A stretch of 64,000 bases of DNA, from NCBI GenBank assembly GCA_016792805.1, contig JAEUHX010000087.1, forward strand, positions 76,955 to 140,954, given 5' to 3'. The translations under genes were made by a program, and so were the position numbers. Positions 1 to 64,000 of this stretch are shown one piece after another. Source of the DNA: Planctomycetota bacterium. Its GTDB lineage: Bacteria > Planctomycetota > UBA1135 > JACQFD01. The notes beneath the pieces are model-generated. The model did not search any database. It saw only the letters and a list, made by a program, of their open reading frames with translations, and was not told the origin of the DNA. Positions within the stretch are counted from its first letter, which is position 1. Every line of letters begins with the position of its first letter.

Positions 1-1660
1 CGGAGACAGCAACTGCCAAGTCCACGTCACCATCCCGATCGAAGTCGGCTCCGACGGCGTCCGATGGGCTGTCCAGGACAGGGAACGAGAAGCTCGCCCC
101 AAATCCGCCGAGCCCATCGCCGAGACGCGCGACGAACTCGTTGCTCGTTCGGCAGGATGCAGCGAGATCCGTCTTGCCGTCCAGGTTCCAGTCTCCCGCA
201 ATCACGGACCGAGTATCCGCTCCCATTGCAAATGTTGCAATCGATCCGAATGCGCCGCCGCCGACCCCGAGCGCAACGGTGCTGGTATTGGTGGATCCGT
301 TGGCCGTTGCGAAGTCGATCTTGTGATCACCATTGAAGTCCGCGGCAACGATGTCCCGGCACAGCCCGCCCCCCGAAACGGTGCTGGCGATCGTGAGCGA
401 CCCGTCGCCGTTTCCGAAGAACCGATTCACAGAGGAGCTCGAAGCTGCCGCTACGAGTGCATCCTCGAAACCATCCTGATCGAGATCACACAAAGCGACT
501 CGGCTCGGGGAGGTGCCTGTAGCGATTGCAGTGGCTGAAAGAAAGCTCGATCCGCCGTCCGATCGAAATACTTGAAGATCATTGATGATGGAAACGACGA
601 CGAGGTCGGTTCGGCCGTTCCCGTCCACGTCGCCAGCGCTCACGAACTGCGGATCATTGTCACAAGGGAAACTCTTTAGAGTGGGGAACGCTCCGTTTCC
701 GGCTCCCGAACCTAAAACAAGCACATCCGCAGCGTTCGAGGTCGCCGCGAAGTCGAGCTTGCCGTCGGCGTTGGCATCCAGCAAAACGATCCCTGTAAGC
801 TGGTTCGCGGTGGAAGTGTTCTGGGAGCTCCCAAATCCCCCGATGCCATTCCCGAGCCGAGTGTATACAAATCCAGGGGAGAACGTCGCGGCCGCGGCCA
901 CAATGTCGGGGCTGCCGTCGCCGTTCACGTCGCCGGCGCTCACAGAGCTGGGCCGGTCAAATACCGAGAAATTTGTATTCGCGCCGAAGCTCCCAAACCC
1001 ATCTCCGAGCCGAACGGAGAGGTTGTCGGAGTTGAGATTCGCGGTCACGAAATCGGGTCTCCCATCGAGGTTGAAGTCCGCCGTATCGACCGACTGGGGA
1101 AGGGATCCCACGGAGAAGTTCACTCCAGGCGCAAACCCGCCGACGCCGTTCCCCAGGAGCACCGTCGCATTGTTGCCGAGCTCATTGACCGTTACGGCAT
1201 CGAGTTTGCCATCTAGGTTGAAATCACGCAGACGCACCCGCTTGGGCTTCACTCCAGTCGTCATCGGCGTGCCGACGGAGAATGCTCCGGTGCCGGAGTT
1301 CGTCAGCACGGACATGGTGTCGTTATTCTGATTTGTGAACACCACGTCGGGCGCGGAATCGCCATTCAGATCTCCGACCGCGAGCCCGCTCGGCCCGAGG
1401 CTCCCGGTTCCTGAAGAACTCACATTGGGACCGGTGAAGTTGCCGGCGCCATCGCCGGGGAAGAGATGAAGCTGTGTCGCTCCATTGCACGCGACCAGAT
1501 CGGCCTTTCCATCGCCGGTGACGTCGGCGATCACCGCTCCTGAGCTGTTCACAATTCCCGCCCATGGGAACGTTGGAGACGGGAACCGGGGCGCATTCTG
1601 CCCGAGGGCGCTCCCGCTGCATGCTGCCAGGATCGCTGCCGAAACGGAGATGTGCCGCAT
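1..1660 (-). CDS. FG-GAP/VCBS-repeat secreted protein; N-terminus in window, C-terminus runs off the left edge
   Basis: Own minus-strand translation from ATG at 1660. It starts with a signal-like MRHISVSAAILAACSGSALGQ, followed by repeated hydrophobic-x-GDxNGDGxxDhh units (VIADVTGDGKADLVA, AVGDLNGDSAPDVVF, SAGDVNGDGSPDIVA, SAGDVDGNGRTDLVV, GADFDRDGDVDLAV). The frame stayed open wherever I translated it: 1660 to ~1300, ~900-960, and continuously from 601 to position 2. Absent from the ORF track because there is no stop inside the window. Confidence 0.8.
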   Translation of the reverse strand, partial: MRHISVSAAILAACSGSALGQNAPRFPSPTFPWAGIVNSSGAVIADVTGDGKADLVACNGATQLHLFPGDGAGNFTGPNVSSSGTGSLGPSGLAVGDLNGDSAPDVVFTNQNNDTMSVLTNSGTGAFSVGTPMTTGVKPKRVRLRDFNLDGKLDAVTVNELGNNATVLLGNGVGGFAPGVNFSVGSLPQSVDTADFNLDGRPDFVTANLNSDNLSVRLGDGFGSFGANTNFSVFDRPSSVSAGDVNGDGSPDIVAAAATFSPGFVYTRLGNGIGGFGSSQNTSTANQLTGIVLLDANADGKLDFAATSNAADVLVLGSGAGNGAFPTLKSFPCDNDPQFVSAGDVDGNGRTDLVVVSIINDLQVFRSDGGSSFLSATAIATGTSPSRVALCDLDQDGFEDALVAAASSSSVNRFFGNGDGSLTIASTVSGGGLCRDIVAADFNGDHKIDFATANGSTNTSTVALGVGGGAFGSIATFAMGADTRSVIAGDWNLDGKTDLAASCRTSNEFVARLGDGLGGFGASFSFPVLDSPSDAVGADFDRDGDVDLAVAVS

Positions 1661-1753
1661 AAGCCCCTCAATCCGGCCCCAGCGCTTTCCGTTGCAGCTG
1701 CGGATCAGAGCAGCCCTCGGAGGCCTTGCCCGCTGCCGAGCTGGCGCGGATCA

Positions 1754-1905
1754 GGAGGACGATTCAAACATGCTCCGCGAAGCGAGCGCGAGGACTCGTC
1801 GCCCAGCGCGAGGAGCCTCGCGTCAGGCGTAGCCAAAGAGTTCCGTCGGGGACGAGGCGACGGTGCTGCGATGGGCGACGAGGCCCGCGCACAGCTCGGA
1901 TGACT
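1754..1905. repeat. Left arm of a ~150-bp inverted repeat flanking the 1920-3380 CDS
   Basis: Hand alignment of 1754-1905 against the reverse complement of 3441-3589. Both start GGAGGACG(A/T)TTCAAA and end CTCGGATGACT. Roughly 80-84% identity with three small indels. Confidence 0.85.
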
Positions 1906-1919
1906 CGGGGAAGTCCGTC

Positions 1920-3380
1920 TCAGCCTTGACCGACGGCCTCTTCGAAGCTCTTTCGATACTTTTCCATGAGCTTCGTGTCGCGCCGGATGCGCTTTTTCTG
2001 GTCAGGCCGAAGCGTGGAAACGCAGTGCTCTTGGAACTCGAGCTGGAAATCGCTCCACTTGTCGTCGCTGTCGAGCCCGAAGATCTTCTCAAACATCGCG
2101 CCGGGCATCTCCCCGCTGTGTTTATTGAGCTCGCTCTTCAGCCAGTCATGGAACTGCTTGCGATACTTGCCTTCTTCATAATGCTGGAGGAAATGACACA
2201 GCGCCCAGCCGATGGAATAGGTGCCGCTGAAGAGATCGCTCGCTTTCTTTCCCTCGGCGCCGCCCACCTTGCTTTCGAGCGTCGCGCGGGCCGTCCAGAA
2301 TTCGAGATACGACATCGTTGCGATCTCCCGCATCGACGGCTTGAGCTCAATGAGCTCATCCATCGTGGAGTGATCCACCTTCTCGAGGCCGAGCGCCATG
2401 ACCGCCTTGACGCGATCGATTTGCGGCAACCCGAAGAAGTAACGCCAGCCGTCAGGCTGCTTCTTGTCGAGCAGGCGGTCGTACCCCGAGACGTACTCGG
2501 CGAAGCCCTCCTGCATCCATGGTGAATTCGTAAGATCGAACCCGCGGCCCGGAGAGTTGAAATCCATCAGCTGGTGAGTTCCCTCGTGCCAGGCTGTCTC
2601 TCGAATCGACTCGATCTGGTCGCCCGTGAAGCTCTTGTTTTCTTGAGGATCCTGAAGCCATAAAAACAGGAATCCAGAACGGTTATTTTTCTCCGTGCCC
2701 GAATAGAACGCCCCCGCGGTCGACGTGGAGGGTCCTGGATTCCCCGAACGGCGCCACCGCTCGTATTGGCCCTGAGAGCGGAAGACCCACACCGGAACCG
2801 GCGTGGTGTCAAGCGCCCTCAGCCCGGCGACCTTTGAGTAACGTTCATAGAAAGTCCTGAAGAGGGCGCCGAAGATCTCGCCGAAGCTCTCGGCGTACGA
2901 TTCGGTCCGCTTGGCTCCGTCTTTCTGAATCGCCAACAAATAGGGCCGGGGGACGATCTTCGTACCCTTCGAGTCGCCGTTGTAGAAGAACTCGAACTCG
3001 CAGGGCTTGGCGTCATCGGGGTGTGTCGCATCCGGATCCGGCGGATCCTTCGGCTTGAACCCTGCCGGCAGCTTCGCGACGTTTTCCTTCGCGATGCCAT
3101 TCGTACGATCGATGAGCCTCTTCATCTCGCGGATGGTCTCGAGGGCGCCACGCGAATAGGCGTCCTTGGGCATCGGATCGGCGTCCTCGCCCTGCGCCGC
3201 GCCGGGTTGAGAAGCCGGCGCCGAGCCGCCTTGCGGAAGCGCATCTCCGGGCTGCGCCACGCTGGCGAGCAGACTTGCTGCGACGAGCGCGCTCAGCGCA
3301 GACGCGCAAGCGCCCGTCCGAAGGCAAACAGCCGGAAGTCGGAGGGAGCTGAAAAACTCGTGGGTCGACGCGTGGGCCAT
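1920..3380 (-). CDS. Secreted HExxH zinc-metallopeptidase-like protein (DUF1570-like)
   Basis: ORF 1920..3446. Contains WHEGTHQL (HExxH) followed by WMQEGFAEY, as in DUF1570/MA-clan-like proteins. Hydrophobic signal-like segment ACASALSALVAASLLASVAQ. ATG at 3380 (MAHAST...) gives a normal n-region; the distal ATG at 3446 lies inside the inverted repeat. Confidence 0.6.
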   Translation of the reverse strand: MAHASTHEFFSSLRLPAVCLRTGACASALSALVAASLLASVAQPGDALPQGGSAPASQPGAAQGEDADPMPKDAYSRGALETIREMKRLIDRTNGIAKENVAKLPAGFKPKDPPDPDATHPDDAKPCEFEFFYNGDSKGTKIVPRPYLLAIQKDGAKRTESYAESFGEIFGALFRTFYERYSKVAGLRALDTTPVPVWVFRSQGQYERWRRSGNPGPSTSTAGAFYSGTEKNNRSGFLFLWLQDPQENKSFTGDQIESIRETAWHEGTHQLMDFNSPGRGFDLTNSPWMQEGFAEYVSGYDRLLDKKQPDGWRYFFGLPQIDRVKAVMALGLEKVDHSTMDELIELKPSMREIATMSYLEFWTARATLESKVGGAEGKKASDLFSGTYSIGWALCHFLQHYEEGKYRKQFHDWLKSELNKHSGEMPGAMFEKIFGLDSDDKWSDFQLEFQEHCVSTLRPDQKKRIRRDTKLMEKYRKSFEEAVGQG

Positions 3381-3440
3381 ACAGTCCTCGCTGGGCAGGA
3401 TCGCGCACCAGGGAAGGCGCGGCAAGCAGGGCGTTTCAGA

Positions 3441-3589
3441 AGTCATCCGAGGTGCGCAAGGGCCACGCCGCCCATCGCTGCGCGGCCCCGTCCTCGACGG
3501 AACTCTTCGGCTGCGCCTGCGGCGAGGCTCCTTGCGCTGGGCGACGGTTTCTCGCGCTCCCGTTGAGGAGCACTTTTGAAACGTCCTCC
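3441..3589. repeat. Right arm of the ~150-bp inverted repeat flanking the 1920-3380 CDS
   Basis: Its reverse complement aligns end to end with 1754-1905 (see that feature). Lies between the stop of the 3606-5243 CDS and the start of the HExxH CDS. Confidence 0.85.
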
Positions 3590-3605
3590 AAGCCGTGGTC
3601 GTACG

Positions 3606-5243
3606 TCAGCCGCGCGCGAGCTGACGGACCCGCAGTAGCGCGAGCCCCGCGACCACCGCGAGGATCGCGGGGATCGCCCAGAGAGCGCTTCGGTCGAAGC
3701 GTGCGCCGAAGCCGACCCAGCCGATGCTCCCGAACGAGTGATACTCGGGAATCTGCTGAAGCGCTGCCACGGAGATCGCCCCGTCGCGATCAACGTCGAG
3801 TTCACGCCAAGGAAGTTCGCCGCCGCGAAGAAGGACCGCTCGTCCGAGCGCATGCTGCGCTCGGAGAAAGCCGCCGGGCCCCGCATCGAGGCAGAGCCTT
3901 TGGAATCGATCCTGGTCCCCCAATTTCGGCTCCCGGACAGCGGACGCCTCCATCGCCGCGGCCATCGCTGCGAATGGAGAAGTGAACGTGGCAGGCGCCA
4001 CCAGTGCACATCCCGCGAGGGCGACAGCGCCCGCGAATAGACGCCCTCGCGGGCTCCACATGTCGATCGCCAGAGCAGCGGCGACCGCCATCGCCGGATA
4101 GCCGAGCAGCGCATATCGCGGGCCGAAAGACCATGCGCCGTGCCATTCGATGGTGCGTCCGACGGAGGTCCACGCCCCGAGCGCCGAGAGAGCCAGAGGC
4201 AGAACAAGAATCCACTTTTTGTGGAGAAGGAGGCGGCCCAATCCTGCGAGCCCGATCCAGAAGGTGGGGAGCGCAAACCAGGCAACCCCTTTCGACGGCG
4301 CAAAAAGCAGCGCCGTGAATCCCAGGTGGATTGGCACATAAAACCAGCTCTCCGCCGTCGACTTCTCATATCCGGTGATCCAGGGGCTGCCCCAGCGAAG
4401 CGCGTTTGCAACAAAAAACGTGAGTGCGAAGGGAAGCGCACCGGCGGCGATGAGAACGAGCGCGCGGAGGTGGGAGCGCACGCCAGCCGCGCGCGCGGCG
4501 CAGAGAAGCACGAGCGGCGGAACCGCAGCAACAGTATGAACCTTCGTCAGCAGGCCGAGCCCGCAGGCAGCTCCGACGACAAGGCCGCGCACCGCCGTCG
4601 GAGCCGCCGCAAAGGCGAGCGCGCGCTCGAGCACAAGCGAAACGCAAAAAACCGCCTGCATGTCGGAGAGCCCCGAGCGTGCCTGCGGGAAGAAGTGAGT
4701 TCCGAATCCGAGAGAGGCGGCGGCAAGGAGCGCCGAAGTCGGCGACGCGCCGGCGCGTCGGCAGGCGAGAAACACCAGTGAAAGGGCCGCAGCCCCGAAC
4801 AGCGGCTGGAGCGCGAGCACGGCCGCCCGTGCGAAATAGTCGCTTCCGCCGAGGTGCTGAGAAGTGAACGACTGCGACGCGAAGCTCGCCGCGATCTCGG
4901 AGCAAAGGCCGTCGAGCGTTCGCCCGAGGAAGTAGGCCGGCACGCCGATCACGGAGTAAGCGATTCCCCAGTAAGGATATTGGAGCCCATTCAATCCAGG
5001 GCGACAATTGTACGCTTCACCTTTTGCCGCCGGGGTCGAGGCGAACTCCAGAATGCGCTTCGCGGAGGGCGTCTCCGGCTCCAGGTGCAGCTCGCCGCGC
5101 TCCGCAATGGCGCGAGTTGCCTGGAAGCCGACTTCGGTATCGACCTCCTCGGGAACCCAATTGGCGAAGATTAAGAAGATCGCGGCACAGAAAACGAGCC
5201 AGGCTCGCGCGATGCGCAGGTCTGTGGACGTGAGCTGCTGCAT
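3606..5243 (-). CDS. Polytopic membrane protein, GT-C fold glycosyltransferase-like (ArnT/PMT_2 family-like)
   Basis: ORF 3606..5381. The ATG at 5243 (MQQLTSTDL...) sits 2 nt after the upstream stop codon (5248-5250). Many hydrophobic spans, an acidic first loop (PEEVDTE) and a GLGLLTKVHT motif resembling GT39/GT83 enzymes. Confidence 0.5.
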   Translation of the reverse strand: MQQLTSTDLRIARAWLVFCAAIFLIFANWVPEEVDTEVGFQATRAIAERGELHLEPETPSAKRILEFASTPAAKGEAYNCRPGLNGLQYPYWGIAYSVIGVPAYFLGRTLDGLCSEIAASFASQSFTSQHLGGSDYFARAAVLALQPLFGAAALSLVFLACRRAGASPTSALLAAASLGFGTHFFPQARSGLSDMQAVFCVSLVLERALAFAAAPTAVRGLVVGAACGLGLLTKVHTVAAVPPLVLLCAARAAGVRSHLRALVLIAAGALPFALTFFVANALRWGSPWITGYEKSTAESWFYVPIHLGFTALLFAPSKGVAWFALPTFWIGLAGLGRLLLHKKWILVLPLALSALGAWTSVGRTIEWHGAWSFGPRYALLGYPAMAVAAALAIDMWSPRGRLFAGAVALAGCALVAPATFTSPFAAMAAAMEASAVREPKLGDQDRFQRLCLDAGPGGFLRAQHALGRAVLLRGGELPWRELDVDRDGAISVAALQQIPEYHSFGSIGWVGFGARFDRSALWAIPAILAVVAGLALLRVRQLARG

Positions 5244-5247
5244 CGAA

Positions 5248-6480
5248 CTACCGCGGCACGAGAAGCGACGCCGCAAGCGCGCCGCAGGCCGCGAGGCCGC
5301 CCAGAGAGAGCCCCGCCGGTAGCTCCCACCATTGGAAAAGGAAGATCGCTGCCGAAGAGAGCACCACAGATGCCGCTTCAAATCTGAAAGCTACTCTTCT
5401 CCATGCGACGGCGGCGAGCAGCAGAAGCGATGCATGGAGGACGAGCAGCCCAATGGGCGGAGTCAGAAACGAAGCTCCGGGAATCCCGTCGCGAAGCGCA
5501 AAGGACGACTCCCGCGCCGATCGCGATAGAAGCGACCAGGAGAGGACGGCTCCGACTAGCTGCAGCAGGAGCAGAAGCGTGCCTGCGGCTACCGCGGCGG
5601 GAGCGCGCCGACGCCACCCAGCGAGGGCGGCCACGGCGCCGGCGGGAATGAGAGCAGCGGCGAGCCAGGGTGAGATGCACGAGGCGCCAATGGTGAAGAT
5701 CGCGGCGAGCGTCGTCCATGCTCCGACGCCGCGGCTCTCCTCGCCCTCGGCACGGGCGATATGTGTACACGCGTACAGCGTGCCGAGAAATTGTGATCCC
5801 CCAGCTGCATCTCTTCCGAAACCGATCTCACCGGGAGCGGAGACAAGCCAGGGGCTTCCCGGTACGACGAGCGCCGCCGCTGAGCCGAGGGTCAGCACGA
5901 GCGCCGCGGCCACCGTTCGCCGGGAGGCCGCGAATCTCGTCGCAAGAAAAAAAGTGAAAATCACAGTCAGCAGAATTCCCGCGGAAGTGTGGATCGCGGA
6001 GCCGATCGAGAGGCGTAGCGGGATCGTGATGGCAGCGGCAGCGACTGCGCCTACCGCACCGACGGCGAGCATGAGCGTTCCCCCCGCGCGCCACTGGACA
6101 GATTTGTCGCGAATGGTGCGCCCCTCCCGACGAAGCACAAGAGCGAGCGCGTTCAAGATCATGGATCCACACAGAACCCAGCGAATAAGAACGTGGTCCG
6201 GCGCACTCGGCCACCTCGCGAGCCACGCCATGAGCGCCAGGGTCGAGCCGGAGGAGAACGCGACCCATTTGGCGCCATTGATCGGTTCCGGGCTCATCCA
6301 AGCGAGGAACGGAGTCCAAGGACACAATAAGAGCGCAAGGGCCCCGAGTACGGCAGTCGCCGCGGCAGCCGCAGTTCCTTCCAAACGATACTCATGCAGC
6401 AGGAGCGCAAGCGCGGCTAGCCAGGCGAATTGCGCAAGTGCGAAGCCTGCGCTGGAGGGCTTCACGGGCGCTCTCCGCAT
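5248..6480 (-). CDS. Integral membrane protein of unknown function (about 10-12 predicted hydrophobic spans)
   Basis: 410-aa ORF that is almost entirely hydrophobic/Ala-Leu rich. ATG at 6480 overlaps the upstream CDS by 19 nt. Same strand and tightly packed with its neighbours. Confidence 0.55.
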   Translation of the reverse strand: MRRAPVKPSSAGFALAQFAWLAALALLLHEYRLEGTAAAAATAVLGALALLLCPWTPFLAWMSPEPINGAKWVAFSSGSTLALMAWLARWPSAPDHVLIRWVLCGSMILNALALVLRREGRTIRDKSVQWRAGGTLMLAVGAVGAVAAAAITIPLRLSIGSAIHTSAGILLTVIFTFFLATRFAASRRTVAAALVLTLGSAAALVVPGSPWLVSAPGEIGFGRDAAGGSQFLGTLYACTHIARAEGEESRGVGAWTTLAAIFTIGASCISPWLAAALIPAGAVAALAGWRRRAPAAVAAGTLLLLLQLVGAVLSWSLLSRSARESSFALRDGIPGASFLTPPIGLLVLHASLLLLAAVAWRRVAFRFEAASVVLSSAAIFLFQWWELPAGLSLGGLAACGALAASLLVPR

Positions 6481-7904
6481 GTGCCCGCAGGAATCGGCGT
6501 CGCAGGATGCCCGGGCTCTCCGTGGATTCGCTCCCTGCGAATCGCCTCGATCCGAGCCGGGTCCGTTTCATCCACCGGCGGGGCCGGACGAACGGAGGCA
6601 CGAAGCCGTGTGAGATGGGCGCGCATGCGCTCCAGCGAAGAAGAAGCTGAGAGCGCCAGGTTCACCGACTCCTCCGGATCCGTCGGCTCGTCGTAGAGCT
6701 CCTCCGGCACGGCCGACGTCGAATCCCCGGGCCAGCCGCCCGGCGCAACTCGCAGGGGATCACAAATCAGCCTCTCTCGGAGAGCCCGAGCCGCAAAGAC
6801 CCTGTTCTCCCAGCTTGCGAAAGCCACATAATCCCTCGAACTCGGATCGTCCAGAAGCTTCATCAGGTCGCGTCCACTGGAACCCTCCGGGGGATCGCAA
6901 TCAAAGCGCGCTGCGATCGTACGAGTAATATCATACAGTTCCACCACGGGCGCCGCCACCTTCGGCCGGCCAGCCGTATCCTGGCTCCAGTAGAACAGCG
7001 GCACATGCAGCGCAGCGTCGCGCAGCGAACCGAGTCCACCGAAGGGCCCGCGAGCTCCGAGCTGATCTCCATTGGTTCCCGCAAAGATCATGGTGGTCGA
7101 TTCGTACCTACCGAGCAGCGGCCTTGCCGTCTCGAGGAAGACCTGCGCGGCATCGGAGCCCTGAAGAACGCTCGCGGCGTGCAGGCCGTGCACGGTCCGG
7201 CGCCGCTCCTGTGTTCGAAGGACCGGACTCTTGGCGAACTGCTCCAGTTCCTCCAGCGTTCCCGCCGCCGGGTCGGCATCCGGGCAGATCACTTTTCGGT
7301 ACTCCCAGGCAGGCTGGTAGGGCGGCGATGGATTCGATAAATGAATCCATAGAAATATGGGCCGATCCGGCGCCGCAAGCCTCATCGAGCGAAGCCATAC
7401 ATGAGCTTCCAGCACGAGCTGATCGTCTTTGTCGCAGGCTACATAAGTGCCGAAGCCGCGCTCGAGCCCGCAGGGGGGCGCGAGCGCTTTGCGCCGCACG
7501 AATGCGCCGCATCGCACGCCCCGCAGCGAGAGCAGCTCAGCAAGTGTCGAGACGCCCGTCAGCCGGCTGTACTCGTTGTACACACCGAGTTCCTCGGGCG
7601 GACGCCCCGAGTGCAATGCAACAAGAGAGGGAAACGGCGAACCTGAGGGCGCGAAGGCTTGCGCGAACCGAATCCCGCTTCGGGCGAGATCATCCAAATC
7701 CTCAGGCAGCGCGGGGGGAAAGTTGCCGCCGTACTCCGGAGGCGTCGTGTCAGTCGTCGCCCAGCCGTAATGGGCAGCCGACACATCATCCGCGCGCACG
7801 GATTCCATTGTGAAGAGGAGCAGTGTCTTCACCGGGCGTTCGCCCGAGCAGGCCGCAACCGCCGCCAGCGCCGCCGCTGCGAACACTCGATGCAGTGCGC
7901 TCAC
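6462..7904 (-). CDS. Sulfatase-fold (alkaline-phosphatase superfamily) lipoprotein with apparently degenerate catalytic motifs
   Basis: ORF 6462..8288. GTG at 7904 forms a GTGA overlap with the upstream stop at 7901-7903. N-terminus VSALHRVFAAAALAAVAACSG carries a lipobox-like VAAC. Sulfatase-like blocks are LLLFTMESVRADD, LWIHLSNPSPPYQP and IFAGTNGDQLGARGPFG. Confidence 0.7.
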   Translation of the reverse strand: MSALHRVFAAAALAAVAACSGERPVKTLLLFTMESVRADDVSAAHYGWATTDTTPPEYGGNFPPALPEDLDDLARSGIRFAQAFAPSGSPFPSLVALHSGRPPEELGVYNEYSRLTGVSTLAELLSLRGVRCGAFVRRKALAPPCGLERGFGTYVACDKDDQLVLEAHVWLRSMRLAAPDRPIFLWIHLSNPSPPYQPAWEYRKVICPDADPAAGTLEELEQFAKSPVLRTQERRRTVHGLHAASVLQGSDAAQVFLETARPLLGRYESTTMIFAGTNGDQLGARGPFGGLGSLRDAALHVPLFYWSQDTAGRPKVAAPVVELYDITRTIAARFDCDPPEGSSGRDLMKLLDDPSSRDYVAFASWENRVFAARALRERLICDPLRVAPGGWPGDSTSAVPEELYDEPTDPEESVNLALSASSSLERMRAHLTRLRASVRPAPPVDETDPARIEAIRRERIHGEPGHPATPIPAGTCGERP

Positions 7905-9448
7905 GGGGCGCTCCCGAATCCAAGCGAGCGGCTTGTCCACAAAAAGACGGCTGCCGTCGCCAGGGCGACGCAACACAGGTTCAGCACGAGCCCGGATCGA
8001 AGCATGGTGGCCATGGGGATTCTGCCCGACGAGAAGACGATTGCATTGGGCGGCGTCCCGATCGGCAGCATGAAGGCGAGCGAAGCCGCGAGCGTCACCG
8101 ACAGGGCGGGCAGCCTGGGATCGATGCCGGCCGCACGCCCAATTTCGACGGAGAGAGGAATCATGACCTGGGCGGTCGCCGTGTTGGAGGTCACCTCGCT
8201 CAGGAATGTCACAAAAACGGAGATTCCTGCGACGATCGCGAGGGCGCTCCATTGGGAGGCTGCAGGAGCGAGCGCCTGGCCGAACCACTCTGAGAGGCGC
8301 GACTCCCGAAAGGAAGCTGCGATCGCAGAGCCGGCGCCCAGCAGCAGCAACATCTCCCAGGGCACACTTCGAATGGCACGGGCATCGACAAGGCGCGTGC
8401 CCTCGGTATCGCCGGAGGGCAGCGCAAAAGCCAGTACGCAGAAGAGCACTGCTATCGTCGTATTAGTGATCGCGTCCTCGAGCTTGATGCCGCGCCCCAG
8501 CTCCTCCGGGAAAAAACGCAGCCATCCGTACTCGATTCCGTCGAACCGGAGCGTCCGCGTCACCCAGAGCACGACGGCCGCCAGAAAGAGGAGGCCAATT
8601 CGCGCCTCGGGCTTTGTCCAGGGGCGCGGCTGAACCTGCGCCGCGAAGGTCTCCTCGAGGCGCTCCATCCGCGCGGGGACGCGGATCGCGATTCGCGTCA
8701 CCAGGACCCAGGCCACGAAGCAGGCTGCCGCGGCGATCGGCACCATGCCGAGCATCCAGCCGAGAAATGTCGGCGGCGGCAGGGCGCCCAGCGGGCGGCC
8801 GCTCGAAAACTGTGATAACATCACAATATTCGGACCTGTGCCGATTGGAGTGGCGAGGCCGCCGATGTTCGCACCGTAGGCCACGACAATGAGTAACGCC
8901 GCGGAGAAGGAGCGATGGCCGGCGTCTCGTTCGTCGAGGCCCGCCGACTCCACGACCGCCAACGCGATCGGATACATCATGACCGCCGTCGCAGTATTGG
9001 AAATCCACATCGAGACAAATGCGGTTCCAACAAGAAAGCCGAGCACGAGGCGGCGCGGGCTTGTGCCGATGAACCGAACGACCCCGAGCGCAATTCGCCG
9101 GTGGAGGTTCCAACGCTCGACACCGGCGCCGAGCACCATGCCGCCCAGAAAAAGAAAATTGACGTCGTCGAAGTATGTGGTGGCGACCGTGGTGGCCGGC
9201 AACACGCCCAGAATCGGGAAGAGCGCGAGCGGGATGAGGGATGCGGCGCCGAGCGGCATTGCGTCCAGTACCCAACAAATAGCCGTCGCGACCGTCACTG
9301 AGGCCGCATGCCGGGCGCTGACCGGCATCGAAGTAATAGAAGTCAATACTTCTGTTAGCACAAATCCTGCGGCGGCCACGAAGAGCCCTCTGCGGGCGAG
9401 GAAGGGAATGGCCGGCTCGTCCGCGGCAGGGGGCGGCCCGGTGCTCAT
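7901..9448 (-). CDS. DASS/SLC13-family anion:sodium symporter (sulfate or di/tricarboxylate type)
   Basis: ORF 7901..9994. ATG at 9448 (MSTGPPP...) forms an ATGA overlap with the cutA stop. Polytopic, with MWISNTATAVMMYP and SEVTSNTATAQVMIP hairpin motifs typical of SLC13/DASS transporters. Confidence 0.8.
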   Translation of the reverse strand: MSTGPPPAADEPAIPFLARRGLFVAAAGFVLTEVLTSITSMPVSARHAASVTVATAICWVLDAMPLGAASLIPLALFPILGVLPATTVATTYFDDVNFLFLGGMVLGAGVERWNLHRRIALGVVRFIGTSPRRLVLGFLVGTAFVSMWISNTATAVMMYPIALAVVESAGLDERDAGHRSFSAALLIVVAYGANIGGLATPIGTGPNIVMLSQFSSGRPLGALPPPTFLGWMLGMVPIAAAACFVAWVLVTRIAIRVPARMERLEETFAAQVQPRPWTKPEARIGLLFLAAVVLWVTRTLRFDGIEYGWLRFFPEELGRGIKLEDAITNTTIAVLFCVLAFALPSGDTEGTRLVDARAIRSVPWEMLLLLGAGSAIAASFRESRLSEWFGQALAPAASQWSALAIVAGISVFVTFLSEVTSNTATAQVMIPLSVEIGRAAGIDPRLPALSVTLAASLAFMLPIGTPPNAIVFSSGRIPMATMLRSGLVLNLCCVALATAAVFLWTSRSLGFGSAP

Positions 9449-9816
9449 GGCCCGTCGGCGCCCCCCGGCGCATCGGTGCCAACGGCCTCGTGTACCCAGG
9501 CGGCATAAGCCCCGTTCAGCGCAATCGCATCGCCTGCCACAATCTCCGGGACCGCATAGGGATGGAGTGTCCGCAACCGCTGTGCGAGCCCCGACGCGCG
9601 GTCCGCCGTGGTCTTGAGCAGCAGCAGCACCTCGGTCGACTCCTCGAGCTTTCCTTGCCAGACATAGAAGCTTCGAGCCCCCGGAATGCAGGTCCCGCAG
9701 GCCGCCCACCGCTCGCGCACGAGCTGCTGGGCCACTTCCGCCGCCTTCTCCTCTCGATCGAATGTCGTGAGCACCACGGTGATTCGCGGCTCGGAAGCAG
9801 TTCCTGCAGTCGGCAT
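9445..9816 (-). CDS. cutA: Divalent-cation tolerance protein CutA
   Basis: 123 aa. Contains WAACGTCIPGARSFYVWQGKLEES...LLLLKTT...LHPYAVPEI, which matches the CutA1 signature. Confidence 0.85.
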   Translation of the reverse strand: MPTAGTASEPRITVVLTTFDREEKAAEVAQQLVRERWAACGTCIPGARSFYVWQGKLEESTEVLLLLKTTADRASGLAQRLRTLHPYAVPEIVAGDAIALNGAYAAWVHEAVGTDAPGGADGP

Positions 9817-9840
9817 ATCCGCAGGGTATCAGCGGCAGCC

Positions 9841-9939
9841 GCTCGGCAAGAAATCGCTCTGCCGGCCCACCCGGCTGGCACCCGCCGAGCCGTGAGCCGG
9901 CATGGCCGCCCGCCGCCGGGCGCCGGTATCTTGCCGAGC
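9841..9939. promoter_or_regulatory. 11-bp perfect inverted repeat (GCTCGGCAAGA / TCTTGCCGAGC) in the cutA/proline-dehydrogenase divergent region
   Basis: GCTCGGCAAGA at 9841-9851 and its exact reverse complement at 9929-9939. GGTATC lies upstream of the left arm (9825-9830) and overlaps the 5' end of the right arm (9925-9930). The right arm ends 6 nt before the ATG at 9945. Confidence 0.3.
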
Positions 9940-9944
9940 CCAAG

Positions 9945-10862
9945 ATGAAACTCTTCGATCGGGCAGTCGTCGGACTGCTGCCGCTCATCCCCAAGCCGGT
10001 CGTTCGAAAAATCGCCGATCGCTACATCGCCGGTGAAACGCTGGACGAGGCGGCGCGCACGGTGCGACGGCTGAACGAAGTCGGCTGCGAGGCGACCGTC
10101 GACGTGTTGGGAGAGTTCATTACAGATTTCCGCGAAGCCGAGGAAACGGCGGCCGCCTATCACGACGTGCTCGACCGGATCCGGCAGGACAAGCTGCGAT
10201 CCAACGTCTCCATCAAGCTCACCGCATTTGGACTGAGTCTCGACGGAGCGAAGTGCTACGCGCTGGTCAAGAAGCTCGTGGGCCACGCGCGAGAACTTGG
10301 AAACTTCGTGCGGATCGACATGGAGGATTCGCCGGTCACTACGCAGACGCTCGATTTGTATCGTCAGCTTCGGCGCGACGGCTTCGAGAACGTGGGCGTC
10401 GTGATTCAAGCCTATCTGAGGCGGAGCCCCAACGATGTTCGCGAGCTCCTTTCGGGGGAGCTGACACGCGGCACGTCGTTCCGATTGTGTAAAGGCATTT
10501 ATGTGGAGCCGCCGGAGATCGCATTCAAGGATCGCGAAGAGATCCGCAATGCCTATAAATCAGTGCTTCGGCAGATGTTTCGCGAGGGTTCTCGGCGCGT
10601 CGGCATTGCAACGCACGACCCTCCCCTGATCGAGGACGCTCGAAGCCTGCTGCGGGAGCAACAGATCCCCAAGGAGCGATACGAGTTCCAAATGCTGCTC
10701 GGCGTCGCCCCCGCCTGGCGAAAGCGGCTCGTCGAGGAAGGCCACACCGTGCGCATTTATGTGCCTTTCGGAAAATCTTGGTATGGCTATAGCGTCCGCC
10801 GCCTGAAGGAGAACCCGAGCATCGCCGGATATGTAGCCAAGGCGATGATCGGCCTCGGCTAG
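9945..10862 (+). CDS. Proline dehydrogenase (monofunctional PRODH)
   Basis: 305 aa. Contains DVLGEF, SIKLTAFG, VRIDMEDS, IQAYLRRS, RLCKGIY, GIATHD and YEFQMLLGV...YVPFG...YSVRRLKENP, which are collinear with PutA-type PRODH domains. Confidence 0.85.
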   Translation: MKLFDRAVVGLLPLIPKPVVRKIADRYIAGETLDEAARTVRRLNEVGCEATVDVLGEFITDFREAEETAAAYHDVLDRIRQDKLRSNVSIKLTAFGLSLDGAKCYALVKKLVGHARELGNFVRIDMEDSPVTTQTLDLYRQLRRDGFENVGVVIQAYLRRSPNDVRELLSGELTRGTSFRLCKGIYVEPPEIAFKDREEIRNAYKSVLRQMFREGSRRVGIATHDPPLIEDARSLLREQQIPKERYEFQMLLGVAPAWRKRLVEEGHTVRIYVPFGKSWYGYSVRRLKENPSIAGYVAKAMIGLG

Positions 10863-10863
10863 C

Positions 10864-10882
10864 AGGACGTTTGGAACGTCCT
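10864..10882. terminator. 8-bp hairpin between convergent genes (weak bidirectional terminator candidate)
   Basis: AGGACGTT-TGG-AACGTCCT lies immediately after the PRODH stop codon. No clear T-tract. Confidence 0.25.
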
Positions 10883-10965
10883 CCTAGCGCCGACCCCACT
10901 TATCGACTGGGGAGTTGCTCGCACGCGCCGATGATTTGTGCGTCAGGCGCTTGCGGAACAGGGGG

Positions 10966-11724
10966 TCAGCGCCCGATCGCGAGGCGACGGGCCAGCACTT
11001 CGTCGAGCCCTGGCGTCGCTCGGATCTTCGCCATCGTCGCGTTGAAATCGTAGGGAACGCGAAACCAACGCATCCGGCTTCCATCGAGAACCGCGAAGCA
11101 GGCGCGGGGATCGCCGTCTCGCGGCTGACCGACGCTTCCGACATTCACCAGCACCTGCTCACCTTCGGGGAGGTCGACCCAGGCGTCACCTTCGGGAGGC
11201 ACTTCGAACCGAAGATTGCGCCGGAAGACACCCGGCTGGTGCGTGTGGCCCACGAAGCAGGCCCCCTCATACGTTCGGAAGATCGCCTCGAGCTTCTCGG
11301 GATTCAGAAATCCATCTGTTGCAAGCACATATTCGCGCACGGGATCACGCGGCGAGGCGTGCACAAAAAGGTAGCGCCCGACGCGGTGCGTCGTCGGGAG
11401 CGAACGCAAGAATTCCCAGCGCGCCCGCTTCGTCCCCGTCGAGAGAATTCCGGGCTTCAAGCGCCGAACTGTAAACTCGATTGCTCCGCGCGCGTGAGGA
11501 TTGAAATCCTGGGCGCCGTTGAAAAGCGCCTCATCGTGGTTTCCGAGAAGACACACCTCACAGCGTTCGCGGACCTTGTCGACGCAGTACTCGGGCTCCG
11601 GCCCATAGCCGACCACGTCGCCGAGACAATACACTTTTTCGATTCCCGGCAGCCGGTCAATGACGGCGAAGACGGCGTCGAGCGCTTCGCGATTGGAGTG
11701 CAGGTCGGAGATCAGTGCGATCAC
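10966..11724 (-). CDS. Metallophosphoesterase (calcineurin-like, YfcE/MPP family)
   Basis: 252 aa with a GTG start. Motifs SDLHSN, LGDVVGYG, GNHD and GHTH...VNVGSVGQPRDGD. Confidence 0.8.
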   Translation of the reverse strand: MIALISDLHSNREALDAVFAVIDRLPGIEKVYCLGDVVGYGPEPEYCVDKVRERCEVCLLGNHDEALFNGAQDFNPHARGAIEFTVRRLKPGILSTGTKRARWEFLRSLPTTHRVGRYLFVHASPRDPVREYVLATDGFLNPEKLEAIFRTYEGACFVGHTHQPGVFRRNLRFEVPPEGDAWVDLPEGEQVLVNVGSVGQPRDGDPRACFAVLDGSRMRWFRVPYDFNATMAKIRATPGLDEVLARRLAIGR

Positions 11725-11729
11725 GACTG

Positions 11730-12752
11730 CTACGACGCTGGTCGCCCTTCCACAGTCGCCACGGCGGCGGCCACGACGCGCTGAGTCACGGCTTCCAGCG
11801 TCCCTGCGATGTCGGCCCCCGCTGCTCTGCGATGGCCGCCGCCGCCGAATTGATGAAGCAGCGCATGCACATCGACGGCTCCCTTCGAGCGGGCGGAGAT
11901 TTTCACTCTTCCTGATGCCAACTCCCGAAACAACAAAACGACGTCCACGGCGGCAACCGATCTCAGAATGTCGAGCACGTCGTCAGTCTCGTGGAGTTCG
12001 GCCCCCGCTGCTTCGAGTTCGGATGGGCGAATGACACAGATCGCAATCTTTCCGCCAGCGGCATAACGCATTCCGCGCAGCGCAATTCCGATTCCGGGCG
12101 GGTACTGGGGACTGAATCTCTGGAAAAGCTTATTGTAAATCTCCGAGGGATCGACTCCCGCAGCAACGAGTTCCCCAGCGACGTGGAACGCTTCCCGATC
12201 CGTATTGCTATATTTGAACCAGCCAGTGTCCGTCGTCAGGGAAATGAAGACGCCCTCGAGGGCGGCCTTCGGGAGCGCGATGCCGAGCGCCTTCGCGACT
12301 CGGTAGATCAGTACCCCCGTCGCCGACGCCTTTGAGTCGATGTAGGAGAAATGGAATCCCGGACCCGCGACCGGCTGGTGATGGTCGAATACACATGTAG
12401 TCGCCCGATCTTCTCGAATTTGTGCAGCGATCGGACCTGTACGGTCGAGCGTCGCCACATCGAGGACGCACGCCACGTCGAAACGCTCCGTGCCGCCCCT
12501 CGGCTGGTCAGCTCTCCAGTGGCTATAGGGCGCCATCTCCAGGAGAAAGGCGTAGCGCTCGGAAAGCGGATCGGGATTCACAATTGCGACCTTTTTGCCG
12601 AGCGCCGCGAGCACATGAAAGAGCGCGCACTCCGCCCCCAGGCAATCGCCGTCGGGTCTGACATGCCCTGTCAGGAGAAACCGGTCGCGAGAGCGCAACA
12701 GCTCTACGATTGGGGTCAGATCCGGGGCGGATGCGTCGCGTTCGAGTTCCAC
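11730..12752 (-). CDS. nrnA: DHH/DHHA1 phosphoesterase, NrnA-like (oligoribonuclease / pAp phosphatase)
   Basis: 340 aa. Motifs LLTGHVRPDGDCLG, DHH, TDTGWFKYSNT and GGGGHRRAAG. Confidence 0.85.
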   Translation of the reverse strand: MELERDASAPDLTPIVELLRSRDRFLLTGHVRPDGDCLGAECALFHVLAALGKKVAIVNPDPLSERYAFLLEMAPYSHWRADQPRGGTERFDVACVLDVATLDRTGPIAAQIREDRATTCVFDHHQPVAGPGFHFSYIDSKASATGVLIYRVAKALGIALPKAALEGVFISLTTDTGWFKYSNTDREAFHVAGELVAAGVDPSEIYNKLFQRFSPQYPPGIGIALRGMRYAAGGKIAICVIRPSELEAAGAELHETDDVLDILRSVAAVDVVLLFRELASGRVKISARSKGAVDVHALLHQFGGGGHRRAAGADIAGTLEAVTQRVVAAAVATVEGRPAS

Positions 12753-12965
12753 GAGGGCTGGAGTGAGGATGGCCTTACGATCTCAGAGGGCAAGCTTCAA
12801 AACGGCGATTCCGATCCCCCAGAAGCCCATGCGGGCTCGGCGGGCGGTCGAGAGGAGACATCGCTGTCACAGTGTGGACTCAGCGGCGCTTGTCGCGGCC
12901 AGGATCGCCGCGAATGGAGCGAGAATTGTGAGCCTGTGGGCCATGGGAGACAGGATGTTCGGCCG

Positions 12966-14171
12966 CTAGCGATCCACGCCCGACCAACCGTCGGCTGCAA
13001 GCCACGTCCCAGCCACCGGCGGGTGGGAACAGAGAAGCTCGCAGATCCAGGCATGCCGGGACCGGGCCGTCAGGTTTCGAGGCACGTGGCTCCTGAGAAG
13101 GACGAAATCGGCCGCGGCCCCGGGCAGGAGGTGGCCTGCTTCGGGGCGCCCCAGTGCCCGGGCTCCCTCCTCCAGCGCCGCCTTCACGATGGCGCGAGGC
13201 GAAAGCCATGGATCGCTCTGCGTCATCAGCCGCATCTCGTGAAGGATGCTGAGGTCGGAATTGGAGGCGAGCGAGTCGACGCCCAGGGCGAAGGGAAGGC
13301 CGGCTCGAACCCACCTCCGAAGGGGCGTTTCGCCCCGGCGGAAGTAGCGGTGCGTTCCAGGGCAGTGAACGGCTCGGGCCCGGCTGCGAACGAGCGCCGA
13401 GATCTCCGAGTCGGACAGGCAGTTTCCATGGATGATGAGCGTGTTTCGGCGAAGGAGCCCGGTGCGGCGAAGCCAGGTCAACGGCGTCGACCGGCGCCAA
13501 GGCATCGCGGGGCGCCTATTTCGAGCTCGAAGCAGCTCTTCGACGGGGCCATCGCCATGGGAGAGCCAGCGGCGCTCCTCTTCGGTCTCGGCGAGGTGAA
13601 CGGAGACGGGAACGCCGGCGGCTGCTGCCTGCTTCGCCGCCTGCTCGACAACGGTGTAAGGCGCATGGGGTGCGAGGCCGGCCCGCACGCGCGCGGAGTT
13701 CCTCCCCGGGGCGGGCGGTTCGGAGCCCGGCTCGAAAGCGAAGAATTCGCGGAAAGCGCAGCCGCGAAGGCCCGCCGCGCGGAGTGCAGCCGCACCCGAG
13801 CCGTCGGGATCGTGGTCGCCGACACACGTTACTCCAGAGCGGCGAAGGCGGCGCACACCGGAGGCTGGGCCGTTCTGTGTCCTCCCGGGCGCGGCAAGAA
13901 GTTCAGTAATCCATCCCGTGAAGGACCTCGACTCCCGCAGCGGCTTCTTCAAATGTGAGAACGCCAGGTGGGTATGCGCACTTACAAAACCGGGAACGAG
14001 CACGCCGTCAGGAAGCTCAACCGCGAGCGCCTCCTTCGGCAGCTTCGGCTCAAAGCCCAAAACTCGGCCGCCTCGGTAGAGAAGGTAGCCTTCGCCGCGA
14101 GACTCCTCCGACGAAAGAAGCGCGAGCCTACAAAAAACTGCGCGCGTCCGCGCCGAGCTTTTTGTTGCCAT
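12966..14171 (-). CDS. Amidohydrolase-superfamily deaminase/chlorohydrolase-like enzyme
   Basis: ORF 12966..14360. ATG at 14171 lies downstream of the upstream stop at 14219. Motifs PGFVSAHTHL, VHLAETEEE, IIHGNCL and GVDSLASN. Confidence 0.75.
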   Translation of the reverse strand: MATKSSARTRAVFCRLALLSSEESRGEGYLLYRGGRVLGFEPKLPKEALAVELPDGVLVPGFVSAHTHLAFSHLKKPLRESRSFTGWITELLAAPGRTQNGPASGVRRLRRSGVTCVGDHDPDGSGAAALRAAGLRGCAFREFFAFEPGSEPPAPGRNSARVRAGLAPHAPYTVVEQAAKQAAAAGVPVSVHLAETEEERRWLSHGDGPVEELLRARNRRPAMPWRRSTPLTWLRRTGLLRRNTLIIHGNCLSDSEISALVRSRARAVHCPGTHRYFRRGETPLRRWVRAGLPFALGVDSLASNSDLSILHEMRLMTQSDPWLSPRAIVKAALEEGARALGRPEAGHLLPGAAADFVLLRSHVPRNLTARSRHAWICELLCSHPPVAGTWLAADGWSGVDR

Positions 14172-14218
14172 CGCTCGACGAGAACGCGCGCAGTTTCTGG
14201 GAGTTCTTCCGCGGAGGG

Positions 14219-17200
14219 CTAGCCGCCGAAAGCGTCGATCTCCAGCTTCTCGATCGAGAGGAAACTCGGGTTCGCGAGTTGCGCCGGGCGCGAGAACAGA
14301 ATCACCGCACGGACGAACTTCGGGCTCGAGATCGAGAGATCTGTAAGCCTCTGCGACCACACCGTTCGAGAGTTCGGATCCTCCTGGCCCTGCGAGTTGG
14401 CGCGGGAGCCCTGGAAGAAGACCTGGAACGGCAGCGGGCCGCCGAGAGCGAACGTCCCGGTCGTGCCATTCAGCACATCATTATTGGCTGCGTCGTCCTG
14501 CACGAGAATCTTGTCACCCGTGGTGGTCTTGATCGTCAGCCGATAGCGCAGGAGCGTGTTGAATGAAGTATTGAGGTCGATCTTATAAAAAATCGACTGG
14601 GCGCCGCTGAAATCCGTCACCGTGTTGGGGTTGCTCACCTGGCCGTTGCTGTTGATGCCGCTGAACGGCGTCGGGTCGAGAATCGCGCTCGAGGCCGGAG
14701 TGATTCCGTTGGGATTCGGAACGGGGGAGCCTGTGCCCACCTGGACGAATGCTCGACCGTTGCCACCGTTTCCACCGCGCACGCGCACCGCCTGCCCGCC
14801 GGCTCCCGCCGTTCCGAGCAAGAGCGGAGCTGCGGCGGCAGAAGCGTTCAACGGACGACCGTCACCGCCGAGTCCACCTCGCACCGAGACTGCGCCATTG
14901 ATCAGCGACAGCGTCCCGGGGGTCTGAATGACGAGCGCACCGCCGCCACCGCCGCCACCGGGGGCCATGCTGTGGCCAAAGAAGTTCGAGCTAATCGTGA
15001 GACAGAGCGGGGTCTGGGTATTCGTCGGGTGCGTGTGGTGATCACCGCCATCGCCACCACCGGCATCGATTCCAGCCACGGCGTTTACCGTGATGCCGCG
15101 GCCCGCCTGGAGCTGCATCGCACCGCCGCCGCCACCGCCCGCCGCGCCAACCGACAGGATCGGAGCCACGGTGGTGGGTTGCACCGCGCCATTCCAGGTG
15201 GCGGAGCCGCCGAGCGCAATATTTCCGGCCGTTCCAAAGATGTTGGTTCCGCCGCCGCCGCCACCTGCGGCGCCGCGCAGCAACGCAAAGTTGCCGATGC
15301 CGTCCGCGCCGAAGTTCGGCTGATTGACGAGCTGGCCCTTCGCCCCGGCCGTTCCGACCGGCACGAGCGGATAGACCGCAGCGCCAATGCTGGCGTTCGA
15401 AAGAACCTGGGGCGGGTTCGGCGGTGCGAGCTTCGTCGCGAAGTTCGGCGGAGCGATCAGGCCCGCGCCATTGTTGCAGCTGGCCGTCACAGAGCCGGTG
15501 GTCTCCGTGCACCAACCTCCGGCTGTGCCATCCTCGAAGTGGCTTGCACCACCGCCACCGCCGCTGCCCATCTGGAGGCTCGCGCCGAGCGGGCCACTGA
15601 CGCCGTTCTGGAACTGACCGACGATTCCCTCGCAGAGCGTGTCGTTGTCGACGTTATCGAAGATGAAACCGACGCCAGGAGTCTGGAACACGTTCGAAAA
15701 GATCTCGAAGGGCGTCGTGAGGACGTTGATCACGGGGTTGCCCTTCGTGCCGCCTCCCGGCGTAGCCGGTTGATTGGACACAGTCGATCCGCCCTTGGCC
15801 GCGGTTCCGCTCGACCCATTGAAGGACGTAAAGGCTGCCACGAGCGCATTGAGCTGTGGGCTGCCGGCAACGAGAGGCGTATTGATCGGCAGGTCGCCGC
15901 CATCGCCGCCATCGCCTGCCATGGCCCCGCCGCGGGCGCCGGTCTTCCCGACGATGTACTGCGGGAAGGCAGTCCAGGTGTTGAGCGGATCTCCGCCAGC
16001 CTTCGAAGTGCACGGCGTATTGAATCCTGCGAAGTCAATATTCTGCTGAGCCGTGGGCGATTGCGGAGAGCCATCGAGGCCTCGGACCGACAGCGTCGAA
16101 TTCGCTGCGATCGTGGCTGCGCCGCGGACAAAAATCCGGGCCGGATTGTTTCCTTCGAAACGCACCGTGCGCGATTCCGTGCCGTCTCCAACCTGGAGCG
16201 ACGCGAACTGATAAATACCATCCGAGATCGTCACCTCCGAACCGGCCAGCGACTCTTTGGTGGCAATCGTCAGCGGCGTGCGCTTCACAGTCGCCGTCGA
16301 TACCGCGACGCCGTCCGTTGCGATGGCGCCGAAATTGGCATTGTTAAAATCGTTGGCCGTGCTCGCCACGAAATCGCCATGGGTGCCGGAACCGCCTCCG
16401 ACGCCCGGGACGAGAACGCCGGGATTGGCGGCGCTATTCCACATGTTGGCGCCTGAGCGCTGCGCGTCCTCGCCAAGGTTGTCCCCGAAGTTTTCTGTAA
16501 TGGTAAACGGAGCGCCCACGGAGCTCGTTGTCTTGAACTTCAGAACCTGCCCGCCTGCGAGCGTATTGCCGCCCAGATCCTTGATCAGCGCCGAATTCAT
16601 AACTACCACAATTCGACGCGATCCCGTCGGTCCGGGCCCGGGGAAATCCGTCGGATGCGTGAAGCTGACCGTGGTGGTCTGATTCGTAGAGTTGAAGCTG
16701 ATGTCCCAAGTCCCCTGGATATCGATCTGATCCTGGAAATCAGCAGGTGTGTCGGTTTCTCCGTCGAGATCGACCTTGACCGCCATTGAGTTGCTCGTGC
16801 CCTGGATTTTGTTCACCAACGTCGACGCATCCATGATGTCGTCGAACTCAATCTCGATGGGGGTGTTCACCGGCGCCGCGTTGATCTGCGCCGGAGTCGG
16901 GATCAGGAGCGCCGCGCTCGGGCTGCCCGGCTTCACATCCGCGAGCTGATTTGTAACGATCACATTGGTGTCAACGGCAGCTGTATTGTTCTTGCCGTTG
17001 ACGGAGCGGATCGTGTTGCCCTGCCCTGCTGGAATCCGAATGCGATAGGTGCGGTTCGGGGAGAATCCGTAGATCACGTTGCCGCTCGAATCGAACGACA
17101 CCTCGGGGATGAACGTGACTTTGTTCCCGGCGACCTTGCGAATTCCAGCGGGCTCGCCGCCGCCGCCGCCGCCCGTGTCGACCTCCACAATATTGAGCGT

Positions 17201-17515
17201 CTCCGCGGTGACGGACGACTCAAGCACGGGCGCATTGAAGGTGAACACGATCTGAGTGCTCTGCTGCACCACGTTCGACGCGCCGCCGCAGGGCGCACCG
17301 CCGAGGGAGCAGGAAACGACGGCGAACGAAGTGCTGCCGCCGCCGCTGCCGCCGTTTCCGCCAGTCGTCACGTTGTCATTGTTGAAGAGCGAGGAGCCGC
17401 CGCCGCCGCAGCCCGAGAGGGCTACACAAAGCACGGCGGACGCGAGCGCGGTAACTGCTCTCGATGCGTCCGTCGGCAGGAATCGTTGAACAAGCTCGAA
17501 GGTTCGCTGAGTCAT
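14219..17515 (-). CDS. Giant surface lipoprotein A: SbsA-Ig-like N-terminal domains, glycine-rich beta-helix-like core, conserved C-terminal module
   Basis: ORF 14219..17596, probable start MTQRTF at 17515. Lipobox LSGC is followed by GGGGSSLFN. Contains a Big_5/SbsA-Ig-like segment (IVFTFNAPVLESSVTAETLNIV...TYRIRIP) and poly-Gly motifs such as APGGGGGGGALVIQTPGTLSLINGAVSVRGGLGGDG. Paralogous to 32851-36297. Confidence 0.8.
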   Translation of the reverse strand: MTQRTFELVQRFLPTDASRAVTALASAVLCVALSGCGGGGSSLFNNDNVTTGGNGGSGGGSTSFAVVSCSLGGAPCGGASNVVQQSTQIVFTFNAPVLESSVTAETLNIVEVDTGGGGGGEPAGIRKVAGNKVTFIPEVSFDSSGNVIYGFSPNRTYRIRIPAGQGNTIRSVNGKNNTAAVDTNVIVTNQLADVKPGSPSAALLIPTPAQINAAPVNTPIEIEFDDIMDASTLVNKIQGTSNSMAVKVDLDGETDTPADFQDQIDIQGTWDISFNSTNQTTTVSFTHPTDFPGPGPTGSRRIVVVMNSALIKDLGGNTLAGGQVLKFKTTSSVGAPFTITENFGDNLGEDAQRSGANMWNSAANPGVLVPGVGGGSGTHGDFVASTANDFNNANFGAIATDGVAVSTATVKRTPLTIATKESLAGSEVTISDGIYQFASLQVGDGTESRTVRFEGNNPARIFVRGAATIAANSTLSVRGLDGSPQSPTAQQNIDFAGFNTPCTSKAGGDPLNTWTAFPQYIVGKTGARGGAMAGDGGDGGDLPINTPLVAGSPQLNALVAAFTSFNGSSGTAAKGGSTVSNQPATPGGGTKGNPVINVLTTPFEIFSNVFQTPGVGFIFDNVDNDTLCEGIVGQFQNGVSGPLGASLQMGSGGGGGASHFEDGTAGGWCTETTGSVTASCNNGAGLIAPPNFATKLAPPNPPQVLSNASIGAAVYPLVPVGTAGAKGQLVNQPNFGADGIGNFALLRGAAGGGGGGTNIFGTAGNIALGGSATWNGAVQPTTVAPILSVGAAGGGGGGAMQLQAGRGITVNAVAGIDAGGGDGGDHHTHPTNTQTPLCLTISSNFFGHSMAPGGGGGGGALVIQTPGTLSLINGAVSVRGGLGGDGRPLNASAAAAPLLLGTAGAGGQAVRVRGGNGGNGRAFVQVGTGSPVPNPNGITPASSAILDPTPFSGINSNGQVSNPNTVTDFSGAQSIFYKIDLNTSFNTLLRYRLTIKTTTGDKILVQDDAANNDVLNGTTGTFALGGPLPFQVFFQGSRANSQGQEDPNSRTVWSQRLTDLSISSPKFVRAVILFSRPAQLANPSFLSIEKLEIDAFGG

Positions 17516-18031
17516 CTTGGATCTGGTGCGTAGCGGGTTGGATCCGGGGGTCTTTGAACTGCGATCACCGCCTCGAAAGCTTGATTCCAAGCCCACAAAG
17601 CGATGTGGAGGGCATCAGACAGAGACCTGTCAGACACGGACCAAGGCGGAGTCGAACCCTTGTCCGATCGGTGCGCAGACGTCGCAAAGGCCGGAACAAG
17701 GGGCGGGGATCATAGGAGCGGTGGGCATCTCGCGACAAGGAACGGCGAGGGAAGTTTTCGGAGCCACTCGCGGGCTTATCGCTCGGTCGCGACTATTGGC
17801 ACACGGCGTGCCGGTTACCGTGCTTCTGTTCGCACCCTCACCCTTCCATTCGCCCATCCAAGAAACTGTTCGATCCCGGCTGATTCCTGCGGCTCTGCGC
17901 CATCGGAGGCGCGATGGCGGCACCGCTCCCCCACGCACGCTCAACGCTGGGAGCGGCGTCGGCCCCCGCCGCCGGTTCGGTTCAACTCGATCGTTCCCCA
18001 CAGTGCGAACGCGCACCTCTCCTGAGCATCC

Positions 18032-19042
18032 ATGAACTCGAATCGCTCTGTTCTGCCCCTTCTCACCACGGCGCTGGTCGCCGGCGCGATCGGCTTTGGA
18101 GCCGGCGTGTGGATCGCGACCTCCGGGCATTGGAAGCCGTCGGGTCCTTCGACAGGGACTGGCCCAGCGGTGACGTCGCCGGGAGAGACCAACGGCTCGC
18201 TCCTGCCTGCAATCCCGGAGCTTCGATTCCCCGACGTCGCGACGGCGGTGCGTGCGCATGCCGAGGCCCTGCACAAGCAGTACGGCCCATTCCAGAACGC
18301 CGCCGAATCGAGCCATGCGGCGCAGCTCGTGGTGTTGACGAGGCAGGCGGTGCTTCGCTTCGGCGCGCCCGCCTTTGAAGCGATCACGACCTTCCTGGGG
18401 CCCGCGCCGGGAACGACGAGCGATGGTGGGATTCAGCCCCCGAGAAGCGGAGCCGTCCGGCCGGAGCTGAATCCGGAGGTGCGCGAGGGGCTCGTGAGGA
18501 TCCTGCCGGAGCTCGATCCGGAGCGGGCGGCGCCCGAACTCGCGACGCGCCTCCTCAATGACAACGAGCACGGCCGCGTCCGCGGCAGCGCAGCGGGGCT
18601 CCTTGGAAAGCTCGACCGCAAGATCGCAGTTCCGGCTCTGGTGAAGGCTCTCGATGACGCCTCGACCCACGACTGGGCCGGTTCCCGTGACATTCTCGAC
18701 GGGATACAGCTCCAGGGCGGTCCGGAAGCGGAAGAGATCTTACAAAAAGTTCTGGCGCGTCCGACGACGCCGCTCGAAATGCGCATTCGAGTCTGCGAGT
18801 GCATCGGCGAACTCAAGGTGGCTGCAGCCGTGCCGGCGCTTGCGACGATCATCCGATTCGAAGAGAGCAACCATTACCTGAGGCGAGCCGCAGTCCGGGC
18901 ACTCCTGAAAATTGATCCCGCGCGTGCCGATGCCGCGGCCGAAGCCCAATATCCCGAAGAGCGCGACGAGGGCTTCCGCGCCTGGCTCGCGGAGTACCTC
19001 CGAACGCGCGGGCGGGCCCTGCCGCCGAGCGAGAGAAGATAG
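18032..19042 (+). CDS. Membrane-anchored HEAT-repeat (PBS-lyase HEAT-like) protein
   Basis: 336 aa with an N-terminal hydrophobic span. Repeats of the type RVRGSAAGLLGKL.DRKIAVPALVKALDD and MRIRVCECIGELKVAAAVPALATII...YLRRAAVRALLKI. Confidence 0.7.
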   Translation: MNSNRSVLPLLTTALVAGAIGFGAGVWIATSGHWKPSGPSTGTGPAVTSPGETNGSLLPAIPELRFPDVATAVRAHAEALHKQYGPFQNAAESSHAAQLVVLTRQAVLRFGAPAFEAITTFLGPAPGTTSDGGIQPPRSGAVRPELNPEVREGLVRILPELDPERAAPELATRLLNDNEHGRVRGSAAGLLGKLDRKIAVPALVKALDDASTHDWAGSRDILDGIQLQGGPEAEEILQKVLARPTTPLEMRIRVCECIGELKVAAAVPALATIIRFEESNHYLRRAAVRALLKIDPARADAAAEAQYPEERDEGFRAWLAEYLRTRGRALPPSERR

Positions 19043-19055
19043 GTCGAGCGCGCCT

Positions 19056-19835
19056 TTGATTGATTCTCACGCTCACGTCGGTGACGAAGCCTTCGACGCC
19101 GACCGAAACGATGTGTTGCACCGATGCGTCGAGGCCGGGCTCACCGGAATTGTGTGCGTCGGCCAGGACGTGGACACCTCTCGGCGCGCGATCGCGATGC
19201 AGCACGCGGGATTCGCGGGGCTCGAGTTCGCCGCGAGCGCGGGACTTCACCCTCACCACGCCAAAGATTGGGAGGCGACGCATGCCGCACTGGAAGAGCT
19301 GGCCGAGCGTCCCGACGTTTTCGCAGTCGGTGAGACCGGGCTGGATTTCCATTACAACTATTCGCCCCGAGAAGAACAGCGGCGGTCCTTTCGCTGGCAC
19401 CTTCGGCTCGCGTCGCGGCTCCGCAAACCGGTCGTCGTTCACGTTCGCGAAGCGCACCGGGAGGCACTGGACGACATGGCGGCAGAGCCGGGAGCGCTCT
19501 GCGTGATCCATTGCTTCACAGGCTCGCGCGCCGAGGCAGAGAGGTATCTTGACCTCGGAGCCTACATCTCATTCTCGGGAATCGTGACATTCAAGAATGC
19601 GCAGGATCTCCGAGATGCAGCATTGTGTGTTCCCGCGAATCGTCTGATGGTGGAGACCGACAGCCCGCTCTTGGCTCCGGTGCCGATGCGCGGGAAGCGC
19701 TGCGAGCCCTCCTTCGTTCGCCACACACTCGAGATTCTCGCCAAGGTTCGAGGCAGCCGCGTTGAGGAGATTGCTGCCGCGACGGCCGAGAACGCACGCG
19801 CGGTGTTCTTTGCGGCGAGCGAAGGCGCGCGATAG
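19056..19835 (+). CDS. tatD: TatD-family metal-dependent hydrolase/DNase
   Basis: ORF 18912..19835. Homology begins at LIDSHAHV (TTG at 19056, just after the upstream stop at 19040-19042). Motifs GLHPHH, GETGLDFHY, VVHVREA, VIHCFTG and VETDSP. The start codon is uncertain. Confidence 0.85.
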   Translation: MIDSHAHVGDEAFDADRNDVLHRCVEAGLTGIVCVGQDVDTSRRAIAMQHAGFAGLEFAASAGLHPHHAKDWEATHAALEELAERPDVFAVGETGLDFHYNYSPREEQRRSFRWHLRLASRLRKPVVVHVREAHREALDDMAAEPGALCVIHCFTGSRAEAERYLDLGAYISFSGIVTFKNAQDLRDAALCVPANRLMVETDSPLLAPVPMRGKRCEPSFVRHTLEILAKVRGSRVEEIAAATAENARAVFFAASEGAR

Positions 19836-19843
19836 CCGCAGCT

Positions 19844-20560
19844 TCAGTTCACAGTTGTCCAGACCTGGCCGTCCATCCCAAGCTTCGAGGGAAGGGTGTT
19901 CGCGGTCGGCTGGATAATTGAGTTTGTGACTCCGCCCGAAGCGAATGCGGCGGAGGGCGCAGGGGCTGCGACTCCGGTGTAGATGCCACCGACGTTAAGC
20001 ATCTGCAGAAGCTCCCCGCCCTGATTGGCAAAGAAGACTCGATTGCTCGAGTTCCCTTGGCTCACGGGCCAGGCGTAGGCGCACCAGGTTGCCTCGCATC
20101 CATCCGGGTCCGGAAGGTTCGCAGGATCGGCCCCGCCCGTGGCAGCCTCGGCAACGCCGAGACCCGCCGCATTGGGAAGCCAGATCTGGAACAAATAGCC
20201 GGAGCGCTGAACTCTCGCGCTCACGACGTTGCCGAAGGAGCTCGAAGCCACCGGCGGCTTCATCTTCTCCGTAGCGGAGACGATTTGTGTTGTTCCGTTA
20301 AATGTGCGAACAAATGCAGCGCCTGCGAGCTCCCCGAAATTGGCGAACTCACCGACTCCGTCGCCGTCCCCATCGATAATGGCGGCAGCCTTCGCCTGTG
20401 CTTGGCTCGACATCAGCTGCCGCAGGGTCGAGATCGCCGCCGACTCGTTGGCTGCCTGCCGCGCCGACAGGAGATTGGGAACGGCGAGTGCGGCGATGAT
20501 TGCAACAATCGCAATGACGATCATGAGCTCGATTAGTGTGAAGCCGCGGTTCCCTCGCAT
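19844..20560 (-). CDS. Type IV pilin / pseudopilin paralogue 2 (prepilin-type N-terminal methylation domain)
   Basis: ATG at 20560 with GAGG 9-10 nt upstream. MRGNRG|FTLIELMIVIAIVAIIAALAVPNLLSAR is a class III signal with Gly-1/Phe+1/Glu+5. About 55-60% identical by eye to 20688-21419. Confidence 0.85.
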   Translation of the reverse strand: MRGNRGFTLIELMIVIAIVAIIAALAVPNLLSARQAANESAAISTLRQLMSSQAQAKAAAIIDGDGDGVGEFANFGELAGAAFVRTFNGTTQIVSATEKMKPPVASSSFGNVVSARVQRSGYLFQIWLPNAAGLGVAEAATGGADPANLPDPDGCEATWCAYAWPVSQGNSSNRVFFANQGGELLQMLNVGGIYTGVAAPAPSAAFASGGVTNSIIQPTANTLPSKLGMDGQVWTTVN

Positions 20561-20641
20561 CGCATGATACCTCAGTTTTTCCGCCAGGCTTCTATCGGAC
20601 AGAGATGCTGCGACGCTTTCGCAGGTTCTTCCAGAAATGCA

Positions 20642-20665
20642 CAAGGGCGGGTAACCCCGCCCTTG
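20642..20665 (-). terminator. 10-bp perfect GC-rich hairpin between the two pilin genes (attenuator/partial terminator candidate)
   Basis: CAAGGGCGGG-TAAC-CCCGCCCTTG lies 23 nt downstream of the pilin-1 stop. The downstream T-tract is poor (GTGCATTTC). Confidence 0.4.
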
Positions 20666-20687
20666 CGCGAATGGAGCGAACTGTCTC

Positions 20688-21419
20688 TTACTGGACGTTC
20701 GACCAAACGTTCGTGTCCATGCCGAGCTTGGTGGTCGTGGTCACGGCCAACGGCTGATTGATCGCACCCGCGGTGCCGCCCGAAGCGAACGCAGCGTCCG
20801 CCGCCGGCGCGGTTGTGCCGTTGTACGGAGCCGCACCGTTATTGAGGCATTGCAGCACGTCACCCTGCTGATTCACGAAGAATGCACGGTTGCCGCTGTT
20901 GCCGCGGTTAATCGGCCAGGCATAGGCGCACCAGGTGGTCTCGCAGAGGTCCGGCGACAAAGTACCCACAAGCGACGTCGCACCCGCACCGCTCGCGTCT
21001 TCCTTGCTGCCGATGCCGGTCGCATTGGGCAGCCAGATCACAAAGTTGTAACCAGAACGCGACACATAACCGTTCGCGTCAACGTTGCCGAACGCTCCCG
21101 ACAGAACCGGGGGCGTCACCTTCGTCGTCGCGCTGATCACCTGTGTCGTGCCGTTGAAGGCGCGCACGAACGACCTGCCGGAGAGCTCGGCAAAGAAGCC
21201 GTACTCACCCGTGCCATCTCCATCGCCGTCGATCACGCCCGAGGCCTGCACCTGCGCTTGCGCGGAGGCGAGGTTGCGAAGCGTCGCGACGGCGGCCGTC
21301 TCGTTCGCCGAGAGGCGAGCGGACAGGAGGTTCGGAATCGCGATCGAGGCGATGATCGCAATAATCGCGACCACGATCATGAGCTCAATCAGCGTGAAAC
21401 CCTTGTTCCCCTTCTTCAT
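20688..21419 (-). CDS. Type IV pilin / pseudopilin paralogue 1
   Basis: MKKGNKG|FTLIELMIVVAIIAIIASIAIPNLLSAR. AAGGAG lies 10 nt upstream. ATGA overlap with the upstream TPR gene stop. Contains a DGDGDGTGEY loop and CETTWCAYAWP. Confidence 0.9.
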   Translation of the reverse strand: MKKGNKGFTLIELMIVVAIIAIIASIAIPNLLSARLSANETAAVATLRNLASAQAQVQASGVIDGDGDGTGEYGFFAELSGRSFVRAFNGTTQVISATTKVTPPVLSGAFGNVDANGYVSRSGYNFVIWLPNATGIGSKEDASGAGATSLVGTLSPDLCETTWCAYAWPINRGNSGNRAFFVNQQGDVLQCLNNGAAPYNGTTAPAADAAFASGGTAGAINQPLAVTTTTKLGMDTNVWSNVQ

Positions 21420-22336
21420 CGAACCGGTTCTCCTTTGCTTGCCGGCGGGATCTCGTTCCCTCCGGATTTCTTACCTTCGAGCATCGATGGCGCCCCTCCA
21501 CTGTGGAGAGTTACCACGAATTCCCTGAGGTCGTCAGGGATGACTCCCTGCGCGACCCACGCTTGCCAAACTTCCGCGTCGCTTCGCACCGCAGCAGCAA
21601 GCTGTTGCTTGAGCATCGGCCTCAGGACTCGGAGGTCTTCGAGCCCGCTATCGGCATTGCCCAGCTGTATCTTTAGCTTCGCAGCTTGGTAGCAAGCGTG
21701 GGGGTCCTCCTTTCCGAGGGCTGAAAGAATTTCCAGCGCCCCTTCCACCTGCCCCAGCTGCGCAGCGCGGAGCGCTGCAGAGATCGAGAGCTGCTTGTCC
21801 GGCCCCGCTCCGCGGCCAGCAGAAAGATATTTCTGCGCGGCCTCGTCCATTCGCCCGCATGCTTCCTCGATCTGAGCGGACACGAAGCAACATTTTTGTA
21901 CGGTCTCGGCGTTCGACGCGCTCTGCGCGAGCACGACCTGCTCGCGCGCCTGTTCGAGGTCGCCCGCCCTCAAGCGGCTCGCGGCGAGAGCCACACGGAT
22001 CTCGCCGCGTTGATCGGCGTTCGCCGCCAGCGAGAGCGCCTTTTTATAACAGTCTTCTCCAACGCTTCGATCTCCAATCTGCAATGATGCGTGCGCTTTC
22101 ACGAGCAGCGAGTTCAAGTCCCTCGGATCGCGGGCGAGCGCGCGCTCCGCGCTTTCGAGCGCCGGCGAGTAGAGTCCGAGGGAGAGCTGGAGTACGGCGA
22201 TGTCCGCCGGGGAGACCTCCTCGAGCCGCCGATCACGGGTCCGCCAGCCTCCGTAGGCAAGAAGACCCGCAATCGTGCAGCCGAACCCGTAGAGAGCAAG
22301 GCGCTTCGAGAGGGTTGGATTCGTGAACATCGACAT
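21416..22336 (-). CDS. Membrane-anchored TPR-repeat protein
   Basis: 306 aa. N-terminal hydrophobic span LALYGFGCTIAGLLAYGGW, then Ala/Leu-rich TPR-like helices. Its ATG immediately follows the pilC stop. Confidence 0.65.
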   Translation of the reverse strand: MSMFTNPTLSKRLALYGFGCTIAGLLAYGGWRTRDRRLEEVSPADIAVLQLSLGLYSPALESAERALARDPRDLNSLLVKAHASLQIGDRSVGEDCYKKALSLAANADQRGEIRVALAASRLRAGDLEQAREQVVLAQSASNAETVQKCCFVSAQIEEACGRMDEAAQKYLSAGRGAGPDKQLSISAALRAAQLGQVEGALEILSALGKEDPHACYQAAKLKIQLGNADSGLEDLRVLRPMLKQQLAAAVRSDAEVWQAWVAQGVIPDDLREFVVTLHSGGAPSMLEGKKSGGNEIPPASKGEPVR

Positions 22337-23569
22337 TTAGTGAGAGTGCGCCAGCTGCTCCTGGAGCTTGAAGATCGGCAGGAACACCGCGAGCACAATT
22401 CCGCCGACCACAAAACCCATGACTCCGATCATGATCGGCTCGATCATGGATGTGAGCCCCTTGACGGCAGCTTCGACCTGCTGGTCATAAAAGTGCGCAA
22501 TTTTCTCGAGGAGCGTGTCGAGGGCACCCGTGCGCTCACCGATCGAGATCATCTTGACCACCATGGGCGGGAAGACCTTGGACTGACCGAGCGGAGCGGA
22601 GAGCGTTTCACCTTGGCGAACGCTCTCGCGCGCCGAGAGCACGGCGGCCGAAATCACCTTGTTGCCCGCAGTCTGTGCCACGATGTCCATCGCGGCAAGA
22701 ATCGGCACACCGGACTTCACAAGCGTGGCGAACGTCCGCGAAAAGCGCGACAGTGCTACTTTTCGAAAGAGCGTACCGAAGACCGGCATCCGGAGAAGTG
22801 TGGCGTCGAAGAGGTAGGCGCCTCGCGGTGTCTTCTTCGCCACCATGATTCCGGTCGCCGCCGCAGCTCCAGCCCCGACGAGCAGGTACCAATACCCTTT
22901 ACAGAAGAATGCCGCATCCATCACGAACAGCGTGAGGCCGGGAAGCTCGATGTCGAGGCTGTCGAACACCGGCTTGAACTGCGGCACGATTCCGATCATG
23001 AGGAATGCCGCAATTCCGAGCACGAGCACGAGCGAGATGACGGGGTAGGTCATTGCGCTCTTCACCTCTCGGATCAGCTGAGCGCTCGCCTCGAGGTACT
23101 CGGCAAGGCGAACAAGAATGATATCCAGCTGACCCGATGCCTCGCCCGCGCGCACCATGTTTACATAAAGCTCAGGAAAAACCTGCGGGTACTTCTCGAG
23201 AGCCTTCGAGAGATCGACACCTCCCCGCACAGATTCGACCACGCCCGACAGCACGGCCTGGAAACCGGGCGACTCGGCTTGCTCGCGCTGAATCTCGAGC
23301 GCCTCAAGAATCGGGATACCGGCACCCACCATCGTGGCGAGCTGCCGAGTAAAAACCACCAGTTCCTCGCGCGTGACTCCCTTGCGGGAAGCCTTCGCGA
23401 AAAGCTCCTTCATGGTTTTTGTCGCATCGTCGCCCCCGCTCGAAACCTCCATTACTGTGAGGTTCTTCCGCTTCAGCTCCGACATGGCGTCCGACTTCGT
23501 CTTCGCAGAGATCGTTCCCGTGAGCGTGGCTCCTGCCTGATCGCGTGCGCGGTATCGGAAGCTCCCCAT
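22337..23569 (-). CDS. pilC: Type IV pilus / T2SS platform protein PilC/GspF
   Basis: ORF 22337..23704. ATG at 23569 (MGSFRYRARD) is preceded by AGAGGGA. Two T2SSF repeats (FTRQLATMVGAGIPILEAL... and FSRTFATLVKSGVPILAAM...). Confidence 0.9.
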   Translation of the reverse strand: MGSFRYRARDQAGATLTGTISAKTKSDAMSELKRKNLTVMEVSSGGDDATKTMKELFAKASRKGVTREELVVFTRQLATMVGAGIPILEALEIQREQAESPGFQAVLSGVVESVRGGVDLSKALEKYPQVFPELYVNMVRAGEASGQLDIILVRLAEYLEASAQLIREVKSAMTYPVISLVLVLGIAAFLMIGIVPQFKPVFDSLDIELPGLTLFVMDAAFFCKGYWYLLVGAGAAAATGIMVAKKTPRGAYLFDATLLRMPVFGTLFRKVALSRFSRTFATLVKSGVPILAAMDIVAQTAGNKVISAAVLSARESVRQGETLSAPLGQSKVFPPMVVKMISIGERTGALDTLLEKIAHFYDQQVEAAVKGLTSMIEPIMIGVMGFVVGGIVLAVFLPIFKLQEQLAHSH

Positions 23570-23712
23570 TGCATTCCCTCTTCTATTCGGCTGCGTAGTG
23601 TCTGGCGTGCGTGCGTTGCGTGACCGTTGCGGCGCGACAACCTGTCGGCGCCGGTGTGTACCTGTAGCTTGAGCGCTCCGCGCGTTGCGCGTCCCGCTCT
23701 GCACTCGGGCGC

Positions 23713-25134
23713 CTATGCCATCGGCATCGGGAGCGCCTCAACCGTAGTGCGCCCGCGTGCGAGGGCTCGGAAGGCGCTGTCGCGCATCCGAAGCCCCGGC
23801 ACGCGCTGGTCGAGTGCGCTGCCGGTGAGACCTTCCCGAATCGCGAGAGCTGCCGCCTCGGGAGGCGAGAGCACCTCGCTAATGAGAACATTCCCGAGAT
23901 ATCCGCTCGAGCATCGGTCGCATCCCGTCGCTCGATAAAAGGAGGCTGCCGCGACCTCGCTCTCCGGAAACCCGCCGAAGCTCATCGAGAGCTCGTCGGA
24001 ACCGACAGGCTCTCGGCAGCTCGGGCAAAGCGCCCGCACGAGACGCTGCCCCACGAGGACGGGCCGCGCGGCAGCGAGCTCCACGGGGTCCACGTCGAGG
24101 TGCCTCAGTGCGGAGACGGCGTCGACGGCGCCGCGCGCCGAGACCGCAAGAATCACGTGGCGGCCGTCAGCCGCGGCACGGAAGGCGCGAACCGTGCCGT
24201 GCTTATTATGAACTCTGCCGATGAGTAAGACATCGGGGTCGTGGCGCATGGCGTCGTCGACGGCGTCTTCCCGGGAACTCGGCGACTGCGAGCTGCGAAG
24301 CGAGATCCAGGACCAGTTCTCCCGCTCCGGAGCAGGTCCGATCAACGACACAATCAGCTTCCCCTGGACAGCCGCTTCCGCTCCCAGTGCGAGAAGTGTG
24401 GATCGCGCACCTTCCGCGATCGGAACGCCAAGAACGATCATTCCGCCATGCGGGCGTGACAACGCGGTCCTGAGCTCCTTTGCTACGTGCGGCTCGAGCC
24501 CCAGGGCGTCGAGGCCGTCGAAGCTCCTGCGATGGAGCACCCGCCCGACATAACGAATACCTCCGGACCAAGCGAGGATGTCGAACTCAATGTTCGACAG
24601 GCCCGTCGGCGTCTCGACTCCACAAGTGACTGCTGAGGGCATTGGCTGGTCGGGGCGGATCCCAGCGGCGCGGCGCAGCTGTGCTTCGAGCGCGCCCGCC
24701 GCAAGCTCTCCGAGAATCCGCCGCTCGCCGCCCATCCGCGCGGTAGCGACCATCCCAGAATTTGTGATATCGAAGTGGATCGTATGTGCTCCAGCTTCGA
24801 TCGCATCGGTGAGAATGTCTGCGAGTGAAGATGCTGGGGTCGCCGACGCCGGCTCCGCTGCCGCCGGCACCGGCGGCTTGGCCGAAGGCGGATCGGCCTG
24901 CAGTTCTCCCGGAGATGTCATCATTTGCTCATCGGCGAGGACTCGATCGAGTTCGTCGAGCAGCGAACTCGGTGCAGCGCTCGGCTCACTGGAACTCTGC
25001 GTCGGCGTCGGCAGGGCCGCCCCCGCTGGCTGCTGCACCAGGGGCGGCGGCGGGAGCGCCGCGGAGTCCTCCATGGTCCGAAACACTTCGCACTCGTCCA
25101 GTGCGCGCCCGATTCCCCCGCCCGGCGCGTTCAT
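23713..25134 (-). CDS. GspE/PilB-family protein with degenerate ATPase motifs (pseudo-ATPase); Zn tetracysteine retained
   Basis: 473 aa. The fold markers are collinear with GspE/PilB: AHTIHFD in place of ASDIH, DPDVLLIG, and CPSC...CDRC. Walker A is GVPIAEGARST (no GK[ST]). The Asp box is SLIGPAPE. Walker B reads DPDVLLIGRVHN, where Glu is replaced by Arg. The His box is DGRHVILAVSARG. ATGA overlap with the pilT stop. Confidence 0.8.
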   Translation of the reverse strand: MNAPGGGIGRALDECEVFRTMEDSAALPPPPLVQQPAGAALPTPTQSSSEPSAAPSSLLDELDRVLADEQMMTSPGELQADPPSAKPPVPAAAEPASATPASSLADILTDAIEAGAHTIHFDITNSGMVATARMGGERRILGELAAGALEAQLRRAAGIRPDQPMPSAVTCGVETPTGLSNIEFDILAWSGGIRYVGRVLHRRSFDGLDALGLEPHVAKELRTALSRPHGGMIVLGVPIAEGARSTLLALGAEAAVQGKLIVSLIGPAPERENWSWISLRSSQSPSSREDAVDDAMRHDPDVLLIGRVHNKHGTVRAFRAAADGRHVILAVSARGAVDAVSALRHLDVDPVELAAARPVLVGQRLVRALCPSCREPVGSDELSMSFGGFPESEVAAASFYRATGCDRCSSGYLGNVLISEVLSPPEAAALAIREGLTGSALDQRVPGLRMRDSAFRALARGRTTVEALPMPMA

Positions 25135-26204
25135 CGCACAGACTCCTTTCGGAGAAGATTATTGAGCTCCGTCTGGTCGGGTGTTGCCGAAAGAGCCTCG
25201 TCGTAGGAGATGAGGTTCTGGCGATACAAATCCGCCAGGGATTGGTTCATGGTCCGCATCCCAAGGCGCCCGCCGGTCTGTATGAGCGAGTAGATCTGGT
25301 GAGCCTTGTTCTCGCGAATGAGCGCTCGAATGGCGGGGTTCACCACCATGATCTCCGCCGCCAGAACTCGTCCTCGGCCGTTCGTGCGCGCAAGGAGCTG
25401 CTGACAGAACACAGCCTGAAGCGAGAAGGCGAGCTGAGTTCGAATTTGTTGCTGCCGATCGGCGGGGAACACGTCCACGATACGGTTGATCGTCTGGACG
25501 CAATCCGATGTATGGAGAGTCGCAAAAGTAAGATGTCCGGTCTCCGCGAGCGTCAAGGCGGCCTCGATCGTCTCGGGATCGCGCATTTCGCCGATGAGCA
25601 CGACGTCGGGGTCCTCGCGGAGCACGGCGCGAAGCGCCTGGTTGAATCCGTGGGTGTCGGTGCCTACTTCGCGCTGATTCACGAGGCAGCCCTTGTTCCG
25701 ATGGAGGAACTCGATCGGATCCTCGACTGTAATAATGTGCTCCTGCCGCTGCGCATTAATGTGATCGACGAGCGAAGCGAGCGTCGTGCTCTTGCCCGAT
25801 CCAGTGGCGCCAGTGACGAGGACGAGCCCCTTCGGCAGCGAGCAGATTTCTTCACAAATGCGCCTCGGCAGACCAAGCTTTTCGAACTCATGGATCTCGT
25901 AGGGAATCACGCGCAGTACGGCTGCGATGGAGCCCCGCTGCATGAAGACGTTCGTTCGAAAACGGCCGAATCCGGAGAACCCGAATGAGCAGTCGAGTTC
26001 GAGGTTCTTCTCGAAGCGTGCGATCTGGTCCGGCGTGAGGATCGAGTAGATCAGCTTCCGAGCGATCTCCGGAGTGAGCGGATCGAACTCGGTCAGAATG
26101 AGCTTGCCGTCGACACGGATTCGCGGAGGCGAGCCAACGGCCAAATGAAGATCCGAACCACCACGCTGCACGAGCAGCGTGAGCAACTCCTCCATCGAGA
26201 TCAT
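25131..26204 (-). CDS. pilT: Type IV pilus retraction-type ATPase PilT
   Basis: ORF 25131..26360, start MISMEELL at 26204. Intact GATGSGKST, DPDVVLIGEMRD, TGHLTFATLHTS and the PilT signature AIRALIRENK. Confidence 0.9.
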   Translation of the reverse strand: MISMEELLTLLVQRGGSDLHLAVGSPPRIRVDGKLILTEFDPLTPEIARKLIYSILTPDQIARFEKNLELDCSFGFSGFGRFRTNVFMQRGSIAAVLRVIPYEIHEFEKLGLPRRICEEICSLPKGLVLVTGATGSGKSTTLASLVDHINAQRQEHIITVEDPIEFLHRNKGCLVNQREVGTDTHGFNQALRAVLREDPDVVLIGEMRDPETIEAALTLAETGHLTFATLHTSDCVQTINRIVDVFPADRQQQIRTQLAFSLQAVFCQQLLARTNGRGRVLAAEIMVVNPAIRALIRENKAHQIYSLIQTGGRLGMRTMNQSLADLYRQNLISYDEALSATPDQTELNNLLRKESVR

Positions 26205-26246
26205 ATTTCCCCACCCCGGGTGCCGAGGAGCCTCCTCGCAGACCCG

Positions 26247-26300
26247 CAAAAGCATCGGACGCTGCGGCGGGCGCTCTTGAGCGCCCCGACGCAGCGTCCG
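26247..26300 (-). terminator. Long GC hairpin plus T4 tract downstream of the EF-G-like gene
   Basis: Minus strand: CGGACGCTGCG-tcg-GGGCGCT-CAAG-AGCGCCC-gc-CGCAGCGTCCG, followed by ATGCTTTTGC. That is 11 bp plus 7 bp with a small internal loop. It ends only about 42 nt before the pilT ATG. Confidence 0.6.
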
Positions 26301-26323
26301 CTCGGCACCCGGCGGCCAGAAAA

Positions 26324-28390
26324 TTATTCTTCGGCTTTGTGCCCGTGGGCTGCGGCCCACTCGGAAACGATCTGCTCCTGGAGCGTCGAGGGGACCTGGT
26401 CGTAGTGTGAGAACTCAAGGGTGAAGGACCCCTCCCCCGCCGTCACGGAGCGCAGCTGCGTTGTGTATTGCTGCAACTCCTTGAGCGGCACCTGGGCCTT
26501 CACGATCGCTTGGTCGCCCACGGAATCCATACCCATGATGCGGCCGCGCCGGGTATTGAGGTCTCCGATCACGGCGCCCATCAGCGCTTGCGGAATCACA
26601 ATAGTTACATCCATGATCGGCTCGAGGAGGATCGGCTTCGCCTTGATGAATGCGTCCTTAAATGCGTTGCGCCCGGCAATCTCGAATGAAATGCCGTCGG
26701 AGTCGACCTCGTGATACTTGCCGTCGTAGACCGAGACGCTCACGTCAATCACTTCGCAGCCCGCGATGATTCCCTTCTCGAGAACGCTGCGCATCCCCTT
26801 CTCGACAGCGGGAAGGAACTGCCTCGGGACGGATCCGCCCACGACATCATCCACAAATTCGAACCCGGCGCCGCGTTCGCGCGGCTCGACGCGGCAATAG
26901 ATCTCCCCGAACTGTCCGCGTCCGCCCGATTGTTTCTTATGTCGATAGTGCCCCTCTGCCTTGCCTCGGATTGCCTCCTTGTATGCAATCTTGGGCAGAT
27001 GGGTCGACACCTCGACTCCGTACATCCGGTGGAGACGGTGCAGCTGGGTGTTGATCTGCAGATCGCTCAGACCCTCAATAATCAGCTCATGGGTCGTCGC
27101 GTCGCGGCGCAGGTGGAGTGAGGGGTCCTCGGCGACGATCTTGCGCAAGGTCTCAGCAATCTTGCCTTCGTCCTCGCGGCGCTTCGGTTCGATCGCCCAA
27201 GAGACCGTGGGCTTCGGAAGCTCCGGCTTCTTGAAATGAAACACGACGCCGCGATCTTTGCCTTCAAGGGCTGGCAGGAGCGTGTCGCCGAAGTGCAGCG
27301 GAGCCTGCATCTTTGATATCGCAATGAGCTGGCCGCTCACGCAATGATCCGTCGGCTTCCGATCCTTTCCGAAAAGTGTAAGAATCCCGCCGATCTTTAG
27401 CGGCTTTCCCGAATGGGGATCGGCGATGGGAAGGTCGTGGTCGAGCGTCCCGCGGGTCACGCGCACGTAGTGGATCTCGCCGATCGCCTTATCGGTAACT
27501 GTCTTGAAGACGAATCCGGCAAAGGGCTCAGTCGTGCTCGGCGAAACCTGCACTTCCTTGCCATCGGGCCCGACTCCAACGTGCGCGCCGAAATCAACCG
27601 CGCGCGGAAAGTACAATTCCACAAATCGAGCGAGCTCGGGGATGCCAAGCCCAGTCGCTGAGTTCACAAAAAACACCGGTACGACGGTCTTGGCGACCAT
27701 GGCCCGGGCAATGGCCTTCTCGAGAACCTCGGGGGCAACCGAGCCCGATTCCAAGTAGCTCTCCATGAGCTTCTCGTCTGCTTCGACGACGCGCTCCACG
27801 AAGGTGGCGTAGAACCCGGCTGCCCGATCCCTCAGCCCCGCGTCGGCATCGGCCGCCGGCCGGAGGACATCGACGACCTGCTTGGCGTTCGGACCGAGCG
27901 CGTTGGGAAGCGTGACCGGAACACATCGGTCGCCGAACTGCGACTGAATCGCCTCGAGCACAGTGTCGAGTTCGACGTTCGGATGGTCCATTTTGGTGAC
28001 CACGATGGCGCGCGCGACGCCGGCCGCCTCGGCGCGTCCCCACATCGTCCTTGCGTGGAACGGGATCGTTCCAACGGCAGGGATACAGATCGCCGCGGTC
28101 TCCACCACAGAGAGTCCCGCGATCGCGTCCGCGATGAACTCGGGATACCCCGGGGTATCAATCATCTCCACGATGCCGTTCTTCCGCGGCAGGTGCAGCA
28201 CCGCGAGCTGGAACGAGTGCTTCTTTTCTTTCTCTTCCGGCTCGTAATCCGCGACTGTCGTGCCGTCGGCTACGGAGCCTTTCCGAGTGATGGCGCCGTA
28301 CGCGTGGGCCAGGGATTCCGCAAGCGTTGTCTTTCCCGAGTCGGCGGGGCCGACGAGGGCAAAAGTACGAACATCGATGACCTGAGCCAT
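26324..28390 (-). CDS. Elongation factor G paralogue with non-canonical GTPase motifs
   Basis: 688 aa and collinear with EF-G through domains I-V (YHEVDSD, LEPIMDV, DLNTRRGRI). G1 is GPADSGKTT. G2 reads KKHSF in place of RGITI. G3 is DTPGYPEF, with Tyr where the catalytic His sits. G4 is TKMD. AAGGAG lies 9 nt upstream of the ATG. Confidence 0.9.
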   Translation of the reverse strand: MAQVIDVRTFALVGPADSGKTTLAESLAHAYGAITRKGSVADGTTVADYEPEEKEKKHSFQLAVLHLPRKNGIVEMIDTPGYPEFIADAIAGLSVVETAAICIPAVGTIPFHARTMWGRAEAAGVARAIVVTKMDHPNVELDTVLEAIQSQFGDRCVPVTLPNALGPNAKQVVDVLRPAADADAGLRDRAAGFYATFVERVVEADEKLMESYLESGSVAPEVLEKAIARAMVAKTVVPVFFVNSATGLGIPELARFVELYFPRAVDFGAHVGVGPDGKEVQVSPSTTEPFAGFVFKTVTDKAIGEIHYVRVTRGTLDHDLPIADPHSGKPLKIGGILTLFGKDRKPTDHCVSGQLIAISKMQAPLHFGDTLLPALEGKDRGVVFHFKKPELPKPTVSWAIEPKRREDEGKIAETLRKIVAEDPSLHLRRDATTHELIIEGLSDLQINTQLHRLHRMYGVEVSTHLPKIAYKEAIRGKAEGHYRHKKQSGGRGQFGEIYCRVEPRERGAGFEFVDDVVGGSVPRQFLPAVEKGMRSVLEKGIIAGCEVIDVSVSVYDGKYHEVDSDGISFEIAGRNAFKDAFIKAKPILLEPIMDVTIVIPQALMGAVIGDLNTRRGRIMGMDSVGDQAIVKAQVPLKELQQYTTQLRSVTAGEGSFTLEFSHYDQVPSTLQEQIVSEWAAAHGHKAEE

Positions 28391-28460
28391 CCGAGCGAGC
28401 TCCTTTACGAGCCGTCCGACGGTGCAGCCTCAACAGCACGCATCGCCGAGCTGACCGCTA

Positions 28461-28500
28461 GAGAAAAAAGAAGGGTCCAGACTCTACCGAGTCCGAACCC
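28461..28500 (-). terminator. Rho-independent terminator after the OmpA-domain lipoprotein gene
   Basis: Minus strand: GGGTTCGGACTC-GGTA-GAGTCTGGACCC-TTCTTTTTTCTC. This is a 12-bp stem whose two non-Watson-Crick positions are G.U on the minus-strand RNA but C.A on the plus strand. Confidence 0.65.
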
Positions 28501-28596
28501 TCTTTGGGCACTGGGTCGAAGGCTGCTGTCAGAGCCTCCGTCAAGGCGCCTACCGCGGGAGCAGGGATTGAATCTCTGGCTGCGTTCAGGACGGGA

Positions 28597-29343
28597 TCAG
28601 TCGATCCAGATTTCGACGCGGCGGTTCTTCGACTTCTCTTGCTTGCCGGAGCCAGCGGCGACGGGCGCGTACTCGCCGAACGCAGCGGGAACCATGCGCT
28701 TCTGAGAAATCCCCACGGCAGAGAGCTCCGCCACAACAGCCACGGCGCGCTCGAAAGAAAGGTGGCGATTGTCCTTGAACTTGTCGCGCGACTTCTTGGG
28801 CGGATCCGCGTCGGTGTGCCCCGCAACCCAAAGACGCGCGTCGGCGGGAAGGCTCTTCGCGAGCGCAGCTCCGACGTCGCGAACGGCCTTCTTGCCCTGT
28901 GCCGTCAGCTCAGCGCTGCCGGGGTTGAACGCGTCTCCGAGCGCGAGAGTGACGCAGACCTTGCCGTCGCGCACTTCAACGTTGCCCTTCGAATTGCCCA
29001 TCGACGTGGAGAGCTTCTTCGCGAGGGCGGCAACCTCCGCGCTCCCGCGGCCGGCGACCGCGTCCGTCGGTTGGCCGATTGTGCCCGCAGCGGCGACCGG
29101 TCGAGCGGCGGACTGCTCGCGAGCAACGCGCGCGGCCTCCTCGGCCGCGCTCGCCTTCTGCTGAAGCGTCGTCTCGCGGGCTCGCGCTTCGTCGCGCTCC
29201 GCCTTCACCTGGTCGAGTTCATTCTCGAGCTGGTGATTGGAATTCGCGAGGTCGTCGTTGCGCCGCTTCAGATCGGAGTAGCACGACGGCATCAGAGGCA
29301 CGGCGAGAAATAAAGCCACAGAGAGAACTTGTGTGAATCGCAT
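28597..29343 (-). CDS. Lipoprotein with coiled coil and C-terminal OmpA/MotB-like peptidoglycan-binding domain
   Basis: ORF 28597..29532, start MRFTQVLSVALFLAVPLMPSC at 29343. Coiled-coil segment (NHQLENELDQVKAERDEARARE). The OmpA_C-like tail reads AGHTDADP...NRHLSFERAVAVVAEL...NRRVEIWI. Confidence 0.8.
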   Translation of the reverse strand: MRFTQVLSVALFLAVPLMPSCYSDLKRRNDDLANSNHQLENELDQVKAERDEARARETTLQQKASAAEEAARVAREQSAARPVAAAGTIGQPTDAVAGRGSAEVAALAKKLSTSMGNSKGNVEVRDGKVCVTLALGDAFNPGSAELTAQGKKAVRDVGAALAKSLPADARLWVAGHTDADPPKKSRDKFKDNRHLSFERAVAVVAELSAVGISQKRMVPAAFGEYAPVAAGSGKQEKSKNRRVEIWID

Positions 29344-29353
29344 CGGGTTACTC

Positions 29354-29399
29354 CGGATCCTGCAACGGATCCAAAGATGAGTGGCAAACGAGCGGATCC
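29354..29399. promoter_or_regulatory. Cluster of three CGGATCC palindromes directly upstream of the OmpA-domain lipoprotein start
   Basis: CGGATCC at 29354-29360, 29366-29372 and 29393-29399, with a fourth at 29543-29549. The first two can pair with each other and abut the GGAG Shine-Dalgarno-like sequence. Confidence 0.35.
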
Positions 29400-29553
29400 G
29401 CCGGAGCAGCGTGCGCGCCGATTCGGAGCCTGTGGGCTCGTGCGCCATGGAGAAACGTGAATGGGTTCGTATTGAGGAGATGATCTGAGAAATTACAAAA
29501 ATCGCCCGGGGACCATGGAGTTCGGAGTTCACAGCGGCCGCTCGGATCCTCCA

Positions 29554-30714
29554 TTATCCGTGGAGGCCGGAGAACGCCGCAAATACGCTCAGAACTTCGC
29601 GCCGATTCAAAAGCACAATTGCAGCCCCCGCCGCGAGGAAGGGCCCGAAAGGAATCAGCCGCCCCGCCGCATTCGCGACGGACCAGGCGGTCGGCCTCCG
29701 TTCGATGCGGTGGCTCCGCGGCCGTTGACGAGCCCGTCGACGCTGCACCAGAAAAACGTAGAGGCGCGCGATATTGGCAATCCCGAGGAGCGCTCCAAGC
29801 ACCGAGGCCACCGCAAATGCCAAGAGGGACCCCTCGGGTCCTACGCAACCGCCGATTGCTCCCTGCAGCTTCACATCTCCAAATCCCATCGCTTCGCGCT
29901 CATTTCGGATGCGGAGTTCACCGCCGGGCTCAATTGGCTGGGCTGTATCGCGAACCAGCACGGGATTTGTGGCGGTCGGCGCCTTCCACAGAATCTGCTG
30001 GTCCTCGACGAGCCGCTGGACCTCGGCCGAAGAGCGCTTCATACCGGCCGATGCCAAGTAAGTGTCCAGGCGACGGGGCCTTGCGTCGGCCGGAACCTGG
30101 AGAATCTCAACGCTCGAGTAGGCCCATGTGCCTGCTGCACGGATAAGTGCCACACTGGCTGCACCCGTTCCGACGCCGAGCACGCTCACCACCAGCGCGC
30201 GCAGCCGCTCATGCTCAATCCAGGGTGCGAGCTGGCGTGCGCCCCAAGTGTCGGCCAAGAGATGTGGAGCGATGAGCGCCAGCAACGGCCCGAAGAGGAG
30301 TCCCGGAATGGTGATCTCGTCAGGGAGGATCGTGAGTTCGAGATCGATCAGAGAGAGCGCGAGCAGCGCCGCGAGTGCAATCCAGATAAAGATCAGTGCC
30401 GGCGAATAGCCTGGGCCGGGTTGCATCCACCAAGCCCACAAGAAGAGCAAACTGCAGGAAAGCTCCACGACGGGATAGCGCGCCGAAATCGGAGTTCTGC
30501 AGCGCCGGCATCGGGCACCCAGCAGCACCCAGGCGACCACCGGAAGATTGTCATACCAAGCGATGTCCGCGCTGCAGCGAGGACAGCGGGAGCGACCGAG
30601 TAGCGATCGCCAGCCGCCCTCCGGCAAGCGATGGACGACAACGTTGACGAACGAGCCTACAGCCAATCCAAAGAGGGCCGCGAATATGCCGAATACAAGA
30701 GTGACGCCGTCCAC
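29554..30714 (-). CDS. pilD: Prepilin peptidase / N-methyltransferase (A24 family) with large cytoplasmic insertion
   Basis: 386 aa with a GTG start. CPRC...CRRC zinc motif. First catalytic Asp in LSLIDLE (D124), second in GFGDVKL (D280), and a C-terminal IPFGPFL motif. Confidence 0.85.
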   Translation of the reverse strand: MDGVTLVFGIFAALFGLAVGSFVNVVVHRLPEGGWRSLLGRSRCPRCSADIAWYDNLPVVAWVLLGARCRRCRTPISARYPVVELSCSLLFLWAWWMQPGPGYSPALIFIWIALAALLALSLIDLELTILPDEITIPGLLFGPLLALIAPHLLADTWGARQLAPWIEHERLRALVVSVLGVGTGAASVALIRAAGTWAYSSVEILQVPADARPRRLDTYLASAGMKRSSAEVQRLVEDQQILWKAPTATNPVLVRDTAQPIEPGGELRIRNEREAMGFGDVKLQGAIGGCVGPEGSLLAFAVASVLGALLGIANIARLYVFLVQRRRARQRPRSHRIERRPTAWSVANAAGRLIPFGPFLAAGAAIVLLNRREVLSVFAAFSGLHG

Positions 30715-30783
30715 CGGTCGTCTGCGATTGTGACTTCTTCGGAGAGCGGGTTCAAAACCTAGGAATCGATGCTGCCGCGGAAA

Positions 30784-32586
30784 TCACCTGGTCGAGATTT
30801 CGAAGACGGCTCGGTCGACAACCGGAGCCACGAGTTCGGGGCCACTGCCGGCGCGCAGGAGTGAGATCTCGATTTGAAACTGCATCCACTGTCCGGGTGG
30901 GAGTCTCTCGGCCGGATCGGCCCATGGGGTTGCCGACCGGGGATCCATTGCGGCGGTCTCCGGATTCGGGGCCGGAAGGGAGCGTGCCGTGCGCACGCGG
31001 AGCGCCACGTCGCCGCTTCCCATGGCCGATTCGGCTCTTGCACCAACGATTGTGACAAGGCGGCCACCCATGCGGATCCACTTGGATGTGCTCACATAGC
31101 GAAGATTTGGCCGGGAGCGGAAGCTGGTGGCGTCGAGGAGCGGTGTGCGCTGGAACTCGCGCTCTTTCACTCCGCTCAGATCACCTGCAAGCCCCATCCC
31201 CGCAGGTGCAATGATCCGAAGCTTCGTGCATTCGATGCGGGCGCTGGCGGCGACCCTCACCGCGCCCCCTGCCACGAGGAGCAAGGTCCCAGGAGTTGTG
31301 ATCCTTCCCGATATGTGGAGATCTCCTCCTGCGACAAGGGCGAGATCCCACGGCCCCATGAGACCATCGACTCGCTCCCAAGCGGGCTCGTGGGTTCCCT
31401 CTCGTCTCGCGGAGAGCACACCGCGCAGGTCGAGACTGCCGGCGCATCCAATGCAGGACGGCAGCACAAGCCTCCCTTCGTCCGTTGGAAGGGAATCAAT
31501 CGAAGAGGCTTGGAGCAACCTCGTTCCGAGCTCGCCGCGCAACGCGATGTGGCCATCGCGACCGTCGCCGGCGGCCTTCGGGAAATGCGCGCGCAGCGCG
31601 CCGTCTCCTGCCCATGTGGCCGTTGCCGTCTGCGGGTCGAATGTCTCCGGCGTCGACCGGTCATGAACATAGAGAAATTCTTCAATAATTGAACTCGGCT
31701 CATAGCTCGGCGCCGGGATGATTTCGAATCGCGGCTGTCGGCCGTCCAGAAGGCGGCACGGATTGCCGCCGAAGTCGGTGACCCGATCGGACACTTCAAG
31801 CGAAACCGCCGAGTACCCGTCCAGCGGCGCCACCGTTCGGAGCTCGATGCGCGCAGAGGAAGTGTCGTTGCGGAGCACCGGATCCAACAAGGCAATGGGC
31901 CGACGACTGCCGCGGTCGTCGATCCCGATGAGCTGAAAATTGTCTGCGGTCACTCGATGGGGCGCCAACGGCTCATCTGTGGCAAGCTCAAGCGCTGCGC
32001 CGCGATGCCATAGGACACTTGCGATCTCGCCTCCGCCCGCAGCCGGATCGCTGGCACCATAGACCGTGAGCACGGGCCCTTTCCACGGAGAATGGTCCAC
32101 GAGAAGGGCGAGCGTGGAGTCCTGGCGCAGCGGAGCTGTGGTGAACTCGAACCGATGGGATTTCGAGAGCACCTGCCCGCGTGAGGACCGAACTCCCGAC
32201 GCCCTCGGAAAGCCCATGATCTCAACGGTATAGGTTCGCCCCGGCTGAAGTCCTCCATCGGCGTAGTCGACCCGGGAAGGGAGCGCGGGCAAGAACCTTA
32301 CTCTTCCGTTGGGAAGCACGTCGAGCTTCCCAGCAGTGACCCGCTCTCCGGGCGCGGAATCGGCGAGAGCGATTCGAATGCCGCCGCCATGGACGCTTCC
32401 GGGATCGACCGGCTGATTGAAGACCCAGGTCAGCTCGCCATTGACGGGGTGCCCCGTGGCACCGCCCTGGAGGAAATTGGTGAGGTCGAAAGGAGCCTCA
32501 GCGGGCGGCTGGCAAGCAGTGAGCGGACAGGCGACCAATGCCAGCGCGCAGAGCAGAATCCTGAAATGAGAGCGGTCCACGGACAC
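30784..32586 (-). CDS. Lipoprotein D: SbsA-Ig-like domains plus beta-helix-like region; short paralogue of the giant lipoproteins
   Basis: 600 aa with a GTG start. Signal ILLCALALVACPLTAC. Ig-like segment LTWVFNQPVDPGSV...GRTYTVEI. C-terminal QWMQFQIEISLL...PVVDRAVFEI resembles the tails of lipoproteins A, B and C. Confidence 0.75.
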   Translation of the reverse strand: MSVDRSHFRILLCALALVACPLTACQPPAEAPFDLTNFLQGGATGHPVNGELTWVFNQPVDPGSVHGGGIRIALADSAPGERVTAGKLDVLPNGRVRFLPALPSRVDYADGGLQPGRTYTVEIMGFPRASGVRSSRGQVLSKSHRFEFTTAPLRQDSTLALLVDHSPWKGPVLTVYGASDPAAGGGEIASVLWHRGAALELATDEPLAPHRVTADNFQLIGIDDRGSRRPIALLDPVLRNDTSSARIELRTVAPLDGYSAVSLEVSDRVTDFGGNPCRLLDGRQPRFEIIPAPSYEPSSIIEEFLYVHDRSTPETFDPQTATATWAGDGALRAHFPKAAGDGRDGHIALRGELGTRLLQASSIDSLPTDEGRLVLPSCIGCAGSLDLRGVLSARREGTHEPAWERVDGLMGPWDLALVAGGDLHISGRITTPGTLLLVAGGAVRVAASARIECTKLRIIAPAGMGLAGDLSGVKEREFQRTPLLDATSFRSRPNLRYVSTSKWIRMGGRLVTIVGARAESAMGSGDVALRVRTARSLPAPNPETAAMDPRSATPWADPAERLPPGQWMQFQIEISLLRAGSGPELVAPVVDRAVFEISTR

Positions 32587-32629
32587 AGCCCATCCTACGG
32601 ATCGAGGTGGGTTCTTGAGCCGCTCCGTC

Positions 32630-32663
32630 GAAAAGACGCGGGCCGTGCATTGGCACGGCCCGC
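32630..32663 (-). terminator. Terminator/attenuator-like hairpin between lipoprotein B and lipoprotein D genes
   Basis: Minus strand: GCGGGCCGTGC-CAAT-GCACGGCCCGC-GTCTTTTCG, an 11-bp perfect stem. It lies 188 nt after the lipoprotein B stop but only about 44 nt before the lipoprotein D start. Confidence 0.55.
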
Positions 32664-32850
32664 ACGATGAGTCGTTTGTCGGGGCGCTAGCAGGTCGTTG
32701 AGAAGCTGCCGTTGAGCAATTCGAAGTTCACTATTCGCAAAGTCGAGGAGGGACGCGTGGGACGTAGCAAGGTGTTACGTCGATCGCGGCTCAACCATGA
32801 GATCACGAGAAGCGGACGAGAACTGCCGGAATGAATACTTCTGCGGCCTG

Positions 32851-35800
32851 TTAGTTGAACTGGAACGGAACCTTCAGGAATCGAACTCGCGGCTTCGAGC
32901 TGGAGGCCGTAACCGCACCGCCCAACGCAACGTCGAAGGTCACCGTGAACCGAATGAAGCGCTTGCCTGTGAGAATGCTCATGTCGGAGGTGCCAACGCC
33001 GGTCGAATCCTGGACCGCTGTTGGAACGATCGACGCCAGATTCACATTTCCAGTGGCGTCGGCATCGGCGCCTTGGAACTGGATCTGAACGGCCGCGAAC
33101 GAGCTGGTGCTCGGTGGCAGGAAATCGTTGATTTCGCCGGCGCTCGTGAAGGTTGAAACCTCAAAGCTCCGAGTCACCAGCTGCCACGCAGGAGTACCGC
33201 TCAGGCCCGCGTTGAGCGCCGTCGGATTCCCCGAGCTGCCGTTGTCGGTCGTGAGAACGATGTTATTCCCGGATTCGGTTGCTCCGATCACCGTGCCGGC
33301 GTTCGAGCCGACGCGGACGCGATCAAGAATCATCGTCTTGGGCTCCACCGCCTTCAGGTTTCCGCCCGCGATCAGATCGAGCTTCGCAAGTGTGATCGAG
33401 TTGGCCGTGACGCTCGACGCGTTCACAGTGCCCGACACGCCCACGATCGGTGCAACAAATCCCTGGGCATCGGTCAGGATCTTACCGACCGGGCCGAGGC
33501 CTGAAGCCGGGAGAGCGAGGCCCGCGAACTCATAGGTGGGCTTGCCCGCCGCCAAGGGAAGGCCCGTGTCGAACCAAGTCGAACGGACCCGGCTCTGGGA
33601 GCCGAACCCCGGCAGCAGCAGCAGCGGGGCCGGGTCAAAGTTGGCCGGCAACGGCTGGGCGCTCGCGGTACCGCCGCCGAGGAACGCCGTCTTATAGAGC
33701 CCGGTCGCGGGATTGATCGGCGCATGGAGCTGCACGAGTCCCTTGCCGCCGCGGCCGCCATGGCCAAGCCCCAGCGAGGTAGTCGGCGGAACGGGATCCT
33801 GCTGACCGGAATTCGCGCCGCCTCCTCGTCGTCCACCGCGAGCGAGAATGGTGCCGGAGGTCGCTCCGATGAATGCATCGATCGAATCGGCGCTTTGAAT
33901 AATGATCGTGCCGCCAGCGCCACCGCCAGACCCGCCGCCGATTCGGTCAAGGAAGATGGTGTTCTCACCGGCAGCACCATTGCCGCCGGAGGCAGAGATC
34001 GTCCCGGCAACCGAAACCTTGCCGAGAGCCTGAATCGAAAGGATGCCGCCGCCGCCGCCGCCACCGGCGCCCTTCTTGTCAACGGCTCCGAAATTGGGAT
34101 TGGTGATCGTCGTCGAACCAATGGCATTGCCGCCGCCGCCACCACCCTGGCCACCGAGCGGAGTCACAATTTCTCCGGTCAGGTTATCGCCACGCCCCAT
34201 CAGGACGACGAGGTCGCCCGTCGCCGCTGTGACCGGCAGCGGTGCCGAGAAGTTCACTGCTGCCAGATCTCCCGTCACGCTGGAGATCTGGCGAACCAGA
34301 ACCTTCGAGCGGAAGCACTGGGTCGGGTCCAACGCGGTCGTGCCCGTCGTGCAAGCGGCAAGTGTGTCTTCCCAGGTGCCCGCGGTTCGATAGATCGCGA
34401 TGAATCGACCGACATCCGACGTATTGAAAATCGGCGAAGTCGCGCGCACTTGAGTCGTGGAGCCGGTCGTGATGCAGGTGCCCCGCGTCACGATGGTCGT
34501 GCCGACGAAGTCATCGGTCGGAGACGTAGTGACAAAGTTGAGCGGGCCAGGTGCGCCGCCTTGAGGGAACGTCGCCGGGTTCACCGCACTCACACCCTGA
34601 GGAGCAATGCAGGAGCCGATCGTGAACGACGCCGTCGTGGGGCCGTCATTTCCCTTCTCGCCCGCCGTCGTATGGCTGCCGCCGCCGCCACCGGCCGGGT
34701 GGCGATCTTCGTTCTCAAAGCACTGCTGCCCGTTCACCACCGGCACGAGCGCCGACTCGCCGCCGAAGCCACCGCCGTTCAACACATTGAACGGACCGGC
34801 TCCTTGACCACCCTTCACGCTCGACTGGCTCGTCACCGGATTACCAACGCCGCCCGAGCCGCCGCCGCAGATTCCGGCGCCACCCGGCTCCGAGAACTGC
34901 GCGGCCGTGAGAAGTGTCTGGACGTCGGAAGCGTCGGCTCCGGTCACCAGGATCTGGCCGCCGGCGTCCACCTGCACCGTTTCATTGGCAAAGATCTGAA
35001 GCGGATTCAGACCCTGCCCGACGAGTCGACCGCCGTTGAAGACGCGCAGCCGGCGCAGGAAGATCCGCCCGTTCACAAATGTCTGCTGAACCGGGGATCC
35101 GATCGCACTCTTGAGGGTGAGCGTCGCGGCGCTCGTATCGACGAAGATCGTCTGACCGGATAGCACCTCGAGATCGTTATCCGTCGGCTGGCCGCCGAAG
35201 GAGAAGCCGGCTTCGAGGAATCCTTGGCTGTTCCACTCCGCCGCCGGGAATCCGAAGCCGGGGTTCTGGTCCTCGCGCGCCGCGGAATCAAAACTCTCAA
35301 CGATCGCGTCGTAGTCCGGAGTCGACGCAGTCTCTACGATGGGCTCGGTCCCGAAGCTCGCGGGGATCGCCGTTGGGAATAGTGCAGTCTCTCCGGTGAT
35401 GTCACTAAATCCTTGGGAGATCAGGAATCGGATCCGACGACCGCTCGGCAGAAGGCCCAGCGGAGTCACACGAACCTTGGCTCCAGCCGCCGTGCAATTC
35501 TCGATCAGCGCGACGCTGACAGGGATCGACGCGAAGCTCGATCCTGTCGTATTGAACTGGAGGCTGATGTTCGAAGACGTAATGTTTGTGGCCGCCGGAT
35601 CGACAGGCTGATTGAACGTCACATCGAAGTAGACGGACGGGCCAACGAACTTATTCGTGGGGATCGTGGCGCCCGCTGTGAAATCGCTTTCCACAAGGTC
35701 GCCCGCGCTGTTCGGCGTCACAAAAACAACTCGCGTGACCTGCGGCGACTCGTTCACCTTGGGGTCGTAGAACACTCCGGACCCTGCGGGCTTCGTCACG

Positions 35801-36297
35801 AAGGTCGAGGTCTTTCCGACGACGAGCCCTTCCCCCTTTGTGGAAAGGACCGTTGTCGCTCCCGCCTGGGTGCTCGACGGAATATTGATCACATAGGGGA
35901 TTCCGCCGGCCTGGAGCCCGCCGCCGCCCGTCGAAGACGGGCAGGTGGGCTGGAAGATAACCTTCTTTTTGTTGGCATTATCGAACGAGAAGGTTCCGAG
36001 GGCCGGCACCGCAGTTCCCTGCTGAACGATGGAAATCGACGCGGGCGTCACCGTGTCCGGCCGGACCTCTTTGTTGAAGAGAATCTCGATGGGGCGATTG
36101 ACCTCCCAATCCTGTCCGGGCTGAGGCAGGATCGATTCCACGAGGAAGTCGGCGCTGTCCGGCCCAGGATTCCCACCCGGATCGATCACATCATTGAACA
36201 AGGACGAGCCGCCGCCACCGCAGCCGCTCAGGAGGGCACTGGAAGCGGTGCCGATCAGCAGGCTGAGAGAGAGACGCGCGTTGCGGGAGAGGGTCAT
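32851..36297 (-). CDS. Giant surface lipoprotein B (paralogue of A)
   Basis: ORF 32851..36483, start MTLSRNARLSLSLLIGTASSALLSGC at 36297, followed by GGGGSSLFN. Ig-like domain (IEILFNKEVRPDTVTPASISIV). Poly-Gly motifs KGAGGGGGGGILSIQALGKVSVAGTISASGGNGAAG. C-terminal KRFIRFTVTF...VRFLKVPFQFN. Confidence 0.8.
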   Translation of the reverse strand: MTLSRNARLSLSLLIGTASSALLSGCGGGGSSLFNDVIDPGGNPGPDSADFLVESILPQPGQDWEVNRPIEILFNKEVRPDTVTPASISIVQQGTAVPALGTFSFDNANKKKVIFQPTCPSSTGGGGLQAGGIPYVINIPSSTQAGATTVLSTKGEGLVVGKTSTFVTKPAGSGVFYDPKVNESPQVTRVVFVTPNSAGDLVESDFTAGATIPTNKFVGPSVYFDVTFNQPVDPAATNITSSNISLQFNTTGSSFASIPVSVALIENCTAAGAKVRVTPLGLLPSGRRIRFLISQGFSDITGETALFPTAIPASFGTEPIVETASTPDYDAIVESFDSAAREDQNPGFGFPAAEWNSQGFLEAGFSFGGQPTDNDLEVLSGQTIFVDTSAATLTLKSAIGSPVQQTFVNGRIFLRRLRVFNGGRLVGQGLNPLQIFANETVQVDAGGQILVTGADASDVQTLLTAAQFSEPGGAGICGGGSGGVGNPVTSQSSVKGGQGAGPFNVLNGGGFGGESALVPVVNGQQCFENEDRHPAGGGGGSHTTAGEKGNDGPTTASFTIGSCIAPQGVSAVNPATFPQGGAPGPLNFVTTSPTDDFVGTTIVTRGTCITTGSTTQVRATSPIFNTSDVGRFIAIYRTAGTWEDTLAACTTGTTALDPTQCFRSKVLVRQISSVTGDLAAVNFSAPLPVTAATGDLVVLMGRGDNLTGEIVTPLGGQGGGGGGNAIGSTTITNPNFGAVDKKGAGGGGGGGILSIQALGKVSVAGTISASGGNGAAGENTIFLDRIGGGSGGGAGGTIIIQSADSIDAFIGATSGTILARGGRRGGGANSGQQDPVPPTTSLGLGHGGRGGKGLVQLHAPINPATGLYKTAFLGGGTASAQPLPANFDPAPLLLLPGFGSQSRVRSTWFDTGLPLAAGKPTYEFAGLALPASGLGPVGKILTDAQGFVAPIVGVSGTVNASSVTANSITLAKLDLIAGGNLKAVEPKTMILDRVRVGSNAGTVIGATESGNNIVLTTDNGSSGNPTALNAGLSGTPAWQLVTRSFEVSTFTSAGEINDFLPPSTSSFAAVQIQFQGADADATGNVNLASIVPTAVQDSTGVGTSDMSILTGKRFIRFTVTFDVALGGAVTASSSKPRVRFLKVPFQFN

Positions 36298-36461
36298 GTG
36301 CAGAAATCTATTCCGAGTAGTGCGACGCGAAGGTTCTGTGTCGTTGTGGGCCGTGAGGCTCGGCGAGGCGATCTCAGTGACTCCTTTTGGAGTGGAACTC
36401 ACAGATCGTTTTTCGTCTGTCGGCGGCGAGCCGCCGATGCGCTCGCGCCGAAAGCCGATGT

Positions 36462-36501
36462 CGATCCTCGGGGCGAGCCGCATCGACCGCCCCGAGGATC
36501 G
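36462..36501 (-). other. 14-bp perfect inverted repeat hairpin immediately after the lipoprotein C stop
   Basis: CGATCCTCGGGGCG-(12 nt)-CGCCCCGAGGATCG lies 10 nt downstream of the TAA at 36511-36513. There is no good T-tract, so it may be an RNA-stabilising or processing element or a weak terminator. Confidence 0.4.
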
Positions 36502-36510
36502 AGGGTTGGG

Positions 36511-39500
36511 TTACGGCGCCGAGAATCCGATGCCGACCGCCGACAGCGACGGAGCGACATCGTTCACGATGTCGGACGTGAACGTGAAGCGCATCTGGAG
36601 GAATCGCTTCGCATTCAGAAGCGTAATGTTGTTGGTGAAGTTCACACCTCCGCTGGCGCCTGTTCCCTTTGTGATCGGAACAACGCCGCTGGGCGTCGCA
36701 CCGCACACAACGCCGGTCGGAAGCTGCGGGATCGTTGGGAAGATGCCGCCCTCAGCCCCCGCGTAGAACTCGCCATAGACGTCAAAGCAGCGCGCGTCGC
36801 CCGTGAAGCCGGCTCCGGCGGAGTCTGCGCCGCGGAATTCGATAGTCGCGGATGTGTTGGTCGGCTGAATCGCGGGCAACATCACAATCCAGGATGGATC
36901 AAAGATCGGATTGTTGATACCCACAGTGGTCAAGTTGTAGAAGTGCGTGTAGACGCGCGAGACCTTGACCGCGAAATCGATCTGCGCCGGGTACACCTCC
37001 GGTCCACCGGGCGGCGTCTTGGTACCTGCGGGGCCCTGAGTCGAGCCTGGCGGGAAATAGCCGCCGTTCGGAACGAGGCCGCCAGGTGCCACATCCGGCG
37101 TAACCGTCTGGGGGGTGCCGCCCTGGTCGAGGCCGCCGGTCGAGAAGACTCGGAAATTGGGCTTCGACGACGAGTTCAAGGCCACGTTCACCTGGAAGCC
37201 GTTCAAGCCCTTCGTGTTGCTGTCCTGCGCCGGATAGACGCGGCAATCAAACAGAAGCGGCAGTCCCACGGAGGGCACTTGGTTGGGCTTGTAGGGATGG
37301 TCGACGGTGAGGTTGTTCGCATTCGTCGGCGGCGGAATGAAAGGCAACAGTGCGTAGTACTGTTGAGGATTGACACCGAAGCCGTTCTGTCCGGCGAACT
37401 TGCCGGCGCCGTACGAGCTGTCACGCCATGTGAACGTCGACGTGAATTTCGGGTAGGGGAACATGGTCACACCCGACGGGGAGAGGAACGCCGCGTTCGG
37501 GTTGATCACATATTGGCCGTCGTAGACGCGCTCGGGCGGATGATCGGCCGCCTCGAAAACGTTGGCGATGAACGAAGTCTCCTGGAGGCCCGATGCCGGG
37601 AAGACCGGCAGCAGGCTCATCGGATCCACGAACTCATCGGGGAACTGCCTCGAGTGCGCCAGATCGATTCGGAATCGACCGAAGAAGTCGTTCTGTACGA
37701 TTCCACCAAACGGCGTCCAGGCCATGCGCTCGACGTCAAGGTCGGTATCCGAGATCGAATTGATCGCCAGGTTCAGGTCGATGTGGCGATAGACAGTCAT
37801 CAGGCGGCTTCCGAGGTTCGAAAGCGGAGTCTGCACCGCCTGGTTGAATGCCTGCATCGATCCCACAAACACGTTGGATCCATCGGCATTTCGCGAGAAG
37901 TGCGTCGGCGGCCGCGGCCCAATGAAGCCGGCGGCCGGCTGCGTCACCTGTCCGCTCACCAGCTGCGCTGGCGGCGTCGCCTCGAAGAGCGAGTCGAAGC
38001 GCAACGAAAGGCCGCGCGTGCTGTTCGTCGCGGCAGCGGGATTCACTCGGAACTTCATCTTGAATCCGAACTGGCTGATCGGCAGCGAGTTGCCCACCAG
38101 GTCGGTCACGCCTGTCGATCCTCCGACGACGTAGAAGATGTAATCCGCGGTCTGCGGCGCTCCCGAATCATTGCGGTAGGGCAGAACCGGAATGAACTTC
38201 AACGACCGCTGATCGGGAGAGGACACCACATTTCCGATCGCCATATCAAACGCCTGTGCAGTCGTCGGCGTGATCTCGGTCAGTGTGGTCGGGTTCATCA
38301 CGACGCAGAAATTCTCGATCGAGTTGACCTTCGAGAGATTCACGGGCTTCGTGAACCGCACGGTGAAGGTCGAATTCGGGTCGATGTTCGTGAGCGGAAT
38401 TGTGATCGGCAGAGGAAGCGGCTGAACCACGACGAAGCACCCGGCGAAGTTGCTCATCGTCGCTTCGTCGTAGAGCGTCGTGAGAAGCGCCTGATCGGTG
38501 GTATTGAATGTGGACGCCTGAAGATAATTGACCGTCACTGTATAGGTCGGGTCGGCGTCTCCGATCGATGCCGGATCGATGGCGACGACTGTCGCGAAGC
38601 GGGTCGCCCCGGAACCGCCCTGCTGGATCGAATCGCCGACTCGGATCGAGATATCGCAGGCTGTGTTCACATAAGCGATCTTGATCGTCCGCTGGTCGAC
38701 CGAGACGATCTCATTCACCGTCATCGGCTGCGAGCCGATGATGCGCGGCGGAGTCGGGTCGGAGAGGAATCCCTGGTTCGCGTCGGAAGGTGCGCCGCCG
38801 GCGCGGAAGACACGCACCACACCGTCCCCCGTCGTCGTCGACGAGAACTTCGTGATGGAGGCATTGGGGTTCAGCGCCGATCCGTCCTTGCCGAGGATGA
38901 TGCGCGTCACGCCCTTTGCGAGGTCGTAGCGCGAGGGCAAGAACACCGCGATGTTGTAGGTGGCCGTCGAAATGCTCGGGGGAAGACCCTGAGAGTTCAG
39001 CGGGAGGGCCTGCGGGTTCATCTTGTTCCCCACCGCAATTGCCTCCTCGATTCGCGAATCGTCGAGGGCGCTGACCGTCGGGTCGATGATCAGCTCGCGG
39101 GGCGATTCGGGCTTGAAGATGAATCGGCCCTGGAACGGGTCGGGGGGCAATTGGCCCGACGAAGTCGCCGATCCGACGAAGAGTCGCACCGTGTCGGGGC
39201 CCACCGATTTGGGATTGATTGCCCGGTCGAAGATCAGGCGGAACGAAGCATCTCGCGGAACTTCCGTGAACGGCGGAACGCTGGAAGGCCCAGCCGTTGC
39301 GATGGAGCCGAGCGATCCCGTCACCTCAGCGAATGCCCGCTGGAAAAGTGACTTCGGCGCGGCGTCAAACTGGGTGCCGATCGTCAAAATCACCGCGCCG
39401 GTCACTACGTCCGATTGGAGCGTCAGCAGCACCGGAGTCCCGGTCGTCGAAGTCAGCGTCTTGCTGATTCCGACGTTCTCCGACACGAGCTGATCCAGGT

Positions 39501-39768
39501 AGAACTGGTCCGTCACGGTGACACCGTTGACGACCTTGGTGATGGGCGTCGAATTGCCGGCGCCGTCGAGGGCGCGAATGTCGACGAGGCGACCCCAGGA
39601 GAGGTTCTTCAGAGTCAGACCGGCAGCCGGTGTGTTGTTATTTGAGCCGCCAGCTGCGGGGCCGACGTTCTGATTCGAGGTGCCTCCGCCACCACAGGCG
39701 GGAAGAACCGCCGCGACCGTGGCGAGAAAGAGCGTCGCGATTCCAAGGCGCCCAACGCTGAATCCCAT
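36511..39768 (-). CDS. Giant surface lipoprotein C (divergent paralogue; Ig-like domains, no poly-Gly core)
   Basis: ORF 36511..40128. Best start is MGFSVGRLGIATLFLATVAAVLPAC at 39768 (GAGG 7 nt upstream), followed by GGGGTS. Ig-like segments (FRLIFDRAINPKSVGPDTVRLF and FTVRFTKPVNLSKV). C-terminal KRFLQMRFTFTS...AVGIGFSAP. Confidence 0.8.
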   Translation of the reverse strand: MGFSVGRLGIATLFLATVAAVLPACGGGGTSNQNVGPAAGGSNNNTPAAGLTLKNLSWGRLVDIRALDGAGNSTPITKVVNGVTVTDQFYLDQLVSENVGISKTLTSTTGTPVLLTLQSDVVTGAVILTIGTQFDAAPKSLFQRAFAEVTGSLGSIATAGPSSVPPFTEVPRDASFRLIFDRAINPKSVGPDTVRLFVGSATSSGQLPPDPFQGRFIFKPESPRELIIDPTVSALDDSRIEEAIAVGNKMNPQALPLNSQGLPPSISTATYNIAVFLPSRYDLAKGVTRIILGKDGSALNPNASITKFSSTTTGDGVVRVFRAGGAPSDANQGFLSDPTPPRIIGSQPMTVNEIVSVDQRTIKIAYVNTACDISIRVGDSIQQGGSGATRFATVVAIDPASIGDADPTYTVTVNYLQASTFNTTDQALLTTLYDEATMSNFAGCFVVVQPLPLPITIPLTNIDPNSTFTVRFTKPVNLSKVNSIENFCVVMNPTTLTEITPTTAQAFDMAIGNVVSSPDQRSLKFIPVLPYRNDSGAPQTADYIFYVVGGSTGVTDLVGNSLPISQFGFKMKFRVNPAAATNSTRGLSLRFDSLFEATPPAQLVSGQVTQPAAGFIGPRPPTHFSRNADGSNVFVGSMQAFNQAVQTPLSNLGSRLMTVYRHIDLNLAINSISDTDLDVERMAWTPFGGIVQNDFFGRFRIDLAHSRQFPDEFVDPMSLLPVFPASGLQETSFIANVFEAADHPPERVYDGQYVINPNAAFLSPSGVTMFPYPKFTSTFTWRDSSYGAGKFAGQNGFGVNPQQYYALLPFIPPPTNANNLTVDHPYKPNQVPSVGLPLLFDCRVYPAQDSNTKGLNGFQVNVALNSSSKPNFRVFSTGGLDQGGTPQTVTPDVAPGGLVPNGGYFPPGSTQGPAGTKTPPGGPEVYPAQIDFAVKVSRVYTHFYNLTTVGINNPIFDPSWIVMLPAIQPTNTSATIEFRGADSAGAGFTGDARCFDVYGEFYAGAEGGIFPTIPQLPTGVVCGATPSGVVPITKGTGASGGVNFTNNITLLNAKRFLQMRFTFTSDIVNDVAPSLSAVGIGFSAP

Positions 39769-40149
39769 CGGTAGACCTCGATGACGCAGGCCCAGCTGAG
39801 GAGATCTCAGCGGAGTGGGCGCCGACTGGGGAAGTGCCGAGTGAGAATTCGCGAGCTGCGCTAGGGAGCCCGCGTTCGGCGGAGTATTCAGCTGACGAAG
39901 TAGCGTCATCGTGTAAGCACCTGGAGCCGGATTCTCCGGGTTCCTGCCAAGGACGTGAACAAAAGCGGAAAACCTCGGGGATTCGTGAAGTAGGCACGCC
40001 CGCCGAGGAACCGCCGAGGCGGGTCCGCATGCGAGTTGCCCGGATGACCGTTGTACTCGACGGGAAATGCGCGGTTCTCGCGCGTCGCTCGTCGCACGCC
40101 ACAACGGGTCCTGGGAGCCCAGGATCATAGTTGCCGCGTGAAACTTCGG

Positions 40150-40518
40150 TCAATCGACAGCATCGAATCCGCCCGCCGTTGGCTTGGTGGTGATGCGACG
40201 CTTCGCATCTCCACCGGCTCGAAAGGGCGTTCGAGACTGTCCCCGGTCGTCGATTCGAATCCCGTGCCAGAGGCCGTCAGGAATCTGGGCGGCTTCGAAG
40301 TCCGCGGATGGGCGTACCGGTCGCTGCGAGGCCGCGGCTTGGCGTAGCAAGCCCACCGTAACCCCTTGACTATCAAGGGTTCGCAGCGAGATGCCTTTCA
40401 CGAACTCGACTGCGCGGCCGGAACCGACCGTCTCGAAAGTCGCGATTCGTATTTCGCGAGCGCGTTTCGCGCCCGACACCGAGCGGCGTTGCTGGGACGA
40501 CTGTGCGCCGACGCTCAC
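40150..40518 (-). CDS. Hypothetical 122-aa protein, start overlapping the pyrB stop (GTGA)
   Basis: The GTG at 40518 overlaps the TGA at 40515-40517. Third-position G+C is moderately high and looks coding by eye. No recognisable motif. Confidence 0.35.
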   Translation of the reverse strand: MSVGAQSSQQRRSVSGAKRAREIRIATFETVGSGRAVEFVKGISLRTLDSQGVTVGLLRQAAASQRPVRPSADFEAAQIPDGLWHGIRIDDRGQSRTPFRAGGDAKRRITTKPTAGGFDAVD

Positions 40519-41882
40519 TCGCGATTCGCGCTCGATCGCGTCCCGGCGGCGACGTAGCCGGCGCTTTGCGCCTGGTGTTCCGAAGCGAAGAGCACGAGAT
40601 GCTCCGGCTTGATCCGGGCAACCTCCGCGGAGCTCGCAAAGTGAAAGTGGCGCGTGCTTGAGCAGCCGAGAAGCGGCACTTGCTGCTCATGATCACAGAA
40701 CGCGCATCGGATCAACAGCGGCTCCCGGGAGACTAGGTGGTATTCGGGGCTGAGATATTGACGTTCAGCGTGGGTGACACAATTTGAGTTGCCACATTCA
40801 ATTCCACCGCGCGTTCGCAGGCGAATCGGGCTCCTCGGCGCCGGAGGGGCTGTGCCAAGCTCGAAAAGCCCGAGCAGGAAGCCGAGAACCGCCATGCGAA
40901 CGGGCACGCCTCGTGCAGCCTGCTCGAAGTAGATCGAGCGCGGATCTTCGTCGAGGTCGTAGGAAAGCTCATCAATGCGAGGGAGCGGGTGCAGCACGAC
41001 CGTGTCGCGAAACTTGGCTCCCGATAGGGCAGCGCGATCGACGCGGAAGTAAGGAGCTGCCACGCTCCGCTCGGCCTCGGTGTAACGTTCGCGCTGCGGG
41101 CGAGTGACGTAGAGAGCGTCAAATTTCTTGACGTTCACTTCTCGAATATCTGTAAAAAGCGAGAGCTGGTGGGGCCGCTCCGGCGTGAAATACATAGCAT
41201 CCATCTGAGGTGCCACGGTCTCGAGATCCTTGACCTCAACCGAATGCGGCTCGACACGGTACTCGTGACGCAGGCGGTGCACGACGTAGGACGGGAGCTC
41301 GAATCCTGGCTGCGGCGCGCACACGAGATTCGCGCCGAAGCGAGCGAGTGCGAACGCGAATGAGTGGATCGTTCGAGAGTATTTGAGGTCTCCGCACAAA
41401 ACGACGTCGAGCCCTTCGATGCCGCCTTTCTCGACCCGCAGAGAATATAAGTCGCAGAGCGTTTGCGTCGGGTGCTCGTGGCTTCCGTCGCCGGCATTCA
41501 CCACGGGGACCTTCGCGTACCGCTGCGCGACTTTGGCGGCGCCTTCCTTCGGGTGGCGAATCACGATCACGTCGGCGTAAGCGCCCACAACGCGCACCGT
41601 GTCAGCGAGCGACTCCCCTTTTGCAGCCGACGAAGCGCGCATGTCGGCTGCGGAGATCACTCCTCCGCCAAGGCGCTGCATCGCCGACTCGAAGGAGAGC
41701 CGCGTGCGCGTCGAGGGCTCGTAAAAGAGGCTCGCCACGATCGATCCCTGGGCGAGCCGCGAAACCTGCCGGCGATCCGCTCGGATGCGATCGGCAACTT
41801 CAAACAGCTTCAAGATCTCATCGTTCGTGAGATCGTCGATCGAGACGAGGTGGCGAGGAGCCGATCCGTCACTCGAGGGCAC
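40515..41882 (-). CDS. pyrB: Aspartate carbamoyltransferase catalytic chain fused to a PyrI-type zinc domain and a further C-terminal tail
   Basis: ORF 40515..42158. GTG at 41882 is the first start after the upstream stop at 41894. PyrB motifs EPSTRTRLSFE, HEHPTQTL and LHPLPRIDEL, followed by CGNSNCVTHAE...IRCAFCDHE (PyrI Zn-domain pattern CxNxxC...CxxC). Confidence 0.85.
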   Translation of the reverse strand: MPSSDGSAPRHLVSIDDLTNDEILKLFEVADRIRADRRQVSRLAQGSIVASLFYEPSTRTRLSFESAMQRLGGGVISAADMRASSAAKGESLADTVRVVGAYADVIVIRHPKEGAAKVAQRYAKVPVVNAGDGSHEHPTQTLCDLYSLRVEKGGIEGLDVVLCGDLKYSRTIHSFAFALARFGANLVCAPQPGFELPSYVVHRLRHEYRVEPHSVEVKDLETVAPQMDAMYFTPERPHQLSLFTDIREVNVKKFDALYVTRPQRERYTEAERSVAAPYFRVDRAALSGAKFRDTVVLHPLPRIDELSYDLDEDPRSIYFEQAARGVPVRMAVLGFLLGLFELGTAPPAPRSPIRLRTRGGIECGNSNCVTHAERQYLSPEYHLVSREPLLIRCAFCDHEQQVPLLGCSSTRHFHFASSAEVARIKPEHLVLFASEHQAQSAGYVAAGTRSSANRE

Positions 41883-41893
41883 GAGCCCGGACC

Positions 41894-42946
41894 CTACAGA
41901 CGCCAAGCGTTGGCGTCCATCGACTGGAGCACGCGGACGGCGAGGGCGAGGGCGCGCCGCCCCTCGTCGCCCGAGCAGGGATTCTGGCCGGCACCGCGCA
42001 CCGCATTCAGGAATGCCGCGATCTCCGCCTTGAGCGGCTCGGTCTCGTCCTGAAAGTGAGCTTCCTTGATCTCGAGAAGTCCACCAAAAACGAACGCGCG
42101 CGGATCCTGGAGGCTCGCCGGGTCGAGCTCGGAGAGCCGCTTGCGCTCCGATTCCCACCGTGGTCCCTTGCGAACGGCGAGAGCATATCTCTTCTGGAGA
42201 TCGAGCGATACGTAGGAGTCCGGCGAGAAGAAACGCATGCGGCGCAGCGGCTCCAGCGACACACGGCTTGCGGTAACATTTGCAACACAGCCGTTCTTGA
42301 ATCGGATTCTTGCATTCGCCAGGTCTTCAGCCGTGGTGAGCACATTTCCCCCGACGGCATCCACCGACTCCACTTCGTCGCACACCAGATGCAACAGAAG
42401 ATCGAGATCGTGAATCATAAGATCCAGAACGACTCCGACATCCTGCGACCGAAACGAAAAGGGCGCCAATCGATGGACTTCCACAAATCGAGGGCGTACG
42501 GCAAATTCAGCGACAGCCCGAATGCCCGGATTGAACCGCTCCGAGTGTCCCACTGTGAGGACGGCACCGGAGCGGGAGGCCGCAGCAAGCATGGCGTCGG
42601 CCTCCTCGATCGACGCGGCGATCGGCTTCTCGACGAGAACCGAGACTCCGCGCTCCAGGAACGGAATGGCGATCTCCGCGTGGGCCACCGTCGGCGTGGC
42701 GATCGAAACCACGTCGAGGTCGGACGGAAGCTCACCGACAGCTTTGTATCCCTTCGAGCCGAGCCGCTCCGCAACGCCCCGCGCCCGATCCTCACGCGCG
42801 TCGACGACGCCGACGAGGTCGACTCCGCCGATCTCGCGATAAACGCGGCTGTGGATTCGCCCGAGGTGCCCGGCACCCACCACGGCGGCGCGTAGCCGCC
42901 GTTCAGAGCCTGCGCTCGAGCCGGACGCTTCGGACGCGGAGTTCAC
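41894..42946 (-). CDS. Gfo/Idh/MocA-family NAD(P)-dependent oxidoreductase
   Basis: 350 aa. Rossmann motif AAVVGAGHLGRIH, then LVEKP and GHSERFNP. Its start lies 2 nt after the lpxC-fabZ stop. Confidence 0.85.
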   Translation of the reverse strand: MNSASEASGSSAGSERRLRAAVVGAGHLGRIHSRVYREIGGVDLVGVVDAREDRARGVAERLGSKGYKAVGELPSDLDVVSIATPTVAHAEIAIPFLERGVSVLVEKPIAASIEEADAMLAAASRSGAVLTVGHSERFNPGIRAVAEFAVRPRFVEVHRLAPFSFRSQDVGVVLDLMIHDLDLLLHLVCDEVESVDAVGGNVLTTAEDLANARIRFKNGCVANVTASRVSLEPLRRMRFFSPDSYVSLDLQKRYALAVRKGPRWESERKRLSELDPASLQDPRAFVFGGLLEIKEAHFQDETEPLKAEIAAFLNAVRGAGQNPCSGDEGRRALALAVRVLQSMDANAWRL

Positions 42947-42948
42947 GA

Positions 42949-44241
42949 TTACGGATTTCTCATGGTGAAAGTGAATTGAGCTTCGGCCACCAGCTTGGCG
43001 TTCACGAGCGCCTTGCCGTGGACAACTCCAACATTCTCCTTGAACTTCTGGGTCTCGACTTCGAGGCGCAGCTGATCTCCCGGAAACACCGCGGCTCGCA
43101 GCTTCACGCGGTCAATTGCCCACAATACCGCGAGCTTGCCCGTGTTCTCAAGGCGGCGCAGCAGCAGCACTCCCGCCAACTGTGCCATCGACTCAAGAAT
43201 GAGCACGCCCGGCATGATGGGATTGCCCGGGTAGTGCCCCTGGAAGAACGGCTCATTCATGCTCACGTTCTTCAGACCAACCGCTCGGCGGAAGCCGTCG
43301 CGCTCGATCACTCGGTCGATCAACAAAAACGGATAGCGGTGCGGCAGCACCGATTGAATCTCACGAATATCCACGAATGCAGGCGGCCGCAGCTCGCCGG
43401 AATCCTCGCGAAGCTTCATTTCCTCGACGAGGGCCTTGACGAGTTCTGCATTCAGGGAATGCCCGCTTCGAGTCGCAACGACATGTGCATTGAGGTCGAC
43501 GCCTGTGAGGAACAGATCCCCGATGAGATCGAGCACCTTGTGCCGCACCGGCTCGTCGGGGATCCGAAACGAGGGCGGCTCATTGGGACTCAGGACGACA
43601 GTGTTCTCGAGGCTTGCACCTTTGCCGAGCCCAGCAGCCCGGAGGGCGTCGATCTCCTCCGCGAGGCAGAACGTCCGCGCGGGAGCCACGTCGCTCAGGA
43701 AAGTCTGCGAGTCGACTCGGCAAGAGTAATTTTGCGACACAATTCCCGGGAACCGGAAATCCCCGAGGTATTGGATCGTGAGCCCTTCCGCGGCCGGGTA
43801 GCAGACGAGGGAAACTTCGCGGTCGCGCACTGCGATCGGCTTCAGCGGAGAGAACACTCTTCGCGGGGATTTCTGCTCGACGAACCCCATCTCGAGGAAC
43901 CGCTCGGCCAGGGGCTTCGCGGAGCCATCCACACCGGGAACCTCGGGCCCGTCGAGTTCAACGTCGAGGTTGTCGACGCCGAGAGCGTGGCAGCAAGCCA
44001 ACAGATGCTCGACGGTATCCACCTCCGCATTGCCGACCTTCAGCGTCGTTCGCCGATTTGTTGCAGTAATCGAATCTGCCGCGGCGGGAATACCCGGGGA
44101 ATCCGGGAGATCGACTCGGTGGAACACGACGCCGTTGCCGGCCGGCGCAGGCTTCACTCGGAGACGAATCTGCTTTCCGGAGTGCAAGCCGACGCCGGTC
44201 GCCTCGAAGGGCGCGCGAAGAGTTCGTTGATTTCTGGGCAC
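42949..44241 (-). CDS. lpxC-fabZ: Bifunctional UDP-3-O-acyl-GlcNAc deacetylase / 3-hydroxyacyl-ACP dehydratase (LpxC-FabZ fusion)
   Basis: 430 aa. The N-terminal LpxC part has GVGLHSG, TVEHLLA and ATRSGHSLN. The C-terminal FabZ part has LPHRYPFLLIDRV, FFQGHYPGNPIMPGVL and ESMAQ. Confidence 0.9.
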   Translation of the reverse strand: MPRNQRTLRAPFEATGVGLHSGKQIRLRVKPAPAGNGVVFHRVDLPDSPGIPAAADSITATNRRTTLKVGNAEVDTVEHLLACCHALGVDNLDVELDGPEVPGVDGSAKPLAERFLEMGFVEQKSPRRVFSPLKPIAVRDREVSLVCYPAAEGLTIQYLGDFRFPGIVSQNYSCRVDSQTFLSDVAPARTFCLAEEIDALRAAGLGKGASLENTVVLSPNEPPSFRIPDEPVRHKVLDLIGDLFLTGVDLNAHVVATRSGHSLNAELVKALVEEMKLREDSGELRPPAFVDIREIQSVLPHRYPFLLIDRVIERDGFRRAVGLKNVSMNEPFFQGHYPGNPIMPGVLILESMAQLAGVLLLRRLENTGKLAVLWAIDRVKLRAAVFPGDQLRLEVETQKFKENVGVVHGKALVNAKLVAEAQFTFTMRNP

Positions 44242-44292
44242 GACGTGAATCGGGTTGCCGCCCCGCTCGGAAAAATGGCCGCGCGGAAGAGA

Positions 44293-44916
44293 CTACTTCA
44301 GAGATTTCAGAATCTCGGCTGTGGCGTCGAGGTCCTTGTGGAACCATAACACTTGTCGTCGAAGCGCGCGCTCGTAGCGACCCACGATGTCTTCGTCGCC
44401 CTGCTCTTCCTCATCGATCGTGAAGACGCAGTCGATTCCATTGGCGGCGGCCCACGTCGCAACGGCCTGCTGGATCTGTTGATACTCCCAGATGAGGATC
44501 CGAAGGCGCTTCTCTTCACGCTCGCGCTTCAGCTCCTCCTGCTCCACCTGAAGCATGGCCACGCCGCGCGCGACCTCGCCATTCAGACGCTTGACCTCGT
44601 CTTTCTGCCCTTGCTTGGCGGCCTGCTTGGCCTCCTCGCGCTTCTTGTCGAGCTCCGAAGCCTTGCGCTCGAGGGCCTCCGTCCGGCCGCGGAACTCCTC
44701 GTTCCATCTTGTTGCTTCCTTTTTGGCCGTTTCCCAGCCGCCGAGGATAGCGTTGAGATTAATGAATCGATAATTGGGCTTTGCGCCCTCGGCCGCCGAC
44801 GAGCCTTCGGAACGGCTTCCCGAGTTCGAGGCAAGGGCGGCGGCTGGGAGCGCGCTCGCCGCGCCTACTGCGAGGGCAGAGTTCAAAAATCCACGCCTAT
44901 CCAAAGGGGTTGCCAT
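44293..44916 (-). CDS. skp: OmpH/Skp-like periplasmic chaperone with twin-arginine-like signal
   Basis: ORF 44293..45009. ATG at 44916 follows the bamA stop. N-terminus MATPLDRRGFLNSALAVGAASALPAAALA, a coiled-coil core, and a C-terminal IQQAVATWAAANGIDCVF...KDLDATAEILKSLK that is OmpH-like. Confidence 0.75.
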   Translation of the reverse strand: MATPLDRRGFLNSALAVGAASALPAAALASNSGSRSEGSSAAEGAKPNYRFINLNAILGGWETAKKEATRWNEEFRGRTEALERKASELDKKREEAKQAAKQGQKDEVKRLNGEVARGVAMLQVEQEELKREREEKRLRILIWEYQQIQQAVATWAAANGIDCVFTIDEEEQGDEDIVGRYERALRRQVLWFHKDLDATAEILKSLK

Positions 44917-44941
44917 GGGAGATCTCTTACTGCGAGCTGGA

Positions 44942-47479
44942 TCAGAAGATGCCAACGGTAAAGGAGAGAATTCGAGAATCGTCCGTCTTCTCGCGAAGCC
45001 AAGGGGCACCGAGGTGAATCGCGATCGGAAGCTGCGGAAGATACGGAATGCGGATACGCACGCCGATGCCGAGGCCCGAACGCACGTCCCCGAGGCCGGG
45101 GTCGTGGGGGCGCTCTCCGATGCCCCCCCAGTCGTTCCAAATCACGCCGCGGAGCACTTCGATCTCGTCATCCCGCCCCGGCATGCGCGCCGCGAAGAGT
45201 GGGAATCGATACTCAAGCGAAAGCGTGTAAAGCGCCTCGCCGCCGAGGGGCTGCCCGAAATACACGGGGCCTGCACCGCGGAAACGGAAGCCGCGCAAGG
45301 AGCCCTCGCCGCCGAGGAAGAAACGCTCCGAGTAGGGCACATTCCGCTGGTCGCCCGTCGTAAATGCGACGCCGCCCCGGGCCTGCGCGAAGAGCGTGTG
45401 CGGATGTCCGTCCTCGTTAGAACCCAGCGGAAACCACTGGCGAAAGACGAACTGTGACTTCTGGAAGTCAAAATTACCGCCGAGGACATTGCCGACGCTC
45501 TCGTGGTCGACCTGGAACGTCGTTCCTTTCGTCGGCTCGACCGGCAGATCGGTATCTCGGTAGCCGGCGCCGAGCGAGATGGAGCGGAGCTCGCTGTTCC
45601 CCCGCTGCTCGAAGAGGAGCTTGGGCGCAGTTTCATTAATGTCCAGGAGCCGGATGTTCTCGTTGCGAAGGGTCGCGTCGACGAACCAGTTCCGATCAAG
45701 GGATTTCCCGAGAGACACCGACTCGCCGAGGCGATCCTCACGGTTCGTGGGCAAGAGGAAGATCTGATAGAAAATCCGAGATGAGAACGACCAAGGCTGC
45801 TGGTGATCTCCGAACAAATCCGGCTCCGTGAATCGAATATCAAAATTCGATTTCTGAAGGCCGGGGAGAATTGAGAAGAACAGCTCTTGGCCGGCACCCG
45901 TGAATGCGCGCGAATCGGCGATCTCGGAGACAGCGTTGTCAAGCGAGGACGGAGGGTGGAAGAGGTCGAAGTTCCTCTTCGTGAAAGTAAAGCCTGCGAA
46001 CGGTCCTGTGTTCGAGCTGATTCCGCCAGCCAGCGCGAAATTCCCGGTTCGTCCTTCGGTGACCTCGATCTCGATGTCCTTCCACTCCGGATCAGGCGTC
46101 TCGATGAAGCGATAATTGGTCCGAGTCGAGGCCTCCTCGAAATATTGAAGAGCCTGGAGATTCAGAATTGAGCGCTCGATGGCGGTCTGGTCGACGGGGT
46201 CGCCGGGATAGAACTCAAGCGCGCGGCGCACGACGCGGTCCTGGGTTAGACGATTGCCCGTCACCAGCACGTCGCGCACCTTCATCGGCGAGTTCTCGGT
46301 GATCTCGTAGACGACATCGACGACGGTGTCACTCTCATCGGAGTGATAAGTGAGCACCGGCTCAGAGATCTGCCACGAATCGCGCAGTGTGGGATGGCGC
46401 GCGAATCCATGCTCACCATAGAAGCGCTGAATGGCTCGGAAGTCGCGCAGCACCCCGTCTTCTGTATACGGGTCGCCGGGCTTGAGCAGAACCTTCGAGA
46501 GGACTTCCTCCCGCGAGAACGCCTTCATGCCGGTGACGTCGATCTTGCCGACTCGGTAACGCCTGCCCTCGTCGATCAGGACCACGAGGTCGACGGAGGA
46601 GCCATCTGCTGAGAACTGTACGGTCGGACACTCCACAACCGCGTCGTGGTATCCTTCCTTTCTATAATACCTTCGCAGCGCAACCAGATCCTGCCGAAGC
46701 TTGCTTTCCGAGAACTCGCTGCCACGGAAGAAAAGGAATTTGCCGTGAAGCTCTGTGGCCGCCGTCAGGTGTTTCCCGAGGCCGAGGAATGTCGACGCAG
46801 GCACCTGGTTGGCGCCTCGGAACTCCATCGAACGAACTCGGACGAGCGGCCCTTCGATCACGTCGTAGAGCGCCCGCTGTTTATCGTAGTCTTTCTTGAG
46901 ACTCACTTCTGCGAACAGATAACCGCGGTCTCGGTAGAAGCGTTGAATCTCGCGGCGAATGCGCTCGGCGGTCACGTCATCGAGATCGGACGTGGCCGTC
47001 ACTCCCGTGGCGTCGAGAAGCTCCTTGCGCTTGAACTCGCTGTTGCCGCGGATCTCGAGCGATCCCACGGCGCGCACCTCCTCCACCTTCACAAAAACGG
47101 AAACGCCGCCCGCCGGATGCGCATCGACGCGAAGCTCCAGAACTCGCACTTTGGCGAGACGCCACAAATCCCGAAGCCCTTCACGCACGCGCGAAGCGTC
47201 GTATCGCTCTCCGATGCGAATCTGCAGATAACCGAGGATATCGGCTTCGCTGTGTCGGAAGCTGCCATCGACCTTCACGGTCTTCACTTCGAGATCCTGT
47301 GCACCGGCTCCGCCTTGAAGCGGCCCGGCAGGAATCAACACGTCCAGCACGGCATCGGAGGGCGCCAAAGCAATCGTGCGCTCTCCCGGCGCGTCACTCA
47401 CAAGCCCCGGATACGCCCTTGCCGGTGCGCCGACCCCGAAGAGCGCTCCACCCGCGAGCAGAAACGAGAGTCCGCTCAC
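44942..47479 (-). CDS. bamA: Outer-membrane protein assembly factor BamA
   Basis: 845 aa. POTRA-like repeats (VKVDGSFRHSEADILGYLQIRIGERYD...) and a C-terminal Omp85 barrel ending in ILSFTVGIF. The GTG start overlaps the dnaB stop (GTGA). Confidence 0.9.
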   Translation of the reverse strand: MSGLSFLLAGGALFGVGAPARAYPGLVSDAPGERTIALAPSDAVLDVLIPAGPLQGGAGAQDLEVKTVKVDGSFRHSEADILGYLQIRIGERYDASRVREGLRDLWRLAKVRVLELRVDAHPAGGVSVFVKVEEVRAVGSLEIRGNSEFKRKELLDATGVTATSDLDDVTAERIRREIQRFYRDRGYLFAEVSLKKDYDKQRALYDVIEGPLVRVRSMEFRGANQVPASTFLGLGKHLTAATELHGKFLFFRGSEFSESKLRQDLVALRRYYRKEGYHDAVVECPTVQFSADGSSVDLVVLIDEGRRYRVGKIDVTGMKAFSREEVLSKVLLKPGDPYTEDGVLRDFRAIQRFYGEHGFARHPTLRDSWQISEPVLTYHSDESDTVVDVVYEITENSPMKVRDVLVTGNRLTQDRVVRRALEFYPGDPVDQTAIERSILNLQALQYFEEASTRTNYRFIETPDPEWKDIEIEVTEGRTGNFALAGGISSNTGPFAGFTFTKRNFDLFHPPSSLDNAVSEIADSRAFTGAGQELFFSILPGLQKSNFDIRFTEPDLFGDHQQPWSFSSRIFYQIFLLPTNREDRLGESVSLGKSLDRNWFVDATLRNENIRLLDINETAPKLLFEQRGNSELRSISLGAGYRDTDLPVEPTKGTTFQVDHESVGNVLGGNFDFQKSQFVFRQWFPLGSNEDGHPHTLFAQARGGVAFTTGDQRNVPYSERFFLGGEGSLRGFRFRGAGPVYFGQPLGGEALYTLSLEYRFPLFAARMPGRDDEIEVLRGVIWNDWGGIGERPHDPGLGDVRSGLGIGVRIRIPYLPQLPIAIHLGAPWLREKTDDSRILSFTVGIF

Positions 47480-48849
47480 TGCGACTCACCTCGGCCGAAT
47501 GCCAAGTTTCGGAACCGCGTCGCGCCGGAATCGAAAGCCAACAAAATCGTATCCGTGGGACCGTTTCGCTGCTTCGCAACAATCACCTCCGCTTTCCCCG
47601 TGTTCTCCTCCGTGCGCTTGTAGAGCTCCTCGCGATAAAGGAGCATCACGACGTCGGCGTCCTGCTCGATGGATCCAGACTCGCGCAAGTCGGCGAGCTT
47701 CGGCCGGCGATCTTCCTTTTCCGTGCTCCGGTTGAGCTGCGAAAGCGCGATCACCGGGGTGTTGAGTTCGCGCGCGAGCGCCTTGAAAGAGCGCGAGATC
47801 ACAGAGATCTCCTGCTGACGGCTCTCCGCGCCCGGCTGGCTCACGAGCTGTAAATAGTCAATGATCACGAGATCCAACATGCCTCGCGACTTGAGCCGCC
47901 GCGCCTTCATACGAATCGAGAAGGGCGTCTGCGTACCTGCATCGTCGATCCAGATGTTTGCGCGCTCGAGCCGTCCGGCAGCATCGGCGAGCCGGTAGAG
48001 CTGATCCTCGGGGAGGCGTCCCGTGCGCAGCGCGTGCGAATCAACGCCCGCGTCGGCGCAAAGAAACCGATTGGTGAGCTCCTCCCGCGACATTTCCAGG
48101 CTGAAGAGCGCGACGTGGGCGGCGTGATCGCGGTTCAGCGCCGCATTCGAAGCAACATTCAGCGCGAAGGCGGTCTTTCCCATGCCGGGCCGGCCTGCAA
48201 CAATAATGAGCTGACCCTTGCGCATGCCGGTCGTCAGGTCGTCGAGATCATAAAAACCCGTTTCGACGCCTCCGTCGTGCCGGGAGCTTCGATCTCGGCT
48301 CTTCTCGATGCGCTGCATCGACGGATGTACCAGATCCTTGATCCACTGGCCGGTACCCGACGTCTCGCGGTCTGCGATTTCGAAGATCTTTCGCTGGGCC
48401 GCGTCCAGGAGCGCGGGCATCCCCCCTTCGTTGTCAGCAGGCGGATTTCTTGCAAGATCAATAATCTCCCCGCCCGCTCGGAACAGACTTCTCCGAACAG
48501 ATCGCTCGCGCACGATCTGCGCGTGCCGGAGGATGTTCGCGGAGGTCGCGACCATCTCGACGACCGATTGGAGATAGCTTCGACCGCCCGCCGCCGTGAG
48601 CTCGCCTGTTCGCTCCAGCTCGTCGCCGACGGTGATGTAATCGACCGAGAAGGTCTGCTGCCACACCGCGCGAATCGCCCGGAAGATGCGTTGGTGGCGC
48701 GTGTCGTCGAAGTCGTCGGGATCGACTGCCTGGAAAAGCTCCAGGAGCGCGTCCTTCTCGTGCGGATCAACGAGGATCGAGCCGATGACGGCGGCCTCTG
48801 CCTCGGGATCGGCAAGCCGGCTGCGCGAATCGTCGGACGGGGTGGACAC
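47476..48849 (-). CDS. dnaB: Replicative DNA helicase DnaB
   Basis: 457 aa. Motifs AEAAVIGSIL, GRPGMGKTAFALN, SLEMS, IIDYLQL and ALSQLNR. Confidence 0.95.
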   Translation of the reverse strand: MSTPSDDSRSRLADPEAEAAVIGSILVDPHEKDALLELFQAVDPDDFDDTRHQRIFRAIRAVWQQTFSVDYITVGDELERTGELTAAGGRSYLQSVVEMVATSANILRHAQIVRERSVRRSLFRAGGEIIDLARNPPADNEGGMPALLDAAQRKIFEIADRETSGTGQWIKDLVHPSMQRIEKSRDRSSRHDGGVETGFYDLDDLTTGMRKGQLIIVAGRPGMGKTAFALNVASNAALNRDHAAHVALFSLEMSREELTNRFLCADAGVDSHALRTGRLPEDQLYRLADAAGRLERANIWIDDAGTQTPFSIRMKARRLKSRGMLDLVIIDYLQLVSQPGAESRQQEISVISRSFKALARELNTPVIALSQLNRSTEKEDRRPKLADLRESGSIEQDADVVMLLYREELYKRTEENTGKAEVIVAKQRNGPTDTILLAFDSGATRFRNLAFGRGESQ

Positions 48850-49096
48850 AGAGAAATCTCGCCGATGGGGGCGGGCAGCGGAACGAAGAGCGAAGGCAAC
48901 CGCAGCGAAAATCGGGCGCCCTTCTTACCGTTCTACGGGCGGCGCCGCCACGGTGCTCGGGCTCAAGGCACCGAAGAGATCCCGCCCGCTTCGAGGAGGG
49001 CAGCGCGCACCGGCGATCTCAACAGTTCTGCAAATGCGCCGCGCGCCCTTGGCCAACCTTCGTCGGCCGCCGGCGCGCGGACGGAGCATCGAGGAG

Positions 49097-49561
49097 CTAA
49101 CTGCTCTTCTTCACTTCGGTGACGAACACCTTGATCTCGGCCGAAACTTGGCCGCGAAGGTGGATCTTCACCGGGAAGGCTCCGACCTCCTTGATCGGGT
49201 GCTCGAGGCGCACGTCGCGCTCGGGCACCTGGAAGCCCTTCTGCTCAAGCGCGGCTGCGATCTCGCGCGCGCCGACCGAGCCGTAGAGCTGTCCCGACTC
49301 GGAAGTCGCCGCCTCGATTTGTAGCTCAACGCCCTGCATCTTCGCAGCGACGGCGTGGAGTTCCTCGAGGCGCTTGGCGTCCTCAGCCGCCCGTCGCGCA
49401 CGAAGCTTATCAATGCGCTTGCGGCTCTCAGCATCGGCCACCACGGCGAGACGCCGCGGGAAAAGGTAATTGCGAGCGTAGCCCGCAGACACCTTCACCA
49501 CGTCGCCCATGCGCCCCAGGGGGTCGATGTCGCTCTGGAGAATCACTTCATAATCCGGCAT
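49097..49561 (-). CDS. rplI: 50S ribosomal protein L9
   Basis: 154 aa. Begins MPDYEVILQSDIDPLGRMGDVVKVSAGYARNYLFPRRLA. Confidence 0.9.
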   Translation of the reverse strand: MPDYEVILQSDIDPLGRMGDVVKVSAGYARNYLFPRRLAVVADAESRKRIDKLRARRAAEDAKRLEELHAVAAKMQGVELQIEAATSESGQLYGSVGAREIAAALEQKGFQVPERDVRLEHPIKEVGAFPVKIHLRGQVSAEIKVFVTEVKKSS

Positions 49562-49645
49562 GGCTATACCTTGTGTTCAGCAATCTTCGCGGCGAAAGAC
49601 ACCGCGCAGAGAATTCAACGAAGTCTTCGCAACAGATCCTGCTGC

Positions 49646-49942
49646 TCAAACGACGTAGGGAAGAAGGCCGACGAAGCGCGCCCGGCGAACCGCCTGCGCG
49701 AGAAGTCGCTGGCACTGAGCGCAATATTTCGTGCGCTTGCGCGACTGGAGCTTTCCCTGCGGCGTCAAGTAACGCTGCAGGAGCGGAAGGTTTTTGTAAT
49801 CAATCGGATCTTCCTTGTCGTCGCACTGACGGCGCATTGCGCCGCCCGAGAAACGCTTGAACTTCCGATCGCCATTTCCGACGCCATTTCCGGAGCGGGA
49901 GTCACCGCGGGACCCGCCGCCCGGTCCATTCATGGAACTCAT
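49646..49942 (-). CDS. rpsR: 30S ribosomal protein S18
   Basis: 98 aa. Contains IDYKNLPLLQRYLTPQGKLQSRKRTKYCAQCQRLLAQAVRRARFVGLLPY. ATGA overlap with rpsF. Confidence 0.9.
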   Translation of the reverse strand: MSSMNGPGGGSRGDSRSGNGVGNGDRKFKRFSGGAMRRQCDDKEDPIDYKNLPLLQRYLTPQGKLQSRKRTKYCAQCQRLLAQAVRRARFVGLLPYVV

Positions 49943-50370
49943 TCTTCCACCTCGTCGAGTGCATCGCGTCCAGGAACCACCTCAGGAATCCCGTCCAGAG
50001 CGGGCTCCACCGGCGGGAGAATTTCTTCAATCTGGGGCGCGATCGTCGCATCCCAGGGCTCCTCCATAACCTTTGCCGGCACCGAGTCGGTGCGCAGAAT
50101 CATGCAACGGAGGATCGCTTCTGTGAGTTGAGCCTCATGCTCAATTTTCGCAGGGGCAGTGGAAGGAGCGTCGAAGTACGCGAGCATGTAGGTCGCGCGC
50201 TTCTGCTTCTTGATGTCATAGGTGAGCTTTCGCTCATCCCACTTGCGAACGATTCGCGGCGCTGCGCCGTGCTTGGTGAGCAGCGTCGTGATGCGATCGC
50301 GGGCCTGCTCGAGGCCCTTTTTCACCTCCCGGTTGTCCAGGAGGAACATCGCTTCGTACAGATAGGTCAT
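49939..50370 (-). CDS. rpsF: 30S ribosomal protein S6
   Basis: 143 aa. Begins MTYLYEAMFLLDN...KWDERKLTYDIKKQKRATYML and has an acidic tail. Confidence 0.9.
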   Translation of the reverse strand: MTYLYEAMFLLDNREVKKGLEQARDRITTLLTKHGAAPRIVRKWDERKLTYDIKKQKRATYMLAYFDAPSTAPAKIEHEAQLTEAILRCMILRTDSVPAKVMEEPWDATIAPQIEEILPPVEPALDGIPEVVPGRDALDEVEE

Positions 50371-50489
50371 CGTTGGGTCCGATTGGTTCCGTCGGGAACG
50401 CGTTTCGGGAGTCAGGACGCCCGTGACGCGCCGTCGGAGATCCGGTTGCGCTCCTTGATCGATCGCCTTGGGGAGATCACTCCCTTTGG

Positions 50490-51158
50490 CTACTCGGTCT
50501 GGGGATCGCTGCCGGACCTCGTCCCGCGCCCGCCGCCTCCGGACTTCGGAGGCTCGCCCGCGGGCGCGTTCAGAGCATTCATCAGCCGATTCAGGTCGCC
50601 GGTTTCACACCACCGAGCGACGTGGCCGGCCACCGTTTCCACGGTGTCCGAGATCACTTTTCGCTCAGCAGTATTGAACTTCGAAAGGACGAAGTTTTCC
50701 GTGACGCCTCGGACTTCACCGATCCCGATTCGCACGCGCGGAAACTGATCCGTCGCGAGCGAGCCGATAATCGACTTCAGCCCGTTGTGACCTCCGGCGC
50801 TTCCACTCGGCCGAACGCGAATTCGCGCCAGGTCGAGATGAAAGTCGTCACAGATCACAAGAATGTTCGTAGGTTCGATTCCGAAGCGATCGCGCGCCGC
50901 CGACACCGCTGAACCGCTCAGGTTCATGTAGGTCGTCGGCTCGAGCAGCGCGAAGCCGCGTCCGGAATCCTCACCGATCTCGCCGAGCGTCTTGCCCGCG
51001 CCAAACCGACCGCGGAAACGGCCGAGCCGTACTCCAAGGTCGCGTGCGATTCGCTCGACCACGTCGAAACCGACGTTGTGGCGGGTACCGGCGTATTCCT
51101 CGCCGGGATTCCCGAGTCCCACAACCAGCCGGTGGATCGACATGGCAGCCGCTTCCAT
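50490..51158 (-). CDS. pth: Peptidyl-tRNA hydrolase
   Basis: Motifs LVVGLGNPGEEYAGTRHNVGF, TYMNLSG and GSAGGHNGLKS. An alternative ATG exists at 51143. Confidence 0.9.
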   Translation of the reverse strand: MEAAAMSIHRLVVGLGNPGEEYAGTRHNVGFDVVERIARDLGVRLGRFRGRFGAGKTLGEIGEDSGRGFALLEPTTYMNLSGSAVSAARDRFGIEPTNILVICDDFHLDLARIRVRPSGSAGGHNGLKSIIGSLATDQFPRVRIGIGEVRGVTENFVLSKFNTAERKVISDTVETVAGHVARWCETGDLNRLMNALNAPAGEPPKSGGGGRGTRSGSDPQTE

Positions 51159-51225
51159 GGCTCACTCGAAAGCGCACGAGCCTTCGAGCAACCGGGGAAA
51201 CGAGCTCCGAGCTCGGCGTAGATCG

Positions 51226-51888
51226 TTACTTTTTCTCCTTGTCGCCAGCCTCCTCGCCCTCCTCTTCGGCGGCAGGGCGCTTGGCGATCATCTCCGGCTC
51301 CTGCGGTCCGCCCTCTGCGCCCGCGGCCGCCGGCTCCGGTTCCAGACCCTTCTGGTGGACCGTGCAGACGATCGAGTCAGGGGGCGACGCCAACGCGACG
51401 CCAGCAGGAAGAGTGAGTTCTTTCGCGGTGATCGACATGTGCAGATCGAGATGATCCACATTCACGCGGATGCTCTCAGGGATCTGTGTCGGGAGGCACT
51501 CGACCTCAACCTCATTCATCGGGTGAACAAATTCGCCGCCGGCGCCGAGGCCCTTGGGATGACCTTTGAACTCGAGCGGCACGTTCACGCGCATCTTCTT
51601 CGTCTCGTCGATGCGCAGGAAGTCGATATGCACCACTCCATCGCCGAGAGCGTCGTGCTGGACATTCTTCAAGAACGCCATCGAGGCCGGACCGGATCCT
51701 TCGATGCGGAACACGCGACGATGCTTGCGAAGAAGAATATCGAACTCCTCGGCGCCAACCGTTACGTGCGCGACCTCTTTGCCGCCGCCGTAGAGCACCG
51801 CGGGAATCCCGCCCTTGCGGCGCACGCGCCCGGCCTCCTTGGAGCCGCCAACTTTGCGAGGCTGAACTTTGAGAACACCGGTTTCCAT
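51226..51888 (-). CDS. rplY: 50S ribosomal protein L25 / general stress protein Ctc
   Basis: 220 aa. Contains RRKGGIPAVLYGGGKE...VQHDALGDGVVHIDFLRI and has an acidic C-terminal tail. Confidence 0.9.
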   Translation of the reverse strand: METGVLKVQPRKVGGSKEAGRVRRKGGIPAVLYGGGKEVAHVTVGAEEFDILLRKHRRVFRIEGSGPASMAFLKNVQHDALGDGVVHIDFLRIDETKKMRVNVPLEFKGHPKGLGAGGEFVHPMNEVEVECLPTQIPESIRVNVDHLDLHMSITAKELTLPAGVALASPPDSIVCTVHQKGLEPEPAAAGAEGGPQEPEMIAKRPAAEEEGEEAGDKEKK

Positions 51889-52044
51889 GGCAGTGATCCG
51901 AGCGTCGAGAGAAGTGGAACTTTGAGAAGTGTGAGAGTGTCGAAAGGAATCGGGGAGCAGGCCGCCGTTTCGGGAAGGTGCGCGCGCCGGGAGGATGGGC
52001 GGCCTCGCCGCGGCTTTTGGCCGGCGGCTCAGCTACAGATCCGG

Positions 52045-52995
52045 TCAGCCCGGCGAAGGCCCCTTCTCGTTGAAGAGATCGCTCACCGATTGGGATCGGA
52101 AAATTCGGAGAATCGCCTGCGCCAGCAGCGTCGCCGTCGAAATGATTGTGACATTCGGCGGCGGGTTGAGGCAGGGGATCGTGTCTGTAAGAAAGATCTG
52201 TTCGGCACCGCACGCCGCCAGGCGTTCGCGCGCCGGACCGCAGAGGACCGCGTGGGTCGCTCCGACGTACACGCGCTTGGCGCCGAACTTCTTCACAATT
52301 TTGACCGCTTCGGCGATCGAGCCACCCGTCGAGATCATGTCATCGACGAGGAGCACTGTCTTGTCCTTCACGTCGCCGATCACATTCTCCGAGACGGTTT
52401 TTGTGGCATTGACGCGCCGCTTATCGACGATCGCCAGCTCCGCCTGGAGATCGCGGGCATACGCGCGCGCCATCTTCACGCCGCCGACGTCGGGCGAAAC
52501 CACGACCGGTTCGTCGACGACGAGCTTTCGGAAGTGAGAAATCAGAACCGGCTTCGCGTAGAGGTGATCGACGGGAATATCAAAGAAACCCTGGATCTGC
52601 GCCGCGTGCAAGTCGACCGACACGACTCGGTCTGCGCCAGCTTCTGTTATGAGATTCGCGACGAGCTTCGCACTGATCGGCACGCGCCCCTCATCCTTCC
52701 GGTCCTTGCGCGCATAGCCGAAGTAAGGAATCACGGCGGTGATCCGGTCGGCAGACGCGCGGCGCAGGCAGTCGATCAGAAGCAGAAGCTCAACGATGTT
52801 CTGATTGACGGGCGGGCAGGTGGGCTGAATCACGAAGACGTCGCGTCCGCGGACGTCTTGGTTGACTTTGATATCGATCTCACCGTCGGGGAAATCGCTG
52901 ATTTGGATATCTCCCAGCGCGGTCCCGAGGTTCCGAGCGATCGCGTCGGCGAGCGCGGGATGCGCGCGACCCGAGAAGAGCCGCACGCGATCCAT
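52045..52995 (-). CDS. prs: Ribose-phosphate pyrophosphokinase
   Basis: ORF 52045..53169. Homology to Prs starts exactly at MDRVRLFSG (ATG 52995; compare E. coli MPDMKLFAG). Motifs ITAVIPYFGYARKDRK and VDDMISTGGS. A GTG at 53169 would add a 58-aa Gly/Ala/Arg-rich extension, so the start is uncertain. Confidence 0.9.
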   Translation of the reverse strand: MDRVRLFSGRAHPALADAIARNLGTALGDIQISDFPDGEIDIKVNQDVRGRDVFVIQPTCPPVNQNIVELLLLIDCLRRASADRITAVIPYFGYARKDRKDEGRVPISAKLVANLITEAGADRVVSVDLHAAQIQGFFDIPVDHLYAKPVLISHFRKLVVDEPVVVSPDVGGVKMARAYARDLQAELAIVDKRRVNATKTVSENVIGDVKDKTVLLVDDMISTGGSIAEAVKIVKKFGAKRVYVGATHAVLCGPARERLAACGAEQIFLTDTIPCLNPPPNVTIISTATLLAQAILRIFRSQSVSDLFNEKGPSPG

Positions 52996-53206
52996 CTCCT
53001 CCGGCAGCAGCCGGAGCGCCGCCAGCTCGCGCGCGCTCGGCTCACCGGTCGGGCGGGAAGCCTTCGAGCCGCCCGCAGCGCCGCGACCGCCCTTGGCGCG
53101 ACCCGAAGCTGTCGCGGCAGCGCCTCGCGGGCTGCCGGACTTCACGGGAGTCGGATCAGAAGGTGTCACAGAAGGGCTCTGAAATATGGATTTGGAATAC
53201 TGGACT

Positions 53207-54601
53207 TCAGCGCGAACGCCGAGACGCAGCGCGCGAGCCGCCGCGCGTCACGCGAGATGTTTTTGTAGCTTTTCTCTTGGGCTTCGCGCTTGCCGATCCC
53301 GACGCCGCAGCGCGCGCCACCGGCCCCTTGGGCTGAAGCGGCCGCGCGGGCACTCCGACCCACACGTCGCCAGCCGGGATCTTCTTGCGGGTCACAATCG
53401 CTCCTGCGCCGACGATGGCATCGGCGCCGACGGTCGACGGGGCCACCAGCACCGTTCCGCTGCCGATGAATGCGCGCGCTCCGATCAGCGTGGGCCACTT
53501 GGCCTTGCCGTCATAATTGGCAGTGATTGTGCCCGCGCCGATATTCGAGCCCTCCCCGACGGTGGTATCGCCGAGGTAGGCGAGGTGCATCGCCTTCACG
53601 CCCTTGCCGAGCGTGCTCTTCTTCACCTCGACGTAATTCCCCACTTTTGCGCCATCCTCCAGGACCGATTCACCTCGGAGGTGTGCGAACGGACCGACCT
53701 CACAATTCGAGCCGATCTTGCAGCCCTTGCGGATCACGGTGAACGGCTGAATCACTGTTCCAACGCCGATCTCGACATCCACATCGATGCGGGCCGTCTC
53801 CGGATCGACGACATGGACACCGTTGGCCAGATGCCGCTCGAGGATCCTTTCCTGCCACACGCTGCGCGCCATCGCCAGCTCCGAGAGCGAATTCACGCCG
53901 AGCGCTTCATTCTCATCTTCGAGAGGAACGAGGCGGACGAGACCGGCGTGCTTGGCAATCTCCAGCACCGCATCGGTGAGGTAGTACTCGCGCTGCGCAT
54001 TGTTGGCCGTGATGCGAGGGAGGACGCGCACCAGCACTTCGCGATCGAAGGCGTAGACCCCCACGTTCACCTCGCGAATCGCGCGCTCCTCCGACGAGCA
54101 GTCTTTCTCCTCTCGGATGCCGGCAAAGCCCCCGTCGGGATCGCGAAGAATGCGGCCGAAGCCGTGGGCCTTTTCGCGGGTGACCGTCAGCAGCGCCACA
54201 CCGCCGCGCGGCTTCGCCTCAATGAGCCGGTTCAGAGTCGTCGGCGCCAAGCAGGGCATGTCGCCGTAGGTCACCAGTACCAGCTCCGCAGAGCTCGGCA
54301 CCGACGGCATCGCCACGCGCACGGCGTCGCCCGTTCCCCGCGGCGGGTCTTGCGTCACGAAGGAAAGGTCGCGCTCTCCTTCGAACTCTCGGCGCACCTC
54401 CTCGCGGCCGTGACCGACGACGATGGCAATGCTCCGAGCGTGGACACCGCGCACCGAGTCGATCGCATGGCCGAGCAGCGAGCGCCCGCAGATCTCGAAG
54501 AGCACCTTGGGCTTGGGCGACTTCATGCGAGTCCCCTTGCCGGCGGCGAGGATCACCGCGGCAACTTCCGAGTGCGATTTGTGCGATCGAGTGGCGGACA
54601 C
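53207..54601 (-). CDS. glmU: Bifunctional GlmU (GlcNAc-1-P uridyltransferase / GlcN-1-P acetyltransferase) with basic C-terminal tail
   Basis: ORF 53207..54721. LAAGKGTRM lies 15 codons after the GTG at 54601. Left-handed beta-helix hexapeptide repeats, and a basic tail KPKRKATKTSRVTRGGSRAASRRSR. Start uncertain; alternatives at 54682 and 54721. Confidence 0.85.
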   Translation of the reverse strand: MSATRSHKSHSEVAAVILAAGKGTRMKSPKPKVLFEICGRSLLGHAIDSVRGVHARSIAIVVGHGREEVRREFEGERDLSFVTQDPPRGTGDAVRVAMPSVPSSAELVLVTYGDMPCLAPTTLNRLIEAKPRGGVALLTVTREKAHGFGRILRDPDGGFAGIREEKDCSSEERAIREVNVGVYAFDREVLVRVLPRITANNAQREYYLTDAVLEIAKHAGLVRLVPLEDENEALGVNSLSELAMARSVWQERILERHLANGVHVVDPETARIDVDVEIGVGTVIQPFTVIRKGCKIGSNCEVGPFAHLRGESVLEDGAKVGNYVEVKKSTLGKGVKAMHLAYLGDTTVGEGSNIGAGTITANYDGKAKWPTLIGARAFIGSGTVLVAPSTVGADAIVGAGAIVTRKKIPAGDVWVGVPARPLQPKGPVARAAASGSASAKPKRKATKTSRVTRGGSRAASRRSR

Positions 54602-54630
54602 GCGTGGGCAGGGCGGGAGCCCGGAACCTG

Positions 54631-54680
54631 AAAAAAGGGGCGGAGATTGAACCCGATTGCGGGTCCGCTCGCAACGCCCC
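54631..54680 (-). terminator. Terminator-like GC stem plus T6 tract downstream of rne
   Basis: Minus strand: GGGGCG-(TTGCG..CGCAA sub-hairpin and 14 nt)-CGCCCC-TTTTTT. It lies inside the longest glmU ORF, which is why I prefer the 54601 start. Confidence 0.35.
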
Positions 54681-54742
54681 ATGGGTCCCTGAGCACCCCG
54701 GGAGGCTGCCCGCGCGTGCAAACCCCGGAGGGGCTGCCGGCG

Positions 54743-57040
54743 CTACGCCGAGACCGGCTTCGTGTCCTTGCCGTCGATCGTGAGGTAGCGGTAGCGCACC
54801 TCGCCGGGGGCAAGACGCGTATCGCCGACCGCGATGATGTTCTTGCCGCTCTTCTCTTCGAGCGCCAAGAGCCCGTCGCGCTTCACGTTCACGAGGTAGT
54901 GGAGCGCATCGGGATGGACCGCCACCTCGACCGTCACGAACCCCTTCTTGCGCACCGAGGCGGTGAGTTCGCGGAGCACCGCGAGGCTCATTGCCTCGGG
55001 TGTCTTCACGTAGCCCGTGCCCGAGCAGTGCGTGCACTGCTGGAAGAGCGAGCGCTGCAGGCCCGGCCCGACGCGCTGGCGCGTCATCTCCAATAATCCG
55101 AATTGTGAAATGCGGCCGATCTTGATGCGTGCGCGGTCGTCGCGAATCGCGTCGCGGAAGGCCTTCTCCACCTGCTTGCGGTGGCGCGTCTCCATCATGT
55201 CGATGAAGTCCACAACCACAATTCCGCCCAAGTCGCGAAGACGGATCTGCCTCACAATTTCCGGGATCGCCTCGAGATTCGTGCGGTACGCCGTCTCCTC
55301 GAGGTCGGCTTCTTTCTTGGCCTTACCCGAGTTCACGTCGATCGCGACGAGAGCCTCGGCCTGGTCGAACACAAGCGATGACCCGTTCGCAAGAGTGATC
55401 TTGCGAAGGAACAGCTTCTCCATCTCGGCCTCGATGCCGTACCGATGGAAAACGGGTGTCGGATCGCTGTAGAGCTCGATGCCGTCTGCGTAGCGCGGCA
55501 TGACGCGCTGCGCGAAATCACGCATCCGTCGGTACACCGGCTCCGAGTCCACAAATACTTTGCCGATCTCGGGGCCAAAGATGTCGCGCATGACCTCGAT
55601 GCAGAGGTCTTTCTCCTCATACATCACCATCGGCGCTCGGCCGGCGGTGAGCCGCTTCTTGAAGACCTCCCACAAATTCATCAGGTAGTCGAGGTCGCGC
55701 TGGAGCTCAGCGCGCGTGCGGTTCTCTCCCGCAGTGCGCACAATAAACCCGAGGTTCGGATCCGGAACGAGCTCCTTCAGCAAGCGCTTCAGGCGCCGCC
55801 GCTCTCGCTCATCCTGGATCTTCCGCGACACTCCGCAGCGCGGCAGGCTCGGCATGAGCACGAGCGATCGGCCGGGGATCGAGATGTACGTCGTGAGCGT
55901 CGGGCCCTTCAGTCCGATGCCGTCTTTTGTGACCTGCACGACGACTTCCTGCCCTCGATGCAACAGATCCGCGATGGACTTCCGTGGGGCACGAGCGCTC
56001 TCGCCGCGTCCGTTGTCTCGGTGGCGCGGATCGCGGCGCTCATCGGGATCGTCGACCACGGCGCGCACCGCCTCGGGCCCCTCATCCTCGCCCGCCTTGG
56101 CGAGAGGCAGATCGGTGAGCTCGAAGGCCGGATCGCCGTAAGCCGCCAACACATCGGAGGCGTGGAGGAATCCATTGCGGCCAATTCCGAAATCCACAAA
56201 TGCCGCGCCGATGGACGGCTCCACGTTGACCACGCGTCCCTTATAGATGTTTCCAAGCACCGAGGATCGAGCCACGGTGTCGACGTAGAGCTCCTCGAGA
56301 ACGCCGCGCTCGCTCAGCACCGCAACGCGCAACTCCTCGGGCTCGAGCGCATTGACGAGCATGAGCTTGCGACCGCGAACCTCCTCGCGCTCGGGCTCCT
56401 CTTCGGGCTGCTCGAACTCCATGGGCTCTTCGTCGGAGTCCTCGTCCGAATCGTCGTCCTCATCGTCGGAGTCCTCCGATCGCCGAGCAGGCGATGAGCG
56501 CTCTTCGTCCGATGGGAAACTCACACTTCCGCCGGCATCGTCGGCAGACTCCTCGTCTCCGCCGCTGGCACGTTCCGCCGGAGCCTCTTCGCGCGTCGAA
56601 GGAGTCTCCTCCGACTCCGCGTCGCCAGGCTCATCCGTGATTTCCTCCTCCGGGCCTTCACCCTCAACGGCCGTCGGAGTGTCTTCCTGGCGCTCGCGGC
56701 CGCGACCCCGCCGCCGTCCGCGTCGACCACGACGACGACGACGCCCCCCGGGGTCGCTCTCGCTGGAGCCACCCCCATTTGCGTCGTTGCCTCGGCCGCC
56801 CGCGCCGCCGAATCCTTCGTCGCCGCCGGCGCCACCGCCGGAGCCGTCGCCCCCGGCGTCATCTCCTCGCGCGCTTCCCGGCTCGCTGCCGCTAGGCGCT
56901 CCGCTCTCGGAGCTGCCCCGGCGGGCTCCCTCGCTCGGCGGTGCGCTGGTGTAGTTGCGCGGGTGGGTCGAATGGGTCGCCCGCGGAGCGGTGCTCGCGC
57001 GATTCCCATCCCGATTGCTCATTTCGTAGTTGCTGTCCAT
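54743..57040 (-). CDS. rne: Ribonuclease E/G with a possible 226-aa low-complexity N-terminal extension
   Basis: ORF 54743..57403. The canonical N-terminus MLVNALEPEELRVAVL aligns with E. coli RNase E MLINATQQEELRVAL and begins at 56362. It is followed by the S1 domain (NIYKGRVVNVEPSIGAAFVDFG) and the catalytic core. The in-frame upstream ATGs at 57040 and 57022 would add acidic and Arg-rich segments. Confidence 0.85.
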   Translation of the reverse strand: MDSNYEMSNRDGNRASTAPRATHSTHPRNYTSAPPSEGARRGSSESGAPSGSEPGSARGDDAGGDGSGGGAGGDEGFGGAGGRGNDANGGGSSESDPGGRRRRRGRRGRRRGRGRERQEDTPTAVEGEGPEEEITDEPGDAESEETPSTREEAPAERASGGDEESADDAGGSVSFPSDEERSSPARRSEDSDDEDDDSDEDSDEEPMEFEQPEEEPEREEVRGRKLMLVNALEPEELRVAVLSERGVLEELYVDTVARSSVLGNIYKGRVVNVEPSIGAAFVDFGIGRNGFLHASDVLAAYGDPAFELTDLPLAKAGEDEGPEAVRAVVDDPDERRDPRHRDNGRGESARAPRKSIADLLHRGQEVVVQVTKDGIGLKGPTLTTYISIPGRSLVLMPSLPRCGVSRKIQDERERRRLKRLLKELVPDPNLGFIVRTAGENRTRAELQRDLDYLMNLWEVFKKRLTAGRAPMVMYEEKDLCIEVMRDIFGPEIGKVFVDSEPVYRRMRDFAQRVMPRYADGIELYSDPTPVFHRYGIEAEMEKLFLRKITLANGSSLVFDQAEALVAIDVNSGKAKKEADLEETAYRTNLEAIPEIVRQIRLRDLGGIVVVDFIDMMETRHRKQVEKAFRDAIRDDRARIKIGRISQFGLLEMTRQRVGPGLQRSLFQQCTHCSGTGYVKTPEAMSLAVLRELTASVRKKGFVTVEVAVHPDALHYLVNVKRDGLLALEEKSGKNIIAVGDTRLAPGEVRYRYLTIDGKDTKPVSA

Positions 57041-57689
57041 CCAGAATCTCGAAGTCGGTTTCGTTGGGATCCGACGGGAGCCTCCGGACGCGAATCGGCG
57101 CACAGGACGGGTCGGCGCGCTCAATGCGCCCAACCGCCTCACGCAACCATGCCGTACCACCGCCTGAGGCGGAGGCGACTCGAAGGCGGATGGCCTCCAA
57201 ATCGCTAGCGAGCCAATGGATGGAGCCGCCAAGCGACGCGACGCAAGTCTTAGCCGCTTCAGCATTTGCAGCCGTCCAGGAGCTGCCGTCTCCTCTTCGA
57301 AGCTCGTATCGCTGCGCCGTCGGAACGCGGAAGCGCCCCGGTGCATGCACGACGGACACGAGATCCAACCCAGCGGGCAACACCTCGCGGAGCTTCTGCG
57401 CAACCTCCATCAACTCCACAGGGGAGTTCAACATCACGTCGAACTCTTCACCTTCGACCTCCAAGCCCACGGGCAAAGCCCCTGGGAAAGACAGGCGAAT
57501 TCGTGGATTGAAACCCTGGGAGTAGCGGATCGGCAGCTCGGAGCGCCGCAGCGCACGCTCAAGCGTGCGCACGAAATCGAGGTGGGAGAGGAAGCGCAGA
57601 TCTCCGCGCTTTCGGTAGGTGATTCGCAATCGCACCGAGGACTCGGCCTCCGAGGCCCGTCCTCGCTGGATGCCCCCGTCTTCTGGCAT
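56892..57689 (-). CDS. DUF2344 / TIGR03936-type radical-SAM-associated protein
   Basis: Contains VRLRITYRKRGDLRFLSHLDFVRTLERALRRSELPIRYSQGFNPRIRLSF. Candidate starts are 57722, 57689 and GTG 57635. The stop at 56892 lies about 150 nt inside the long rne ORF, in another frame. Confidence 0.75.
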   Translation of the reverse strand: MPEDGGIQRGRASEAESSVRLRITYRKRGDLRFLSHLDFVRTLERALRRSELPIRYSQGFNPRIRLSFPGALPVGLEVEGEEFDVMLNSPVELMEVAQKLREVLPAGLDLVSVVHAPGRFRVPTAQRYELRRGDGSSWTAANAEAAKTCVASLGGSIHWLASDLEAIRLRVASASGGGTAWLREAVGRIERADPSCAPIRVRRLPSDPNETDFEILDGQQLRNEQSGWESREHRSAGDPFDPPAQLHQRTAERGSPPGQLRERSA

Positions 57690-57867
57690 GACGGATCCCG
57701 GGTTCGAAGGTCCGGGCGTCATGGCAGGGAACAAAGTGGAGGGAGTCTAGCCGCGGTCCGAGGGCGTATCGACATCGGAAAACAGCGACGCGCCGAACCC
57801 GCTGCCCCTACATCGTTTTGGGGAGCGCGTCCGGCGCGTCCTGACAGCCTGTTGAGGGCGCGCGGAT

Positions 57868-59799
57868 CTAGCGGCCGGTCGATTCCGTCGGCGCCGGAGA
57901 CTCCCCCGTCGGTGCCGGTGCAGGCACGGTAGGAGTCAGATCCAGCATGCCCACTCTGGGTTCGCCGCCGCCGAAAAGGCGCTCGACGTCCTTCTGGATC
58001 TGCTTCTGACGCGCGTCGAGCTCGTGCTGGATCGCGTCCTCGGTTTCGAGGGACGACTTCACGATGGTCGGCGTGACCATGACCACCAACGCGCGGCGAT
58101 CCTTGAAGGACTCGGTGCGCTTGAAGAGCCAGCCGAGCAGGGGAATGTCGCCGAGCAGCGGGATCTTGTTGACCGTCTCGCCCTGGCTGTCGGTGTTGAG
58201 TCCGCCGATCACAGCCGTCTGTCCGCTCTCCAGGATCATCGTGGTGGCGATCGTCGAGGAGGCGATTCGCGGGAGCGCAATCGTTCCACCGGTGGAACCG
58301 GAGCCGACGGTGAAGACTTCAAAGCCCGCTGGAGCAATGGGCGGGCCCGCCGAGCCCGAGAGCGACTGCTGCTTGGGGATCATCTCGAGCACGACGCGAT
58401 CGCTGCTCGGAACGACGTGGGGCGTGACGAGGAGCTGAAAGCCCGTCGAGACGGGGCTCTTGTCTGCCTCTTCGATGGCAAACTCGAGGCCGCCCGATTG
58501 GTTCGACGACGCGCTCGACTGGGCATAGGGCACCTGCTCGCCGACGAAGATCGTGCCGGTGTGGTTGTCGAGCACAATGAGCTTCGGCGCCTGCACAATT
58601 TCACTGTGCACATCGCGCTTCAACATATGAAGCGCAGCAGTCACTTGGGTGAAGGAGAGCGCCCCGAAGATGGTGCTCGGCACGGCGGTTATCCCGACGT
58701 TCGAGAGTGGATTCGTAGCAAGCGTATCGGTGTAAGGAAACGGACCGCTGTTCGGCGTATTGGTAACGATGAAGTCGTCCTCGAATCCGCCCTTGCCGAG
58801 CTTGAAGGGGAGCTCGATCGGCACCTGGCCGCCGGAGGCGGAGATCACAGGCCCCTGCGCTCCGTAGTCGACGCCGAAATCGAACACGTCGGTTCGGGTC
58901 GTGGAGACGAACTTGACATCGAAGAAGATCTGCCGCGGCTCGACATCGATCAGAGAAATAATCTTCTCGATGTCGCGGACGACCGGCGGAATATCCGTCA
59001 CCACAATTGTATTGGTGCGATCGATGTAGTCGAGCTTTCCGTTCTTCGAAAGCACCTTTTTGAGCGCATCGATGAGCCGGAAATCCTTGATCACGTCCTG
59101 GGTCACCCTGGGGCCGCCCACCGTATAGAACGTCTCGATCTTCGGCTGGTAGACGCTCGACGGTCTCACATATCGAAGGTTGAAGGCGCGCATCTCGAAT
59201 TGGTCTTCGAGACGCTCCCGCGCAATCACGCGCAGAATCCCGCGCTCCTCCTCGACGATGGCAAAGCCAAGATTCTTCGTGGCCGCCTCGAGGGCGTCGC
59301 GCCACGGCACGTCCTTCAACCGAATGGTGATCGGGCCCTTCACCTCGGGCGACACCACAATATTCGCATTGGCAAGCTTCGCGATGGCGTCGATCACCAC
59401 GGTGATGTCGACGTTCTGGAAGGCGAAGTGCACGCGCGGCGGCTTTTCGACACGCAACAGATTCGCCGCCGACTGAAGCACGACGCATCCAGCTCGCTCG
59501 GCAACGAGATCGAGCGCTTTGCGCCACTCGACGTCCTTCAGCGCAAGAGTGACCTTCTCCTGAATCTCGGGCGCGACCACGATGTTGACATCGGTGCGCG
59601 CACGAATGAAGTCGATCACTGCAGTCAGCTCGCGATCCTTGACGTCAAAGGAGACCGTCTGGTTCGAGCCGTCCGGCGCTGTGCCGGAAGAGGATCCTCC
59701 CTGGGCCAAGGCCGGCGAGGCCGAAGCCGGGAGAACAAATGTAGCAGGGGCAAGAGCGAGGAACGCAGTCGCGATCCCCGAAGGGGACGGGAACGCCAT
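57868..59799 (-). CDS. pilQ: Secretin (PilQ/GspD family) with two tandem STN/N0-like N-terminal domains
   Basis: ORF 57868..59844. ATG at 59799 is preceded by GGAGG at 6-nt spacing. Signal MAFPSPSGIATAFLALAPATFVLPASASPALAQ. Repeated segment of the type VSFDVKDRELTAVIDFIRARTDVNIVV..LKDVEWRKALD. Secretin C-domain (NKIPLLGDIPLLGWLFK). Confidence 0.9.
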   Translation of the reverse strand: MAFPSPSGIATAFLALAPATFVLPASASPALAQGGSSSGTAPDGSNQTVSFDVKDRELTAVIDFIRARTDVNIVVAPEIQEKVTLALKDVEWRKALDLVAERAGCVVLQSAANLLRVEKPPRVHFAFQNVDITVVIDAIAKLANANIVVSPEVKGPITIRLKDVPWRDALEAATKNLGFAIVEEERGILRVIARERLEDQFEMRAFNLRYVRPSSVYQPKIETFYTVGGPRVTQDVIKDFRLIDALKKVLSKNGKLDYIDRTNTIVVTDIPPVVRDIEKIISLIDVEPRQIFFDVKFVSTTRTDVFDFGVDYGAQGPVISASGGQVPIELPFKLGKGGFEDDFIVTNTPNSGPFPYTDTLATNPLSNVGITAVPSTIFGALSFTQVTAALHMLKRDVHSEIVQAPKLIVLDNHTGTIFVGEQVPYAQSSASSNQSGGLEFAIEEADKSPVSTGFQLLVTPHVVPSSDRVVLEMIPKQQSLSGSAGPPIAPAGFEVFTVGSGSTGGTIALPRIASSTIATTMILESGQTAVIGGLNTDSQGETVNKIPLLGDIPLLGWLFKRTESFKDRRALVVMVTPTIVKSSLETEDAIQHELDARQKQIQKDVERLFGGGEPRVGMLDLTPTVPAPAPTGESPAPTESTGR

Positions 59800-59877
59800 T
59801 TCTGACCTCCGAGACGCCGGCTGGACGGGAGTGTCCTGGGACAAGCCGGCGGCGGTATTCGTTAGGATGTCTTGAAT

Positions 59878-61281
59878 TCACCACTTCTTCGTGATCTGTA
59901 CTTCGTCGAGGACAAAAGTAACTCCGTCCTCTGAGATGTCCGCGACCGTGAGCTCGTCGTCTACCGAGTCGCCAGGCTCCATGGTTCGGTTGTTGACCAC
60001 GGCAACCTTTCGCTGCGGCTCAACGATGATCCCCCCGAGCATCACCTTCTTGTCCTCGAAGCGCTGGGCAACGCGCGCCTCTCGGTCGAGCTTTCGGAGC
60101 TCGGCGACATAGGGAGCTCGGACGGCGTCTTGCTCGAACGACGGCGCCCGCTCCAGCACAGGCTTCATGAAGTCGATGGCCTCACGCACCTGGCCTGCAC
60201 GCACCAAGTCGCGTGCACGCACCAAGAGGTCGGAGAGTTCGCGAGCGGAGGGCCCGACGGTTCCAAGGTCCTTGAGCCCCGCGCGCACCTTCTTGAGCGG
60301 CTCGCTCACGGTTCCACGCCAGCTCCGGCGCAGTGCGTCGACTGTAAGGACTTTCTCCTTTTCGACGCGCGCGGCGTCGGCTTCGACAGGGCCGACCTTC
60401 TCGTCGAAGATCGCTTGGATCTCGAAGCGCCGCATGATGTTGAGCTGCGGATCGCTGAACTCGGCGAAGAGGCTGGTGAGTTCCTCGACACGCAACTGTA
60501 GCTTCGCGACGAGTTCCTGCTGCTGCTCGAGGCTCAGCTGATTCGCGTCGGTCGGAGGCGTTCGCGGATCGACGAAGATGTCCCGGCGGTTCTTCTGGTC
60601 GCTCCACTCGACCGCCGGCTGTTCGATCGTCTCTTTTTTGTGATCGATCTCCTCTCGGAGCTGGGTTCGGCGCGCCTCATAGTTGGGGATCGGCTCACGA
60701 ACGCCGCCTTTCGCGGGGTTGTATGCGTAGGTCTCGATGTCGAACTCGACGGTATGGTTCGCGTCGGTCGTGACGAAGGTCTCCTCGCTGTTCGACCGCG
60801 CTCCGTTCGAGAGCTTTAAGTAAGGAACGATCACGAATCGCTTGAACGACTCGACTCGGTTCAGAAACGCGAGGAAGTTCGAGAGTGTCGCTTCCGTCTT
60901 GAGCTGATACCCGATGCGCTCGAACACTTTCGACTGTCCCGTACGGCCGCCGCCGCCGGACTTCGGCCGAACTTCCGTCAAGCGCACATTCTTATCTTTC
61001 GCGAAGCCGGACATCGCCTTCACGAAGTCTTCGACTTCCTGTTGCGTCGGAAGCACGCTCGCGAGCGCAGCAACCGACTCGCGAAGCACGATCACCTGGT
61101 CCTCGAGGCCTTTGACCTGCTCGGTCTTCTTCCTCGCGGCCTCGAGGTCGGTGCGCTTCTCTTCGATCTGGATCTCCGTCTGGCCGATCTCCTCCCACGT
61201 GCTGTAGAGGAGCCATCCGAGACCGGCCGAGATCGCGAGCGTGCCGGCCGCGATTCCGAGGAGCACTTTCTTTTCGTTCAC
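59878..61281 (-). CDS. PilO-like protein fused to a PilP/GspC-HR-like C-terminal domain via a long helical linker
   Basis: 467 aa with a GTG start and AAGGAG 7 nt upstream. N-terminal TM plus coiled coil plus a PilO-like ferredoxin region (ERIGYQLKTEATLSNFLAFLNRVES). Mid-protein RRDIFVDP motif. C-terminal GGIIVEPQRKVAVVNNRTMEPGDSVDDELTVADISEDGVTFVL. Confidence 0.7.
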   Translation of the reverse strand: MNEKKVLLGIAAGTLAISAGLGWLLYSTWEEIGQTEIQIEEKRTDLEAARKKTEQVKGLEDQVIVLRESVAALASVLPTQQEVEDFVKAMSGFAKDKNVRLTEVRPKSGGGGRTGQSKVFERIGYQLKTEATLSNFLAFLNRVESFKRFVIVPYLKLSNGARSNSEETFVTTDANHTVEFDIETYAYNPAKGGVREPIPNYEARRTQLREEIDHKKETIEQPAVEWSDQKNRRDIFVDPRTPPTDANQLSLEQQQELVAKLQLRVEELTSLFAEFSDPQLNIMRRFEIQAIFDEKVGPVEADAARVEKEKVLTVDALRRSWRGTVSEPLKKVRAGLKDLGTVGPSARELSDLLVRARDLVRAGQVREAIDFMKPVLERAPSFEQDAVRAPYVAELRKLDREARVAQRFEDKKVMLGGIIVEPQRKVAVVNNRTMEPGDSVDDELTVADISEDGVTFVLDEVQITKKW

Positions 61282-61299
61282 GGTGGGGCTCCTTTTGTG

Positions 61300-61998
61300 C
61301 TACTTGGCCGCGGGTGCAGGAGTGGCGCCGGTGGCGGGCGCCGCGCCGCCGGCCCGGTTCTCCGCCAATGGCTTCGCCCCCGCCTGCTTCTTGGGGTCTC
61401 GCGGCGCGAGCGTGAACGTGAGCGGGAAGTCAACCACGACTCCGCGCTCTGAGCTGGTCGTCTTCCCTTCGGGAACCGAAGCGCTCACAAAATCTCCGTA
61501 GAAGGGATGCTCCTTTGAAGCCGAGATGAGGTCGGCTACGAGTCCCACGCTGTCGCCTTCGATGTGGCCCTGGAGCGCGAAGGTGCCGCCGCTCGTCTTG
61601 TTATCGATCGTTTGAGTGATACTCACTTCGTCGAACCAGGCCGTGCCGAGCCCCTGGTCGCCGCGAACGCTTATGAACTCGACGAACTGATCGAGCTTGG
61701 TCGTCCAGTTGATACGTCCCGCGCGAAGCTCATAAATCGTCTGATGCCACTTTTCGCTCTCAGCGATCTCCACCGAGAGGGCGGCATGATGCTTGAGCAT
61801 CGGCTCGAGGCCTTGCCGGTCCTCCTCGATGCGAGCCAGCGTCTCCTGCACAGAAACGAGCTGACCGAACCGAAGGTAGGCTACACCGGCGCCGAGTCCG
61901 GCCACAACCACCGCTGCGGCGAGCGTTGCAGCGAAAACCCGGAGAGGCGTCCGTTCGCGCCGGCGAAATTCCTCGGGGAGCAGGTTGACGGAAATCAC
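61300..61998 (-). CDS. pilN: PilN-like inner-membrane pilus alignment protein
   Basis: GTG at 61998 lies immediately after the pilM stop. VISVNLLPEEFRRRER is followed by a TM span (the PilN N-terminal signature INLLP) and a Pro/Ala-rich tail. Confidence 0.75.
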   Translation of the reverse strand: MISVNLLPEEFRRRERTPLRVFAATLAAAVVVAGLGAGVAYLRFGQLVSVQETLARIEEDRQGLEPMLKHHAALSVEIAESEKWHQTIYELRAGRINWTTKLDQFVEFISVRGDQGLGTAWFDEVSITQTIDNKTSGGTFALQGHIEGDSVGLVADLISASKEHPFYGDFVSASVPEGKTTSSERGVVVDFPLTFTLAPRDPKKQAGAKPLAENRAGGAAPATGATPAPAAK

Positions 61999-61999
61999 T

Positions 62000-63028
62000 T
62001 TAGACCTCCCGAGCCGCGAGACCGACGGCCACGGCGAGCGACGCAGCACGAGCATTCAGCTCGTCGACGTCGAGTCGCGAGCCGTGCACCTTCAAGCCTT
62101 CGATTGGATTCCATGTTTGTGTTTTCTTCCCGGTGGCCCGCTCTAACGATTCCGCCACGGTGGGAGCAAGCGAGCCGCCTCCCGAGAGATACACCATTTC
62201 GACGGTGCCCTCGCCCTGATGCTCAAAATAGTCGAGCGAAAGGCTGATCTCGTTGCCGAGATCCGAGAGCGTCGGGCCGATGGCGTCCTCGATGTCCGCG
62301 GCTCGGTCGCCCGGGCCGCATTTGATGCGTTCAGCTTCGAAGGGCTCGACGGCGAGCTTGCGCGAGACGGCCTGCGTCATATCGGATCCCGCCATGTCGA
62401 CCTCGCGTACGAAGCGCGTCGTGCCGCCCGAGAGAATATTGACAATCGTCTTGCTCGATCCGATATCCACAAGTGCAATCGCGCCCTGCGGAGGCGGCGA
62501 GCCCGTCACACGGCCATGGATCTCAAACGCAGTCGCAAGCGCCAGGGCATCGACATCGATGGCGAGCGGGAGCAGACCGTGATCGACCATCATTTGTGCA
62601 TGGTCGGTCACGTGGCTCTTCTTCGCCGCGACGACGAGGACTCTCATCTCCGGCGGCGCATTGGGGTCTTGCGACTGCACGTCGCCGAGGGAGACCGCAT
62701 CGATCTGGCTCTCCTCAATCGGCCACGGAATGTACTTTTCGGCCTCGAAAGCTACAGCTCGCTGCAACTCCTCGTGCGACATCCTCACCATCGTGAGGAA
62801 GCGGGTGATCACCGCCTTGCCCGAGACGGCGGTCACAGTTCGCTTGCCGCCGAACTTCCCGCGCTTCAGGCATTCGCCGATGGCGTCTGCTCGGTTGGTA
62901 TCGCTCGCAACGTCGACGCGGGAGAATCCCGTGATCACGAGGTCATCGCGGTCGCGATGAACCTCGAGGATCTTCACAGCGGAAGATCCGACATCGACGG
63001 CGAGCACATTCTTGCGGGAACCGAACAC
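62000..63028 (-). CDS. pilM: PilM, actin-like ATPase-fold pilus assembly protein
   Basis: 342 aa. Motifs LAVDVGSSAVKILE, AIALVDIGSSKT and VYLSGGGS. Confidence 0.9.
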   Translation of the reverse strand: MFGSRKNVLAVDVGSSAVKILEVHRDRDDLVITGFSRVDVASDTNRADAIGECLKRGKFGGKRTVTAVSGKAVITRFLTMVRMSHEELQRAVAFEAEKYIPWPIEESQIDAVSLGDVQSQDPNAPPEMRVLVVAAKKSHVTDHAQMMVDHGLLPLAIDVDALALATAFEIHGRVTGSPPPQGAIALVDIGSSKTIVNILSGGTTRFVREVDMAGSDMTQAVSRKLAVEPFEAERIKCGPGDRAADIEDAIGPTLSDLGNEISLSLDYFEHQGEGTVEMVYLSGGGSLAPTVAESLERATGKKTQTWNPIEGLKVHGSRLDVDELNARAASLAVAVGLAAREV

Positions 63029-63179
63029 CCAGGCCTCCGCTGTCGGTGGTTGAAGCCGGCGCCCGGCGGGCGTCGGAGAAGTCCGACAGCGGCCGATCGA
63101 TCGGCTGATCAGTCGCCTTGGCTTGAGCAGGCCTCCTGCGAGGCGCCCCGATCGGAAAGAATTTCCAGCAGAGTCCCGA

Positions 63180-63207
63180 CTCCGGCGGCCGCGGCGCCGC
63201 GCCGGAG
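63180..63207 (-). other. 8-bp GC hairpin immediately after the ptsH stop
   Basis: CTCCGGCG-(12 nt)-CGCCGGAG lies 1-2 nt downstream of the TAA at 63209-63211. No adjacent T-tract. Confidence 0.3.
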
Positions 63208-63208
63208 A

Positions 63209-63490
63209 TTACCGCTCTTCGTCGAGCAGGCCGAAGCCGCGGGAGATCTCCACGCAGAGCGCCTCGACGGCTGCCGCTTCGTCGGCACCATCCGCTTCGA
63301 CCACGACGGGCGTATCTGGAAGCACTCCAAGGGTAAGCACCGAGATCACGCTTTTCGCGTTCGCGGTCTGCCCCGTCGCATGGATCGATATCTGTGAACT
63401 ATAGCGGTTGGCAATCTCGACGAGCCGAGTTGACGGCCGGGCGTGCAGCCCCTGCCGATTCACCACTCGCACCTCGCGGCGCACGGTCAC
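63209..63490 (-). CDS. ptsH: Phosphocarrier protein HPr/NPr
   Basis: 93 aa. Contains GLHARPS (His15 site) and ANAKSVISVLTLG (Ser46 site). GTGA overlap with ptsN. Confidence 0.9.
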   Translation of the reverse strand: MTVRREVRVVNRQGLHARPSTRLVEIANRYSSQISIHATGQTANAKSVISVLTLGVLPDTPVVVEADGADEAAAVEALCVEISRGFGLLDEER

Positions 63491-63951
63491 GCCGAGCCGA
63501 GCTCCTTCAACAATCCGATCATCTCGGCAGGCGACTTCGCCGCCGCCACAAAACGCCGGAAATCATCATTGCGGCCGAGTCGCGAGATCCACTGCAGCAG
63601 CCGCAGGTGCTCGCCAGCATCCTCAGCGGAGCGAACCACAAGAAAGACAATTCGAACGCGCTCCCCATCGATCGCCCGGAAGTCGAGCCCGCCCCGGTGG
63701 ATACCGAGACCCACTGCCATCTCTTGCAGCCCTTCCAGCTTGACATGGGGGATCGCAACGCCATTCCCGATGCCTGTCGAGCCGAGCTTCTCGCGCCGAC
63801 GGAGCGCCTCGAGCGCACGCGGCACCTCTTTCTTCGCAAGCCGGTTCGAATCCACGAGTGCATTCAGGATCTCCTGAAAACACTCATCGCTCGTCGTGGC
63901 CTTCAGATCGTGGAGGACAGTCTGCTCTGTAAAGAGCTCGGCGAACGTCAT
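63487..63951 (-). CDS. ptsN: PTS EIIA-Ntr (nitrogen regulatory IIA, PtsN)
   Basis: 154 aa. Contains REKLGSTGIGNGVAIPHVKL with the active-site His, and IVFLVV. Confidence 0.85.
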   Translation of the reverse strand: MTFAELFTEQTVLHDLKATTSDECFQEILNALVDSNRLAKKEVPRALEALRRREKLGSTGIGNGVAIPHVKLEGLQEMAVGLGIHRGGLDFRAIDGERVRIVFLVVRSAEDAGEHLRLLQWISRLGRNDDFRRFVAAAKSPAEMIGLLKELGSA

Positions 63952-64000
63952 TCGTAATTTCAGCTTGATGGTGAGATTTCAGCGCTCTCTGCAGCCGCAG

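Follow-up and report, generated by a model that had tools for sequence, protein, structure and literature searches.

A gene for a protein with an HExxH motif lies, in the 64-kb window considered here (the whole stretch of DNA that was analysed), between two long segments that are reverse complements of one another. What such a bracket represents is the question raised by this locus, and the answers put forward in a first, sequence-only reading ranged from a long-range RNA duplex through an invertible gene cassette to a pair of intergenic MITE- or REP-like elements in opposite orientation. The inverted repeat of about 150 bp described in that reading is real: blastn aligns the arms with 80.9% identity over 152 nt (E=1.6e-36), and a repeat search of the window recovered arms 1754-1858/3485-3589 (105 nt, 84% identity) and 1851-1905/3441-3495 (55 nt, 76% identity). 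As originally described, both arms start with GGAGGACG(A/T)TTCAAA and finish with CTCGGATGACT, and their longest uninterrupted identity is 13 nt; the three indels claimed between them are reduced in a MAFFT alignment to a single 3-nt gap. The evidence set out below makes it very probable that the bracket arose from two old and separate insertions of one small, non-coding MITE.

Anatomy of the two copies and their insertion sites

The arms had been delimited at 1754-1905 and 3441-3589, but the repeated units extend further on their inner sides, where both close with a second, degenerate terminal repeat and are flanked by 4-bp direct repeats (Table 1). These boundaries also shift two details of the earlier description: the initial G of GGAGGACG is part of the duplicated target and stands outside the element, and the left unit, thought to end 15 nt short of the HExxH stop codon, directly adjoins that stop, whose TCA sits in the duplicated TCAG.

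Table 1. Coordinates of the bracket, its target duplications, the adjoining genes and a related short unit (window positions)
Feature	Position	Strand	Remarks
Downstream gene, FG-GAP repeat protein	2..1660	-	PF13517, E=4e-73; leaves the window
Target-site duplication TCAG, left element, outer copy	1751..1754		4-bp match to 1920-1923
Left MITE copy, 165 nt	1755..1919	+	5' terminus GAGGACGATTCAAAC intact; 3' terminus GAAGTCCGTC degenerate, with indels
Target-site duplication TCAG, left element, inner copy	1920..1923		1920-1922 is the HExxH TGA stop on the minus strand
HExxH (WHEGTHQL) protein gene, 486 aa	1920..3380	-	Homologs at 45-53% identity in Planctomycetota MAGs
Target-site duplication CAAG (CTTG in element orientation), right element, inner copy	3423..3426		
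Right MITE copy, 162 nt	3427..3588	-	Both termini present, GAGGACGTTTCAAAAG and CAGGGCGTTTCAGAAG, 13/16 matching
Target-site duplication CAAG, right element, outer copy	3589..3592		
Upstream gene, membrane glycosyltransferase-like	3606..5381	-	Weak PMT / LA_3751 matches
Termini-only unit, 21 nt	10863-10883 (10859..10887 with CTAG/CTAG flanks)		CAGGACGTTTGGAACGTCCTC
Predicted empty sites			GCGCGGATCAG/CCTTGACC and GGCGCGGCAAG/CCGTGGTC

Both units fall below the 300-500 bp or so that limits a MITE and are non-coding, with no open frame conserved in both that shows a coding pattern. Imperfect inverted repeats of some 16 nt (GAGGACGTTTCAAAAG) mark the ends of each unit, matching at 13 of 16 positions in the right copy and badly degenerate at the inner terminus of the left copy, the boundary of which is set mainly by its TCAG duplication. 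At the boundaries set by the termini stand the direct repeats TCAG/TCAG, CAAG/CAAG and, around the short unit described below, CTAG/CTAG, whereas a 4-bp direct repeat at such spacing has a background frequency of 0.005 per site. The element is self-complementary over most of its length. The left copy folds into a long hairpin whichever strand is read, with -70 kcal/mol for the minus-strand RNA, and the right copy into a hairpin closed by its termini (-84 kcal/mol). With each element and one of its duplications cut out in silico, the gaps shrink to 59 and 90 nt. Within the 64-kb window, nhmmer finds copies of the element at these two sites only.

The arm-start sequence GGAGGACGTT had been noticed a second time in the window, and it does recur on the minus strand at 10870-10884, where it belongs to a unit consisting of termini only. 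The first CTAG of this unit contains the TAG stop of a proline-dehydrogenase-like gene (9945-10862), and a CGTC lies within its 8-bp stem. Stop codons host two of the three units, namely the left copy and this one.

For the enclosed gene, the label 'DUF1570-like' survives as a faint resemblance (PF07607 scores 13 bits where 22 are required; E=0.13); no Pfam family scores above its cut-off. The C-terminus of the protein aligns through to the end of its homologs. As reported, the right arm contains the distal ATG at 3446, and because this codon thus falls in inserted DNA, the ATG at 3380, which has GAGGA ahead of it with a 4-nt spacer, is most likely the start of the gene.

Dispersed copies and element-free relatives

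A search for further copies was carried out in the Logan contigs of seven bioreactor-metagenome runs containing the organism, and it returned 66-76 contigs per run on an arm or a two-arm stretch. Each of the contigs listed has the depth of single-copy sequence in the organism, contigs end where the arms do, and at least 13-15 contigs per run extend beyond position 1905 into flanks that differ from those of the window. Expressed as summed contig depths, which differ from true copy number, the arm/flank ratio at 90% likeness is 35-44x (left arm) and 24-27x (right arm), with r=0.99 across runs, and at 80% likeness it reaches up to 107-136x; the ratio holds steady while the abundance of the organism shifts six-fold between runs. 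Contig counts and depths (24-136x overall) point to a dispersed repeat that is probably present in tens of copies in this genome. Run X8, considered as a possible relative with empty sites, yielded no more than 182 nt of this same organism.

At the loose ends of the contigs, most other copies continue from ...CTCGGATGACT into TTTGAAACGTCCTC, the reverse complement of the element start, and read GAGGACGTTTCAAA...TTTGAAACGTCCTC; the consensus of these loose ends gives a CNNG-like target. Judged from these sequences, the insertion target probably has the form CNNG, with 4 bp duplicated. Over the same stretches, fewer differences separate the left copy from copies elsewhere than from the right copy (13 vs 17, 9 vs 13 and 16 vs 19). 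The contigs of the runs containing the organism revealed no empty-site allele, and the element was unmatched in genome, metagenome and viral contig collections, the first two of which do not contain this organism.

The bracket is also absent around the orthologues, in all four of the four orthologous loci examined (nhmmer E>1), the relatives compared being distant at 45-53% protein identity. These relatives share the order sulfatase, hypothetical, glycosyltransferase and HExxH, with a PMT_2-like orthologue preceding the HExxH gene, and their element-free gaps measure 10-139 nt on the upstream side and 20-201 nt on the downstream side of it. Since each copy has its own duplication, other copies are dispersed through the genome, closer relatives of each copy lie elsewhere and the orthologous loci are free of the element, the bracket is best attributed to two independent insertions. 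Terminal inverted repeats, separate 4-bp duplications, further copies and absence from orthologues all support the proposal of two oppositely oriented intergenic MITE- or REP-like copies, and the finding of many dispersed copies is the one that the sequence-only reading had named in advance as telling against its functional readings.

By such a history, the right copy would have inserted into a 59-nt spacer between the glycosyltransferase-like and HExxH genes, and the left copy would have inserted on the TCAG containing the HExxH stop, with the duplication restoring the stop codon. A transposase encoded at another locus presumably mobilised the MITE in trans. The opposite orientation of the copies, and hence the bracket, is most likely a coincidence amid tens of intergenic copies. 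Against this, were the family to number only about 30 copies, a close inverted pair would be expected in just 10-20% of such genomes.

RNA pairing, inversion and joint mobility as alternatives

The genes here all share the minus strand and keep a conserved order, which suggests co-transcription. Both copies would probably lie within a minus-strand polycistronic RNA, in which they may form their own hairpins or a mutual duplex of about 150 bp, and either structure could, by analogy with Correia elements, be a substrate for RNase III. A further reading is that a pair formed by chance was co-opted, with the imperfect duplex looping out the HExxH frame, RNase III cutting it and the HExxH cistron being excised as an RNA whose expression and stability are uncoupled from those of its neighbours. 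This model is unlikely, although several lines of evidence speak for it. The duplex between the copies is predicted at -254 kcal/mol vs -84 plus -70 (-154 total) for the local hairpins, and when the whole 1866-nt RNA is folded to minimum energy, 129 positions of the right copy pair with the left copy. The arrangement of the genes on a single strand in conserved order is what co-transcription would call for, and there is precedent in the cleavage by RNase III of transcripts containing Correia MITEs (PMC10969869, PMC2649163).

The RNA duplex of the sequence-only reading is thus thermodynamically favoured in silico, but its arms are neither locus-specific nor conserved in relatives. They belong to a dispersed family as ordinary copies of it, and a separate target duplication flanks each; the arrangement is missing at all four orthologous loci examined; and the copies have not been kept alike, being only 78-81% identical and each nearer to copies elsewhere. 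Multi-copy arms of this kind differ from a locus-specific processing stem of the rRNA type. Furthermore, the right copy would be transcribed about 1.5 kb ahead of its partner and may self-fold first while ribosomes cross the intervening frame. Nor would the ribosome-binding site be occluded, since 47 nt separate the likely start at 3380, with its GAGGA, from the element. Any effect of the duplex would be a by-product; if the co-option model were true, the locus would offer a bacterial counterpart of inverted-repeat-driven RNA processing, generated by mobile DNA.

Far less probable still is an invertible cassette, in which recombination between the arms would flip 1920-3426 and switch the orientation of the HExxH gene with respect to its operon. 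Geometry alone favours it, in the form of inverted repeats of about 150 nt around one gene, whereas an identity of 81% with identical tracts of at most 13 nt argues against it, as does a scan of five neighbouring genes (FG-GAP, GT-like, hypothetical and sulfatase among them) that revealed no recombinase or invertase domain. No inversion junction at equivalent arm positions appears in the short-read contigs, a type of data in which an inversion could escape notice. Opposite-strand joints linking 1875-1877 to 3555-3556 connect non-equivalent positions of the element, the true junction being expected near 3468, and fit other palindromic copies that were split-aligned. Two further joints were likewise discarded as signs of inversion or deletion: 1400/3428 derives from a single 50-kb contig with a copy at each end, and 1902->3572 is one more copy, with the canonical GGATGACT+TTTGAAACGTCCTCC end.

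Integron mobilisation units are flanked by inverted MITEs, and inverted copies of an element bearing transposon ends enclose a single gene here, but it is just as improbable that both copies and the HExxH gene arrived as one composite mobile unit, given that the outer flanks are unlike (TCAG at 1751-1754 vs CAAG at 3589-3592) with an inner/outer pair for each copy in place of a shared outer duplication, and that the gene is not foreign cargo, occupying the same conserved order in element-free relatives.

Two candidate products of the element itself were also considered. A small peptide was suggested by a GGAGG in both arms, with ATG or GTG some 11 nt further on, and by the gap of 3 nt between the arms, but this was rejected: the frame in the left copy has a stop, the left copy has stops in several frames, mismatches by codon position (13/7/6) are not significantly skewed, and transitions equal transversions. 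A structured RNA gene is not supported, with no match in Rfam and only modest z-scores (-2.3 to -3.6), with covariation yielding no usable signal from two sequences.

As two MITE insertions, the bracket is an ordinary genome feature whose significance is chiefly for annotation: the two copies explain two unusually long intergenic gaps, and the family to which they belong breaks short-read assemblies of this organism. It also adds a lineage-specific MITE family with 4-bp duplications to the scant knowledge of mobile DNA in uncultured Planctomycetota, and the pair provides a natural test of whether RNase III sites arise when one transcript carries inverted MITE copies.

Comparison with known systems

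The RNase III stems of 16S and 23S rRNA resemble the bracket in that complementary segments 1.5 kb apart could loop out the intervening sequence. However, rRNA stems are locus-specific and conserved, whereas the arms here are dispersed copies of a mobile element, absent from orthologous loci.

An unpaired GTAG or CGTC tag at one end of a 20-40 bp stem-loop characterises the tagged REPs (PMC3733652). The present element is like REPs and BIMEs in being intergenic, hairpin-forming and lineage-specific, and the 21-nt unit, with CGTC in its stem, is superficially REP-like. Membership among the CGTC-tagged REPs was nevertheless rejected, as the units are 162-165 bp long and carry CGTC inside the stem; the 4-bp duplications also argue against it, as REPs are not known to make target duplications. 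Such duplications are shared with MITEs of the IS5-group type, as are a short, partly palindromic target (CTAG once, with a CNNG-like consensus) and termini of about 16 nt, although the terminal sequence of the element is not known to match IS5 ends.

Palindromic MITEs of bacteria include the Correia/NEMIS elements of Neisseria and the ERIC/IRU elements of enterobacteria (PMC2229807, PMC10969869, PMC2649163). With these the element shares a length of roughly 100-170 bp, the lack of coding capacity, terminal inverted repeats, a long hairpin and tens to hundreds of dispersed intergenic copies co-transcribed with their neighbours. Its sequence is probably unrelated to theirs. Correia elements duplicate TA whereas the element here duplicates 4 bp (TCAG, CTTG, CTAG), and its host, an uncultured Planctomycetota-like bacterium, is unlike the hosts of Correia and ERIC. 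Correia transcripts are substrates of RNase III, and those of the present family may be. The element functions like those of the Correia and ERIC families but is not a member of either, the distinction being one of duplication length rather than of compared consensus sequences.

The inverted repeat and its termini

The ~150-bp inverted repeat pair that the sequence-only reading placed around the HExxH gene is real: a repeat search of the window (G+C 63%) returned the arm pairs 1754–1858/3485–3589 (105 nt, 84%) and 1851–1905/3441–3495 (55 nt, 76%), blastn aligned the arms at 80.9% identity over 152 nt (E=1.6e-36), and MAFFT joined them over their whole length with one 3-nt gap rather than the three small indels first counted by hand. 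Every gene around the repeat lies on the minus strand, and neither blastn nor nhmmer found a third copy in the 64-kb window.

In most other copies, loose contig ends read CTCGGATGACT and then TTTGAAACGTCCTC(C), which is the start of the element in reverse complement, so the full element carries terminal inverted repeats; a joint skipping from 1902 to 3572 represents one such copy. The right copy has both termini, exact at 3575–3589 and with three mismatches at 3426–3440. A 21-nt unit, at the hairpin (10864–10884) where the element's start had been noticed on the minus strand, consists of the two termini alone. Both copies and this unit are flanked by 4-bp direct repeats. Such 4-bp repeats occur by background at 0.5% of window positions at these spacings, and their presence at all three units is far beyond chance, even when it is considered that the first boundary was chosen. 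Loose-end consensus sequences beside other copies (CTGG, CCGG, CGAG, CCAG) suggest a CNNG-like target. Two of the three units have a stop codon within the duplication: the TGA of the HExxH gene lies in the left copy's inner repeat (1920–1923), and the TAG of the proline-dehydrogenase-like gene lies in the first repeat of the 21-nt unit (10859–10862).

Features of the repeat and its neighbourhood (copy boundaries set by the termini)
Feature	Coordinates	Strand	Flanking 4-bp direct repeats
FG-GAP repeat protein	2–1660	minus	
Left copy	1755–1919		TCAG / TCAG
HExxH protein	1920–3380 or 3446	minus	
Right copy	3427–3588		CAAG / CAAG
Membrane glycosyltransferase-like protein	3606–5381	minus	
Hypothetical protein, 410 aa		minus	
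Sulfatase		minus	
Proline-dehydrogenase-like protein	9945–10862		
21-nt unit of two termini	10863–10883		CTAG / CTAG

Both arms contain GGAGG with an ATG or GTG ~11 nt later; a small coding frame was rejected on account of a stop codon in that frame in the left copy. Mismatches between the arms fall 13/7/6 by codon position, with transitions equal to transversions, and the element is, judged from its sequence, non-coding. An Rfam search with the element gave no match, and it appears not to be a known RNA; the two sequences compared held no usable covariation. A consensus scan yielded no sigma-70-like promoter and two terminator-like sites, both on the plus strand, within the HExxH gene and outside the arms. 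The element does not fit the definition of a CGTC-tagged REP (PMC3733652).

Dispersed copies in metagenome runs

The locus is present in seven metagenome runs, from bioreactors or other sources (93–98% of sampled words); run X8 has a 182-nt fragment only. Logan contigs cover the locus at single-copy depth throughout, except at both arms, where 66–76 contigs pile up per run; the individual arm contigs listed are as deep as the organism itself (~8–12 in run X1, 42–57 in X2, 27–36 in X5 and 15–22 in X6). The window's own contigs stop at the arm edges (1905 and 3543/3517), as is typical of repeats in de Bruijn assembly, and at least 13–15 contigs per run continue past 1905 into flanks unlike those of the window. 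Although organism depth changes six-fold between runs, the summed arm/flank depth ratio hardly varies: it is 35–44x for the left arm and 24–27x for the right at 90% likeness (Pearson r=0.99), and up to 107–136x at 1883–1888 at 80% likeness. The arms belong to a dispersed repeat with further copies outside the window. We infer at least ~20 copies and perhaps >100, summed depth not being equal to copy number. The element was not matched in genome_contigs, metagenome_contigs or viral_contigs, and an exact 22-mer of the window was likewise absent from genome_contigs.

Other repeats were observed alongside. A third MITE copy lies ~48 kb left of the window start, where a Logan contig of 50,167 nt (runs X2–X6) that ends in the left copy has its opposite end. 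This third copy has the left copy's orientation and resembles the right one at 81%. The 35-nt subterminal segment 1871–1905, free of variants among the contigs listed, is ~2x as abundant as the element's remainder (107–136x vs 50–69x), and may be a putative transposase-binding region or common to a second repeat family. Directly after the 21-nt unit stands a separate ~45-nt repeat, GCGCCGACCCCACTTATCGACTGGGGAGTTGCTCGCACGCGCCG (10887–10931), with summed depth ~16–21x that of its flank; the 151-nt stretch holding it matches 13–14 contigs per run, most of those listed over 10887–10931. One contig joins part of a MITE terminus to the start of this unit (10870–10911), and the letters before that match resemble the 3' end of a complete MITE copy.

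The HExxH locus and independent insertions

The HExxH protein has no Pfam family above cut-off, and its own family is without a Pfam model; the label 'DUF1570-like' is faint, as DUF1570 scores only 13 bits where the cut-off is 22. A second sub-threshold match, Tox-REase-9 (PF15650; 23 bits vs 27.3, E ~1e-4), covers the last ~60 residues (1920–2100) and is probably spurious. At 486 aa, and with a signal-peptide-like N-terminus, the window's protein, absent from protein records, is shorter than most of its homologs (642–678 aa); the four long forms aligned have an extra N-terminal region with CxxC...CxxC zinc-ribbon-like motifs and a hydrophobic, transmembrane-like stretch.

The closest homologs (45–53% identity) come from Planctomycetota MAGs, and at four of these loci the genes run sulfatase, hypothetical membrane protein, PMT_2-like glycosyltransferase, HExxH protein. 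At these four the flanking arrangement, sought around orthologues, is absent: nhmmer found no element (best E=1.1), and the gaps are 11, 139, 62 and 10 nt before the gene and 32, 76, 201 and 20 nt after it. With each element and one duplication taken out, the window's own gaps shrink to 59 and 90 nt. The protein was not truncated by the left insertion, since its C-terminus aligns through to the homologs' end. At the other end, the ATG at 3446, noticed earlier inside the right arm, sits in inserted DNA, and the ATG at 3380, preceded by GAGGA with a 4-nt spacer, lies outside the element.

Separate duplications at the two copies, with unlike outer flanks, show that the pair did not arrive as one composite unit. 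Left and right copies match at 78% over their full length, and copies elsewhere match the right copy at 81–84%; counted from the left copy, differences are 13 for copies elsewhere vs 17 for the right copy (1796–1905), 9 vs 13 (1824–1905) and 16 vs 19 (1772–1883). Because copies elsewhere are closer than the two are to each other, the pair is neither a local duplication nor homogenised. For 60–130 copies in a 4–8 Mb genome, 0.4–4 inverted pairs within 2 kb are expected by calculation (0.1–0.2 for 30 copies), with similar numbers if surviving copies are confined to intergenic DNA; finding a single such pair in the whole genome is thus nothing out of the ordinary, unless the family size is near the bottom of the estimated range. 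The 4-bp duplications, the dispersed copies and the lack of the element in relatives bear out the proposal of two oppositely oriented MITE/REP-like copies. The element is an ordinary, lineage-specific MITE family, and the bracket is best read as two old, independent insertions.

RNA pairing and inversion

A long-range duplex between the copies on a minus-strand RNA, looping out the gene, is physically possible, because in silico it beats the local hairpins (-254 kcal/mol vs -154 for the two together; -84 and -70 separately, each closed by its own termini) and, in the minimum-energy fold of the 1866-nt RNA, 129 positions pair between the copies. Several points speak against a selected role for it: the arms are generic, the arrangement is missing in relatives, the first copy can self-fold while its partner is still ~1.5 kb from being transcribed, and the ribosome-binding site stays uncovered. 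Inversion of the segment between the arms is very improbable, even if short-read contigs cannot prove its absence: contig joints to 'opposite strands' link non-equivalent arm positions and have their explanation in other palindromic copies or in the 50,167-nt contig with a copy at each end, and the adjacent genes scanned include no recombinase.

With the bracket read as two MITE insertions, the one interpretation of some novelty would be that the inverted pair incidentally exerts an RNase III-type effect on the operon RNA, as in Correia elements, where RNase III cuts MITE-bearing transcripts (PMC10969869, PMC2649163).

Follow-up and report, generated by a model that had tools for sequence, protein, structure and literature searches.

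The 64-kb window, meaning the whole stretch of 64,000 nucleotides analysed here, possesses twelve genes at positions 19844-40128, all of them co-directional on the minus strand according to the ORF map and the domain searches of the window. The domain searches confirmed the gene identities and the common orientation proposed for this block in a first-pass annotation. Read along the minus strand, the block encodes three large lipoproteins (lipoC, lipoB and lipoD), PilD, an OmpA-domain lipoprotein, an elongation factor G-like protein, PilT, a PilB/GspE-family protein (pseudo-PilB), PilC, a TPR protein and two pilins. All dN/dS values given below compare the window with locus L021.

Both pilin genes encode prepilins. 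Pilin 1 (20688..21419, minus strand; 243 aa; N_methyl E=1e-9) has a globular domain of the DUF2950 type, with a weak DUF2950 match in the window and a match above the DUF2950 cut-off in the orthologue of locus L062. Pilin 2 (19844..20560, minus strand; 238 aa; N_methyl E=2e-9) carries the leader MRGNRG/FTLIE, and its start is that annotated on identical contigs. The two proteins are 60% identical, with dN/dS values of 0.03-0.06 for the pilins (0.026 for pilin 2), and pilin 1 is probably the major pilin. The hairpin annotated between the two pilin genes, with a 13-bp G+C stem after pilin 1, was strong when its folding was compared with shuffled sequence. Pilin 1 and pilin 2 are the only ORFs with a prepilin motif in the 64 kb (N_methyl and TIGR02532 matches). 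No minor pilins were found in the window or in about 6 kb of further contig beyond pilM, and within this extent the reported lack of minor pilin genes held. Neither PilY1 nor a PilF/Tgl pilotin was recognisable in the window.

The platform protein PilC (22337..23569, minus strand; 410 aa) matches T2SSF in two stretches (E=9e-67) and has a dN/dS of 0.011. Between pilC and pilin 1, a gene encodes a membrane-anchored protein of 306 aa with weak TPR matches (21416..22336, minus strand; dN/dS 0.13), the stop of which overlaps the start of pilin 1 by 4 nt. This TPR gene was found in L007, L021 and L033, only in the sub-lineage with pseudo-PilB; in L011 and the loci with canonical PilB, the pilin gene is not separated from pilC by a TPR gene.

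PilT (25131..26195, minus strand; 354 aa), predicted to be the retraction ATPase, is intact (TIGR01420 493 bits, cut-off 319), including Walker A, Walker B and His box. Its motifs are GATGSGKST, DPDVVLIGEMRD, TLHT and AIRALIRE, and its dN/dS is 0.009. Pfam searches agree with the annotation of pilM, a pilN-like ORF, pilO and a secretin gene at 57868..63028 (minus strand), with matches to Secretin, PilO and PilM_2; the PilN-like ORF had no Pfam match, and the PilO C-terminus contains a T2SSB/PilP-like domain with a weak match (T2SSB E=8.5e-5). A type II secretion system was considered for this set of genes and rejected, as Pfam families for GspC/L/M and the pseudopilins GspG-K were not found in the block or in the secretin module, only two prepilin ORFs are present, and PilT is encoded.

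The prepilin peptidase PilD (29554..30714, minus strand; 386 aa; dN/dS 0.14) matches A24_N_bact (E=9e-29) and, in split form, Peptidase_A24. The alignment shows an insertion of 74 residues (200-273; 29896..30117, minus strand) directly before the catalytic motif GFGDVK. The PilD motifs are 207-211 residues apart in the window, L007 and L008; 14 other loci have a spacing of 130-165 residues. An RNA-binding-like insertion had been proposed for this peptidase. The insert itself is clean, and its likeness to the S4 domain (PF01479) falls just short of the threshold in the window (22.7 bits, cut-off 22.8), is clear in L007 (30.4 bits) and absent in L008, with the alignment covering only the N-terminal 28-30 profile positions. 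The S4-like insert was found only in lineages with pseudo-PilB.

The elongation factor G-like gene (26324..28390, minus strand; 688 aa) encodes the five EF-G domains GTP_EFTU, EF-G_D2, EFG_III, EFG_IV and EFG_C, and scores 750 bits against the NCBIfam model 'elongation factor G' NF009381 (cut-off 583). Like other EF-G2 paralogues (NF009381; PDB 9k0z chain 7 and 1wdt), it has DTPGY in place of DTPGH and the G4 motif TKxD; the DTPGY motif is common to PDB 9k0z_7 and all five orthologues. It differs from them only in its conserved, optional place inside a pilus neighbourhood. The gene is absent from the cluster in five of 13 loci (L027, L052, L058-L060) and from the Poly30 cluster as tabulated in the supplements of bioRxiv 10.1101/817700. 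The product is an ordinary EF-G2-type paralogue, and the gene is a conserved optional neighbour that probably lies outside the pilus system. The OmpA-domain lipoprotein (28597..29343, minus strand; 248 aa; OmpA E=1.5e-12) contains a coiled-coil linker and a conserved lipobox cysteine, and its gene is also variably present in relatives. Since both genes vary across the 13 loci and Poly30, their proposed role as core components of an envelope system is not sustained. Two terminators annotated around the EF-G-like gene were found to be strong: an intrinsic-terminator-like hairpin after ompA, read from 28502 to 28471 (28471..28502, minus strand), whose 14-bp stem precedes a T run, and a long hairpin that lies after the EF-G-like gene and before pilT (26196..26323, minus strand; MFE -84.3 kcal/mol, z -6.2), for which none of 200 shuffled sequences was as stable.

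Upstream of pilD, the block encodes lipoC (36511..39768; 1085 aa), lipoB (32851..36297; 1148 aa) and lipoD (30784..32586; 600 aa), and the lipoB paralogue lipoA (14219..17515; 1098 aa) is located outside the block, beyond a tatD and a HEAT-repeat gene, all four on the minus strand. The first-pass annotation counted four lipoprotein genes making up about 60% of the block; it contains three, covering 42-45%. Lipoboxes (LSGC, LPAC, LTAC, MPSC) follow hydrophobic segments in lipoA-lipoD and in the OmpA protein, all predicted lipoproteins. The lipobox cysteine is invariant in the lipoB family alignment A2, and most orthologues conserve it; L008 has two lipoC copies, one of them with a signal peptide that lacks this cysteine. 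Ig-like Big_5 domains are present in lipoA-lipoD, weakly in lipoC, where six of eight family members gave a weak match. LipoB combines tandem Ig-like domains with a Gly-rich region, and its C-terminal part is rich in beta structure. Its AF2 model (pLDDT 65.6) matched only Ig-domain proteins, including the S-layer protein SbsC, and as these fold matches are generic, they give no structural hint tying the lipoproteins to pili.

The proposal that these proteins form a single family stands for lipoA, lipoB and lipoD, which are joined by profile comparison at 99% probability (hhalign 99.2% over 764 columns for lipoA and lipoB; 99.3% for lipoD and the N-terminal 400 residues of lipoB). LipoC is joined only weakly (at most 50%), and BLASTP detected no similarity among the four. 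No Pfam, NCBIfam or PDB match was found for lipoC of the window, and no characterised member was found in its family, which contains 470 cluster representatives (241 at E<=1e-30) and local paralogue expansions. The dN/dS is 0.086 for lipoD and 0.079 for lipoA. LipoA-like genes come after TatD in L027, L045, L060, L063, L088 and L093. The hairpin annotated between lipoB and lipoD was not more stable than shuffled sequence (z -0.98).

Pseudo-PilB (23713..25134, minus strand; 473 aa) lies between pilT and pilC, which is the position of PilB, and matches T2SSE (PF00437) with 101 bits over residues 105-466. It shares with PilB/GspE ATPases the T2SSE domain and a CxxC...CxxC motif typical of PilB/GspE and not of PilT. 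However, alignment with canonical PilBs showed that the Walker A lysine, the Asp box, the Walker B glutamate and the His box are all lost. The Walker A site reads VPIAEGARST in place of GPTGSGKTT, the Walker B region GRVHN in place of GEIRD, and the His box site AVSARG in place of STLHTN. L011, P0004 and P0011 have all four motifs intact; in the window, L007 and L008 each one is degenerate. The N-terminal MshEN/GSPII domain (PF05157), present on all canonical matches, was not detected on P0001-P0003; a Pro/Ala-rich segment replaces it in pseudo-PilB, which has also gained a conserved N-terminal peptide. The degenerate motifs occur together with retained cysteines in the window, L021, L007 and L008, and C370, C373, C405 and C408 are invariant. 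Within the window, the motif alignments thus confirmed that the sole PilB/GspE homologue is catalytically dead and PilT intact. No second or catalytic PilB was found in the 64 kb or in the roughly 6 kb of contig to the right of pilM, up to the contig end.

Pseudo-PilB of the window is 86, 37 and 23% identical to its three relatives; where it has 37% and 23%, PilT has 88% and 82%. Its dN/dS is 0.11, and pilT and pseudo-pilB overlap by 4 nt in all pseudo-PilB loci, compared with gaps of 14-58 nt in canonical loci. Judged from these motifs, pseudo-PilB is a non-catalytic protein that has lost Walker A, Asp box, Walker B glutamate, His box and the c-di-GMP-type MshEN domain, and it keeps the Zn-type four-cysteine motif, the translational coupling to pilT and purifying selection. 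Genomes with pseudo-PilB for which pilD or the stretch from pilC to the pilin gene is available also possess the 74-residue PilD insert and the added TPR gene. As these lineages form one clade, the dead PilB, the S4-like insert and the TPR gene count as one evolutionary event and not as independent replication.

Related loci show other states of the same position. About 20 metagenome loci encode a PilB with Walker A and B at the orthologous position, and in L010 and L011 a canonical PilB with MshEN is present there (the covered part of the L010 protein includes MshEN, and the Walker motifs were checked in L011). In L062 no pilB is present at the locus; pilT directly overlaps pilC, and pilin, PilC, PilD and PilT are intact. 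A second T2SSE-family ATPase is encoded beside obg, outside the pilT-pilB-pilC unit, in L010 and L014, as well as in cultured Saltatorellota according to the supplements of 10.1101/817700, so genes of this family do occur away from that unit.

The gene order pyrB, lipoC, lipoB, lipoD, PilD, (OmpA), (EF-G-like), PilT, PilB, PilC, pilin, TatD was found in at least 25 MAG/metagenome loci, including L007, L008, L010, L011, L014, L019, L021 and 13 JGI loci. The supplementary gene tables for Pla133, Pla163 and Saltatorellus ferox Poly30 show a matching order, tabulated as a 'twitching' (T4P) cluster (Wiegand et al. 2019, bioRxiv 10.1101/817700); Saltatorellus is filed under Planctomycetota by NCBI. 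In those tables the cluster comprises TatD, PilA-like, PilC, PilB, PilT/U-like, EF-G-like, OmpA-like, PilD, three to seven 'hypothetical proteins' and aspartate carbamoyltransferase, with RNase E/G-PilQ-PilO-hyp-PilM nearby, and PilN, PilP, PilF and minor pilins are entered as 'not found'. Both parts of this arrangement, the pilus block up to pyrB and RNase E/G-PilQ-PilO-hyp-PilM, are present in the window when compared with supplementary files 3 and 4. The hypothetical proteins, which correspond to the lipoproteins described here, are tabulated there without comment. The window departs from these tables in its PilB, which lacks the motifs and the N-terminal domain, where the Saltatorellota PilB matches TIGR02538 and T2SSE_N. 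Further differences are its S4-like PilD insert, its two pilins, the TPR gene that separates pilC from pilin 1, and a different set of housekeeping genes in the interval from pyrB to RNase E/G.

Housekeeping genes are part of this synteny as well: pyrB upstream, TatD downstream and RNase E/G beside the secretin gene, with the HEAT-repeat gene likewise conserved. This indicates that the neighbourhood rearranges slowly and that adjacency partly reflects it. OmpA and EF-G-like genes come and go among related loci; pyrB and TatD are conserved. Upstream of pyrB, the window has GFO/LpxC/BamA where L010 and L011 have Obg/CoaX.

Similar to the canonical type IVa pili (T4aP) of Pseudomonas aeruginosa and Myxococcus xanthus, the window encodes short-leader prepilins with F+1 and E+5, PilD, PilC, a PilT with an AIRNLIRE-type motif, PilM, PilO and a secretin. 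In contrast to them, it possesses no catalytic PilB at the locus and no recognisable minor pilins, PilY1 or PilF/Tgl pilotin; its pilins have about 235 residues and a DUF2950-type head, its PilO is fused to a T2SSB/PilP-like domain, and large lipoprotein genes lie upstream of pilD. The core T4aP machine (pilins, PilD, PilC and PilT, with PilM, PilO and secretin 18 kb off) is encoded and under strong purifying selection, meaning that the pilus is in use.

By gene order and content, the window resembles the Saltatorellus-type lineage, and the block appears to be a lineage-typical T4aP neighbourhood of Planctomycetota. The same order in at least 25 loci and in the Saltatorellota tables (10.1101/817700) does not agree with the novel envelope system previously suggested. 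Nor do the atypical motor traits define a system, being derived states of one sub-lineage: at least 20 related loci have a canonical PilB and a PilD without insert. We consider the best explanation of the whole, with a probability of roughly 0.6, to be the T4aP neighbourhood characteristic of a widespread lineage of Planctomycetota to which the cultured Saltatorellota belong. Its layout is ordinary, with the exception of the sub-lineage PilB without any catalytic motif, still kept by selection. The EF-G2-type gene and pyrB would be bystanders. LipoC, lipoB and lipoD are lineage-specific, Ig-like-domain-rich lipoproteins forming a conserved unit with pilD that is probably co-transcribed. These lipoproteins may act as envelope or surface accessories of the pilus, e.g. 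replacing unrecognisable pilotin, PilP, PilY1 or minor-pilin functions, or alternatively as adhesins or coat proteins.

It is quite possible, if below even odds, that lipoA-lipoD are general surface-coat or adhesin lipoproteins and mere neighbours of an ordinary T4aP locus with bystanders. The link to the pilus is suggested by conserved adjacency, which also applies to pyrB, TatD, RNase E/G and the HEAT-repeat gene. LipoB-like paralogues of the lipoA/B/D family occur away from pilus genes in L016 and L017, and lipoA of the window is separated from the pilins by the oppositely oriented TatD and HEAT genes. The size and local expansions of the lipoC family, with its 470 representatives, and the fold matches to SbsC and other Ig-domain proteins fit the same reading. 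However, the three genes are located upstream of pilD wherever that side is covered, down to 28-33% protein identity. LipoD adjoins pilD directly in every such locus, to about 29% identity, with gaps of -4 to 150 nt (an overlap of lipoD stop and pilD start in L011), whereas pyrB is separated from lipoC by 380-750 nt. Order and orientation of the trio are kept even where the flanks are rearranged (GFO/LpxC/BamA vs Obg/CoaX). The expectation that lipoprotein genes would stay beside pilus genes in relatives was thus borne out. A specialised type IV filament machine that secretes, displays or moves the lipoproteins, with the OmpA protein as peptidoglycan anchor and the EF-G-like GTPase as a component, could also draw on this conserved position and on the lipobox, which suggests an envelope location. 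Lipoprotein export has its own route, Sec, Lgt/Lsp and Lol. Considering this separate route, that no T2SS-like substrates or GspC/L/M-type parts were seen in the window, that the EF-G-like and OmpA genes are dispensable in the neighbourhood, that the former encodes a standard EF-G2-type factor, and that only one sub-lineage has the atypical motor but the whole lineage the lipoproteins, we regard such a machine as very improbable. No finding pointed to secretion or display of the lipoproteins by the pilus machine.

The motor regarded as indispensable for T4aP extension is PilB. In the preferred reading of a lineage-typical T4aP neighbourhood, pseudo-PilB would have a structural or regulatory role as a partner of PilC, PilM and PilT at the base, and another PilB/GspE-family ATPase, encoded outside the window, would extend the pilus by ATP. 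The S4-like PilD insert and the extra TPR gene appear to have arisen in the pseudo-PilB sub-lineage and may share the same remodelling. Alternatively, the sub-lineage may have a motor without catalytic PilB, in which PilT powers pilus extension as well as retraction, either alone or with pseudo-PilB as stator or adaptor; a part may also fall to the TPR protein and the S4-like PilD module, and the L062 lineage would use PilT without any PilB. This would account for a selected pseudo-PilB whose gene is, in each of the four lineages, translationally coupled to pilT, for L062, where pilT overlaps pilC and the rest of the machine is intact, and for the lack of a second PilB within 64 kb and the roughly 6 kb of extra contig. 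CpaF of the Caulobacter Tad pili, one ATPase for extension and retraction (Ellison et al. 2019, cited in PMC11656802), is a precedent for bifunctional motors and relevant to loci with no PilB or a dead one. CpaF belongs to the Tad/T4c branch, though, and the only active-type ATPase predicted in the window is a PilT-type T4a retraction motor, the sequence of which has no unusual feature. The T2SSE-family ATPase beside obg in cultured Saltatorellota, L010 and L014 also argues against such a motor. We know of no T4aP that extends without PilB, and we consider this reading unlikely. Hardly any credence is left for a decaying locus in which the dead PilB marks a pilus system turning to pseudogenes. 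PilB has lost all catalytic motifs and evolves fast (37% and 23% identity vs 88% and 82% for PilT), but four lineages have intact ORFs for all genes, with dN/dS of 0.009-0.06 for PilT, PilC and pilins and 0.11 for pseudo-PilB, and these selection data contradict decay.

The new element at this locus is a PilB without catalytic motifs, kept by selection, in one planctomycete sub-lineage. A dead but selected, pilT-coupled PilB would imply a non-enzymatic scaffold role of PilB at the pilus base, or extension powered otherwise, and the relative L062 without pilB at the locus sharpens the question of extension. Should a normal PilB be encoded in another part of the genome, only a lineage-specific pseudoenzyme would remain of this finding. 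Furthermore, names and boundaries are now available for three uncharacterised lipoprotein families, which are conserved together with pilD throughout a widespread lineage of planctomycetes with cultured members. They lie where pilotin, PilP, PilY1 and minor pilins are unrecognisable, which makes their role testable by genetics.

Twelve co-directional genes were found on the minus strand at positions 19844-40128 of the window. According to Pfam and NCBIfam, they encode two prepilins sharing 60% identity, a membrane-anchored TPR protein, PilC, a 473-aa protein of the T2SSE family, PilT (TIGR01420, 493 bits), a five-domain EF-G-like protein, an OmpA-domain protein and PilD, the latter with its Peptidase_A24 match in two pieces. 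The other three genes, lipoD, lipoB and lipoC, encode large predicted lipoproteins of 600, 1148 and 1085 aa, taking as lengths those from the lipobox-bearing starts. A further large lipoprotein, lipoA (14219-17515), lies outside the block, past TatD and HEAT-repeat genes, both oppositely oriented. The G+C content of the window is 61-65%, and its sequence is identical to Logan metagenome contigs.

The same gene order recurs in related genomes. The order pyrB, lipoC, lipoB, lipoD, PilD, (OmpA), (EF-G-like), PilT, PilB, PilC, pilin, and TatD was found in five contigs with lipoB homologues (L007, L008, L010, L011, and L021), in the GTDB representatives L013-L015, L018, and L019, and in 13 JGI metagenome loci spanning PilD to PilT. 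In the most distant loci, PilT is 60-63% identical, PyrB 53-56%, the EF-G-like protein 40%, and the lipoproteins 28-33%. The pyrB gene is always upstream of lipoC, 380-750 nt apart, and TatD always follows the pilins, often with lipoA-like genes after it. The two genes in brackets are variable: seven of the 13 JGI loci possess both OmpA and EF-G-like genes, four OmpA alone, one the EF-G-like gene alone, and one neither. OmpA is absent from L011, and the EF-G-like gene is absent at the cluster position in Saltatorellus ferox Poly30 (10.1101/817700, supplements).

The cultured Saltatorellota strains Pla133, Pla163, and Poly30 share this order (bioRxiv 10.1101/817700, supplementary tables). Their cluster is listed as TatD, PilA-like, PilC, PilB, PilU-like, EF-G-like, OmpA-like, PilD, three to seven 'hypothetical proteins', and aspartate carbamoyltransferase (10.1101/817700). 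Saltatorellus is placed within Planctomycetota in the NCBI taxonomy. Since the same order is present in the relatives' loci and in the Saltatorellota tables, the block is, by gene order, the pilus neighbourhood typical of a Saltatorellus-like lineage. The neighbourhood is thus already on record as a gene list for cultured Saltatorellota, with the lipoproteins as hypothetical proteins.

A second pilus module, at 57868-63028, adjoins RNase E/G and encodes a secretin, PilO with a T2SSB-like C-terminal domain, a PilN-like ORF, and PilM. The order RNase E/G-PilQ-PilO-hyp-PilM is also present in the Saltatorellota tables (10.1101/817700). PilO (59878-61281, minus strand) is 467 aa long: its PilO domain covers residues 41-193, the middle part is long and helical, and there is a C-terminal domain with a weak T2SSB match (E=8.5e-5), which could be the missing PilP-like secretin-contact domain. 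Past pilM, the contig (L022:263-6856) continues with HPr, PtsN (PTS EIIA(Ntr)), HPF, TruA, RpoN, RecR, YbaB, and DnaX, and no PilB was found in this stretch. In strain Pla133, an HPr-like protein and a 'phosphotransferase/anion transporter' protein directly follow PilM (10.1101/817700, supplements). The first-pass annotation had found no minor pilin genes; indeed none are recognisable, and the 64 kb contain no prepilin-motif ORFs besides the two pilins of the block.

The two pilus modules are separated by pyrB, a GFO/IDH oxidoreductase, an LpxC-FabZ fusion, BamA, DnaB, Pth, L25, Prs, and GlmU. PyrB itself (40515-42158, minus strand), the catalytic chain of aspartate carbamoyltransferase, has a PyrI_C metal-binding domain at its C-terminus (E=1.6e-8) and looks like a PyrB-PyrI(Zn domain) fusion; PyrB with a PyrI_C domain is also present in L008 and L011. 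A single 447-aa ORF (42949-44292, minus strand) combines LpxC with a FabA/FabZ-like dehydratase.

The T2SSE-family protein, hereafter pseudo-PilB, had been described as catalytically dead, and its alignment to canonical PilBs bore this out at the level of motifs, with all ATPase motifs degenerate. The Walker A motif reads VPIAEGARST where canonical PilBs have GPTGSGKTT, the Asp box is absent, the Walker B region is GRVHN instead of GEIRD, and the His box AVSARG instead of STLHTN. Pseudo-PilB also lacks the MshEN domain, and shares with the canonical PilBs an invariant CxxC...CxxC motif. PilT is intact, as previously stated, and possesses the PilT-type motif AIRALIRE. A second PilT/PilU-family ATPase, 38% identical to the cluster PilT and devoid of the AIRNLIRE motif, adjoins obg in relatives with canonical PilB (L010:462-1760, L014:166-1191) and in the cultured strains. 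This gene is absent from the window, where other housekeeping genes occupy the segment.

A PilB without motifs and without MshEN was found only in the window and in L021 (86% identical), L007 (37%), and L008 (23%). Assemblies of this pseudo-PilB lineage include GCA_016200225.1, GCA_964545855.1, and the MAG that contains MBL8692560.1, with the window itself carried on a 240-kb Logan contig. PilB with MshEN lies between pilT and pilC in L010 and L011; all four ATPase motifs are intact in L011, and the L010 gene is cut by the locus end before the Walker region. A PilB with Walker A and B is encoded between pilT and pilC in about 20 metagenome loci. The metagenome scan with the pseudo-PilB alignment gave no matches. 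Pseudo-PilB has diverged far faster than the proteins encoded around it; the window and L007 share 88% identity in PilT, 81% in PilC, and 37% in pseudo-PilB. Nevertheless, it is not a pseudogene, because the ORF is unbroken in all four lineages, the four Cys and N-terminal peptides are conserved, its 4-nt overlap with the pilT stop is kept in all four (canonical loci have gaps of 14-58 nt), and its dN/dS is 0.11. The dN/dS values, which are 0.009 for PilT and 0.011 for PilC, also contradict a decaying locus. In other lineages, the PilB-like proteins P0009 and P0014 lack the Walker A Lys (PVAEGRSSSYY and PVAGGRSATYY) and the Walker B Glu and keep MshEN, which suggests that degenerate PilB-like proteins may have arisen more than once.

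Two more features were seen only in loci of the pseudo-PilB sub-lineage. The insertion noted earlier in PilD is real, a clean 74 residues directly before GFGDVK, and is present in the window, L021, L007, and L008. The CxxC and MGxGD motifs of PilD stand 207-211 residues apart in the window, L007, and L008, versus 130-165 in 14 other loci. The assignment of the insert to S4 is less clear: the window sequence scored 22.7 bits, just under the cut-off of 22.8, one orthologue scored 30.4, and another gave no match. The TPR gene lies between pilC and the pilin gene in the window, L007, L021, and probably L033; the L008 locus stops short of this stretch. A second pilin gene is found in the sub-lineage, but also in the canonical loci L059, L060, L069, and L088. 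All pseudo-PilB lineages belong to a single clade, so the co-occurrence of dead PilB, PilD insert, and TPR gene is one historical event and counts only once as evidence.

Most orthologues conserve the lipobox Cys, which upholds the lipoprotein calls. The share of the block assigned to lipoproteins had been overestimated, the three genes covering 42-45% rather than about 60%. Grouping all four lipoproteins as one family was correct in part. Plain similarity does not unite them, as no BLASTP similarity was detected; profile comparison showed lipoA, lipoB, and lipoD to be homologous (99% probability) and joined lipoC weakly, through Big_5-like and C-terminal segments. Homologues of lipoB all come from Planctomycetota MAGs, and lipoB-like paralogues are also found in settings without pilus genes (L016 and L017). 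The genome-collection scan with the lipoB alignment, in which Gly-rich patterns were dominant, returned eight loci. The lipoC family comprises 241 cluster representatives at E<=1e-30, with local expansion in L018, L019, and Pla133.

The AlphaFold model of lipoB, from a 13-sequence alignment (mean pLDDT 65.6), has well predicted tandem beta domains at residues 50-455; a Gly-rich stretch is disordered, and the C-terminal half is rich in beta structure. Fold and profile searches with lipoB gave generic Ig-like domains only (L,D-transpeptidases, SbsC, and alpha-2-macroglobulin), SbsC being an S-layer protein matched in the PDB fold search. These matches fit an elongated envelope or surface protein and are not specific for one. 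The profile search found no PDB relative of lipoC, and its single-sequence AlphaFold model was unusable (pLDDT 28). The lipoproteins are syntenic with the pilus genes in the relatives, and lipoD is upstream of pilD wherever this side is covered, with a junction of -4 to 150 nt (an overlap in L011). By conserved adjacency, the lipoprotein-pilD link is the best supported in the block, in a region where housekeeping genes are conserved too.

The EF-G-like gene, at first counted into the proposed envelope system, proved to encode an EF-G2-type paralogue rather than an oddity of this locus, because the protein scores above the NCBIfam 'elongation factor G' cut-off (NF009381), and its DTPGY motif (His to Tyr) is common to the solved EF-G chain 9k0z_7 and all orthologues. 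The reading as a novel GTPase of the system was therefore rejected, the curated EF-G model being passed and the substitution a subfamily trait. For both the EF-G2-type gene and pyrB, a bystander role is the preferred reading. An S4-like module and an EF-G paralogue occur together at this locus, a coincidence to which no meaning is attached.

Among the proposed hairpins and terminators, those after ompA, the EF-G-like gene, and pilin 1 were recovered, and the lipoB-lipoD 'hairpin' was not (z -0.98). Between the EF-G-like gene and pilT, the 128-nt spacer (26196-26323, minus strand) folds as a single long near-perfect hairpin (-84.3 kcal/mol, z -6.2, 0 shuffles equally stable). It is far bigger than a normal terminator, and a clear T-run after it is absent. 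Candidate readings are a regulatory 5' leader of pilT and a repeat element.

Elsewhere in the window, a strong positive AT skew on the plus strand (0.16-0.33) at 4001-10000 coincides with minus-strand genes for multi-pass membrane proteins, including a weak PMT-like glycosyltransferase match and a Na/sulfate-citrate symporter. This skew probably reflects composition, hydrophobic residues having T-rich codons. A 561-aa ORF (1920-3605, minus strand) has a weak C-terminal match (E=1.4e-4, under the cut-off) to Tox-REase-9, a restriction-endonuclease-fold toxin domain.

The proposed 'novel envelope system' is supported only in part. The dead PilB and the PilD insert are real; the neighbourhood is on record for cultured Saltatorellota, and the system works like, and mostly is, a type IVa pilus (T4aP) system. 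It differs from T4aP systems in that catalytic PilB is missing at the locus and minor pilins are not recognisable. It is not a T2SS, since GspC/L/M and a pseudopilin set are lacking and PilT is present. Pseudo-PilB, the S4-like insert, and the TPR gene appear to be undescribed; nothing comparable turned up in the literature searches, and those on pseudo-ATPases or degenerate PilB gave nothing relevant.

The T4aP structural genes are complete except for catalytic PilB and are under strong purifying selection, so the pilus machine is in use. Extension of the pilus would be powered by another, putative PilB/GspE-type ATPase encoded elsewhere. With the L011 PilB as query, ten of the 120 listed matches (the best 120 of more than 8000) were compared by accession, and none of these was in the accession range of the pseudo-PilB MAGs. 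That the pilus is extended without any catalytic PilB seems unlikely to us, an idea kept alive by the dead-PilB clade and by the related metagenome locus L062 (7237-9508), where pilT overlaps pilC directly with no pilB between, and where no damage is seen in the genes for PilD, OmpA, the EF-G-like protein, PilT, PilC, and the pilin. In the preferred reading, pseudo-PilB would serve at the cytoplasmic base as a partner with a structural or regulatory, but no catalytic, role. The lipoC, lipoB, and lipoD proteins would be lineage-specific envelope accessories or adhesins expressed with pilD, and may stand in for pilotin, PilP, PilY1, or minor-pilin functions that are unrecognisable in this lineage.

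Follow-up and report, generated by a model that had tools for sequence, protein, structure and literature searches.

How is a type IV pilus extended when the protein in the place of its extension ATPase has no residues left for handling ATP? This question is raised by a stretch of 64,000 nucleotides from a Planctomycetota bacterium (hereafter the window), in which a gene for a motif-dead protein of the PilB/GspE type, here named pseudo-PilB, overlaps the end of an intact pilT. PilB is seen as the engine without which a type IV pilus cannot be extended. The reading that we favour, with a probability of roughly 0.6, is that pseudo-PilB would be the operon's own PilB, which lost its N1 domain and its ATP residues in the ancestor of a sub-clade and was kept as a non-catalytic part of the T4aP. 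An operon PilB without ATP-handling residues that is kept by selection implies that extension of the pilus is powered or controlled in some other way. The features on which the analysis is based are listed in Table 1.

Table 1. Features of the pseudo-PilB gene and of the pilus genes in the window. The sequences faced by the degenerate motifs are from phmmer alignments with PDB sequences.
Feature	Position	Strand	Basis and remarks
pseudo-PilB, 473 aa, motif-dead PilB/GspE-type	23713-25134	-	ORF, Pfam T2SSE; stop codon 23713-23715
N-terminal conserved motif 1, residues 8-19, IGRALDECEVFR	25078-25113	-	clade consensus RLRxALSECGLF
N-terminal conserved motif 2, residues 57-66, SLLDELDRVL	24937-24966	-	alignments; clade consensus SILEALDRV
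N2-like domain, residues 105-215	24490-24822	-	phmmer alignment, AlphaFold2 model; includes AHTIHFD; dN/dS 0.08
degenerate Walker A, residues 236-246, GVPIAEGARST	24397-24429	-	faces G-PTGSGKS(F)T; Lys absent, one residue extra
degenerate Asp box, residues 263-270, SLIGPAPE	24325-24348	-	faces TIEDPVEY; replaces TVEDPVEY
Walker B region, residues 299-310, DPDVLLIGRVHN	24205-24240	-	faces DPDIIMVGEIRD; hydrophobic strand and DPD kept, catalytic Glu changed to Arg
degenerate His box, residues 323-335, DGRHVILAVSARG	24130-24168	-	faces TGHLVIATLHTND; replaces TGHLVLSTLHTND
tetracysteine zinc subdomain, C370-x2-C373 ... C405-x2-C408	23911-24027	-	intact; dN/dS 0.03
ATGA start/stop overlap, pilT/pseudo-PilB gene	25131-25134	-	ATG at 25132-25134
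pilT, canonical retraction ATPase, 357 aa from MISMEELL	25131-26204	-	TIGR01420 494 bits; one gene caller starts at 26195
pilC/gspF platform protein, 410 aa	22337-23569	-	T2SSF 223 bits, TIGR02120 403 bits; syntenic in all loci
306-aa protein, one N-terminal membrane helix, weak TPR-like helical domain	21416-22336	-	weak TPR matches; orthologues in 9/9 operons
type IV pilin, 243 aa	20688-21419	-	profile matches; N_methyl motif
second type IV pilin, 238 aa	19844-20560	-	profile matches
EF-G paralogue, directly upstream of pilT	26324-28390	-	syntenic in most related operons
prepilin peptidase, 386 aa	29554-30714	-	A24_N_bact and Peptidase_A24 profile matches; syntenic
pilMNOQ cluster	57868-63028	-	Pfam and PilN motif
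pilM	62000-63028	-	Pfam PilM_2 162 bits
pilN	61300-62055	-	ISVNLLPEE motif
pilO-like	59878-61281	-	Pfam PilO 34 bits
secretin	57868-59844	-	Pfam Secretin 130 bits and GspD N0

Pseudo-PilB matches Pfam T2SSE (PF00437) with 101 bits (E = 5.4e-29), its residues 105-466 covering profile positions 13-366 of 370, and in phmmer alignments with PDB sequences its residues 106-467 are collinear with Thermus PilF, Vibrio EpsE/GspE, and Geobacter PilB. Residues 100-473 are confident in the AlphaFold2 model (block pLDDT mostly 85-96) and residues 1-100 are low; the best fold matches of this model in the PDB, according to Foldseek, are PilB (5tsh), PilF (5oiu), and EpsE (1p9w), with E-values of about 1e-26. 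Profile, alignments, and fold thus bear out the collinearity with GspE/PilB that a first-pass annotation of this DNA had described, and the same is true of its tetracysteine zinc site, whose C370, C373, C405, and C408 are invariant across all dead and live sequences aligned. This subdomain separates PilB/GspE from PilT, and together with the C-terminal GRT(T/S) helix it forms the most conserved folded part of pseudo-PilB within the dead clade. In contrast to this shared fold, membership of the PilB equivalog families is not reached: pseudo-PilB scores 91.7 bits against TIGR02538, the PilB equivalog (cut-off 675.65), and 91.3 bits against TIGR02533 (cut-off 630.25), and TIGR02538 gives the other dead lineages 34-121 bits and the live orthologues 652 and 668 bits. 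The public records of these dead PilB proteins carry the annotation 'hypothetical protein', and no RNA runs with the pseudo-PilB gene were found. The organism itself occurs in bioreactors (runs X1-X7).

The loss of nucleotide-handling motifs, which had been claimed to be total, holds for the Walker A, the Asp box, the catalytic Glu of Walker B, and the His box, all of which are replaced. Where the live orthologues read LLGEIRD in Walker B, pseudo-PilB reads LLIGRVHN, and DGRHVILAVSARG takes the place of their His box TGHxVLSTLHTND; the basic positions of N2, which are QDG(R/K) and R(V/I)S in live PilBs, have become SAVT and DIL. A regular-expression search of the whole protein for GK[ST] and GxxxxGK[ST] returned zero matches, and no overlooked functional P-loop appeared in the profile alignment with PF00437 or in the structure-sequence alignments. 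Walker A, Asp box, and His box are missing in all seven full-length dead lineages, and the Walker A has a different sequence from one lineage to another (GVRPGDEARDT, GAPPRHGVKTT, GAARGNDASAT, VASRGTGASDV, and VSARGDSAHAT). The GR of Walker B is present in five dead lineages; in L097 and L098 the entire motif is eroded and the DPD is lost too, and the fragment P0034 of the dead family still carries the Walker B Glu.

The first ~105 residues had been described as a Pro/Ala/Ser-rich, probably disordered region in place of GSPII/MshEN domains. This description stands as far as the N1 domain is concerned, since pseudo-PilB has no PF05157 match, and the low pLDDT of residues 1-100 agrees with disorder; however, the region is not featureless, because it holds the two conserved helical motifs of Table 1. 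Motif 1 is the top-conserved 15-residue block across the dead clade (0.66) and is modelled by AlphaFold2 as a helix at residues 8-14, and residues 1-20 as a whole have dN = 0 at dS = 0.72. Motif 2 is modelled as a helix at residues 58-71 with Pro/Ala/Ser-rich disordered linkers on either side, and the dN/dS of the linker (residues 21-104) is 0.36. By hhalign, residues 2-25 fall on residues 3-26 of live N1 domains with an E-value of 0.04 and a probability of 1.3%, which is not significant; motif 1 might possibly be what survives of the lost MshEN/GSPII domain's first helix, and the alignment is suggestive only.

The origin of pseudo-PilB became apparent from the comparison of nine operons, all of which share the core order pilT, X, pilC, a gene for a membrane/TPR protein of ~290 aa, and a pilin gene, and most of which also have upstream genes for Big_5 proteins, prepilin peptidase, OmpA, and EF-G. 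Slot X is dead in seven of these operons (the window, L001, L002, L005, L006, L097, and L098), so that the pairing with pilT seen in the window recurs in every dead lineage. In L099 and L100, which are more distant Planctomycetes MAGs, the slot is filled by a live 568-aa PilB of MshEN+T2SSE architecture with all motifs intact. Pseudo-PilB thus occupies the place of a live PilB, and by synteny it is the positional orthologue of the extension ATPase native to the operon. A proof of orthology from sequence was also tried and rejected, because the L099 and L100 PilBs come only 74th and 80th when 178 PilBs are ranked with a dead-family profile; orthology thus rests on synteny. Among the listed JGI metagenome matches to the pattern R[HN]DPD.., none exceeded 32% identity, and as the pattern also fits ordinary PilBs, this is uninformative on rarity. 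The best non-family matches of an exhaustive search, of ~1000 aa, proved to be tandem double PilBs with live motifs and not dead-live fusions.

Apart from a live PilB, the T4aP set in the window is complete (PilM, PilN, PilO, secretin, PilC, PilT, prepilin peptidase, and pilins). A tblastn search with pseudo-PilB and PilT found no third T2SSE-type gene in the 64 kb, in agreement with the earlier statement that no active extension ATPase is encoded there. The second pilin is present in all five fully covered dead-clade operons and absent at that position in L099 and L100. The 306-aa TPR-like neighbour was considered as a partner that co-evolves with the N-terminal motif in the cytoplasm. It was rejected, because it evolves equally fast in the live clade (45% vs 32-44% identity) and because the charge distribution around its one membrane helix indicates that the protein is probably oriented with its N-terminus inside and its TPR part in the periplasm. 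A terminator-like hairpin lies at 28471-28502, just upstream of the EF-G paralogue.

The partner gene, pilT, is canonical, as the first-pass annotation had it: its product carries GATGSGKST, TVEDPIEF, LIGEMRD, TGHLTFATLHTSD, and AIRALIRE, and has 120 Planctomycetes relatives at 68-99% identity, among them an intermediate group (P0196-P0201) at 75-78%. Just three substitutions are specific to the dead-PilB clade (H246D, Q247R, and T258S), which gives no sign that PilT was remodelled for a new job. The four-nucleotide overlap of the two genes is real, the junction reading ...GTG CGA TGA, and a Shine-Dalgarno-like hexamer, AAGGAG, lies 8 nt upstream of the pseudo-PilB ATG. The overlap had been taken to imply a stoichiometric co-production of dead PilB and PilT, and in this respect the earlier interpretation has to be abandoned: the same overlap occurs in L001, L002, and L005, a GTGA replaces it in L097, and in L100 an ATGA joins pilT to the live PilB gene, so that the overlap is ancestral and part of an inherited operon architecture.

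The dead proteins have evolved 4-5 times faster than their live orthologues, with PilT, PilC, and pilins staying conserved (within the dead clade, identities are 79-88% for PilT, 74-83% for PilC, and 24-43% for the slot protein; within the live clade, 84% for PilT, 83% for PilB, and 80% for PilC), and the most divergent copies, L097 and L098, have lost even the Walker B DPD. Nevertheless, the notion of a functionless remnant heading for loss is effectively refuted. The dN/dS of pseudo-PilB is 0.109 (bootstrap 0.077-0.148) in the comparison with an 86%-identical relative, the one pair close enough for the test, and falls to 0.061 in the folded part (residues 105-473); the same comparison gives 0.009 for PilT, 0.011 for PilC, and 0.057 and 0.026 for the 243-aa and the 238-aa pilin. 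The ORF is intact, as first described, and the seven dead lineages all have intact ORFs of 462-494 aa, with no stops or frameshifts in spite of identities down to 24%, and the N-terminal helix, the four cysteines, and the C-terminal helix motifs have been held. A cryptic enzyme, which would bind or hydrolyse nucleotide, or bind a ligand such as c-di-GMP, at a non-canonical site, is highly improbable as well. The MshEN domain binds c-di-GMP in some live PilBs, and the N-terminal motif looks, in a weak alignment, like the start of MshEN, but at most this one short remnant of the domain survives. One sub-lineage retains a displaced K-T-T after an inserted residue (GAPPRHGVKTT in L005/P0031 and GAAPRHGAKTT in P0032); against this, five motifs and the N2 basic residues are all gone, and the residues of the former nucleotide pocket are among the least conserved and vary in every dead lineage. 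That the P-loop residues are not conserved among the dead lineages argues against a new nucleotide site.

Several PilB/GspE paralogues are common in Planctomycetes genomes, and we know of no T4aP PilT that extends pili, both of which count against a machine in which these genomes have no live PilB, PilT drives extension as well as retraction, and the dead PilB is required to couple PilT to PilC, as an adaptor or as a switch of direction. We consider such a machine unlikely, also because PilT shows no burst of change in its sequence and because the overlap with pilT is found with live PilB too. It would fit with PilT being the sole live T2SSE-family ATPase in 64 kb beside an otherwise full T4aP gene set, with a dead PilB kept next to PilT in seven of seven lineages, with the strong constraint on PilC and pilins, by which filaments are still made, and with the bifunctional motors established for type IVc pili (review PMC11656802). 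Were it true, it would be the first T4aP machine with a single motor and a dead paralogue. Pseudo-PilB could also enter hetero-hexamers with PilT, or stack on the PilT hexamer, and so tune its activity. In favour of this, pilT and the pseudo-PilB gene lie side by side and are coupled in translation, PilT-dependent accessory ATPases such as PilU are known (according to the accessible parts of PMC13584747 and 10.1101/2025.10.30.685630), and extension ATPases reportedly interact with retraction ATPases in two-hybrid assays (review PMC11656802). Mixed rings are very unlikely all the same: the coupling is ancestral, the gap between 24-43% identity in the dead protein and 79-88% in PilT is hard to square with a tight common ring interface, and the N2 basic residues, which would complete the neighbour's or the protein's own active site, are gone.

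Taken together, pseudo-PilB is very probably a catalytically dead PilB orthologue under selection, as judged from its sequence and those of its relatives. For the favoured reading, a non-catalytic part derived from the operon's PilB, the course of events may have been as follows. In the ancestor of one Planctomycetes sub-clade, the MshEN/GSPII N1 domain of the operon PilB would have disappeared along with all residues for binding or hydrolysing ATP. The likeliest route would be duplication followed by degeneration, with the work left to a live PilB/GspE-type paralogue encoded elsewhere and the operon copy put to a new use. Through its conserved surfaces, pseudo-PilB would dock at the cytoplasmic base of the machine, where the PilC platform and PilM lie, and serve there as a scaffold, placeholder, or regulator that may, for example, gate the access of PilT or of the live extension motor to PilC, and another ATPase would supply the energy for pilin polymerisation. 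That pseudo-PilB is a scaffold or regulator of this kind, with a hypothetical live extension ATPase encoded elsewhere, seems to us slightly better than an even bet. On the other side, hexamer formation is nucleotide-dependent in many PilB/GspE proteins, so that an ATP-blind pseudo-PilB may not form the ring that docks to PilC; and a constitutively co-expressed placeholder would be an unusual regulatory design.

What is new here is the origin of pseudo-PilB, in the slot that a live PilB occupies in related operons. A 2024 review on PilB and its cofactors (PMC11656802) mentions no catalytically dead PilB, and our literature searches found none. The operons amount to a natural experiment, in which one clade keeps a complete and constrained machine whose operon-encoded engine has become a conserved non-enzyme, and sister lineages keep the live engine. 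Genetic tools are available for Planctomycetes (PMC5394234). The contrast between the clades opens the question of what the PilB body does besides burning ATP, be it docking, gating, or signalling, and whether another motor can take over T4aP extension from the cognate PilB. It also suggests that automatic 'T2SSE/PilB' domain calls may conceal dead motors.

Compared with known systems, pseudo-PilB shares the fold of N2 and C-terminal domains and the Cys4 zinc subdomain with the PilB/PilF/GspE ATPases, and its operon position between pilT and pilC with the live Planctomycetes PilB; it differs from these ATPases in having no Walker A Lys, Asp box, catalytic Glu, His box, N2 basic residues, or N1 domain, and the dead lineages score far below the PilB/GspE equivalog cut-offs (34-121 against 630-676 bits). 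The closest functional analogy is ArlH/FlaH of the archaellum, which partners a type IV filament ATPase without being the force-generating ATPase itself; according to the accessible parts of PMC5019145, this RecA-superfamily protein is encoded with the hexameric ATPase FlaI, acts on it, and is needed for assembly. Unlike pseudo-PilB, FlaH is KaiC-like and still binds ATP (same source), and it is not a degenerate copy of a motor. PilU, which depends on PilT, and TfpB, a second extension ATPase in Acinetobacter, are extra PilT/PilB paralogues that aid the primary motor (PMC11656802 and the accessible parts of PMC13584747); they are catalytically active, which pseudo-PilB, judging from its residues, cannot be. 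In Tad pili (type IVc), CpaF is one ATPase for both directions (review PMC11656802), the model that the first-pass annotation had invoked, but these systems are without PilT and without a dead PilB and have two platform proteins, whereas the window has PilT, one PilC, and a PilB-derived pseudoenzyme.

Finally, we also identified a second motif-dead PilB family, of MshEN+T2SSE architecture, in chemosensory operons (P0009, P0010, P0012, P0014-P0019, P0022-P0027, and P0029). Its Walker A, Asp box, Walker B Glu, and His box are replaced (PVAEGRSSTYYAL, SVERSVEYE, DTDVVAIDS, and RLVIATFAAGD), and its genes are flanked by those for a response regulator and CheW; the operons, found in Coriobacteriia-type MAGs, have the order PatA_N-CheR-REC-X-CheW-CheW-MCP-CheA-CheB. 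In contrast to pseudo-PilB, these proteins have kept MshEN, are not part of a pilT-pilC operon, and belong to a separate lineage. They may serve as a precedent for a dead PilB paralogue in a non-motor role, and a second, independent family of this kind suggests that the inactivation of PilB is a recurring evolutionary route.

Pseudo-PilB is a PilB-derived pseudoenzyme kept by selection inside a functional T4aP gene set. The protein matches T2SSE (PF00437, Pfam) with 101 bits over nearly the whole profile, and the NCBIfam PilB and GspE equivalogs score only ~91 bits, their cut-offs being 676 and 630 bits. According to phmmer alignments with PDB sequences, residues 106-467 are collinear with Thermus PilF, Vibrio EpsE/GspE, and Geobacter PilB, and all four nucleotide motifs are replaced: Walker A reads GVPIAEGARST (G-PTGSGKS(F)T in live PilF), the Asp box SLIGPAPE (TIEDPVEY), Walker B DPDVLLIGRVHN (DPDIIMVGEIRD), and the His box DGRHVILAVSARG (TGHLVIATLHTND). 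A search for GK[ST] across the entire protein found none, and the four zinc-subdomain cysteines are intact and invariant across the alignments. The first-pass annotation had reported both the replaced motifs and the tetracysteine site, and every factual element of it proved correct. In the AlphaFold2 model, residues 100-473 are confident and residues 1-100 are disordered except for two short helices; the closest solved structures are PilB, PilF, and EpsE, with PilT and DotB far lower in the ranking. Pseudo-PilB has the fold and genomic position of a PilB, yet because every catalytic motif fails and the N1 (MshEN) domain is absent, we would not class it as a PilB ATPase.

Selection was estimated between the window copy and an 86%-identical one recovered from a different metagenome (locus L002). 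The whole-gene dN/dS is 0.109 (bootstrap interval 0.077-0.148), with 0.061 in the folded part (residues 105-473), 0.36 in the Pro/Ala/Ser-rich linker (residues 21-104), and dN = 0 at dS = 0.72 in residues 1-20. Intact ORFs of 462-494 aa occur in seven dead lineages despite pairwise identity down to 24-43%, which together with the dN/dS of 0.109 rules out a decaying gene. In a further locus, L096 (ENA ERZ1370068 contig_11296, 414 kb), most operon genes, among them EF-G, the gene in the pseudo-PilB slot, and pilC, are fragmented. L096 was left out as evidence, since the breaks resemble uncorrected errors of long-read assembly more than pseudogenisation.

HMMER, run exhaustively against 1.8 billion representatives, returned just seven or so clusters of close relatives; none has a canonical Walker A, and full-length members carry Arg at the position of the Walker B Glu. 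The slowly evolving PilT was then used as a handle, and the contigs of its relatives were read. The operon recurs across Planctomycetes MAGs with the core order pilT, X (the pseudo-PilB slot), pilC, a ~290-aa membrane/TPR-like protein, and pilin(s); large Big_5 proteins, a prepilin peptidase, an OmpA-like protein, and an EF-G paralogue lie upstream in most loci. X is motif-dead and ~470 aa long where PilT is 79-99% identical to that of the window (the window, L002, L001, L097, and L098), and also in L005 and L006, whose contigs include no more of pilT than its C-terminal end. In L099 and L100 (PilT 69-73% identical), X is a 568-aa MshEN+T2SSE protein with GPTGSGKST, TVEDPVEY, LLGEIRD, and TGHxVLSTLHTND all present and a PilB equivalog score of 652-668 bits. 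By position, pseudo-PilB is therefore orthologous to the PilB native to this operon, on the basis of synteny and shared junction architecture; sequence similarity by itself no longer connects the dead proteins with their live counterparts in the same slot.

The gene upstream is, as annotated, a textbook PilT (TIGR01420, 494 bits, all motifs present), and its stop does overlap the pseudo-PilB ATG. The 4-nt overlap is found in four of seven dead lineages, with GTGA in a fifth (L097) and a short gap in L006 and L098. The idea that it marks a special dead-PilB/PilT pairing was not borne out: because it also joins pilT to the live PilB of L100, the overlap is ancestral and without such meaning.

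PilB inactivation was followed by a sharp change of evolutionary rates. Identities between the two live operons are 84% for PilT, 83% for X, and 80% for PilC; among lineages of the dead clade (the near-identical window/L002 pair left aside) they are 79-88%, 24-43%, and 73-83%, respectively, and 73-78% for the first pilin. Since PilT, PilC, and the pilins show dN/dS of 0.009-0.06, the apparatus is in use. Judged by gene content, the window encodes a complete T4aP apparatus (pilM, pilN, a pilO-like gene, secretin, peptidase, pilT, pilC, and two pilins), live PilB excepted; tblastn found no third T2SSE-family gene there, in agreement with the earlier claim that an active extension ATPase is absent from it.

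Several neighbouring features were also recorded. The pilM-secretin cluster and the pilT/pilC operon are 33 kb apart, and the cluster's long PilO-like ORF (467 aa, weak T2SSB-like C-terminal match) may be a PilO-PilP-type fusion. The second pilin gene is present in 5/5 fully covered dead-PilB operons and absent there in L099 and L100. The EF-G paralogue also adjoins pilT in L001, L002, L097, L098, and L099, and not in L100. Four large proteins flanking the operon are syntenic in related loci and may act as pilus-associated adhesins or be secreted substrates.

Coordinates of the features discussed (window positions unless a locus is named)
Feature	Position	Strand	Remarks
Large flanking proteins	14219-17515, 30784-32586, 32851-36483, 36511-40128	minus	~600-1210 aa; weak Big_5 Ig-like matches in three, no Pfam match in 36511-40128
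Second pilin	19844-20560	minus	~240 aa, after first pilin
Pseudo-PilB ORF	23713-25134	minus	473 aa
pilT/pseudo-PilB overlap	25131-25134		ATGA
pilT	25131-26204	minus	clade-specific residues 246-247 and 258
EF-G paralogue	26324-28390	minus	688 aa, all five EF-G domains, directly upstream of pilT
Terminator-like hairpin	28471-28502		strong, precedes EF-G paralogue
Aspartate carbamoyltransferase fusion	40515-42158	minus	PyrI-type metal-binding C-terminal domain
LpxC-FabZ fusion	42949-44241	minus	LpxC and FabA-like domains in one 430-aa ORF
pilM, pilN, pilO-like gene, secretin	57868-63028 (57.9-63.0 kb)	minus	INLLP-type motif in pilN
Second dead family, P0016	L014:10001-11800		
Second dead family, P0029	L015:10001-11896		

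Conservation was compared over six independent dead lineages using 15-residue scores. The N-terminal motif (R)LRxALSECGLF is best conserved, and the SILEALDRV motif, both Cys4-subdomain halves, and the C-terminal GRT(T/S) helix also rank high; the N2 basic-residue region scores 0.29, second only to the disordered linker residues 31-45 (0.23) as the lowest. The N-terminal motif is in register with the first MshEN helix of live orthologues (KKLRGILEKAGKL) at a non-significant profile-profile score, a lead that it might be a remnant of N1. Through the surfaces that stayed conserved, pseudo-PilB would still bind the cytoplasmic base of the pilus machine and act as a scaffold, placeholder, or regulator. 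Since pilus extension is still required, an ATPase of some kind must power it. We favour duplication followed by degeneration, with a live PilB paralogue elsewhere in the genome, as the smoothest evolutionary path (probability roughly 0.55).

The first-pass annotation had proposed that PilT alone drives extension and retraction alike, the dead PilB acting as an adaptor. The window holds no other family member, but this reading is unlikely, finding support neither in the gene overlap nor in the PilT sequence, where the dead clade has only three specific substitutions (H246D, Q247R, and T258S; FPADRQQQ for the FPAHQQQQ of all other Planctomycetes PilTs examined). Mixed PilT/pseudo-PilB rings, its other suggestion for the adjacent genes, are less likely. 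The same holds for a cryptic ligand site, the former nucleotide pocket being among the least conserved regions and the P-loop differing in each dead lineage, and for a functionless remnant, given the low dN/dS.

Since a second, independent motif-dead PilB-like family exists, non-catalytic PilB paralogues recur. Its members (P0016, P0029, P0009, P0010, P0012, P0014, P0015, P0017-P0019, and P0022-P0027 among the search matches) have 600-670 aa, keep the MshEN domain, and carry PVAEGRSSTYYAL, SVERSVEYE, DTDVVAIDS, and RLVIATFAAGD in place of the four motifs. In Coriobacteriia-type MAGs they occupy X in chemosensory operons (PatA_N - CheR/TPR - REC - X - CheW - CheW - MCP - CheA - CheB), and may be signalling adaptors linking a Che-like pathway and pili. 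PATAN-type regulators bind PilB1 in Synechocystis (10.1101/2021.06.11.447907). We also identified tandem double PilBs of ~1000 aa (P0033, P0035, P0036, P0038, and others) with two complete T2SSE ATPase modules per chain; the first module of P0035 reads GPTGSGTTT (Lys to Thr) and follows a helical region of ~200 residues.

Neither a review of PilB cofactors (PMC11656802) nor a full-text literature search yielded a description of a dead PilB, and two members of the dead family are labelled 'hypothetical protein' at NCBI. Pseudo-PilB is a real and well-defined variant of the pilus extension motor, an apparently undescribed pseudoenzyme whose evolutionary origin is clear. PilU and TfpB differ from it in being live accessory motors, and CpaF is a single bidirectional motor of another pilus class (PMC11656802). 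The nearest functional analogy is FlaH/ArlH, a RecA-family protein that partners the archaellum ATPase without being a motor itself; it differs in that it retains ATP binding and is no degenerate motor copy (PMC5019145).
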